Of a stretch of DNA of 41,161 nucleotides, positions 1 through 41,161 are shown in pieces (the first letter of the stretch is position 1; each line of letters opens with the position of its first letter). The notes beneath the pieces are model-generated. The model did not search any database. It had not been told where the DNA came from and worked only from the letters and a program-made list of their open reading frames with translations. Both the position numbers and the translations under genes were made by a program. Source of the DNA: Lophium mytilinum (taxonomy: Eukaryota); contig MU004196.1 of NCBI GenBank assembly GCA_010093605.1, positions 1,572,606 through 1,613,766 on the forward strand. Direction: 5' to 3'.

Positions 1-85
1 TAATTCTCTGCTGTACCTCTTGCAGAGTTATTACTCTGCGTCCATTCGTTTTCCAGTCTTTGACTATCGTCACTCATTAATCATA

Positions 86-1760
86 ATGTTCTCCAAAGTC
101 GCGCTCATCACCCTTTCTGTGGCGTCGGTGGCCCTTGCGACGACGATAACAGAAGCATGCCCATCGCAAAACATTATCGTGGATGCTCTAGGCCCTGACG
201 CAACGTCTTATTGCTCTTCTTACCTCTCTATCCAGACTCAAACCGAAACCGACTCTGTCGATGCCACCATGTACGCTGAACCCATCATACGGCCTTCCCC
301 CTCGCGCCACTAACGAGCATTATAGAACCGAAACGGCCACCGAGACGGAGTACGCTGGAACTACAACCATCACGCTTGATAGCATCACGTCGACCGCCAC
401 TGAATGGAGTACCGCCACAACCTGCACATCGTCCGCCGCCCAATCAGCCCAGTCGATATATAAGCGCGGCGCTCCCAAGACGATTATTGTGACTGCTACT
501 ACAACAATCTGTCCTTGTACCGAATCTTCCTCAAAGAAGCCATGCACCGAATCTACTCTTGCTGGGCATTACTCAGCATACGGTCATTCTTCGGCTGCAT
601 ACGGCGTTACCTCCTCTTCGATTTCCACGAAGACTCCATGCACCTCCTCTGAGTCTGCTCATGCCTATGGAGTTTCCTCGACCTACTCGAGCAAGACGCC
701 GTACACTACCGGATTCGCTGGATACGAGCATTCGAGCTACCTCAGCTATTCGGCTGCTTCGCCGTATGGAACGCCTGTCTCCAGCTCCAGCAGCTCGGCG
801 ACCTCTTCGCCTATTTACTCAGTGCCCCAAAATAGCTCTAGCTCTGCCTATGGCACGTCGGTCTATAGCTTTGGGACATCCGTCTATAGCTACAGCTCGG
901 TCTATAGCACGGGTGTGTCGTCGTATGCCCCCGAGACTTCTATAAGCGAGACTCCGTCTTCGAGTTCTGAAAGCTCAAGCATCTACGAGACACCTTCATC
1001 CACTGTTGAAAGCTCGATTTCATCCGAGACACCGTCCTCCACAGGTGAAAGCTCAAGCACCTACGAGACTCCATCCTCGACATCTGAAAGCTCAAGCGTC
1101 TACGAAACACCATCTTCCAGTGCTGAAAGCTCATTGACACCAGAGACTACTCCTTCGCCGACGCCTACGCCGAGCCCTACCCCAACGGACTTCACAGCCG
1201 CGTGTGAATGTCTTTCGCTTACTACCCCTACGCAGACAGTCGTTTCCACAAATTCCGTGACGGTCACCGAGACCGATACCCAGACCATCACCCCCAGTGC
1301 TACCTTCACGCCGACTACAACAATTACAACCACGATGACAAGCACTTCAACCACTCAATGTGCCGCCCCCTCCGTCTGCACGGCGTCCCCTTACTGGGTC
1401 TCGGATTCCTATGATGCCTCAAGCAGTCTGGTCTGCGGCGAGACTCTACAAGCACGAGTTCTCGGCGGCGCGAACTTCGTTGGCGAATCGGGCGCTCCCA
1501 GTCTAGAATACTGCAGAAATCTTGCCAAGAAGTACGGATTCAAAAGCTTCTTTATTCAAGGTGGCATCTGCGCGTACTACAGCGCGTTAACGTCGGCGGT
1601 CCTCTCGGTTCATCCAGGAACCGGTGCTTCTACGGCGGTTTATTACGACGTGGATTGCTTCCAGCAGGTGGATCCTTGTGCTGCAGCTACCTCGAGTGCG
1701 GCGGCTACATCGAGTGCAGCGGCTACGTCGAGTGCTGCTCGCCCTGCGTATAGCGATTAG
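86..1760 (+). CDS. Secreted Ser/Thr-rich (mucin-like) protein with Cys-containing N- and C-terminal modules, ~539 aa; join(86..270,326..1760)
   Basis: Signal peptide MFSKVALITLSVASVALA. Intron 271-325 (GTACGC..ACTAAC..TAG) joins ORF 20..313 to ORF 261..1760 in frame. Very high S/T content, KR dibasic site, Cys-rich C-terminal domain. Confidence 0.85.
948..1148 (+). repeat. Intragenic 39-bp tandem repeat, ~5 units (ETPSSxxESSxxx)
   Basis: ETPSSSSESSSIY / ETPSSTVESSISS / ETPSSTGESSSTY / ETPSSTSESSSVY / ETPSSSAESSLTP, with GAAAGCTC recurring every 39 bp. Confidence 0.9.
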
Positions 1761-2159
1761 AATGGCGCTGTGAAGGATCCTATAAAGGTGTGATGAGATG
1801 CGGGATGATGGCGTGTGGAGGTTTAATGGGATCCAAGAAGGGCGAGTCGGTATACCAATAACCTTGTAATTTAGCTTGACAGCTCATAATCCCTTTTTAA
1901 TAGAACTCCATACCGATGCCACCAAAGTTCCCCCGGCATAGGAAGATAATTCGACACCATAACATCTGGTCTGATCTTGCAAGAGAGGTCTTCTCTTTAT
2001 AGCGTGATGAGTCGTCATTTTCTAGTCCGCATAATTTCTCCTCTTTTGCTTCAACTCGTGGGACTGCTTGCGGAAATTCCCAGTTTCCTGCACATCTCCC
2101 GGGGACGCGGTGGTGAAAACGCGGCACTCCCAATCTAAAGAAGCTGCGTAGGGTTTATA

Positions 2160-2280
2160 CGCTATGTGCCATTGCTTGGTGTGCTTCGATGCGCTTGCAT
2201 GAGTTCGAGCTTGATGAATACTCTTTCAATGGAGCTATCTGAAAAGTCATTGAAGCACTACAAGCAGTGGCAGCTAGGTG
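2160..2280. mobile_element. Copy of the ~122-bp palindromic MITE-like family
   Basis: Arms TGCCATTGCTTGGTGTGCTTCGA / TTGAAGCACTACAAGCAGTGGCA, TA on both flanks. Aligns without gaps to the copies at 21510 and 22860. Confidence 0.8.
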
Positions 2281-3549
2281 TACGTATATTTCCTGGTGCA
2301 CAGCGTACCACCTCTCGATCTCAGCATCGCTAGCGTGAATCTTGCGGTTCGCTACTCTCTTGAAGTTCTGATCACCATCAGCAACATACCCTGGCACGAA
2401 CCGTCAGTATCACTTCCCAATTACACCCGCCGAATCCCCAGAGTTCGTAAAATAAGTTTTTGGTCTATTTTGCCCCGTATCTGCTGTCCCACTCTATTCA
2501 GAGCCTTGTCTCACAAGTTGATCTGCCCCTCCCCTCCGCATGGAACGATGTAGTCGATGGAAATCGATCGTTCGGGCGTTCCTTGGGAGGATACAAATCC
2601 CCGTTGACCTCTCCCCTGCGTCATCAAAAGTAGCGAGAAAGGAGGGAGGTTTTATAGGCACAGGGGAGTTGAAGGAGGTATGGAGACACGTGATCGGAAC
2701 GGGCTGGATGATATCCAGTGCAAATTGGGGAAGAGCGGGAGACGCACGTGCTGTCTCCATTGCTACCGCTTGTTGGGTCTACATACCCATCGTAAACCCT
2801 TCTTTCTGTAGTTACTGATACAAAGTCCTCTCGCGAGGGGTTAAGCGAAATCCCTTAGCGATGTCACTATATGATGGTTTCGCGGCGGATGAACTCACTC
2901 AATGCGGAGACATGGTATGAAAGGGTAGGCCAATGAGAGTTACAGCCAGTCGCTCCCAAGATCTTCATCATAGCAACATCATAGTGACCCCACTAACGCC
3001 CGGTCCCTATCTTGTCTCTCAATATCTAAGAGTAACGCTACTATCACCATCTTAAATCTACGCACTCCACTCCTCTCTCAAACCCTTACCTATCATCATC
3101 ACCACACACTGCCCGTTCTCATCATGCCTCAAAACGTCTAGACACCACCTGACTCAATGCATCTCTGGACACATCTTTTCCTCTTCCCAAGCTCCCTGTT
3201 TTGTCTTTGAGCATTTGTTTGATCCCCTCCGCTCGCCCAACACCACTTCATTATTAGGAATGGAGCATGATGTTGATCCTCCGACCTCCAAAATCCGTCA
3301 TCCCCCATAGCTTAGAAGGGGCGGAAGTTCTGATCTCCGACATCGACAGTATAGCTCGCCTTTTTGCAACTCAAGAACGAAGTCTTACTCCATGACGAAA
3401 CAGAAACAGAAGTGGGCCCGTAGGCTTTTATATGCGATGATAGAGTATGCACGTGCAGGTGAGACATGCGAGCTAATTTGGGTCGTAGGTGGAAGGTTTG
3501 GGGAGCATTAGGCAGTTGAGGGCGGGGAATGGCCATGTGCGAGGCTGTA

Positions 3550-3615
3550 GCTATGAGACAGGGATCTAAATTGAGGAAAGTATGTTGGAGGGATTCAGAG
3601 AGTGGTAAAGGAGTG
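3550..3615. mobile_element. Right-arm fragment of the MITE-like family
   Basis: GGAAAGTATGTTGGAGGGATTCAGAGAGTGGTAAAGGAGTG|TA resembles the family right arm GGAAACTTGTTGAAGNACTCCAAGCAGTGGYRAACAGGTG|TA. Confidence 0.5.
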
Positions 3616-3911
3616 TACGCTGACAGGTACCTAGACCCCGCAATAACCTAGATCGCTCCTACTTCTACAGCAGCAAGCCATCTCGCTCATCGCTTAAATC
3701 CGTTCGCTAACTCCACCTAGGGTTTCTCCAGCTCGGGGTGTATTTCCCAATATGGAAACGCGCGGCCATGAAAGAGCGAACGGTATTTGTGCGATTGCAG
3801 CCAGACAGTCTATAAGAATGGAGGTCATCTCGAAGAACCCACCCGTGCTTCAGCAAGCGCTAGCACCAGATCAGTGCCACTTCTTCCATCCAAGATCCTC
3901 GATTCATCCAA

Positions 3912-4715
3912 ATGGCAACCACAATAGTCCTCATCACTGGTTAGCATGCCGAGTATATACTTAAAGTAATCTCCTAACATCATTTCCCAGGTGCCAATTC
4001 CGGCATAGGCTTCGCAACCTCAAAGGTGCTTGCCTGTGCTTCCTCCACTTTCCACATCATCATCGCCAGCCGCTCCCTCGAGAAAGCCGAAGCCGCAAAG
4101 TCCACCATCGAAGCTGCAAGCCCCAAAGGCAGCCTCTCAACCGTTGTCTTCGACGTCACAGACGAGGAATCCATCGAAGCCACCGCCGCGCTCGTCCAGC
4201 AGCAGTTCGGCCGCCTGGACGTACTAGTGAACAATGCCGGCTCAGGTAGCATGGACATGGACCTCAAGGCTCGCTTCCAGCTCTGCTTGAACACCAACGT
4301 GATAGGGCCCGCGTTGGTGGCCGCGGCATTCAGACCTTTGCTGCTGAAGTCTCAGAACCCGTACTCGATTTTCGTGAGCAGCGGTGAGAGGACGTTGACT
4401 CGGAATGCCCATGAGAAGCCTGCGAGCCATGCGGGTATCAAGAATGGAGATGCTTATCAGGTTAGCAAGGCGGCGTTGAATATGCTTGCGATACTGGAGG
4501 CGAGGGACTATGGTCCGCAGGGGCTGAAGGTGTTTGCGATGAGCCCGGGGTTCGTGCGGTCGAATCTTCGTGGGACGAGTGAGGAGGCGAGGAGTGGGTG
4601 GGGTAGAGCAGGAGATCCGGAGGTTTCGGGGGAGCTTGTGCTGAGTATAGTGGAAGGGAAGCGGGATGGGGACGTAGGGCTTTTCGTGCATCGTGATGGG
4701 GTTTATTCCTGGTGA
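3912..4715 (+). CDS. Short-chain dehydrogenase/reductase, ~250 aa; join(3912..3939,3991..4715)
   Basis: Splicing intron 3940-3990 restores the Rossmann motif VLITGANSGIGF. NNAG motif and catalytic YQVSK are present. Confidence 0.92.
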
Positions 4716-5352
4716 GGAACGAAACTTCGCGCGAGAGCGGAAGCTGTAGCTCTTTACCATAAAAGGAACTCCTCTCTATAGGTCGGGTCTTCAGCTACGT
4801 ACTTATCCACGATCTCAGATGAAAAATCTGGGTCGTTCAGATGATTGCCGAGTTCACCACGGATGTGACAGTTTCCGCTGATGAGCGTCCAACAGTCTCC
4901 ATGTCGTGGCCGACGGGTTCAAGGGGTCATGGTGCCTCGGAACACACAAGTAGCGTCTTCTTGCTGAGAGGCGTCCGGGCCTATATTAGCTACGCCATTG
5001 TCGTCGACAAGTGCGGCAGCCATGTAAACCGGTGGAGTTCTCATTTTGGAACATAGTTACAAGCGACGTTAAGTTTCAAGCTGTGCGGATTAGACGGCCT
5101 CTTGACTAACTAGCGGCTTCGCCGCCAGATTACCCCTTTAGTGGTGTTGAGTGAGCAGTAGTTGGTTTCAATTAACTTTCATTCTATATTATTCTAGGCC
5201 ATGGTACTGTCAGAGCTCGGAATCAATCATCCAGAGGGTGCGATTGAATTGATCTCGGATCTCAAGAAGTACCGACGTCCCTAGTGTTGACCCGAGATCA
5301 ACCAGGGGGTGTGATTGAATTGATTGAACCTGAGCCCGAGGTACCGTGCTTC

Positions 5353-5849
5353 TCACTCGCAGACCAATTTGACAGAATCAGTGTCGTCTCCGCTTCCCCA
5401 CCATCCACAATGGCCCAAGAACTGCCGGCCTTCTACTGCCTCCTTCCCTAAATCCTTACTACAGTCACCATCCTTGAACTTTACAACTAAACATATCATT
5501 AGGCATTAATAGCTTTATACTTGGGGGGACAGGTTCTTACAGTTACAACCCGGCTCAAGTTTAAGAACTCGTATCCCACCAAGCCGAAAACCTTTACCAG
5601 TAGTATTAGACAGCCATTCTATACCGGATATTAGCTTAAATATGATAGTCTTATAACTTGCTTCTAGGAAGCCTTACGAGTGCTTTGGCATTCTGAAAAG
5701 TATCCACCGTCGGGTTTGGGTGATCCATAAGTGAAGGTTTTGTGCTCATCTTCACGAGAACAATTCTTATTTGGATATGCAACGAAGACATTCTCTGCAA
5801 GAGCAGTAGTAGCCAGGAGAACCACAAGTGTGGCAGTGAAGGAGACCAT
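5353..5849 (-). CDS. Small secreted Cys-rich protein, 127 aa, 6 Cys (effector candidate); exons 5849-5678, 5618-5541, 5486-5353
   Basis: Signal peptide MVSFTATLVVLLATTALA. Two canonical introns (GTAAGG..GCTAAT..TAG, 59 nt; GTAAGA..CCTAAT..TAG, 54 nt) give an uninterrupted frame ending SVKLVCE*. Confidence 0.85.
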
Positions 5850-6697
5850 CTTTATCTGTGCGAGCAGTTTTGTTGATAGCAGAGCTGGAGGTATCGAGTG
5901 TGTGTAGAGTACAATCATTTGCATGCAGATGTACGTAGCTTATATAGATTGATTTGTGTGCTGATTAAGGCTCTACCATGGTACCGAGAGTGAGGTCGTC
6001 CTCGTGACCCATGACCTGTCGGGGCGTTTCCCACAGAATATTTCCACTCGGTCGAATCAATAGCCCCTAATTTGAAATAGTGACTCATACGTCTCCGATT
6101 ATATGTGTCTGATAGCTGCCTCGAATTACCTCGTAGCATGTTTCGAGATTGAGGTGACTTACTGAGGTGCACAGCCACAGCGAAAGCCACATTTGATCGC
6201 ATGGCCTAGGTAGGTACCTACACTGGTAGGATGGTCGTCTGTAATCTGGAACATACAATGAAAATTTGACTACTTGTTATCTTGAGCTTCGAAGATTACA
6301 GTGCTTCAAGTTATACGTGCTGTCTTTTTCTTCAAGAAAACTTGCCTTTCTCACTGACAAGAACATCCTAGAGTCTAGAAGGGTTTAGCTAGGACGTCTT
6401 CCCTCACACTCTGCATCGAAAAGCGCGCTCCAGCCGCCCCACCTCAAAAGGAGAAGGTAAATGTCTGCTTCAAGTCTAACCCCTCAAACCCGTACTCGAA
6501 GCGAAATGGCTCCTTGGCAGCGCGCCCTAGGGCCCGACCAAAAACCGTTGCCTGTTGCCTCTCGAAACCCAAACCAGTGAACAATTCCAGTATAAAATGT
6601 CGAAGGCAGAATTTCCCAATCTTCATTCAGTTCACATCCCACTTCCTAAAGATCCTCCCGTTGTCGTATCATTGATTCGGATTATCATTCCCCAATC

Positions 6698-8825
6698 ATG
6701 GACCCTTTCCTCACCCAAAATATAGACCGCTACCGCTCTCTGGTCGCCGCATACGCCCCTCCAGCTCGAAAGCCCGAATCTTCTATACCAAATCCGGACA
6801 TCCAAATCGGCGCCCGCATCCGCCCGATTCTGCCCGATGAAGCGGCGGAAGGGCTGGTTGCGGGTGTGTATCCACGCTCCGCGAGTTTATCGGCCATCGC
6901 AGATGTGCATGAGCTGCGGAAAAGCGTGCGAGGGCAACCTGGACTAACCGTAACTATTCCTCGCTCTCAATGAGACCACCCGATAGTAACTAAATGGGCA
7001 ATAGTCGTCCAGTTATACAGTCGACTGTGTTTTCGGCCCTGATGACTCCACTGGGGATGTTTACAAGGAGCTGGTTGAGCCCTTGGTTCCTTGGGCGTGG
7101 GGCGGTGGCGTTGGCACGCTATTTGCGTATGGGCAGACTGGGTCTGGCAAAACGTTTACGGTAACGGCGATCGAGCGATTGGTGGCGGAGCAGTTGATGG
7201 GAGGTCAATTGGAAGGAGAGAGGGAGGTACATGTCTGCATCTTCGAGCTTGCTGGGAATGTTGCTTTTGGTAAGTTGAAGTGGTCCTTTAGGCATCATCC
7301 CAAACCTTCTTTTTCGTCTTATACTACTTGGCCGTCAATCTGTGTACGCACGTTTACCACCGCTCGGAGTCTTTCGATGCGTTTTCGGACGTCTAGACTC
7401 CTTCAGCCTGAATGATCAGCAACATTCTCAAACCTCCCCAGACGGCGGCCGCTAGAGATCGCAGTTCCAAATCGGAGCACTGTATCATCTCAAAGCACAT
7501 ACCTTAGCTCCATTCCCCCACTAACACCCGCCAGACCTCCTCAACTCCCATAAACGAATCTCCATTCTCGAGGACTCCTTCGGCGCTACCCAACTCGTCG
7601 GCGCCACCGAACATACCCCCATTACCACGTCTGCACTCCTCTCCCTCATCGACAACGCTTCTGCCTTCCGCAAAACCGCCTCCACAGACCGCAACGCCGC
7701 CTCCTCCCGCACCCACGCCATGTGCCGCCTCCGCATCGCCAACCCCGCCATCCCCGCCGCCGATGACGGCCTCCTCTTCCTCGTCGACCTCGCCGGCAGC
7801 GAGGCGGCGCGGGATATTGCAGAGCACAGTGCGGATCGCATGAAAGAGACGCGCGAGATCAACACTAGTCTGTCGATTTTGAAAGACTGTATTCGTGGGC
7901 GCGCGCAGCTGGATGTGGGAGCCGGGAAGGGGAAGGCGCCGTATATCCCCTTCCGCGCCTCGGCGCTAACGAAAACGTTGAAGCACGTTTTTGATCCGGC
8001 GGGGGCGAGGGCGTGCAAGACCGCAGTAGTAGCGTGCGTGAGTCCGAGTGTGGTGGATGCGGGACCGAGTAAGAACACGCTGAGGTATGCCGAGTTGTTG
8101 CGTGTTACCATGCCGAAAGGGAGGGGGCTGGTGGAGAAAGAGAGCGTGCCGGCTAGTTGGGGCAATGAGCGGGTGCAGGAGTGGATCGGGAAGAGTGTAA
8201 GCGAGACGCGTGGATTCAATTTGCGTAAGTGTGTTTTGAGGAAGACGGCTGACATTGAAGGGAATAGTCCGGTACTCCACCGATCTCTGCGTCCCTCCTT
8301 GCGCCCACGGAGACAGGCGCCCAGCTCGTACGCCTCCCGCAGTCTCTTTTTATATCTCGATGTGAGAAAACCCCTGGAGTAAGTAGCGAGCAAGCGCTCG
8401 CATTCTACAGCAAGCTCTGGCGTCTGCACATAGACTCCCAGGCTGCCCAGACCTCCTCCGCGCCCATTCCAAGAGTAATCGCCCAAGCTGAGCCGTCGAC
8501 ACCCTTTGCGTGTCACATCCATCCAGGAATGTTCGTTCGCTACAAGCCGCCTCATCCGACTGGCCTGGACACCAATATCGCAGCTATTTTGTGCCCCGAT
8601 TGGGCCGTCGAGACCGAGGTGAAAGATTATTATGGGAAGGACGTGAAGGGGGTTAGAGGAGAGGGAGAACGACGATATCTGTGTGCCATGGTGGCACCGA
8701 GTATCATGCCCGGCGCATGGGAATTGGACCTGGGGCGGCAGTGCGTGGTAGAGGTAAGGGAAATGGAGGCGGAAGTGCTGATGGAATGGGACGTGGCGAC
8801 GAGGTACTGGTTCATGACTGTATGA
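6698..8825 (+). CDS. Kinesin motor protein (kinesin-13/DSK1-like) with C-terminal extension; join(6698..6949,7005..7269,7535..8196,8268..8825)
   Basis: P-loop FAYGQTGSGKT, switch I NAASSRTH, switch II LVDLAGSE, EINTSL, YIPFRASALTKTL. Three GT-AG introns keep the frame. Subfamily assignment is inference. Confidence 0.9.
7347..7458. mobile_element. MITE-like family copy inside kinesin intron 2 (7270-7534)
   Basis: TA|CGCACGTTTACCACCGCTCGGAGTCTTTCGATGC matches the family left arm. CCCCAGACGGCGGCCGCTAGAG is a degenerate right arm. Confidence 0.65.
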
Positions 8826-8959
8826 GGAACCCGGATTGGGCAAAAAGATGAACAGCATCGAAGATTTGTTGTAGATTTAGAAGGTTCATGTGACGTGGAA
8901 GAAAATATAGGACTCCCCGCGTTATTACTTTAGAAAACGCAACCTCCCGATTCTGCCCT

Positions 8960-10034
8960 CTAATTCGTCGCTGGCAGCACCAACGTACTCCCTGGAGGCC
9001 ATTAGCATATATACTAACTAGATTACCGTTGGAAACTCACCTCCATCTGGATACATAATCTGCTCATTGTAAAATACTCCTCCCTTACCAGCCAACATCA
9101 ACACCGTCGCCGCCATGTCCGTATCTTTCCCCGGCCTCCCTGCAGGATTACTCAACTCCTTGTTAATCACGCTCTTGTTATCCTCTCCGGATTCTCCCGT
9201 AGTCATCTCACTGGGGAACAAGCCCGGCGCAATCACATTCACCCTTACCCCAGTTTTCGCAAACGTAGCTGCAAGCGCCCGACTGAGATGAGTGGCGCCG
9301 GCTTTGCTGGTTCCGTACGCGAATTGCCCACCGCTACTGCCTTTCATAGCACCGGAGATAGAAGTCACGTTGATGATGCTGCTGGTATAACCAGGAGTCT
9401 TTTTGCCGCCCTTGGCGAGGAGCGGGAGGAAGGCCATCGAAGTGTAGAAGATGGCAGTGGTGTTGGTGCGGAATGTATCTTCCCAAGATTCCGGGGTAGA
9501 CTTTAAGAAATGCTCGGAGATCGCTGTTGGGGAAGACATGTCTGGTTCGCCAGCTTCTGAGAACTGCGTGTTCTGGTCACGTGCGATGCCGGCGTTGTTG
9601 ACGAGGAGTTGAATGCCGTCAGGTTCTTTCTTTGAGATCTCTTCTACGAGGTTGAGAATGTCCTTTTTGTCGCTTACATCACTAGTAATGGGAATAATCT
9701 CGCCGGAGCCGGAGTCGTGCTGCTTGTCGGATTGCTTGAGGACGTCGCCGCGGCGGGAGGTGATGTAGACTTTTGCGCCGTTTGCAACAAGCGCTTGGGT
9801 GATCATGAGGCCGATGCCTGTGCCACCGCCCGTCACGATGGCGGTAACGTGGGAGACATCGAAGAGTTTGGAGGACGTGAGGCTTTCGGTGTTTGACTTG
9901 CCGTCAGACATAGTGCGAATAGCAACTTTCGTGATGGGACTGAGATCGGATTGATGGACGTGTTTTGGAATAGCGTTAGATTTGGGAAAGGAAACCTGAG
10001 TGAAGACAGAAAGGCGAGCGATGAAGCGTGACAT
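8960..10034 (-). CDS. Short-chain dehydrogenase/reductase; exons 10034 (or 9911)-9041 and 8991-8960
   Basis: TGGGTGIG, NNAG, YGTSK and VNVIAPGLFPSEMT motifs. A 49-nt intron 9040-8992 (GTGAGT..GCTAAT..CAG) gives the C-terminus YPDGGSTLVLPATN*. Start is ambiguous between two in-frame ATGs. Confidence 0.9.
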
Positions 10035-10102
10035 GGTGTTCTATATGCTCTGGAATGCGGGGAAGAAGCAATGGTACTTCTGCGACTTCGATTTTCACAT
10101 CG

Positions 10103-10129
10103 TGACGTCAACGAGGTTACCGGACGTCA
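10103..10129. promoter_or_regulatory. CRE/ATF-type bZIP sites upstream of the SDR gene
   Basis: Perfect palindrome TGACGTCA at 10103-10110 and near-copy GGACGTCA at 10122-10129, 70-95 bp upstream of ATG 10034. Confidence 0.5.
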
Positions 10130-10310
10130 TAAAGGGTCCATTCCATGACAAAAGACTCCATCGCCTGCCAAAGTCGAGGAAAGGGACACACTTGGTGGGC
10201 ACGAGTCGTGATAATAGCTGGTGCGCGCGATGTTTGTAGTTGAAGTACTGATCTTGAGATAGACGCCGTGCTCCCAGCGCGCTAAGCGTCCGTTGTCATG
10301 TGATTTAGTA

Positions 10311-10432
10311 CATCTCTCTGCCAACGTCTGTGGTTGCTTAGCAAGTCTTCCGAATGTTCATATTCAATAGTGCTGATTGAGTCAGAATGGTCGAGAAGGA
10401 CTCGAGGCACCACAGGCAGCGGCAAATGGGGG
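10311..10432. mobile_element. MITE-like family copy, 122 bp
   Basis: TA|CATCTCTCTGCCAACGTCTGTGG ... GAGGCACCACAGGCAGCGGCAAATGGGGG|TA. Has an 18-bp exact match (10404-10421) to the copy at 31599-31616. Confidence 0.7.
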
Positions 10433-11306
10433 TAGGTTAGTGCTTGGCAAGGGACGAAAATATGGAAGCAACCTTAAGACAGTCGAAATGGAGAAGGTCC
10501 GTTGCCCAGCTCTGGATCGACTAGCCGTCGAATCTGGTCGCATGATTTGATACACCGTCAAAACTCCACTAGGGTTGTTCACTCGGCTTCGATCCGCGAC
10601 TCAATACCTGGAAGAACGCCGGTAAGGTATTCTCATTAACCGCCTTTACAAAAATGTGCCATAGTCGAGTTCATAGCAACGCGTTCGTGGCGCGCGAACA
10701 TTGAACCTAGGGAGTTCCCAAACTCTTGGCTGGAAAGCTCTCGCGCATGAAGCTGCTGCGCGAAATGTTTCACGTGTCGCCCACAGCCACCACGACGCCG
10801 CCCACGCCGCACCAGCCCCCACGCCGGCTGTGAAAACGATTCGCCATCACAATGCGACATAGCAAGTGGTGGCTACGCAAGGCTGCGAATACTGTGGAGG
10901 AGTACCAATGGCGGGGAACGCATCATATACGGCGCAGCGACGGTGAACTCCGAGAGGGGAGTTGCTAGGCACCGGAAAGAAGAATTTTGGTATAAGAGAA
11001 GTGGAATCGACGATAGTGAAGGATACCGCTGAGCTTTCCCCCGTTTTCTTACCATCACACCTCAGTAATCCTTGCCTTTGAACCTCTTTCGCATCGTTAT
11101 TACGTCTCATATTGCACCACCTCTTTGATTCCACCTGGCGGAGTGTCCGTCTCGTATCATCTATTCTACTCTAGAAAAAGGTTCTCGTTCTATACAACAC
11201 ACAACTCCCTTTGTGTTGAGCTTGGATATAGGCTTGTTCCTTTCCTACTCCAATACACAAGCATTCACATCTCCTTCGTGACTGCTCATCACCAACCCTA
11301 CTGGAC

Positions 11307-12359
11307 ATGGAACGTACCATCAAGTCCCAAGACGCGGTGGCCGGCCGAATTCTATGGCTTCCTCCATTCGTAGAAGTGCCCGCGGGCGCAGTAGAGCGAG
11401 TGCGGGGGAAAGGGCCTGTAGATGAGAAGATGTTCAATCATCCTGTCGTTGTTTGTTCCCGACCATGGTCGGCATCGGAAGGCCAAGACAGCCTTGGCTC
11501 GAGAGCTCATTTCCACATCGTACGTATAATCTCTAAGCACTAGCTTGCCATAGCCGCTGACCTGATCACCCGACAGATTACTTCGTTTGGCGGCAAAACC
11601 TTAGCCGAAATGTACGGCAAGACGTCCGATTTCCACCGCCAAAGGCGTCTCAATTACCTCCCTGTCGATCCGGCTCCAGCGCATCCGGACGGGCTTCCAT
11701 CACTGTTCTTGAGTGAGGGAGCCCAGCTGCGGTGGCACTCGTACATCAATGTTGGCGAAATATACGCGATTGATTTGAACTTCCTTTGGACGTACTCTAA
11801 TAAGAAGACGCCGGGGGCGACGGATTTCCATTTGGGGTGGAACTCCTTGAGGCACCTTCGACGGAGAGCCGAAACTCTGACACAATATCGCATTGACCCA
11901 CAGTTTCCAGCAGCTTCTTTCCCTAGCATAACATTTGGAACAAAGGCCGTGAAGTCGAACCGCCCGTACCGCATTCCAACGGGAGAGTTGGAGGATCTCG
12001 AGATCCTTGAACGACCGGTCCCCAACTATTCGACAAAACCATGGATTGAGAATATTCCAGAGGACAGCTACCCAGCAACCGAGGCTATGGTTGTGAGCTG
12101 CCACGAGCATACCCCAGCGCCTACAAGAGTTTGGGAATCGAGCCAGGCTACCGAAGTTGTGATTGCGCGTCATGATGAACGCAGTGACAAGCTCGATAAC
12201 CGGATCCGGGAAGTGCATCGAGATGGCCAGCTAAAGGGATGGCTCGAGAGCTACATCTCCAAAGTTACTTTTGGAGTGCGGAGAGTGCTTGGGATTGCTA
12301 GGTGGATGATCAAGTATCCACTGGGCTATTCGCAAGAAAGAGTTGACTCGCCCGTGTAG
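11307..12359 (+). CDS. Hypothetical protein (~331 aa) with N-terminal PemK/MazF-like motif order; join(11307..11519,11577..12359)
   Basis: Intron 11520-11576 (GTACGT..GCTGAC..CAG) joins the ORFs in frame. Motifs GRILWLP, NHPVVVCS, IITSFGG, SYINVGEIYAID. Confidence 0.75.
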
Positions 12360-12502
12360 ATTTTGACTGGACGGACGAACGTCCGCTAAGAGATTGCATT
12401 GTTGATTTATTGTCTCATTTGTTGGGATGGAGGAGTTATCGGCTGCCTAATGGCTTTTATGGGGCGTCTCGGTAAACGCTCCTTATTCCTGTTCATGTCT
12501 TC

Positions 12503-13621
12503 TCATGTATTCGTCGGGGCGGAGTATCGGTCGATCCACTTGATGGCTTTCATACAAGGCGTCTCGGTATCGGTCTCATCAATAGAACCCATCTTTTTCT
12601 TCGACCCCTCTCCACACGGACTTCTTTGGACGACAGTGAGAAGTACTTGTGCTTTATCCCCGAGAATGTCAGGGTCGGCCAGCATCATTCGAAAGAAAGC
12701 CCAAACCGACTCGTACTGCCATCCCCAACGCAAGGCAACGCTCAAAATCTTGGTAATCAAATCATACTTCCAATCAAGCGACCTCAGATGCTGGAGGAGA
12801 AAGGCAAGGAACGACCACCCGGACGTATCGCTGGGGTTCTTTAGGCACCACTTTTCCGTGTAAGTCGTGGCGGACTCGAGCATGCGTTGGAGGTGGTACA
12901 CCCACGTATTCCCCTCGTCGTCAGTATTCTCGCGGCGGAGTTCGTGGATGATGACTGTGAGCATTGTCCTCGCATGCCGCCAAGCATAATAATTCTTGGG
13001 ATGGCGCTCGCTGGCTTTGAAGACGCAACCTAATTCTGTTTGGATGACCGACCCGGTGAAGTCAAAGTCATCAGCAAGGTCTCGGTGTAAACGCAAGTGC
13101 GAGATGATGTAGCTGCGGTGATGCCAGAGAGTAGGAGATTTGGTCTGCCGATGCAGCGGAGATGTTAAGATGCTATCCAGGAAATCGACTTCTCTCTGCA
13201 GGGCCACGGCTATAGGTTTCCGGTTCTCTTCTGAATATGCTTGTTTGATTTTGTCAATCCTTCTCTTGCGGAAGTTGGCGGCTGTGAGATGCTCTGGGTC
13301 GAATAAGAGGATAATGCGGGTTGATTCTAGGCACAGCTTGGACATGTGAGCTTGGGATGTTCCTAAGCTAAGCTGATATAAACTCACATCTTCGAGATCT
13401 GGGTCATGATTAGTGGCAAAGAACGATTGGCGAGCCTTCAGAAATGCCTGCGTCAGTATCTTCTTTGATACACCGAGGTTGATGCCATCCTGCAACGTCA
13501 AGGTATCCTCAGGCTGCAGCGCAGACGGGATAATCGCGATCTCAACAACGGAACGCTCGTTAGTGGTAAAGAAAGCGTTTAGTTCTTCATAGGCATCGTC
13601 CATCACACGCGATTTAACCAT
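12503..13621 (-). CDS. Protein prenyltransferase alpha-subunit repeat protein (PTAR1/Ecm9-like); probable intron 13387-13337
   Basis: PPTA-type motifs DPEHLTAANFRKR, KSPTLWHHR, ERHPKNYYAWRHAR, NPSDTSGWSFL, YESVWAFFR. Confidence 0.85.
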   Translation of the reverse strand: MVKSRVMDDAYEELNAFFTTNERSVVEIAIIPSALQPEDTLTLQDGINLGVSKKILTQAFLKARQSFFATNHDPDLEDVSLYQLSLGTSQAHMSKLCLESTRIILLFDPEHLTAANFRKRRIDKIKQAYSEENRKPIAVALQREVDFLDSILTSPLHRQTKSPTLWHHRSYIISHLRLHRDLADDFDFTGSVIQTELGCVFKASERHPKNYYAWRHARTMLTVIIHELRRENTDDEGNTWVYHLQRMLESATTYTEKWCLKNPSDTSGWSFLAFLLQHLRSLDWKYDLITKILSVALRWGWQYESVWAFFRMMLADPDILGDKAQVLLTVVQRSPCGEGSKKKMGSIDETDTETPCMKAIKWIDRYSAPTNT

Positions 13622-13785
13622 CCTAGATTCGTGGGATGGGTTAACGACGATGATGCCTGGCCTGGTGTTGAGTTCCCCAAGCGGAGATAATTCGGCCCCT
13701 CCACCTTTCACCTTCAGTCTCGAATTTATGACGCAGCCCCATCTATCACCTCCGCATCCCACACTTCTCGACATCCACAACCACG

Positions 13786-14548
13786 ATGCCGTCTCTGCTA
13801 CTTGTAGTATTCGTGCTACAGCTCGCCCTCCATCTTCTCAACAATGTCGGCGCAAGCTCCGTGAATCAGCTGGTACGCGCGCTCCCACCCATCCTCCCAC
13901 TGAATCTACTGACACGAAACAGCTATGGGTCCTGTACAACAAGCTGCCCACGCCCACCGCCGCAGGGGCCAAAAAGCAAACGATCGCCAAACGCGAAGTG
14001 ATCCGTCTAAAGCGCGAAATGGCGGGCATCTCAGCACAAGACGACTTCGCGCGGTGGGCGAAGGTGCGGCGGCAGCATGACAAGGCTGTTGCGGACTTCG
14101 AGAAGATTGGTATGCACTTATGCACTGACACTAGAAAGATCTATGCTAATGATGTGTGTTCGTGTTTTCAGACGCCAGCCTCCGCACCGCCCAAAACACC
14201 TTCAATACCACTCTCACCACTGTCCGCTGGGTCAGCACCACGGGGCTCCGCTACACACTACAGTTCTGGTATACCAAGCGCGCACTGTTTTGGATCCCGC
14301 GGGGCTGGGTGCCCGGGTATGTGGAGTGGATACTGGCGTTTCCAAGAGCACCGAGAGGGAGTATTAGTATCAATGTGTGGGACGTGGCGTGCGCGAGTTG
14401 TGTGGCCTTGGTGAGCGAAGTTGTTCTCGCTGTGTGGGCGTTGGCAGCCAAGGACAAGGCAGCAGAGAAGGGCGCACAGAATCAGGAGGGGCTAGCCATG
14501 GCGATGCCTGCGATTGAGGGGAGGCGGAATGGGAAGAAGGAGCTGTAG
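13786..14548 (+). CDS. GET1: Get1, ER tail-anchored protein insertase subunit, ~216 aa; join(13786..13872,13923..14109,14172..14548)
   Basis: N-terminal TM segment, coiled coil ISAQDDFARWAKVRRQHDK, FWIPRGWVPGYVEWILAFPRAPRGSISINVW, two canonical introns. Confidence 0.95.
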
Positions 14549-14667
14549 ATACAGCTATGGACTTCAGTTTCACGATGTTACGATAGCGGCACAGATGCAT
14601 CAATACACACACGAAACGATCTTTGAAAAACGATTGATTGTTCCCCTCCGGCAACATCCAGTCCACA

Positions 14668-14778
14668 GGTCTGTCTGCCACCGCTTGGGGTGCTTCGAAT
14701 CATGATCAGAAAAATGAAGTGTTCGTTTTGAACGACTTGGAAAGTCGTTGAGGCCCCTCAAGCGGTGGGAAACAGATG
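14668..14778. mobile_element. MITE-like family copy (~111 bp) downstream of GET1
   Basis: TCTGTCTGCCACCGCTTGGGGTGCTTCGA / TTGAGGCCCCTCAAGCGGTGGGAAACAGATG. Outer arms pair at 16/18. Confidence 0.75.
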
Positions 14779-15417
14779 TGCACCCGAGACTGACGTGGAA
14801 CCACTTCTGAACCTCCTTCAATCCTGAATTCTCTATATACAGATGTCTCTCGCCTTTTAGACGCAAAGTCCTCATAGCTGGAAAGCCAGGACCCAGCAAC
14901 ACGAGTGAGATGACCTTGGCAGGTCGTTGGGCTTATTCTTGGCGTACTTTTTGAACTCGTGAACTATGGGGAAGAAGTATCGCCGAGTCTTCGAAAGCGC
15001 CTGTATCCAGATCTACAAATTTCTACACGTCTAGCTTTTTCGCAGTATGCATCACCAATATGGATGGGTTGGAAGGCGATAGGAGGCGAGGAGCAACTGT
15101 TTGTATCGCTATAGCTTGTGTGTCGTGTGAGATGGTTGGCGAAGTGGTTGGTGTGGGATGTAAAAGTTTGAGAGGCACAAGAGGATGCGAGAAAATTGGG
15201 TAGAGGAGCGGGCCGAGAGTTTTTGCGGTGAGGCTTGGCGCGCACGTGCCCACGCTCCCGCCCCCTGACTTCTGGCCGTAATCCCAGGGCATCTCCATCC
15301 ACTTTCCTACACCAAACATAAGTATGTTTGATACGTATCAATGCCTCACATCTTGCAAGCGAAACATCTTTTCCAGCGTGATTCCATTCTTTTTTATCAA
15401 CCATAGCTTGCTTTACA

Positions 15418-16953
15418 TTATCCTATCAGAATTCCTCTTGCAATCGTCCATTGTCTATTCAACTCGTCAGCTTTACTTGATTCTCACCAGTCTTAGTTCT
15501 TACACATCATCTCCTCCTCTTCGCAAATAGAGAGGGTGAATGGGAATAAACTCACGGCGCGTTCCTCATCCCAAACCGTGTCCTCCTACCCCCAAACGGC
15601 AGAATCCCCAACAGACTCTCTCTTACATATTTCGCGTCGCTTACGCTGCCTACGAGAAACAAGGCCTGTGGTTACGGATCGCGATCAGCAGTCACCTCTA
15701 CGTTCGAGGAAAAGCAAGTCAAACGTACTAGGTGTGGCTCTCCACCTGGGAAGGTTCCAGGGGTACTCAGATGCCCAATCTGCTCAATCTGCGCGCGCAG
15801 GGCGTCTATGAGGATTTGAAATGCGGCGCTTAACAGACCTCTCAATGCATCACTAGTATCTGATCAGCGCCTCTAGTTCTAGGTATTGCATTTACTTACA
15901 TTGACACATTGACCGCAACTCCATCGAAACTAATGTTCCACACCCCATTCTGCGTCCCAAAGTCCGTTAGTATCCTTCCCGTCTCCACACTGATAGTAAT
16001 ACCAAAGCGCTCATCGTTCTCGAAATCTGGGATTGCAGTCCGCAAAGTCGTGGACAAGAGCTGTTCGAGCTTCAATCGTATGTTCAAATCTGTCGCGTGG
16101 ATTGCTTCCGTCGCATTAGCCTGACAGACACTCCCTCAGGCTAGAGTATGTACATACCACCCTCAGTAGTACATCTCCTTAACCCCTGGCCGAAGATTTG
16201 ATAGCCCACCGTGCTCTATCGCCCAGGCCACCTATCATTAGCCAACCCTTTCGCTTTTGGTCTGTTCCGCCAGGGACTCACCACCCTCCCCTCCGAAACC
16301 ACACCAACCACAAATGCATCACCGACCTACACGTCATTAGCTCCAAGCAAGCTCTGGTACCATGTTGCAGTTTGGAGCAAGGCCGTAGCAATCACTCACG
16401 TTCAAGACCCTCTGTGGCCCAGAACTCCAACTCTGGACCATACACTTCGCCACCGCATCCAGCTCCCCCACCACCCTCACTTCAGCCGCACAAACCGACG
16501 CAATCCCATCCGCTACAAGCCTGTTCTTCATCGCCGCCGCCGCCAACTCCACCGGTGGTGGGCTCGAGAAGATCCACCTCGAAGCGAGTTTGAACGCGTC
16601 TAAGTCGATGGCCAGCGCGGTGCAGATGTGCGTGGTCACCAAAGCAATTAGAGGGCCGTAGCTGGTCGTGTATGGTGGTAGGGAAAGCAGGTCAAGCGCG
16701 TCGGCGGGATTGAAATGATGGGCAATTGGGGTGTTTGGGGCGCCGATGCTGCATTGGCGATGTTCGTGCGCTGGGTTTCTACAAAGCGAGATATAGGTTA
16801 CCCCGCCGGGCTGGGGGCGGGGTTGGGAGGCGGAGGAGCTGGAGATGGACGGGATGGAAGGGATGCTGTAGGCGATGTGGGCGATGCTGGAGGATGTTAG
16901 GAATACCGGGATTTGCGGGGAGAGAGGCGGAGGTACTTGGGCTCGCTAGACAT
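15418..16953 (-). CDS. Degenerate Hsp70-like (HSPA12-type, actin-like ATPase fold) protein, ~355 aa, 8 exons: 16953-16937, 16886-16400, 16326-16282, 16215-16158, 16089-15900, 15852-15729, 15665-15556, 15454-15418
   Basis: Seven GT-AG introns with CTRAY branch sites give one open frame of 1068 nt. Contains VVGELDAVA, VGDAFVVGVVSEGRVSTVGYQI, ALFLVGSVSDAKYVRESL and WTIARGILIG* in the order of fungal Hsp70-like motifs. Confidence 0.75.
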
Positions 16954-18605
16954 AGCTATAAAGATAGGATTTGGTATTAGGGGTGATGACATAGCTGGAT
17001 GTGAGATTTTGGAGGATGAGGTTTGAGCTTTTTACTTTCAAAGAACGAGGTGGAGGGCGTAGCGTTTGGATAAGAATGAGGGGTGAGACTTGGTTGAGGT
17101 GGGAGAATCCTGAGTGGTGATGTTCGAAGCACATTCCATCCCGACCTCGATGCAAGCGGAATGTGTGGCGCTCATCGCCTCAAATGCTTGTTACTGTGGC
17201 TGAGGTCGGCTCAAGCTTCCAATGGAACCTTGGGGAGTAAGTATTTGCATATAAGGCGGACGACAATTATCACCTCTACTTTCATCTACCCGTTGAGCCT
17301 CTTATATCCTACGCTCTCTTAATGCTTGCCACCATGCCTCTCGCTTCCTCTACTAGTCCATCATCGTTGCTACATGCCCATTTCCAGCTACCAATCACCA
17401 TTTAACCCATGGAAACGCCGTCTAATACCGACCGCACTATTGGTCTGGGTCTAGAAGAGCTTTATATTGAAACCACCCCTCCCTCGTTCTTTGCGCCAGG
17501 ATCGTCTTCTTCTTTCATTTCCAACCCACAGCCCTCTCGACCACCGACTAGAAAGCAACCAGGCTAGACCTGAATAACTCCCCAAGTCCCGATATCTCAG
17601 ACTCCACCACAGACACGTGGTACAGCCTTTGAGGGATTGCGACTTGCCCACCCAACCCGCTGTCCACATCGCGAAGTTGGATTCTAGCTTTGCAGCTCCC
17701 ATCACCACTTTCGTTTACTTCCCTCACGCCCCATGTACCCTCTTTCAGAACTGGGAGTTGGAGCCAATGGGCTTTTAGCCTCCGAAGGAGTTGGAAACCA
17801 CCTAACAGACACCAGGCACTAACGTGCTCACATTCATGTAGAATGCTTGAGCTTTGAATCCACCAGGGAAGAGATGGGCACAAAACACGTGAAGTACATG
17901 TGACTCATGCGATGCGCTACTAATCTAGGGATATAAAACCTTATTTTCATTCATCATTTCCCAAGAAGCGTGGCGTTCTAGCATCGCGTGCAAACCCGAC
18001 ACTCTGACCTTCCACGGTGTTGGTGCTGTGGGAGCGTCAGTTGCTCTAGCAAACGGATGCTAGGAGCAGACCATGGGAGCGGAGGGCGTGGGAGCAAATT
18101 GGAACGAGGGGGCACATAATAAATGGCTAGGAGGCTGTGAGTTCTCTGCAATAATGATAGTTAGCATCATCCATACAATTCACTACTTAGCAACCGTGGC
18201 CCCGTAGAGTGCCTACAATTTCCAACCACACATGTCAAATCATACCCCAACTTCCACAGCTGACCTCCACCACCGATGAGCTGAGGACGTCGTCAAGCCT
18301 ACCCGCGCTCCGCCCTCCACAGGCCATAGGCAGGGGGGTCCTCCATATATGCCCCACTCCATCAATTCGTTTCATGCTCTTTTTGGATCCCCAACCTCGC
18401 CTCATCAGTCTTTATCGACGTGCAGCTGATGCTGCCGCCATCCACATCGGGTTGGGTCGTGCGGGTGTTGCTCTCCCACGAACCTTCATTGATGTTCCCG
18501 TTCTGAACCTCCACATCATGCGACGCACTCGATATTTTCGATCTCCAAATCCCCTATCTGCTTCCATGGTGCTGAAGACTGCGGCGAAGAGGTTCTTATA
18601 TCTCG

Positions 18606-19096
18606 GAGAGGGGTGGGGGCACCTGAGGCACGTGAGACGCAAAGGATGACTTCGCCCATGGAGTGGAGATGTCATATTTCTGGGCCATATTTCCAAAAAT
18701 TGTTGGGGGATTCTGGACGGTGGTGCGAGTGTGTGAACCAATCCATGCAAGTTTCAAGCGGCCGAAGGCAAACGCGCCGTGGTGTCTAAGTACACCGCCC
18801 TACCACCGTGTCAGGTGGCTTAGGGAGGTTTCCGGTTGGTCAAAACTGTAGAGATCCTCGGGGTCTGAGTGTGCAAACAGGAGTTGAGAGACTTCAGACG
18901 ATGGTGCAAGTGTGCAGACTATTCTCTACACGTTCCATAATCGCCGAAGGTAAAAGCATCACGGCGTTTAGGCACATCGCTCTGCTACCGTCTGAGGTGG
19001 CTCCGCTTGGTTTCCGGTCGTTCAAAACCGTACAGATCGTCGGAATTTGAGCTCGCGAGAATGTACTGAGAGACGTCAGACGGCGGTAGAACGATG
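18606..19096. repeat. Tandem array of ~182-bp units (122-bp palindromic core plus ~60-bp spacer); cores end at ~18733, 18914 and 19096
   Basis: Cores 18793-18914 and 18975-19096 align ungapped at 85/122 by hand count. Spacers 18734-18792 and 18915-18974 are homologous (GCCGAAGGYAAA...GGYGTYTARG). The first core is degenerate. Confidence 0.8.
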
Positions 19097-19265
19097 TAAA
19101 GCAGAAGCAGATTGAGAGTAGAAATTGAGACCCCTCTGGAATAGAGATACCCATATCTCCGAAACCACAAACGCCATACGCCAATCCCACGCCATTACCA
19201 TGCCGTCTGAATGCCCCCGAACTGCTGAAGTAGCCCTTCCACGGCAACCCCGCCCATTTCCTCAT

Positions 19266-20862
19266 TCACACCTTCCCCCTTCCCCACCCCACCTTCATGG
19301 ACCGCACGTAGATAAAGATGCCTGCCGCAATTACCAACACAACGGCACAAAACGTCCACCCCGCCAACAACGCCCGCTGCACAATTTCCATCTTATCCCC
19401 CGGCACTGCCTTCCCCTTCAGCGCCCCAGCAATCGGACTCCCCACCAACCCGCCAAACGCCGCAAGCGTGTACGCCATGCCCATCCGCGTGCCGATTTGG
19501 GACGGATCCGCGGTTAAGTTTGCTAATATAGCCGGACTTAGCGCCGTAAGCGCGCCAGAGACGAATCCGTAGAGGCAGCTCACAGCCGATAGGGACCCCA
19601 GAGTAGTCGTCGCGTACAGGCAGAGGGCGAAGAGGGCGGCCAAGAGCGTACACGGTGTCAGTGTATTGAGGGCGCCCACGCGGTCGGCAATGTAGTTTGG
19701 AATCAGCCTCCCCACGAGGGCGCCGGCGTTCGCAATTGCGAGAAGGTAGAACGAAAAGGAGTCGGCTAGGCCGAGGAGGATGGCGTACTCGGAGATGTAG
19801 AAGTATGGGATGTAGACTGCTGTGATCATGAGGACGAAGCCGGCGGTGAAAATGGTGTACGGCAGGTCCCGGAAATGGTGGAGGTTGAAGGGCTTTGTGG
19901 GCCGTTTAGGGGGGCCGTCACGGAGGCGCATCACGGCAAGGCAGAAGGCGGTGGAGGCAAGCAGGAGGGCGGCGAGGATACGCACGGCCCAGGGGAAGCC
20001 GATGGAGTAGAATAGGTGGCGCAGCATTATGCTGTATGCGACGCCGGCTGTGGTTGCGTAAGTAGTGGGTTCATGATGCAGTACACTGTTCTGACGCCGT
20101 CTGAGGTGCTGCGAGGTGGTTTGAGGTTCGAGAAAACGAATGATGTCGGATTTCGGAAACCACGTCGGGGCACCTCAGACGGTGTCAAACGGAAGTACAC
20201 TCACCGATGTTGCTGCCAGCTGCTGCGATACCCGAACACAATGCCCTCCTCTTCTTGAACCATAGTGGAATCACGGCCTGTGATGTGAGACCTAGCATGC
20301 CCATTCCGAAGCCTACAACCACGCCTTGTAGCAAGAACAACTGCCAATACTTGGTACACTGCGCCGTAAGCAGCATGCCCAGGACTTCGAGCACCATGCC
20401 AGCCACGATAAGGCTACGTAGATATCCGGCATCGAGTGCGACTCCGACAGGCGCACCAACGCCCATTGCCAGGAAAAGCTGGACGCTTCCGATCCAAGAG
20501 ATAGAAGATGCGGACGAGGAGGGGAGGAGGACGTTCATGTAGTAGGCCTGGAAGACGCCGAAGGTATTGGTGAGGCCCCTGGTGTAAGGATTAGTGGGGG
20601 CTTTAGTTGAACATGGCGGCTGAGAGGGTGGAGGAGCTTACCAGGTGGCCGAGCACATGATGCAACTTGCAACTACCTGCAGCCATGCGGTGAGGCCGTG
20701 ATCCATGGGGGGGTCGTCAAGGGACTCTTCAGTGGCTTCTTTGGTGCCTTCTTGGACCACGGGGGTGACGGCGCCGCTCTCTTGGCCACCAGGCTTCAGC
20801 TTCATGGCAGAAGAAGCAGCGGAAGAGTCGGGATCGGTGGGATAGAGGGATGTGGATTGCAT
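19266..20862 (-). CDS. MFS transporter, monocarboxylate-porter (MCT/Mch-like) family, ~458 aa; exons 20862-20642, 20578-20205, 20047-19266
   Basis: PPMDHGLTAWLQVV..TWGLTNTFGVFQAYY, SISWIGSVQ, WFKKRRALCSGIAAAGS, GRLIPNYIADRVG, IGTRMGM, and multiple TM helices. Confidence 0.92.
20084..20195. mobile_element. MITE-like family copy inside MFS intron 2
   Basis: Arms TGACGCCGTCTGAGGTGC (20092-20109) and GCACCTCAGACGGTGTCA (20170-20187) are 17/18 complementary. TA on both flanks. Removal leaves a 43-nt intron. Confidence 0.8.
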
Positions 20863-21509
20863 CGGGAGTCTGATGAAGATGAGGGCACAGTAGGTGCAAT
20901 TGATAGAATTGTTGTTGTAGATGAGTCGAGAACGAGAGGATGAGGTAGCGAGAGTGTCAAGATACGGCCAAAGAAGAGAAGGCAATGCAGGTAGTGTTGC
21001 AGGTGAGGTAGCTTATCTATCGCGATACATGGCCAATAGTGGCGTCCTGTATCGGACTGTGAGGCCTCACTTCCTAAGACGTGGGCGCACAAACGCGGTT
21101 GCCGATTTCGGGACAGTTGGACGTTCTTGATAGCGATAACTGGGCGAACAACCACGAATCGTGCCATCGATCCGGTGTAGGCGTGTCTGGACTACTAGAA
21201 AGAGGTATCGTACGGTTGAGACAACTTGAAGTGGTGGTACGAAGAAAGCCTGATAGGCACATGAAGGCACTGAACGAGCCCTAAGAGACCACAGAGCGTA
21301 GACGAATCGGACGCTTATACGGCTATTACTAGATGAAGGCCACGAAAGATCACGCTAGGGCCGCTTTTTTCCAGAGACACCCCTCTATGGTGACTGAAAA
21401 CCAACACTTGGAAGCTCATGAGTCTCGTAAGGAACAGTAACTTACGTGATCCTTAGCTGAGAGAGGCACACAGGACATGAGAAAGGTGGCACTCGATTCC
21501 GCAGGTGTG

Positions 21510-21633
21510 CGCGTATGTTTGCCGCTGCTTGGAGTGCTTCAATGCATCCTCGAAAACATGAACGAGACAGAAAATCTTAGCTTTGGGCTACATGGAAACT
21601 TGTTGAAGTACTTCAAACAATGGCAAACAGGTG
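21510..21633. mobile_element. MITE-like family copy
   Basis: TGTTTGCCGCTGCTTGGAGTGCTTCAA / TTGAAGTACTTCAAACAATGGCAAACA. Ungapped 84/117 identity to 22868-22984 by hand count. Confidence 0.8.
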
Positions 21634-21842
21634 TACAATGCACGAGACAGAGTGCTTGAGAGTGCCGCTTTTCCCTGTCAAGCGTGGAAGGATCCCTACT
21701 TTTAGTAGATGCAGACGCCGACCCGCTGGACATTCCTGATCGGACGTAACTCCCCGTCCATTGGCACGTGTCTTCGAAGAGGGTATATTTACAAGTATAC
21801 ACTATTCTTACAAATGCCTCCCTAAATATACGCAAACTGGCC

Positions 21843-22647
21843 TCAAGCACTCCTTTCCGGCAGCAGCGCTTGATCCTCCTCTTCCAGCGTGTCATCGAAG
21901 TCATCCAGCTCTTTCTCGTCTGGCGTCTCCTCCACCGGCCCGGTGTACATCTGGGCTGTTTGTTGCTTACGCTCTTCCGTCTGTTTGGCGGCCCACTCCT
22001 TCCATTGCTCGTATGCCTTGTCCTCCAACTCCATGCCGACCTCCAATGGGCCCTTTCCAAAGTATGCACCAGTGGCAAGAGCCTCCTCTTTTGCGATGCG
22101 TCGCCCGACCTCTTCTAGATGGCGGTGGTGGTAGAATTCGCGGCGGGCTTGGTCGTAGGCGGCGGATTGGGTCTTGAATTCGTTCGTCATGAGCCAGAGC
22201 TGGCGCTGGACCACGCTAGGGAGTGTTAGCATATATTCACAAGAGAAGAATGGGAGCTGCGAATAATGCATACCTCTCGCCATCCAATTTCTTCCCCGGC
22301 TGGACTATCCTGGACCAATTCCACCGCTTTGCATCACACCCGCTGCCCTCCAGTATGACCTTCGGCCTCGCTAGCTCCCATGGGTGATCGCCGTAAAAGT
22401 CGTCCCGCAGTGCGTCCTCGGGGAACTCCAGGGCCATGGGCTTGAACATTTTGCTGGGCTTCCGGCCCTTAACCGACTTGTGCGAGCCCGACTGCATCAG
22501 CGGCCGTACGAAGGGCTGTGAGGGCGGTATGTCGCCGGTCACGTCGTACCATAGTGGGCGCCGGGCGATGCGGTTGTTTTCGAAGAGGAGGCGTGCTGTG
22601 TCGCGCACGCGGAGGGGCCGGAAATCCTGAAGGTGTCGGCGGCCCAT
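21843..22647 (-). CDS. RSM25: Mitochondrial small-subunit ribosomal protein mS23 (37S protein S25), ~248 aa; exons 22647-22274, 22215-21843
   Basis: FRPLRVR, FPEDALRDDFYGDHPWELARP, LDGESVVQRQLWLM (after splicing), AYDQARREFY, IAKEEALATGAYFG, GMELEDKAYEQWKEWA. Confidence 0.93.
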
Positions 22648-22800
22648 GGCGGGCACTAGGGTGGAAATGAGGCAGTCGGTGGTGTTGCTGCTCCGTAGCG
22701 GATGAGGGCACTCGGGGTCTGCGCGGTGGCAGTCAATTGGCAGCGGGTGATGGCAGTGGTGATGCTGGTGAAGCTGGAGGAGGAGAATGGCCGTGGTGTT

Positions 22801-23031
22801 GAGTTTCGCGATTGTGGCCCGTGCACCCAAATCTTGCACCGCATTCTGCCTCTTCTATACACCTTTCTGCCGCTGTTTGTGGTGCTTCAGTATATTTTGA
22901 GAGATACGAGTGACATGATTACTCTGAGCTTTGGGCTATCTAGAAACTTGTTGAAGGACTCCAAGCAGTGGTGAACAGGTGTACCTATGTACGAGCTTCG
23001 CGATTGCGGCCCGTGCACCAAAATCTTGCAC
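22801..23031. repeat. 39-bp direct repeat (22801-22839, 22993-23031) bracketing a 122-bp MITE-like core (22860-22981) in the RSM25/PPR divergent promoter
   Basis: GAGYTTCGCGATTGYGGCCCGTGCACCMAAATCTTGCAC occurs twice (36/39), period 192 bp. Core reads TA|CACCTTTCTGCC...GGTGAACAGGTG|TA. Confidence 0.9.
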
Positions 23032-23176
23032 GCCTCCCGATCCTCAACACCACCAAAGCTATCACGACCCCCCCGGCGCCATTGACGGCCTCACGCCTGT
23101 ATTATAGCTCTACCCGCCCCTCTCGCCCATGGATTCCGCGGCGCCGACCTCTCCCTGACACAATGCGCGGCGTCTC

Positions 23177-25021
23177 ATGTCCCTTTTCGGCGCCCTCGAC
23201 AGGTCGACCAGAAGCCCAGTTGTCGCTGCTATAGGGCCCCGATCTCTGCTGGCCCTGCTCTGTCCAGCTTTGCATTCTCCAGCTGCCCATATTCGCCCTC
23301 GTCGTCGAGCTCTACACACCGCGCGCCCCGTCGTCCTCCCATCCCCCGCCCAGATGGACAACCTCTTCATCCGGGCATTAGTGCAGGCCGGATCATGTCC
23401 CCAGCACGCGAGACGCCCCTCGACGTGTCGAGAACCCTCGCCTTTTTTATCCTCCCATCACAAGACGCGCCGGAGAAGCTGCCATTCTCTCCCCCAGACT
23501 CGAACCCTCTCTACCACCACGCCCGCCCGCAGCATTATACGCCACGCCGTCGACGTGACTAGAGAGGAGCTCAAATCTCTTGTCGATTTCTACAACTCCG
23601 AACTCGATCCCGAAGAGGTGGACGAGGAAACCATACGGGCCCAAGAGACTTGGGAAGAGGAGAAACAACACAGGCCCTGGAAGCCCGAAAGCAACGAGGA
23701 TGCCATGACGAAGGCTGCTTTGGAACAGCTACTAAAAAATGAGGAAAGCTCACATAGCAAAATATATGCTGTCTACCAGCTCCTACCCTACCCTCGAATA
23801 CCATTCCTCTCCCTCAAATCCATCCGCCGTCTCCTCCACGTCCTCTCCGTTGTCGAGCGCCACGACCACCCCTCGATGCAACGCTACCTCTCCATTCTCG
23901 ATGACATGAAGATCGCCAACATACCCGTCCAGCGCTCTGAGTGGACCAGCGCCATGGCCTTCGCTGGCCACGGCGTGCGCTCCGGCCCCATCTCCGATTC
24001 AGAGGTCCAGTCCATGCTATACATCTGGAAGGAAATGGAGTCAGACGCCGGTGTAAAAGGGAACAACGTTACCTTCAACGTCCTCTTCGACGTCGCCTTC
24101 AAAGCCGGCAAATACGACCTCGCCCAAGCCTTCCTCAAGGAGATAGCAAAGCGCAAACTCCGCGTCTCCCGCTACCTCCGCACCAGCTTGATCCACTACA
24201 ACGGCGTCCGCCAAAACGGTCCCGGCGTGCGCAAAGCCTACGCCGACCTCGTGGAAGCCGGCGAAATTGTTGACACCGTCGTCCTCAACTCTGTCGTCAA
24301 CGCCCTCTTCCGCGCCCGCGAGCCCTCGGCCGCTGAAGCCATCTTCCTCCGCATGAAAGCGATGCACGGCGCCAAAAAAGATGCCCCGCCCCCTCCTTAC
24401 AAGTGGCGCGACAGTCGCAGACTGGGCTTAGACCTCGACGCCGAAAGCCGCCGCCTCGAGCAGGCCCTCCGCCTAGCAGAAGCCGACAAAGACCGCATGC
24501 AAGAACTCTCGAGCCACCGCCAAGTCCTGCAAAACGCAGCCCCAATCGCCCCGGATACGACGACCTACGCCCTCGTCATCCGCTACCACGCCCAAACCGC
24601 CGGGAATATTGACCGCGTTGCTGAGCTCATCCGCGAGATGCAGGACGCGAACGTCCCGTTCGATGGGAATGTCTTCCTCCCTATCATCCGCGGCTTCTCG
24701 GAGTTCGGCGGCGTGCGCTACTCCAGCTGGACTGCGGATAAACTCGAGTTGTTCTATGAGGAGTTCGTCTCAGCGGTGGACCGCGGGGAGCAGAGTTACT
24801 ACATCGGGAGCTCGGCGGCGGTGCTGATATTGAAGGCGTTTGCGAAGACGGCGCCTGGGCGGACGCTGGTCGTGTGGGAAGAGCTAAGGCGGAGATGGGG
24901 ACCGGATGAGGGGGAGGTGGATACCATTTGGCGGCTGTTAAGGAGACTCGTACCTGCGGAGGTGGAGGAGAGTATGAAGGCCGCGAAAAAGACACATGCA
25001 GACGATGGCGGTGACGACTAA
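23177..25021 (+). CDS. Pentatricopeptide-repeat protein, probably mitochondrial, 614 aa
   Basis: Long intronless ORF with PPR motifs NNVTFNVLFDVAFKAG, DTVVLNSVVNALFRARE, PDTTTYALVIRYHA, and an Arg/Ser-rich N-terminus. Confidence 0.9.
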   Translation: MSLFGALDRSTRSPVVAAIGPRSLLALLCPALHSPAAHIRPRRRALHTARPVVLPSPAQMDNLFIRALVQAGSCPQHARRPSTCREPSPFLSSHHKTRRRSCHSLPQTRTLSTTTPARSIIRHAVDVTREELKSLVDFYNSELDPEEVDEETIRAQETWEEEKQHRPWKPESNEDAMTKAALEQLLKNEESSHSKIYAVYQLLPYPRIPFLSLKSIRRLLHVLSVVERHDHPSMQRYLSILDDMKIANIPVQRSEWTSAMAFAGHGVRSGPISDSEVQSMLYIWKEMESDAGVKGNNVTFNVLFDVAFKAGKYDLAQAFLKEIAKRKLRVSRYLRTSLIHYNGVRQNGPGVRKAYADLVEAGEIVDTVVLNSVVNALFRAREPSAAEAIFLRMKAMHGAKKDAPPPPYKWRDSRRLGLDLDAESRRLEQALRLAEADKDRMQELSSHRQVLQNAAPIAPDTTTYALVIRYHAQTAGNIDRVAELIREMQDANVPFDGNVFLPIIRGFSEFGGVRYSSWTADKLELFYEEFVSAVDRGEQSYYIGSSAAVLILKAFAKTAPGRTLVVWEELRRRWGPDEGEVDTIWRLLRRLVPAEVEESMKAAKKTHADDGGDD

Positions 25022-26754
25022 TAGGATGAGATGTAAGATCTATAGAGCTGCGGCTATGCGGTCTGTATATACTGTACATTTACGCTAGATCTTTTGCATC
25101 ATTGAAAGCCGCATAAGAGATGGAGGTTGTAGGATATGAATGTATGATTCCTGCATATACCCACATCTGACTCTCTTCCTTACCACCGAAACCTCCTCGA
25201 AGCACTCCACGCGCCACCAAACCCATACCACCAAGTTACTCTCCCCGTCCTGTGCCTGGCACGTCAGTCTAGCGCAAATTACTACCTCCGTTCCCATCTC
25301 TCCTGAATATATATGAACCCCTCTCTCCCCTCTTTTTCCAACTCCGCCAGAGCAGTTGCACGTCGTTTTGCTCCCGACTTCCCTCCATTCGTCATCTCTG
25401 CCTCTATTATTAAAGCTGCCAATACTCCTCATCCCGACATGACAGATCATCAGGGGCCAGTTTGATCCTTCGCCATGGTTGGTTTGCATATTTTGTATTG
25501 CAGGAAGGCGGAAGCACACTGCACGATGGTGCAGAAACTAGCGAGATCTCTGCCCGATGGAGGTAGTTGAGAACTGTGGGAAGCGCCGGTGAGGTGTGGT
25601 GGTGCTCATCAGCAGCAGCTCAACGATATGACAGTTAGAACCTCATCAAGCCTTTCGGTATCGGAATAGAGGTGGTGTGGATGATCGTGATATCCTCCGC
25701 TAGCCACGAGGGGATCTCGAAGACGCTTTGGAGCAAGCAACTCCGCATGATTCTCTTCTTCTCGTGTTTTCAGAGCTCGCTGGCGTTGGCTGTGTTGGTG
25801 GGCTCTTCGAGGGTGGCGCGGCGGAAGAGATACTTTTTCAAAGACGGTGTGGTGCAATTTTGCTGGGTCACCTGATCCCCTTCCAGCGTTCGACGGCTGA
25901 GGGCGTAGTCTTTCTAGGGGGAGAAGAGGTTCACGTGCGGCATGTGACTCTTACGTTCCTCCGCGTTTAAAAGACCGCTCTGAGAGACTTGAGCTCTGCA
26001 GAAGACACCTCCGAAGGTTTAACTCGACCACTAAAGATCGAGTACCTCATGGCGGGGATCAAATCCTTATCACCCTTCATCCCCCCCCTTCACCCTCCCT
26101 CCCCGATGTGGGGAAGGAGGAGTGGTATATTAATAGAGTGCTTTGACAACTGATGGAGAGTCTTGGTTGGAGATTCCAGTGGTGGAGGGGAAAAGGATTG
26201 AGTGCCACTGCATGTGGGGATAAGATTCGAGGAATGATCCCACTCACGAAGAGTCCGAACTGTGGAGATTGGGGTCTGGATTCGCGTGTCGGCGATGATC
26301 TGTAGCATAGTGGCATCGTGCCACTACCGCAGGTTTTCTAGGAGGGATGGAAAACAGTGCCGAGTTGCGGAGATTCTTCGTGGTGGAGGGGATTGGTGGC
26401 GATGAGTATCGTGTCGATGTAATGATATGGAGATAACCAGAGGACCACCGCCTCCACGCATGAAGCTTGACCGTGTTGTGGTCTTCAACAGCCGCAGCAT
26501 TCAAACGGGGTGTCTCAGGTTGATGCCACCATGACCCGCCGCCGATATTACCTATAGTCGCGTGGCCATGTTTGAAGAAGAAAGCCCAGCACACTGTCCA
26601 TAGATTAGAAATGGCACCGACCATCTCGAAAGTTTGCTGTTTCGCCTATGATCAGACATAGAATGTGGCTGCAATACTGTGGATGTCGTCTTGAAAGTTG
26701 TTATATGTACATTCGCCAGGTCTCTTGATTCTTCTTGAAACCCCGCCTCGAAGG

Positions 26755-27769
26755 CTACACGGAATCGTTGCGCCCTGGCGCAGATTGTCTGAACCATCGC
26801 TCCTCTTCAGCAAGGGCCATCTGAGCCCATTTCGTGGTGATGATGGCCCAGACCGCAGCCCAAACAAAGGGAATTCCCCACCCTAGGAACCGTTAGAACC
26901 CAATTTCAGAAATTCCATATGACACTCACCAATTCCATACGCAACTCCCTCATTGATGGCATACACGAGTATAGTCACAATCGTCGCCATCGCCAAGGCA
27001 CCGATGCTCCAAAAGAAGCTCAAACGAAGCAGCAAACGCCTGAACATCGGGCTGGCTTCATATCGTACATTCAGCGCCTCCCGGTAATCGACCCCGCCAC
27101 CACCATCAACAGCGACAACGTCCTCGATCAGATAATATACTGCCGGCCGGCAAACTGAGCCCCTAGCTGTCGATGAGAGGCGCACGGGAGAAGAATAGGT
27201 GCCCATGTGAAGCAACGTAACCAGCAGAAGCTGAGCGCCGACATAAAAGAGAAGGGATGACCCTGGCATTGCCATAAGGCGCACGTTTGGCCGCTCAGGC
27301 AGAGATCCGATTACGAGCTCTAGGGTTGAGACGACGAAGCCGCCGATGAAAGAGAGCTGGAAGAAGTCAAGGTAGCGGCGTGAACTACCGATGGGAGTCG
27401 CGGCCGTGTTCTTTTTCAGCAGTCGCCAGAGTCGTACAGCCCATCCCTGGATTGCGAAGATGCCTAGGATTACTTGGGTGATTGTGAAGACTGTGAGAAA
27501 TGAGCATTGGGGGTTGAAGGAAGAAAATTGAAGGCGGAGGATTTACCGGTATGGCGGTCGATGCTGGTGCCGAACCAAAGTCCGTAGAAGAGGACGATTT
27601 GAAGAACGCAGGCGACAGAGACTGTGATGCTCCAGTGGATTGCGATGGATTTCTTATGCTCGCGCAAGTTGTATGGTAGGGGAGGGGGCCCGGTCATGCA
27701 TTTATCGTCATTCGAGCTTTGGATAGACATAAGATCTTGATTGGAACCTTGAAGAGATATGAAAGACAT
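26755..27769 (-). CDS. Hypothetical multi-pass membrane protein, ~303 aa; exons 27769-27547, 27490-26930, 26882-26755
   Basis: Two canonical introns give a continuous frame with about 6 hydrophobic segments. Motifs PPPLPYNLR, RPAVYYLIEDVVAVDGGGG, YGIGWGIPFVW. Confidence 0.85.
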
Positions 27770-28589
27770 GGTGGCTAATTTGTAAGATATAACAAAGTGA
27801 TGATTCGATTGCACCGATTCTCTTCGTTTGTTTTATATATTTTGCTGCACTCCGATCCCACCGCTCGTTTGTAGAGCCACGGTTAAATAGTTGTCGATCT
27901 CCCATCTTTGCGTTGTAGATCCGGGGGCGGTGCAGAGTGTGTTCATAGTATGAACGTATAGCAGACGACGGAGCTTTCGTATCGTTGTCGTGTTCTGGCT
28001 GTGGACCGACTCTGCCGAGAGGAGTTTTGGAAGTGGGCGGAGCGGGATTGTCATGACGTGTAGTGGTAGGAAGCGAAAGTGGTAGCCTATGAATCAAACC
28101 TAATGCCGCAAGAAACAATATACACTTAGACTCTAGACCCAACTGCGAGCGAACAATTGGTAGTTCGAAAACTAGGTAGATATAAAGCTTCGGCCAGGTA
28201 CCATCACCTCCCGCCCAAGGCTGTCCGAGGCTAAGAGGATAATCATCCATCGCTGCTGAAGAAGCATTTTGCACTGCCACTTGGTTAGGGAGCCGCCAAG
28301 GCTACCACTGAACCAGGTTGCTTCAAAGTAGCCGCCAAGATCTGGGAAACATCCGCCGCGTTCCGTAACATCTATCACCCTTCATGGACCAACATCACCA
28401 CCATGTTTATGGCATGTAATATCTTCAAGGGCGGTGCCGTAGATGCAGCATAGCCCTAGAGACTTATTGCCCGCCCTAGACAGCATGATGCCCCTCATCA
28501 TCCTCCCTCCATCTCCATCTCTTCTAACCCTCTAATTGGTCAACACACACTCACCCTTTGCCGACACTACCGAGACTGCCGATTCTCAA

Positions 28590-31236
28590 ATGGAACACCA
28601 TGACAGTCCAGCCTCACAAGCTGACAATCGCCGCGTCGCCTCTGACGGCTATGTTGTGCCTCCTGCTTCCGATCTGCGGAAACGTGCAGCAGTCGCTTGC
28701 CAGACATGTCGCGACAGGAAGGTCAAATGCAATGTTACTGAATCAGGGATACCCTGTGTGAATTGCAGAAGGGACGGAATCCATTGCGATGTGAAGCGGC
28801 GGAAAAACAATCAGTGCGACAGCATATCTCTTTTGTTCTTCCTTTCGAATCACTCGCGGCTATTTCAATGTTGCTGATCAGCCAATAGAGCTCGCAGATC
28901 GCGGAGACAGGCATCACAAGATATCGGCGAAGCCGGCTTAACAGGCTTAGTCCGTAGTCTTGAAGGTACGGAAAGCCAGCTTGAGTTCGGAGCACGCAGA
29001 AATGGTAGTCTGCCTTCAGATCCTTCAATTTTATCGAATCTTTCAAACCCGTCAACATCCCCCGCGAAACTTGATCAAGCTTATGCCTACAACCCTTCAC
29101 CTCCTGGTATTCCTTCTTCGGGAACTGCTACTGTCAAAGAAAGTCAGCTGCGAGATCTCTACCCGTTTACATCGCCTGTATTTACAGACCATGATCCAAG
29201 TGTTCGATCGACGGCTATTGAAGTAGTGCTGAATGACAAGCCCTGGTCGGGAGCTGTGCCGTTTTTTGTTGGTAGGCCTTATTACCTCTAATCAAGCTTT
29301 GTGTGCCGACGCTTATTCATACAGGTGATGCTCAAGGTATAGGATATGTCCTGGATATCTTAGAGCCCGAACGCGCCAATCCTACTCCGGCCCAGCATTT
29401 CTTGATTCCTCAGTCGCTACCATCATTACTCGATCCGGACGATATCAACTACTTACGAGCGAAGGGGGTGTTCTCTTTGCCACCGTCAGAAGTCTGCGAT
29501 GAGCTCTTGCGATGCTATTTCCACCACATTCACCCAATCTTGCCTATCCTCGAAGCTGACCGCTTATTGAACGCCTACGTCGATGGCGGAGTGCAAAAGC
29601 TCAACCTCCTCTTGATATGGAGCATCTTCTCGGTAGCAGTCAACGTACGTGAGCCGAAAAACGCAAGGATAGCCTTTTGACGAGTCGCAGTACACCCGAG
29701 ACGAAGTATGCCAACGAGCTGGCTTCCAAACCCGCCGAGACATGAAGAGAGCAGCATTCTCTCGAGCCAAGGTGCGCACACGTGCCCCATCCTGCTGTTC
29801 AATCTCAATAAAAGCACTAAATATAATGGACATCTAGTGCATGTATGACAATGGTCGTGAGCAGGATAAAGTCGTGCTCGTCCAATCAACCTTACTCATG
29901 TCGTTCTGGTACTCGGACACGGAAGATCGCACCGAATCCTGGCACTGGATAGGCATCGCTATCAGCCTAGCACAAACGATGGGATTCCACCGAAATCCCG
30001 ATTCCCACCAGCGAAATAGCCGCCTCTCCGAGCGGCAGCGGCATCTATGGAGGCGGCTATGGTGGTGCTGCTTATACCGGGACCGATGGCAAAGCTTCGG
30101 TATGGGACGTCCTATGCGAATCGTGATCGAAGATTGCGACACGGCGTCGCCCTCAACAAATGACGTCCTCGTCGAAGCGGAAGGGCTCTCTGCTGCGGCG
30201 CGCAAGTTCATTCCCCACGACCTCGCACTTCTTACTAAATACTGGATGATTCTTCTAGAGCTTACTGCGACTTTGGGAATCATTTTGGCTGGACAGTGGC
30301 GTCGGCATACGCCATTGATCGACACCACGTCGGCGAATACCCTGGATAAGCAGCTTTCCACCGCCATGGGTTCACTCTCCAGCGGACTTATGACTCCGCA
30401 GTCGTCCTTTGCCTCCTTCTACGAAAACCTTCTACAGCTGCATCATTCGTGAGCTCAAACCATCTCCGAATCCATCCAAGTCCGTCTGACATCCGTAGGG
30501 CCGCTATCGTAGCATTACTTAGGCCGTACGACAGGGAAGGTGAACAACCGTGGGGTGCTTTTGGGAAAAGTGCGACGCAGAAGATCAGAGAGGCGGCGTC
30601 AAAAATAAACCTGACTCTCGACGCGATCTTCATTGCCGGCCTTACCAACTACATCGGTCCCATGGCGTAAACACACCCAGCAACGACGCAACTAACTGTA
30701 TGCTGACGCGTACATTCAGGATTCCCCTCATCGTCCCAGCCATGCACACGCACCTTCTCGACCTCCGCAGCCCCGAGAATCTTGTCCGACAGATGGCATC
30801 GAACAAGCTTGCCTTTTGTATGACGGTGATGGACGAACTCAAAGCGCTCTATCCAGCCGCGAGCTTCATTCACGACCTTTTCGGCCGAGCGAAGCTAAAT
30901 CTCGAAACCCAGCAATCGCCGTCTGAACTCCACGCGCAACGAATACGCATACCTTTCGGAGCTCGCATGTCTACCGAATTCGAGACGCCGCAGTCGACTT
31001 CGGTGACTACGGCTGGAGAGTTGCCGCTTTTGTTCAACGACTCTACGCTCTTTGATTTCTGGGACCCGAATTCTATATTCCCATATAGCTTCTCTGCGTA
31101 GGTTTGCCTGGGGTTTGGGTGATCGCAGCTAATTGGATTCAGGGCGACCGATGTGCATGCGGATGTGAACCGAGCAGTGGGATATAATGAGTTTGAGGAC
31201 ACTTTTTCGAGTATGTGGGCAAGTGGGCAAATGTGA
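28590..31236 (+). CDS. Zn(II)2Cys6 transcription factor with fungal-specific TF domain (CTF1/Far-like), about seven introns
   Basis: RAAVACQTCRDRKVKCNVTESGIPCVNCRRDGIHC, YLRAKGVFSLP, YFHHIHPILPIL, WHWIGIAISLAQTMGFHR, RRLWWCCLYRDRW. End is 31236 if intron 31098-31143 is spliced, otherwise 31101. Confidence 0.9.
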
Positions 31237-31364
31237 AGGTTCCGTCGATTGCACCGAAAGGCTTGAATGTAGCCCCGTGAACCTGCGATGGATACATGAG
31301 AAGAGAAGTCACTCAATAGTGATCTCTCGGCCCAGCCACGCTAGACCAAAAAAATGCGCACAAT

Positions 31365-31627
31365 CAGGCGGTCCATCCCCATCTGAGGTGCCCTAGAGAG
31401 CTTCTAGGCTTGCCAAAGCTGGTATTGATGCCGTACGGGTTTTTGGAGTGCCAATTCTACTACCGCTCATCTACCATACTGCTTTATGGCTGTTCTACTT
31501 ACTTGCACCGATATGCTACTGCTTAGAGTGCCTCAATAAGTTTCCCTATAGCGCAAAGCTAAGATTTTCTATCTTGTTCATAGTTCTCAAAATGTACTGA
31601 GGCACCACAGGCAGCGACAGGCAGGGA
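31365..31627. mobile_element. Two adjacent MITE-like family copies (degenerate ~31365-31480; clear 31506-31627)
   Basis: 31503-31619 aligns ungapped to the reverse complement of 21520-21636 (e.g. CAAAGCTAAGATTTTCT). The upstream copy has CATCTGAGGTGCCC..GCTTCTAGGCTTGCCAAAGCT. Confidence 0.75.
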
Positions 31628-31693
31628 GGAAAGACATGTCCAGCGTACCAGGTCCCCGAGTGCGGCTGTACTTTCGTAGAACGTTACTCGGGC

Positions 31694-32656
31694 TTGGGTC
31701 TCCTTCAGTATTGCTGCACTTCTGTGCTTCAACATCCTCGGATGGTGGCCATTGTACTTGGAATCCTTAGAATCTGCCGCGCCGCGATATATTGGCTTCT
31801 CAGGGGTGCTGAAGCGGTGCTAGTCAGGGAAAGGAGTGGCACTGGTGTTGATTGTCAACGCCGCGATGGGTTCGCACATGTAAGCCACTACCTAGGTTAC
31901 TTCACTGCACTTTAGGGAATCCAAACAGGATCAAGTATTGCTACACTTTCGGAGTATGGGCTGACTCTTGCTACTCCGTCTTCTATCACACTTGGAGCGG
32001 AAATGTCTTCAAAGGCGACCCGTCTTGGGAGCATTGCGGCGACCTTCACACAAAGCGCAGATACCTCCACGGTTGGGTTCAGGTCCGTGGGCACCGAAGC
32101 CCCATTGCAACCTACAGTCCTATCTCGAACTCAACTCGCCGCCGTCACAACGCTTCCATTTGCAATTGCCCCAAGAACGACCACAGCGTCTGCATCCTGC
32201 AACATCAGCGCAACCGACTACGCGGTGGCTAAACCCAATTTCCTCAGCGGACTCGATACTCGAAAGTCCGATACGATCACCCCCAATGGAATTCCAAAGA
32301 CCAATACCGTGGCCCCATCAGCTTCAGATAACGCAAACGGATTGTACGCAATCTCAGTTTTCAGTAGAGTCGACCTGTTGCTCGATGTGTCCTCGTGCAC
32401 AAGCTTTGCAGCGCATAATCGAGGAGCTCTTATTGGATGGGGGCCGTTTCGTCGATGCGTGGTAGGAGACGAAGCAAGCGGATGCTCCCAGGTGCTGGCG
32501 GGAGGTGAGGGTAGCTGTCAGGCAATAGCGGTGAGGGCTACGGCAGGCACGTGTTACCTCTTGTATAAAGCTTCAACTTCCTCAGACCTCTTCTCTCCTA
32601 TCATTATCATTCATTTAATACATCACGTACACGGCCTACAGCTCGTCGTTCCGTGA
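31694..32656 (+). pseudogene. Possible decayed Ser/Thr-rich gene
   Basis: ORFs 31694..31915 and 32003..32656 share a frame, split by one TAG (31913-31915) or a 36-nt GTAAGC..TAG intron. No recognisable domain. Confidence 0.25.
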
Positions 32657-32860
32657 CAGTTGGTAAGTGAGCAAGTTTCTCAAAAACCCGGAGATTTCTG
32701 TTCGCGGGTCCGTCACCCATCACCCACCTCCTTACTCCGAAGGCTTTGTTCAAGTGCAGCACTGCCTCCTCCGCACGCTTTGTCCGTACAGCAATATTGC
32801 ACGCGACTCTTCTCCGAATCCTCGTTCGTTCACTCGCCGCGGCCCTCTTCTACATCGACA

Positions 32861-33030
32861 CGGCGTCAAAAACCCGGATACCGTCCCCTCATTGGCTTCG
32901 TCAAACCCGGATGTCGTCAATTCTTGGTCGAACAACCCCTCTTTGTCGAACCGGCGTTAAAAACCTGGATACCGTCCCCTCATCGGCTTCGTTAAAAACT
33001 CGGATGTCGTCGATTCTCTGCAGAACACCC
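32861..33030. repeat. 91-bp-period tandem duplication
   Basis: CGGCGTYAAAAACCYGGATACCGTCCCCTCATYGGCTTCGTYAAA..CGGATGTCGTCRATTCT at 32861 and 32952. Confidence 0.9.
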
Positions 33031-34739
33031 CTTACGACAGCATCAGTCAACAGCCCCTCCCTCCGCAGACACCTGTTCAAGCAGTACCACTTGTTTCCCA
33101 CGTCCGCTGTGTTCCACAGCAGCACTGCGAACGACCTCTCCGGCACTCCTTTTTCCGTGACAGTAGCGGTACGGGAGCTTCTTTGATTCCTGCTTGCGGA
33201 GCACAGCTGTTGAGGCAAGGAAGACAGCAGGGGCCTCGGGAGCCGAAGCATCACAGTACGTGGCCGTTCCATCGCCCAGAAGGATACGTGACAGAGTGGG
33301 ATTTTCAAGGTTGAAACGGGCGGAGCGGAAGCGACAGGAGGAATTAGAGGCAATGCAGAGGACCAAGAGGACTAAAGAAGCGGGGCGGAAGAGCCTGCAA
33401 GTTAATAAGAGGACACAGGCGTTAAGGCACCAACGGGAAAGGCACACGCCGCATGAGAGTCCGGATCGGCGGCCGGTGAGGCGGGGGAGAGATAGGCAGA
33501 GGGCAAGTAGAGGGAGTGCTAGAAGTAGTAGAAGTTTTAGGAATAGTACTTAGCTTAGTATAATATTTAAAAAAGGCTATTATATTAATATATAGATACT
33601 AGAAAGCCTAGAAGTAGTCTATAGACTAGCTATATAAACTAGCTAGATATATAGTACTATATATATAGTTTAGTAAAAATTTTAAATAGATTTAATACTA
33701 ATATTTTATAGTTCTAAATATTATATAATACTAATATATAATAAATTAACTACTATTTATTAGCTTTTCTACTAGTATAAAAAAAGTACTATCTATTTAA
33801 AATTTTATCTACTCTTTTTAAGTATATTAAAGTACTTCTAGCACCTATATTAGCTATATATACTATATTTATAAAGTATATTAATTAAAAAAGCCTTTAA
33901 AAAAAATAGTAATCTTTAAATTTATATTAGACTATAGTTAACTAAGCTTATATATAGAACTACTAGATATAAATAGAAGCTATAAGTAGAACTAGATTTT
34001 AGAAAGGCTTAAATTACTCTATACCTCTATTTAATAAAGTATATTTAGTTAACTTTAACTATATCTATTATAGTATAAACTTAAAATTATAATAATTATA
34101 TATTAAGATTATATAGCGCCCCTTATATAATCTAAGTAAAATACTAGCCTAGTACTAGACTATAGCCTATATACTAGCGTTAAACTATAACCTTTTAAGA
34201 GCTTCTAGCTTTCTTTTTTCTTCTTAGCTTAGATTTCTATAATAGTTAATATACCTTATTACTTATATTATATTAGCCCTCTATATAATTTAAGCTTACT
34301 CTTCTATATTTAAAATCTTATTAACTTTTTCTAGAACTCTATTATAAGATCTAAGTATTTTTACTAAAACTAATTAAATATCTATTTACTAGTCTAGCTA
34401 TATAGCTATATATAGTACCTAAATTTAATCTAGTAAACTATATTCTAGTACTACCTTCTTTAAATAAGCTAGTAGTTAATCTAATAGCTAGACTTTAAGA
34501 TAATTTTAAAACTTTAGGTATTATAAATAGTACTAATCTAAATACCTTAAAAGAACTATCTATTATTTATACTTCTATAACTATTAATAGCTAGTAATAA
34601 AAAAGCCTACTATACTATATACCTTATATACTTTTAAGATATAGCTAAGAGCTCTTCTACTCTAGCTATTATTTCTAGCTTATAATATAGAACTAGAGAA
34701 CTAATTTTAAATACCTAAGCCTTCTTATAGACTATAGAT

Positions 34740-34810
34740 AATACCTAGTATACTAATACCTAGTATACTAATATTTAGCGCGCTAATACCTAGCACTTTA
34801 AATACTTAGT
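34740..34810. repeat. 15-bp tandem repeat, ~5 units, RIPed
   Basis: AATACCTAGTATACT twice, then AATATTTAGCGCGCT and AATACCTAGCACTTT. Confidence 0.75.
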
Positions 34811-35416
34811 AGATAATTAAGTTAATACTACTAAATCTATAAACTAGAACTAGAACTAGATTATTACTAATAAACTTAATCTAGACTAAGATTCTAATAA
34901 TAAAGATAGCTTTATTACGCCTAGTATAAACGCTCTAAATAAGCGCACTATTTAATTTATTATAGAAGATAATATATATAATCTTTATATCTAAGCTAGT
35001 AGTAGTAAGCTATATACTATTATAGCTATAATATAACCCCTATTATAATATATTTCTAATATATATAATAGTATTATATACTTTCTAGTATATAATTACT
35101 ATTATATAACTAGACTTAGTACTAGCCTTACCTACCTCTTAGCTAGTACTCTGCGCCCTTTTTTCTTTTTTATAGCTACTTTATCTATATATACTAATAT
35201 TAGGTTTTTTCTTATAATCTACTATTATACTATAATATAAAGTAGCTACCCTTCTAGCTTCTAGAAGTTTCTAGAAGCACCCTCTTTTTATCTATCTACC
35301 TATACTAGTAACTTTATAATTAACTAAGTAGCTATTTTAATAGGCTAAATTTTAATATATAAACCTAATACCCTCTATATTAATATAGAGAGACTTAAAA
35401 GAAGGCTTTATAATTT

Positions 35417-37476
35417 TATAGTAAGGACTTTATATATCCCGCCTACTATAGTTAGCGCGTAGGCTCTATAAACCTATTTACTATTATATATAACTAACTA
35501 ATATAAGTATAGTTACTTTTTAATAATAAAGTAAGAACTATATATATTCTATTAGTAATAGGCTAATATATAGGCCTTATATACCTACTTACTAACTATT
35601 ATATATAACTAACTAGTTTATATATAGTTATTCTATTTTTATTTACTAATTAAAGATAGCTACTAAGTATAGTACTAGCTACTCTAGAAAGTATACCTAC
35701 TTTTAAGCTTTTATAGAGAACCTATACCCTCTACCTTATACTAATCTTTTTCTTTCTCTTTTTTAAATAGTCTAATAGTACTTACTAGTAAAGATATATA
35801 TAACGCCTTTATAACTAGCTATACTAAGCTATAGTAGAAAAACTCTAACCCTATATAGTATAGCTATACCTAGCGCGTAGCCTATAGATTTACCTTCTAG
35901 TAGTAACTTTAATAAGTATCTAGTTATTCTTAGTTATACTTCTACTCTTTTTTCTAGCTTATTATTATAAGCTACTTAATCTACTTTTATATCTAACTCT
36001 TAAGAGGCGCATAAGCTTAACTACTAAGAAAAGGAAGCTGCCTATAAAATAGGCGGCGGAGGAGTATTCTAATATTAATTAACTATAACTCTAGAAGCTT
36101 TTACTATATATACTAAGAAATTTAGTAATCTAGAACTAGATATTTACCTTCTACTAAATTAGTTTAGCACTAACCTACTATAGAGTTAAGCCTAGTATAA
36201 TCTTACTAACTTTACTAAGTAGAATACTAATAATAACACCTATATATAAGAAGGTAAAGATAAAGAAAACTTTAAGTTATTTACTAAAATATCTATATTT
36301 TATACTATCTAATTTACTAAACCCCTAGTTAATCTAACTACTCTATTCTTCTTTTAAATTCTAATTACTTTAGAGAACTAGGTTATTACCTCTACTACTA
36401 ATACTATTATAATTCTAAATATCTACTCTATCTAAGAATAGCCTAATATAGCTAATACAGGTACTAGTTCTACTAGAACTAGCGGTTAACTATCTAATTA
36501 ATAATAGTCCCTTCTTACTAATAATAATAATAGTATAGTCTTTACTATTAACTAAGCTAGTAATAGCTAATATATTAATATTACTATTAATAATATAGAA
36601 GAGCTCTATAATATAGCTTAAAATAAATATATTAGTATTTACGCTATACTACTTAACTACTACTAGAAACTAGATAAGTTATATAAAGATATTAGAAATA
36701 TAGTAGTAGCTATTTAATAGAAAGATAATAAAATTATATAACTTTAAGAATAATAAGGCGTATAAGGTAGTATTATAATTAATAACCTTAAAGACTAAGC
36801 CGCTAAGCTCTATTATTAAGTAGCTAAGATATATACTAACGCTAAAAACTTTACTAATAAACGCGATAGCCTTACTAAGTAGTTAGAAGATAAGCGTAAG
36901 AAGACTAATACTTAGACTATTCTTAATACTAAGCTATATATTAAGATTAAAGGCCTTACTACTAAAGTAGTAAAAGTTACCTTTTACTATAACTAATACT
37001 AATAGTAGTATAATATCTTTTACGCTTAGAGTATAGAGTATAAAAAGAAGTATTAGTAAGCTATATAGTAATAACTCTAAGTATACTCTTAATAAAATAA
37101 TATAGCTAAGTATAGTAACTATAGCTACCTATCTAATAAAGATAATAGTAATAATTCTTCTAACTATAATTATTTTACCTAGCCTAACTTTTTATATAAT
37201 CTAAACGCCTAACTTATAGCTAGCCTATACTAACTCTATACTAAGTTTTATAACCTTTAGAAGTTTAAAGAATATAATAATATATCTAAGTATAAATTAT
37301 AGAAAGCTTATACCTATACTATTTTCTAGAATAAACCTTAAGATTTCTATAATAAGTAAGCTAAGCTTAAGTATATTAAATTATACTATATTAGATACAC
37401 TAAAAGTATTATATATAGCTATATCTAATAGAACCGCTCTATAAGTAATAACTTTAAAATAATTAAAGAAATATTT
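35417..37476 (+). mobile_element. RIPed LTR retrotransposon 5' part (putative LTR ~35417-35886 plus gag), truncated by the next element
   Basis: TATAG...CTATA read as RIPed TGTAG...CTACA termini. Back-mutating ~37240-37475 gives gag-like KFHDPQKFKG..YELWK..AKLEY..FETIEEM. Boundaries are inference. Confidence 0.5.
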
Positions 37477-40400
37477 TATTAGGGCTTAAGGTTAGAATAT
37501 TAGATTAAATAGTATTAATATTAATAAAAGATAAATATAAGAGAAAAAGAGGTTTCTAGAATAGATATTATAATAACTTAAAAAGTAGAGTAATATTTAT
37601 CTATTCTATAGAGCCTCTATTATATAACCTCTAGTTATATATTATGCGTAATTATATAGCTATAATATATCTCCCCCCTTTAAAGAAGCCCCCTAATTAA
37701 AGCCTTTATAAGAGAAAGTTCTTTCTATACTAGAGTATCTATAACTACTTAAATATCTATTAAATAAAGTACCTAATTATATTATAACTTAAGTAAATAA
37801 AGAAAATAAATTAATTTTATAGAGAATTACTTATTCTTTCTATTTTTTATATAGCCTTCCGCAGCCTTACTATTTAGTATAGTATTTAACTAACTCTAAT
37901 AGTCTACTAGTATTACTATATATAGTAATACTATATATAGTACTATTTTATTATTTATTTAAACTAGGGCTAGCTATAATAGGGCTATAAGAAGCTATAT
38001 AGCCTTTATAGTTACTAGCCTACTACTAGATACTTATAATAATCTACGCTATTATATTATATCTAGTTATTGCGCATATCTATAGTTAGGCCTTTTTAAT
38101 AAATTAATTTAACCGCTAGTCTAGTAATTAAGTTATATAGCTTCTATAGTATTAGTTATATAGAGGTCTATAGTAGTAAAAATAGTAGCTAAGATTAGTT
38201 TCTAGTCTAATAGTAGTATAAATAATAGGTAAGGTTCTAGCTTCTTAGAGTAGTAGTAGTAGAAGTCTACTATAAGATATAGATAACTATTAGTATAATT
38301 ATAGTTATTCTATTAGGGTTTATTATTCTATCTAATAAACTTAATTTTAGATTATAGCATGCCCCTTTTATCTATAGTAGAGTTAAGTTATCTTCTATTA
38401 AAATAGTAGTTAATAACCTTCTTAGTATTACCTTTCTAATATATTAGCGTTATCTATATAGGTAGAGGCTTAAAATTATACTATTCTTTTATAGAAACTA
38501 TATTAGCTAGATAGAGTAGCTAAGAATAGAAAATAGAGTATAGATTTTCTATACTCTTAGATAGCTTAAGTTTATATATACTACTATTTTTATAGCTTTC
38601 TAGAACTTTAAAGGGGCCTAGCTTCTTAAAGTTAAGCTTTTTATTTAGGTAGTTTATTTTAATAAACTATCTATTAAGTATAACTTAATTACCTAGGTAA
38701 TATATATATACTAGTTATTATCCTATATTAGTATACTTCTTTTACTTAGCTTAGGCCTATTTAATCTCTATGCAGAGAAACTTATAAAGCTTATTTATTC
38801 TAGTAATAAATTTATCTATAAGCTTTATAAGATAGACTATTAGCATATTTATATTATTAGGTAGTTATGCGGCTAGTATAGTACCTATACTAGAAATATA
38901 GCCCTTAGTAGCTATAAATAGCGCTACTTCTATAGAGGCGTTCTTTAATAAGTTAGCCTTAAATTTAGTAATAGTAAGAAAGTTATACTAGTTATCTTAC
39001 TAGTAGTTAATATATACCCTAAGGTATTACTTTAAGCCTATATTAGTAACTTCTATTTATCTATCTATTTTAGAATAGAAAGCTATAGAAAGCTTTAGTT
39101 TTATTCTAATATATTTATATAGGTAGAACTAGAAAGTTAATATAAATTATAATCTATAATTAGATATAATAGACTCTAGATATTCTTTAGTATACTAGAC
39201 CTATTCTAGAAAGGCTTATACTACTTCTTTAGCCTCTATTATTACTATTAGAATAAACTTTTACATCTTAGAAAGTCTATTAATAACTACTATAATATAT
39301 TAGTAGTCTTATCTAGCTTATATATATTTAGATAGTAGGCTAATAAAGTTAACTATAAGATTAGTCTAATATTATTTAGAAATTAGTAGTAGTTTAAGAA
39401 AACCTTACTTTATTTTTTATACGTGCTTAATACAACTATATAGTTAGTAGGCCTTAATATAATAGTTAATATTTAAGGTTATTTATAGCTAGAAATAGTA
39501 TATTAAAATACGGTTATAAGTAGATATAGTTCTACTATAACTAACTAGCGGAGGCTTATATAGGCTTTTAATAATAGCTAATTAGAGTTTCTCTTTTATA
39601 GAAATATATAAGTAGTTCTTTTAAATAAAAATAAGGCTATTATAGATTATATAGTTATAGAGTTTAAGCTTAATACTATAATTTTTAACTATATTAGTAG
39701 GTAGGCGGCGTAGCTTAGCTCTAATAGCGTCTTTAATAGCGTTAGTAATAGTATTATTAGTAAGGGCCTCTTATATATAATCTATAATATCTTACTCTAT
39801 AGTACTATTAGTAGGGTTATTCTATAACTTTCTCTACCTACCTAGTAGCTTCTATAGTTTATTATTAAGGTTACTCTAAGACTCCTCTTAATTAAGTTCT
39901 ACTTTACTAAGATTATATATTATTACTATAAGGGAGACTATATTATAAGTTACACTATTAGTTATAATATAAGCTAGTTTAATAGCGTAATATATTTCTA
40001 GTTTAAGATTATAGTTCTTTAAGATAGTTTATTACTAAATTTTATAGCGCTTATTATTTTTATCTAGTATATTACCTAGGCGCCTAGTTAGTAGATTAGC
40101 TTTACTATTATTCTTGCCTAGCCTATATATAATCCGGAAGTTAAACTTAGAGAGAAATTTAGCCTATCTAGCCTATTATTAGTTAAGCTACTTAGTCTCT
40201 ATAAAGTCTTATAGGGTCTAGTAATCTAAAAGGACTTTAATAGAATTACTATATCTATAGCTAGTAAGTTCTATATACTATTCTTTAAAGGTATAGATAA
40301 TTACTAGAAGTTCTTTATTATAGATTTAATAATTAAGTTAGATAGCGCTTATTTAGTAAGATATAAATATAATAGAGTAGAGAACTCTATTAGCTTATAT

Positions 40401-40944
40401 TTAAGATAGTATAGCGGCTATAATAGTATTAGATATATTATATTCTATCTATATCTCTAGGTCTAAATTAAAATAAGCTATCTAAGAAGCGTTAATAAAC
40501 GCTTATTTTATTTATTTAAATAAAAAGTATTTAGAGCTACCTTTCTACTATAGAAAGGTAAACTACTTATAGATTTTAGCTCTAGTAAGTTTTATAAGGG
40601 GTCCTGTAATATTAGAATAGGTAATAATAAATTACTAGTAGAAATTATAGAAGTTTAGAAAAGCTTATATATTATAGAGGTTCTATAGTTATAGCTAGTT
40701 AACTACTATTTTAACTTTAGCTAGATCTATTTTAAGGCTATTAACACTAATAATAATGCCTAAATATTTAACTTTCTATTTATAGAATTTATACTTAGTA
40801 ATATTAAGAAAGAGGCCGGCCTTATAGAGTTACTAGAGAACCTTCTTAATATAGCCTATATATTTCTCTAACATCTTACTAAAAATAAAAATATTATTAA
40901 GATAGGCCGTGTAGAAATTATTAAGGTATTTAAGTAGAATATTA
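37477..40944 (-). mobile_element. RIPed Ty3/gypsy chromovirus remnant: RT, RNase H, integrase, chromodomain, PPT, 3' LTR (~37477-37666)
   Basis: Minus strand reads TAYLNNI (YLDD, 40904-40893), IYNKELLVII (IYDKELLAI), ARxAKFLSKFNFRIIYRLGK, integrase VVINRLSK and KLSIAFYSKID, KLNFKKLGPFKV. Purine tract AAGGGGGGAG at ~37671-37680. Confidence 0.92.
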
Positions 40945-41161
40945 TATTATAGGGGCTAGAGGGTTAAAGTTATATAGGGAGAAGTAAGTTTAATATAGAG
41001 AAAATTAACCTTTAAGAATTATATATAGTATAACCTTGCACCGCTGCATTTAACTACTATAATATAAAATAAAGTATATATATAAAGAATAATACTTAAA
41101 ATATAATATAATAGCATTCTATTAACTTTAATTTAATTTATAAGCTATAGTAGTAGCTTAA
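40945..41161. mobile_element. Probable LTR end of another element inserted into the RT domain
   Basis: RT homology stops about 13 codons upstream of YxDD at TATTATAGGGG, a RIP form of a TGT..ACA-type LTR terminus. Confidence 0.5.

Follow-up and report, generated by a model that had tools for sequence, protein, structure and literature searches.

An Ancient Family of Probable Stowaway-like MITEs, Largely Decayed, in Gene-rich DNA of a Dothideomycete Fungus

Stowaway-like/Tc1-mariner MITEs of plants, animals and fungi are short (about 80-300 bp), non-coding, TA-flanked elements with hairpin-forming terminal inverted repeats, and they are enriched in the non-coding parts of gene-rich DNA, where they are carried in UTRs and introns. 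The classical mark of the Tc1/mariner/Stowaway group is a TA at each end. In Fusarium, the mimps (miniature impala elements) are about 200 bp or more in length and are tied to effector promoters on accessory chromosomes. For Epichloe festucae (EFT-xm), Fleetwood et al. (2011; PMC3227409) describe many degenerate MITE families with mean identities of 49-90%, several of which have TA duplications and 24-43-nt repeats and lie near genes. A different kind of repeated element, the introner-like elements, is known from Dothideomycetes and is described as long introns that recur in many nearly identical copies (PMC4457414).

Here we describe a family that shares the length, coding status, flanks, inverted repeats, hairpins and genomic placement of the Stowaway-like MITEs (Table 1). 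A first-pass annotation had proposed a MITE-like family, and short, non-coding, multi-copy elements with inverted repeats and TA flanks are indeed what is found, most simply of Tc1/mariner type. We consider it likely that these are mostly dead copies of an ancient, Stowaway-like, non-autonomous cut-and-paste DNA transposon with a TA target, probably mobilised by a Tc1/mariner transposase.

Table 1. Family copies, tandem array and adjoining relic, with positions in the window, leave-one-out nhmmer E values and folding z scores against shuffled sequences.
Feature	Position	Orientation	Length (nt)	E	Fold z	Description
c2160	2160..2280	+	121	3.4e-17	-5.88	TA both sides; intergenic, 400 nt downstream of ORF 192-1760
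c7347	7347..7458	+	112	2e-11	-0.05	decayed; in intron of kinesin-like gene
c10311	10311..10432	-	122	1.1e-14	-3.45	opposite orientation; upstream of minus-strand short-chain dehydrogenase gene (ORF 9018-10040)
c14668	14668..14778	+	111	6e-16	-6.90	254 nt downstream of Get1/CHD5-like ORF, within RNA contig covering 14171-15030
tandem array	18579..19124	+				three ~182-bp units (element + ~60-bp spacer); direct repeat spacing 182
c18793	18793..18914	+	122	2.8e-11	-0.70	hairpin decayed; downstream of MFS gene stop; 69% identical to c18975
c18975	18975..19096	+	122	6.1e-16	-3.43	
c20084	20084..20195	+	112	1.5e-10	-10.82	nearly perfect hairpin; in intron of MFS transporter gene
c21510	21510..21633	+	124	2.5e-21		most abundant subgroup; 210 nt downstream of MRP-S25 gene stop (21843)
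c22860	22860..22981	+	122	6.7e-21	-4.47	TA both sides; in 530-nt divergent region between MRP-S25 (ATG 22647, minus) and PPR gene (ATG 23177, plus)
relic	31365..31480	+				probable degenerate relic adjoining c31506; nhmmer only E 1.8
c31506	31506..31627	-	122	5e-20	-0.50	intergenic; hairpin decayed; 114-nt inverted match to c21510, 74%

The window, the whole 41,161-nt stretch of Lophium mytilinum contig MU004196.1 that was analysed, includes a 33-kb GC compartment and an adjoining AT block. Ten homologous copies, at roughly one per 3 kb, had been claimed for this DNA, and both figures stand. Each copy is recovered by nhmmer when left out of the model (10/10; E 1e-10 to 1e-21), so that the ten are mutually homologous; beyond them, this search found nothing in the window at E<0.01. 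A structure-aware covariance model, run over the whole window with filters off, returned the same ten copies, with the next match at E 0.59. Together the copies occupy 1,190 nt, or 3.6% of the GC compartment, at one per 3.3 kb. They are 111-124 nt long, have no coding capacity and match no protein family and, with E values of up to 1 allowed, nothing in Rfam. Exactly half are 122 nt long, as had been counted, despite barely alignable middles. Two run opposite to the rest; for c31506, the middle part scores 33 in the opposite orientation and 2 in the same one.

The family is dispersed and falls into subgroups that have the arms in common and middles that are largely unrelated. Position 21591, within c21510, is overlapped by 20 other DNA contigs, by 13 RNA contigs and by four that belong to another organism; the RNA contigs show spliced joints, although their source run is not on record as RNA, and parts of the window that they do not cover (e.g. 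17442-18108) were left out of the interpretation. Three degenerate pieces had also been proposed, but neither nhmmer (at E<0.01) nor the covariance model detects any of them. Two of them nevertheless beat 200 of 200 shuffles: 18606-18733, whose right arm is identical at 24 of 32 positions, and 31365-31480, which aligns locally to c18793 with a score of 16. The third, at 3550-3615, was equalled by 14 of 200 shuffles. The first of these relics forms the tandem array with c18793 and c18975, and the motif GCCGAAGG recurs in the alignment of the units. Candidate relatives in metagenomes were rejected: a scan with the arm pattern gave 59 loci that are chance matches, six weak partial nhmmer matches (E ~6e-4 to 8e-4) consist mostly of the pattern itself, and four inspected loci held no convincing two-armed element.

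The elements carry a pair of inverted arms, estimated earlier at ~30 bp and found here to span ~33 nt (alignment columns 11-43 and 104-136). Of the cells in the 33 column pairs, 76.9% pair, a share that falls to 35-44% after sliding by 1-3 columns. Arms start with CAC(C/T), and the consensus arm reads about CACCTnTCTGCCRCYGYTTGRRGTGCTTC. An element made of two full-length long repeats joined as a complete palindrome was considered and rejected, in that the middles are not self-complementary once the arms are removed: with the 99th percentile of the null at 7, their scores range from 0 to 8, and c10311 (8) is the one copy above it. The TA flanks that had been reported are likewise present, at 12 of 20 ends (binomial P about 3e-12; TA frequency across the GC compartment, 0.0425), and seven of the eight remaining ends depart from TA by a single base. 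By eye, the left three flanking bases differ from the right three in all ten copies, which does not fit a 3-bp duplication.

We read the TA as a probable target-site duplication. The c14668 site is filled in a contig of another organism that spans 14254-14888 (33 mismatches and 11 gap letters). Since no empty site turned up, the TA could be the repeat's outermost base pair instead of a duplication. This bears on the unlikely alternative that these MITEs fall in another superfamily, or that the TA belongs to the terminal repeat, so that the Tc1/mariner assignment is wrong. By eye, a G precedes the left TA in six copies and a C follows the right TA in five, so that in about half of them the palindrome appears to reach G-TA...TA-C; longer ends, or a preference for GTAC targets, could lie behind this. 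No DDE transposase came to light in the window, either in the AT block, scanned against Pfam in all six frames, or among the 15 long ORFs. In Epichloe, three MITE families with 2-bp AT duplications were left unassigned by Fleetwood et al. (PMC3227409). Against this alternative stand the 2-bp TA at both ends, the signature noted at the outset, and the lack, by eye, of any consistent 3-, 8- or 9-bp direct duplication beside the copies. The Tc1/mariner-type reading remains the one that we prefer, and the family's likeliest mobiliser would be a transposase of that superfamily encoded elsewhere or since lost.

Divergence among the copies is deep. Identity of about 70%, as first reported, holds for the best pairs only; over all 45 pairs the mean is 52% (range 37-70%), with at least 65% in five pairs, and the family is much older than had been supposed. 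Identity falls from 59% in the arms to 44% in the middle and 26% in the flanks. Alignment without gaps, also reported earlier, is borne out in the arms, with 0.2 gap letters per pair, and fails in the middle, with 5.8 per pair, where three copies are 10-11 nt shorter; length retention thus reduces to indel-free arms. At 41% divergence, the arms carry these 0.2 gap letters per ~27 mismatches per pair, whereas orthologous non-coding DNA compared with another organism shows 11 gap letters per 33 mismatches and 7 per 24, about the same ratio as the middle indels. Neutral post-insertion decay alone does not explain the arm gap deficit. The arm transition/transversion ratio is ~2, like the 68:31 between the window and another organism.

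A claim that the family is free of RIP is upheld, as the copies match the GC compartment in both indices (TpA/ApT 0.67 vs 0.72; (CpA+TpG)/(ApC+GpT) 1.25 vs 1.19), unlike the AT block (1.77 and 0.06). The adjoining AT block is a RIP-degraded gypsy-type retroelement, in which a six-frame Pfam scan found RT, RNase H and Tf2-1 SH3 as the only transposon-protein domains. The idea that RIP or deamination had driven parallel transitions, and thereby the C:G to T:A changes seen in the columns, was considered and rejected: scored against the consensus, opposite changes balance each other (A>G 35, G>A 36, C>T 33, T>C 25) and so carry no one-way RIP signature. Shortness and divergence may have spared the copies from RIP, unlike the long retroelement next door, and a length of 122 bp is presumed to fall under this organism's RIP length threshold. 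A single window thereby offers a clean side-by-side case of short diverged repeats without RIP marks beside a long retroelement that has been destroyed.

None of the ten copies overlaps a coding exon, and two lie inside longer introns. The first, c7347, is within a 265-nt coding intron (about 7269-7533) of a gene with the kinesin-like motifs GQTGSGKT and DLAGSE; an RNA-contig joint (7268>7534) with GT..AG ends leaves the frame open across it. The second, c20084, occupies a 157-nt intron (20048-20204) of a minus-strand MFS transporter gene, in which the MFS_1 profile match (29-132) reaches the end of the upstream exon and picks up at 144 downstream. Introner-like elements, that is, introns multiplying as whole units, are documented from the same class of fungi (PMC4457414) and would account for intronic copies such as these two. 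However, this identity is very improbable and was rejected: the splice sites lie outside the element in both cases (78 and 75 nt away for c7347; for c20084, 9 nt at the 5' site, G|GTGAGT, and 36 nt at the 3' site), removal of c20084 with one TA leaves a plausible 43-nt intron, eight of ten copies are not intronic, and a mean identity of 52% is far from near-identity. Additionally, at least one copy is contained in an RNA contig, and around c10311 RNA contigs stop at 10222 and resume at 10389. For genome annotation, it matters that copies occupy UTR-like regions and introns and that RNA contigs break around one of them.

The first-pass annotation had further suggested a structural or functional constraint on the hairpin, and this suggestion found no support. 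Folding exceeds that of shuffled sequences by a wide margin in seven of the ten copies (z -3.4 to -10.8), whereas three (c7347, c18793 and c31506) have lost this advantage. The covariation check that it had recommended yielded no copy-specific signal beyond shuffled controls: arm pairing of 76.9% compares with 74.7% after shuffling (27 of 500 shuffles reach the observed value), and the covariation score of 0.302 with 0.267 (34 of 500), values that related sequences can reach without constraint according to control trials. Own-arm complementarity is 0.64 and that of arms from different copies 0.59 (589 of 20,000 permutations). Arm complementarity is derived from the common family consensus and not from copy-specific compensation.

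These results bear on the possibility that all or some of the elements are kept by selection as a structure, whether as a DNA cruciform, as a paired site for protein binding at gene borders or as a hairpin RNA in UTRs and introns, such as one cut by Dicer. Gap-free arms at their degree of divergence would be expected of such a structure, as would the pairs G28:C119 and G35:C112, invariant in all ten copies, and the strong folds of most copies; the presence of the family in RNA contigs, the c14668 site spanned in another organism and the density of copies in the GC compartment are also in keeping with it. We nonetheless regard selection for structure as unlikely, given that pairing, covariation and own-arm complementarity scarcely differ from their controls, that three folds are lost and a tandem sister unit has decayed with indels, that Rfam holds no match for a structured-RNA family, and that transposase binding predicts conserved arm positions equally well. 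A more specific proposal, that many copies were co-opted as paired protein-binding or hairpin sites at gene borders and in introns, hence the gap-free arms and fixed contact positions, is similarly doubtful. If it were true, and should the spacing of one copy per 3 kb extend to all gene-rich DNA, the family would count roughly 10,000 copies. No MITE landscape described from a fungus would then be denser, and transcripts would receive from it a large supply of double-stranded RNA hairpins of ~50 bp.

An old Stowaway-like MITE family would account for the same features as follows. Elements with ~33-nt terminal inverted repeats would have inserted at TA dinucleotides, and insertions would survive only in non-coding DNA (intergenic, UTR-like or intronic), to be carried passively in transcripts. 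The hairpin would be a by-product of two transposase-binding ends. Better conserved, gap-free arms may reflect past selection for transposase recognition in active lineages, and copies with broken arms, by escaping recognition, would add to this pattern, while the middle was presumably free to diverge. Decay is evident in the three lost hairpins and in the two gap-rich relics (18606-18733 and 31365-31480).

On this reading, a lineage of Dothideomycetes that has been little studied gains an ancient and uncatalogued family of MITEs. Its importance would grow if function or genome-wide invasion lay behind the gap-free arms or the local density. Among named relatives of a protein encoded in the window, the closest is from Mytilinidion resinicola (85% identity), and the literature library that was searched contains nothing combining Mytilinidion, MITE and transposable.

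Compared with other Stowaway-like MITEs, the elements described here have a terminal sequence, CAC(C/T)..., that was matched to no catalogued family, and their copies are unusually diverged. Introner-like elements share the fungal class and the presence of short repeated elements in introns; here, however, element and intron do not coincide, and the copies are mostly intergenic and defined by TA-flanked inverted repeats. The mimps are fungal Tc1/mariner-type MITEs that are likewise reported beside genes (PMC3599309, PMC5579170), and the present family is set apart from them by description, in size and in the effector-promoter link. The parallel in Epichloe festucae (PMC3227409) is a fungal genome, albeit of a different class, with RIPed AT blocks and comparably degenerate MITEs. 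Its Toru element is of similar size (135 bp) but, being described with an AT duplication and CTCC termini, differs from the present family in both. The present elements look like an ordinary MITE family that had not been catalogued before.

The ten stretches listed by the first-pass annotation constitute a genuine repeat family, and MAFFT alignment of them yields a clear two-armed consensus. Leave-one-out nhmmer searches of the window regained 10/10 copies (E 1e-10 to 1e-21), with no match beyond the ten at E<0.01, and a covariance model incorporating arm pairing, run on both strands of the window with filters off, recovered exactly the same ten, the next match standing at E 0.59. The copies, named by their start positions, measure 121, 112, 122, 111, 122, 122, 112, 124, 122 and 122 nt in order. 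As had been described, TA usually lies outside their ends: 12 of the 20 ends carry it, compared with a background TA frequency of 0.0425 (P 3e-12), and seven of the eight other ends are one base off a TA. In the gene-dense GC compartment, 3.6% of which consists of these copies, the family supplies four of the five, and five of the six, longest short-range inverted repeats. Two of the reported degenerate pieces, 18606-18733 and 31365-31480, beat 200/200 shuffles when compared with c18793, but the third, 3550-3615, was equalled by 14/200. Copy counts refer to the window unless stated otherwise.

Other repeats share this compartment. A second, unrelated TA-flanked palindromic element of ~137 nt (5205-5345; ends CTGTCAGAGCTC...GAGCCCGAGG) is matched by other contigs, has an RNA contig depth of ~1,050 versus ~250 nearby, and folds with a z of just -0.76. 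Another dispersed repeat at 5466-5983, around which G+C is 45% (bin 5001-6000), is matched by a 16.6-kb source-run contig with 68 mismatches and 29 gap letters. A 39-bp tandem repeat at 947-1147 (4.3 copies, 75% match) lies inside ORF 192-1760, which encodes 522 Ser/Thr-rich residues without a Pfam domain.

The window comes from a filamentous ascomycete, and its long ORFs encode Fungal_trans, PPR, MRP-S25, MFS, prenyltransferase-alpha, CHD5/Get1 and short-chain dehydrogenase domains; the 614-aa PPR protein is 85% identical to its best named relative, from Mytilinidion resinicola, and ~50% identical to those of other Dothideomycetes, which come next. G+C is ~52% over the gene-dense bases 1-33,000 and drops to 22-25% from ~33.5 kb, where the AT block begins. 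This block is a RIP-degraded gypsy/Ty3-type retroelement, assigned to that type because RT, RNase H and Tf2-1 SH3 domains were found on its minus strand. The suggestion that the family evades RIP holds insofar as the copies lack a RIP signature, their indices (TpA/ApT first) of 0.67 / 1.25 resembling those of the GC compartment (0.72 / 1.19) and not those of the AT block (1.77 / 0.06); that the copies lie below the length at which RIP acts is assumed. In the arms the transitions are symmetric and the transition/transversion ratio is ~2, in agreement with the 68:31 ratio between the window and the contigs of a differently labelled organism, C.

The family is more divergent than initially estimated: identity of ~70% is true of the best pairs only, and the 45 possible pairs average 52% (from 37 to 70%), with five at 65% or more. 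The arms share 59% identity, the middle 44% and the flanks 26%. Middles can be oriented, c31506 and c10311 running opposite to the other copies, and middles are visibly akin only inside subgroups, one comprising c21510, c31506, c22860, c14668 and c2160 and the other the pair c18793/c18975. This pair and the relic at 18606-18733 arose by local tandem triplication of a 182-bp unit consisting of element and spacer, rather than by three insertions.

The first-pass annotation had also reported strict length retention and gap-free alignment. This is true of the arms, where ~27 mismatches per pair are accompanied by 0.2 gap letters, but not of the middle, where the gap letters number 5.8 per pair and three copies have gaps of 10-11 nt. 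In organism C, orthologous non-coding DNA has 11 gap letters to 33 mismatches in one comparison and 7 to 24 in another; the middle is therefore roughly neutral in this respect and the arms are not. Two inferred causes are put forward together. The first is selection for transposase recognition during the active phase of the lineages, in keeping with the better conservation of the arms. The second is ascertainment, since units bearing indels are recognised only as degenerate pieces; such decay is visible in the relic 18606-18733, the oldest and indel-rich unit of the tandem array, and the two younger elements are still 122 nt. The gap-free arms are the least well explained feature of the family so far.

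A structural constraint on the hairpin, which had been invoked to account for the retained length, is unsupported by the ten copies. Seven fold much better than their dinucleotide shuffles (z -3.4 to -10.8), and in three the fold is lost (c7347, z -0.05; c18793, -0.70; c31506, -0.50). Over 33 arm pairs, 76.9% of cells are paired versus 74.7% with partners shuffled among copies (a value reached in 27/500 shuffles), covariation scores 0.302 versus 0.267 (reached in 34/500), and the value for further pair types lies under the shuffled mean. Arms of the same copy are 64% complementary versus 59% for different copies (589/20,000 permutations), or 76% versus 75% for chimeric pairs when G-T is allowed (2,611/20,000). 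Complementarity therefore stems from the likeness of each arm to the family consensus. Four column pairs switch from C:G to T:A along subgroup lines, and Rfam gave no match for the element at E up to 1. The evidence speaks against maintenance of the hairpin, or at the very least gives no demonstration of it.

None of the ten copies overlaps a coding exon, and two lie within introns (see table). The c20084 intron interrupts the match to Pfam MFS_1: profile position 132 is reached where the upstream exon ends, and the following exon picks the match up at position 144. Run X3, the source of the RNA contigs, has no RNA entry on record; it is RNA by its behaviour, because six short skips of 49-71 nt, bounded by GT..AG or CT..AC and free of mismatches, occur in it.

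Genomic setting of the family copies and associated features
Feature	Position	Strand	Setting or content	Detail
c7347	7347-7458		265-nt coding intron, kinesin-like gene	RNA contig joins 7268 to 7534, GT..AG; frame open across joint
c14668			254 nt downstream of Get1-like ORF	within RNA contig
c20084			157-nt intron, MFS transporter gene	donor G|GTGAGT 9 nt and acceptor 36 nt outside element
c21510			210 nt past MRP-S25 stop	
c22860			530-nt divergent region between MRP-S25 and PPR genes	
c2160, c10311, c18793, c18975, c31506			intergenic	
Tandem triplication	18579-19124		182-bp unit	MITE plus 60-bp spacer with GCCGAAGG motif
AT block	33500-41161	minus	RT, RNase H, Tf2-1 SH3, with stops as X	22-25% G+C; TpA/ApT 1.77

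At 7534-10222, a single RNA contig holds introns of both strands (GT..AG 8196/8268 and CT..AC 8990/9040), so transcripts of the kinesin-like and convergent dehydrogenase genes seem to overlap, or contigs to have been merged. At 11161-11254, 84-92 nt are skipped in DNA and RNA contigs with non-intron ends (TA..CC, TA..AA); either an indel polymorphism or a further small mobile element may account for this.

At position 21591, within c21510, 20 contigs of the probable source-DNA run, 13 of the RNA run and four of organism C overlap the element at a likeness of at least 80%; the family is thus a dispersed one that occurs in transcripts and is shared with another organism. Because an organism C contig spans the filled c14668 site (635 nt, with 33 mismatches and 11 gap letters), this insertion seems to predate the split from that organism; a second organism C contig there is ambiguous. 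For the remaining copies, close paralogues at a likeness of at least 80% are few or absent, a scarcity that fits an old, heterogeneous family. Matches from a metagenome scan were rejected as relatives, being chance matches only.

Collectively, the copies are a real, ancient MITE family, uncatalogued insofar as catalogued relatives were compared by description, with the anatomy of a Stowaway-like, TA-target element. Its gap-free arms and high local density merit a genome-wide look. In the literature that could be searched, no paper tying Mytilinidion to MITEs was found. The introner-like elements of Dothideomycetes (PMC4457414) were excluded because the element itself is not the intron. Toru of Epichloe is similar in size but is set apart by an AT duplication and CTCC termini, and the EFT families were compared by description (PMC3227409). 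The mimp elements of Fusarium are a functional analogue. Among the systems compared, the degenerate MITE families of Epichloe festucae are the nearest documented fungal parallel: their mean identities are 49-90%, TA duplications occur in several, and they lie near genes (PMC3227409).

Follow-up and report, generated by a model that had tools for sequence, protein, structure and literature searches.

In the ribosome-associated complex of fungi, Ssz1 is an Hsp70-fold protein that works as a structural partner and not as a cycling ATPase. The available part of one study names it an atypical Hsp70 bound to Zuo1 (PMC8476630). In the accessible text of another, HSPA12A and HSPA12B are the most diverged human Hsp70s, recognisable by a few motifs only, and HSPA12 homologues are given for vertebrates alone among the genomes examined, three fungi included (PMC2266713). 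Antisense transcripts and lncRNAs are reported as widespread in fungi in the portions at hand of two further papers (PMC5414199, PMC8113380).

Here we analyzed a locus of Lophium mytilinum that lies in a 41,161-nt stretch of DNA (the window; all positions are counted from its first letter). The original prediction had described a hidden, expressed gene of eight exons at this locus, encoding a maintained Hsp70/HSPA12-like pseudo-ATPase of 355 aa. The reading that we prefer, with a probability of about 45%, is that of an intact lineage-restricted gene that was silent in the RNA run examined and lies under a spliced antisense RNA. It would be a minus-strand protein-coding gene of about 350-375 codons with six well-signalled short introns. 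Such a gene would have gone undetected in this run, with the whole locus read from the + strand into a spliced RNA of ~1.8 kb. We suppose that it is condition-specific, and that antisense transcription accompanies its silence and may help to cause it.

Exon-intron structure on the minus strand

The eight-exon model was rebuilt by coordinates from the stop-to-stop frames of the minus strand between 15418 and 16953 (Table 1). All four motif-like strings quoted in the original prediction were located in these frames, in the order given there. With the start at ATG 16953 and intron 1 removed as 16906-16839, the rebuilt model encoded 354 aa, and alternative first-intron junctions gave 360 or 353 aa. 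The predicted length of 355 aa was reached only with a donor placed inside the ATG, which leaves no initial Met. The proposed architecture was borne out for introns 2-7, and the length was corrected to 354 aa.

Table 1. Features of the locus, in positions of the window
Feature	Position	Strand	Remarks
Observed transcript island	15310-17198	+	antisense to the gene; strand taken from splice signals
50-nt intron (GTATGT...AG)	16146-16195	+	removed in assembled RNA; covered unspliced by no contig
62-nt intron (GTATGT...CTGAC...CAG)	16078-16139	+	retained (depth 11.8) or removed (depth 9.26)
12-nt palindrome GTATGTACATAC	16146-16157	both	its own reverse complement; GTATGT 5' splice site on each strand
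GELDAVA	in 202-aa ORF 16337-16945	-	quoted string; stop-to-stop frame
GDAFVVGVVSEGRV/STVGY		-	quoted string; split by a 66-nt intron
FLVGSVSDAKYV	in ORF 15552-15671	-	quoted string
WTIARGI	in ORF 15418-15483	-	quoted string
Exon 1	16953-16907	-	ATG 16953; start uncertain, annotated model uses ATG 17134
Intron 1, option a	16906-16839	-	donor GTATTC; no nearby branch site; 354 aa
Intron 1, option b	16936-16887	-	donor GTACCT; CTAAC branch; 360 aa
Exon 2	16838-16400	-	eight-exon model; large exon 16400..16945 without intron 1; best codon score of three frames
Intron 2	16399-16327	-	donor GTGAGT
Exon 3 (VGDAFVVGVVSEGRV)	16326-16282	-	between introns 2 and 3; common to annotated model
Intron 3	16281-16216	-	donor GTGAGT
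Exon 4 (STVGYQIF...)	16215-16158	-	missing from annotated model
Intron 4	16157-16105	-	donor GTATGT
Exon 5	16104-15900	-	in-frame 0.149 bits/codon; annotated model has 16060-15900 only
Intron 5	15899-15853	-	donor GTAAGT
Exon 6 (IDALRGLL...EPHL)	15852-15729	-	common to annotated model
Intron 6	15728-15666	-	donor GTACGT
Exon 7 (ALFLVGSVSDAKYVRESL...)	15665-15556	-	annotated model: 15585-15505, other frame
Intron 7	15555-15455	-	donor GTGAGT
Exon 8 (QWTIARGILIG)	15454-15418	-	stop 15420-15418; annotated model: same acceptor, other frame (15452-15429)

Introns 2-7 each have a CTAAT, CTGAT or CTGAC branch site near the AG, in addition to a strong donor. These six uphold the proposal of seven canonical introns; the first intron, with its weak signals, does not, and it removes a conserved segment. 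The sequence of intron 1 (16906-16839) scored as coding, with 0.435 bits/codon, and its translation includes SIAHIAYS, a stretch also kept by P0002, the relative described below. Read without intron 1, the large exon forms part of the 202-aa ORF and carries SIAHIAYS, DLDAF and VVGELDAVAK.

The gene had been called hidden, but the locus is already annotated: KAF2491259.1 (P0001), hypothetical protein BU16DRAFT_596064 of Lophium mytilinum, has 361 aa in 7 exons and is identical to the window across its exons. The annotated model places its exon 1 at 17134-17036, followed by a 90-nt first intron. On the same strand and at the same locus, it has in common with the eight-exon model part of the 202-aa ORF, exons 3 and 6, and the 3' part of exon 5; it differs from that model in having another start, skipping exon 4 and shortening exon 5. 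Because its last two exons are read in other frames, KAF2491259.1 lacks the FLVGS... and WTIARGI strings. At this 3' end, splice signals favor the eight-exon model, whereas the codon score favors the annotated one (-0.139 vs +0.304 bits/codon, from very few codons).

The structure was compared with shuffled sequences under two rules. Under a loose rule, which allows at most 7 introns of 45-150 nt bounded by any GT..AG, dinucleotide shuffles (n=30) threaded 357 +/- 24 codons (minimum 308, maximum 405) and the + strand threaded 399. Since shuffled DNA also threads ~357 codons with any GT..AG, canonical introns joined to an open frame are by themselves not evidence. Under a strict rule, which requires a GTRNGT donor, a CTRAY branch 5-40 nt before the AG and an intron of 45-150 nt, the minus strand threaded 374 codons and the + strand 136, vs 108.5 +/- 27.3 codons and a maximum of 191 in dinucleotide shuffles (n=100). 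Strong minus-strand donors numbered six in 15310-17198, and all six are the donors of introns 2-7; their density is 3.2 per kb in this island, vs 0.78 per kb on the minus strand of the window. The six introns have the consensus donors and branch sites of a protein-coding gene and keep the frame across them. Introns 2-7 form a real exon-intron structure. The measurement also carries a caution of method, as an open frame reached through seven GT..AG introns is achievable in shuffled DNA of this same sequence.

Codon usage was scored as log-odds, with a training set of 3327 codons from 10 window ORFs, of which nine have Pfam matches and the tenth is a 522-aa ORF at 192-1760. The frame of the eight-exon model scored best of the three in 7 of its 8 exons, and negative scores were obtained in exons 7 and 8. 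Over the whole model the score was low, at 26 bits for 351 codons (0.075 bits/codon), where the training ORFs ranged from 0.07 to 0.29.

Spliced RNA from the opposite strand

RNA evidence came from one unstranded run, taken as RNA from a guessed label and available as contigs (93,824 contigs, 32.7 Mb in total). The run behaves as RNA: it gives no cover at 15081-15242 and 17268-17400, and its joints have splice-site ends. None of the seven proposed introns was found as a joint in these contigs, nor were the introns of the annotated model, in a data set from which a rare sense mRNA would drop out. The lack of spliced reads, which the original prediction had named as its own refutation, was the outcome in this one run, and the RNA that was recovered is spliced on the opposite strand.

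Contigs that are ungapped over 15310-16078 (769 nt) and 16196-17198 (1003 nt) run unspliced through introns 1-3 and 5-7 and through the first intron of the annotated model. The only two joints seen in the contigs of the locus are both GT..AG on the + strand. One is the 50-nt intron of Table 1. The other leads from 16078 to 16196 with CTAGA between, which are the letters 16141-16145; we read it as the + strand intron 16078-16139 followed by a 6-nt micro-exon, 16140-16145, with the boundary shifted by one base. Since the depths of the two junction contigs sum to a value that matches the flanks (16.5-18.6), and no contig reads through 16146-16195 unspliced, practically all RNA that crosses this region is spliced on the + strand. 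The + strand intron removed from this RNA contains 38 of the 58 bases of exon 4.

No ATG-led ORF of the spliced RNA is longer than 68 aa (+ strand) or 64 aa (- strand), and Rfam gave no match at E<=1 on 15000-17500. With its strand read from splice signals, the RNA is an opposite-strand transcript that overlaps the gene and has no long ORF, as in an antisense transcript or lncRNA. Only the + strand donor of the palindrome was seen in use; on the minus strand, the palindrome provides the donor of intron 4 in the eight-exon model. We know of no description of one palindrome that gives a GTATGT donor on both strands.

The neighbours of the locus in the window are ordinary housekeeping genes, namely two short-chain dehydrogenases, a kinesin, a prenyltransferase alpha subunit, a CHD5/Get1-like protein, an MFS transporter, mitochondrial ribosomal protein S25, a PPR protein and a fungal transcription factor. 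No Hsp70-like gene was seen elsewhere in the window. On one side, at about 13593-15030 (+), a 4479-nt contig of the same run stops at 15030 and has a depth of about 250; its probable source is the CHD5/Get1-like gene (PF04420 on ORF 13593-14414), expressed >10x above the target locus. On the other side, just past the end of the antisense RNA island, an ATG-led + strand frame starts at 17409 (METPSNTDRTIGLG...). The + strand ORFs beyond 17409 and up to 18649 had no Pfam match, and this frame may be another unannotated or orphan gene.

Conservation of the largest exon

A phmmer search with the 202-aa ORF against 1.84 billion representatives matched 3 proteins. The sole true relative among these representatives was P0002, which falls into one 90% cluster with P0004; P0002 is a metagenome ORF of 202 aa on a JGI/IMG contig of 3918 bases, and P0004 an ORF of 212 aa on one of 7604 bases. 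P0003 (1063 aa, about ten near-identical repeats) was also matched, at E 8.7e-08 over 65 residues, and was set aside as a compositional, low-complexity match. The identity of P0002 to the 202-aa ORF was 47% by phmmer. By tblastn, P0002 aligned to 16894-16394 (-), covering exon 2 only; of the 172 columns, 42% are identical and 99 positive, and the 14 gap positions fall into 4 openings, each of which keeps the frame. Neither Lophium exon 2 nor P0002 has a stop across about 500 nt. A stop-free exon with all gaps in frame is what purifying selection on the frame would leave, and exon 2 accordingly served as coding sequence during most of the period after its divergence from P0002.

In P0002 and P0004, a terminal Gly/Cys-rich tail follows directly on the point where Lophium has intron 2 (VLAVG vs VLN/VG). 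The tail looks like read-through into an intron that starts with GTGGGT, and if so, the position of intron 2 would be conserved. Metagenome contigs were scanned twice, once with P0002 and once with alignment A1 as the query, and no DNA locus for either protein was located.

The other parts of the gene were searched as well. For the exon-5 ORF, no candidate with three common words was present among proteins of 43-139 aa. Residues 216-325 of P0001 matched only themselves among 645 candidates of 198-632 aa, and whole P0001 found only itself among 8000 candidates scored.

The main rival of an intact but silent gene is a recently dead unitary pseudogene, in which the start, the expression or both would have been lost recently while splice signals and frames stayed intact. 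We consider this unlikely. The locus today may on that account yield only non-coding RNA from the + strand, functional or noise. The run contained no sense junction; silence cannot be demonstrated from a single run under a single condition. Ahead of the conserved part of exon 2 there is no in-frame ATG, the Met of P0002 standing at a Leu in Lophium, and the donors of all candidate first introns are weak. The 3' exons, with their weak or even negative codon signal, and the tiny family also fit a dead gene. Against decay stand the six strong donors and their branch sites, all intact, and exons 2-8, which under the eight-exon model contain no frameshift or stop. The frame of exon 2 also survived 4 indels since the split from P0002, and the retention of the largest exon's frame in a second organism argues against an old pseudogene. 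The claim that the gene is maintained, and not a pseudogene, is in these respects supported by its frame-preserving structure and by the conservation of exon 2, and is left unsupported by sense splicing, of which the one run had none.

Possible Hsp70 ancestry and known systems

The rest of the original prediction concerned the identity of the protein. We take "fungal HSPA12-type" to be a database label, and the quoted strings, in their order, their spacing and their flanks, presumably resemble fungal proteins that are labelled HSPA12-like. Sequence comparisons gave no match to Hsp70s. At E<=10, Pfam returned 0 families for all 5 exon ORFs and for P0001 and P0002, and the 3 phmmer matches of the 202-aa ORF among 1.84 billion representatives included 0 Hsp70s. 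A profile of P0001 and P0002 had 5 matches at E<=10 among PDB sequences, the best at 0.31 and none of them Hsp70 or actin. With hhalign, the spliced model reached a probability of 0.1 against an alignment of E. coli DnaK, HscA, HscC and YegD, and pairwise alignments to E. coli Hsp70s gave z values of -0.31 to 1.50 relative to 200 shuffles.

A chain of five motif blocks (phosphate 1, connect 1, phosphate 2, adenosine and connect 2) was built on DnaK, HscA, HscC and YegD. These names of the actin-fold ATPase motifs reportedly go back to Bork, Sander and Valencia in 1992. Five collinear motifs were not detected in the Lophium protein above chance (z=0.94; 162 of 1000 shuffles at least as good), and the controls gave z=8.28 for MreB (0 of 1000 shuffles) and z=4.23 for YegD when left out of the profile. 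The adenosine block alone landed where the original prediction had put it, on LFLVGSVSDAKYVRESLLGI, with a score of 16.2 vs 19.5 for MreB.

Structure prediction gave no confident fold. AlphaFold2 with P0001 and P0002 as a two-sequence input yielded a mean pLDDT of 31.3, with 361 of 361 residues <50, and the Protein Atlas model of P0001 had a pLDDT of 0.29 and TM <=0.31 to unrelated folds. In the Protein Atlas features, whole P0001 scored 0.76-0.78 with MreB, actin, HSP70, FtsA and Ppx-GppA clusters, and one clan (actin/MreB/Hsp70) took in 9 of its 10 best family-bearing matches; a clan score of 0.78 is below the 0.9 bar and within the range reached by shuffled proteins. This lead was not repeated with the conserved 202-aa ORF alone. 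That ORF pointed to plant BAHD transferase fragments at 0.88, which is <0.9, with low recognition (1555) and no Pfam support, and BAHD was rejected as a candidate.

Judged from its sequence, the predicted protein has no recognisable family. The Hsp70/HSPA12 assignment found no support in the Pfam, phmmer, PDB-profile, hhalign, pairwise or motif-chain comparisons, and the description of a catalytically dead ATPase is likewise unsupported. Homology tests are weak once every key residue is replaced, and therefore Hsp70 ancestry is unproven, not refuted; scaffold positions of this kind, named where each key residue differs, are beyond the reach of motif or profile tests. Descent from an Hsp70/actin-like nucleotide-binding domain that has lost its ATP-binding motifs is possible, at somewhat less than even odds. 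If it is true, the protein could act only without nucleotide, as a scaffold or binding partner, and the locus would illustrate in compact form how a dead ATPase fold is retained.

The complete original prediction, namely an expressed pseudo-ATPase with exactly the proposed junctions, appears improbable. Introns 2-7 agree with it by their signals, and the clan lead, the adenosine block and the presumed likeness in string order point the same way. The homology tests were all negative, the clan lead was lost with exon 2 alone, intron 1 cuts out conserved coding sequence, and the length is not the predicted one; in addition, no sense splicing was found, and an intron spliced out of the observed RNA takes in part of exon 4.

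Similarly slim is the chance of a wider scenario, in which a small family of a few fungi has the Hsp70/actin fold, lost all nucleotide motifs before its two members split and was kept coding, and the Lophium copy is gated by the spliced antisense RNA, with one 12-nt palindrome as the 5' splice site of both transcripts. Were Hsp70 descent true, the locus would offer a tractable case of sense and antisense splicing from one palindromic donor.

Least probable is that the + strand RNA, as a lncRNA or through a small ORF, is the true product and the minus-strand frames a by-product: it is the only transcript seen and has two well-formed introns with alternative splicing, but its ORFs are <=68 aa, it matches no Rfam family, and a 202-codon ORF conserved at the protein level and six phase-consistent minus-strand introns would be left unexplained.

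For the intact but silent gene that we prefer, the main import as it stands is one of annotation, in that an orphan fungal gene with a doubtful deposited model is covered by an unannotated spliced antisense RNA. As far as the available parts of the sources go, fungi commonly have orphan genes with doubtful models, and antisense lncRNAs likewise, and the shared palindromic donor is a curiosity.

Compared with the nucleotide-binding domains of Hsp70 and with HSPA12, the Lophium protein presumably has five motif-like stretches in the same order, with like spacing from the FLVG-like to the ARG-like stretch. The weak language-model lead of P0001 is a further likeness to the Hsp70 superfamily. It differs in having no significant sequence, profile or motif match and, at ~354 aa, no substrate-binding domain. 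Ssz1 is a readily recognisable Hsp70 and is conserved across fungi, whereas the Lophium protein is neither. The spliced RNA, which has no long ORF and covers a gene on the opposite strand, resembles the antisense transcripts and lncRNAs of fungi; its regulatory role is putative, and it differs from them in the 12-nt palindrome that stands as a donor on both strands.
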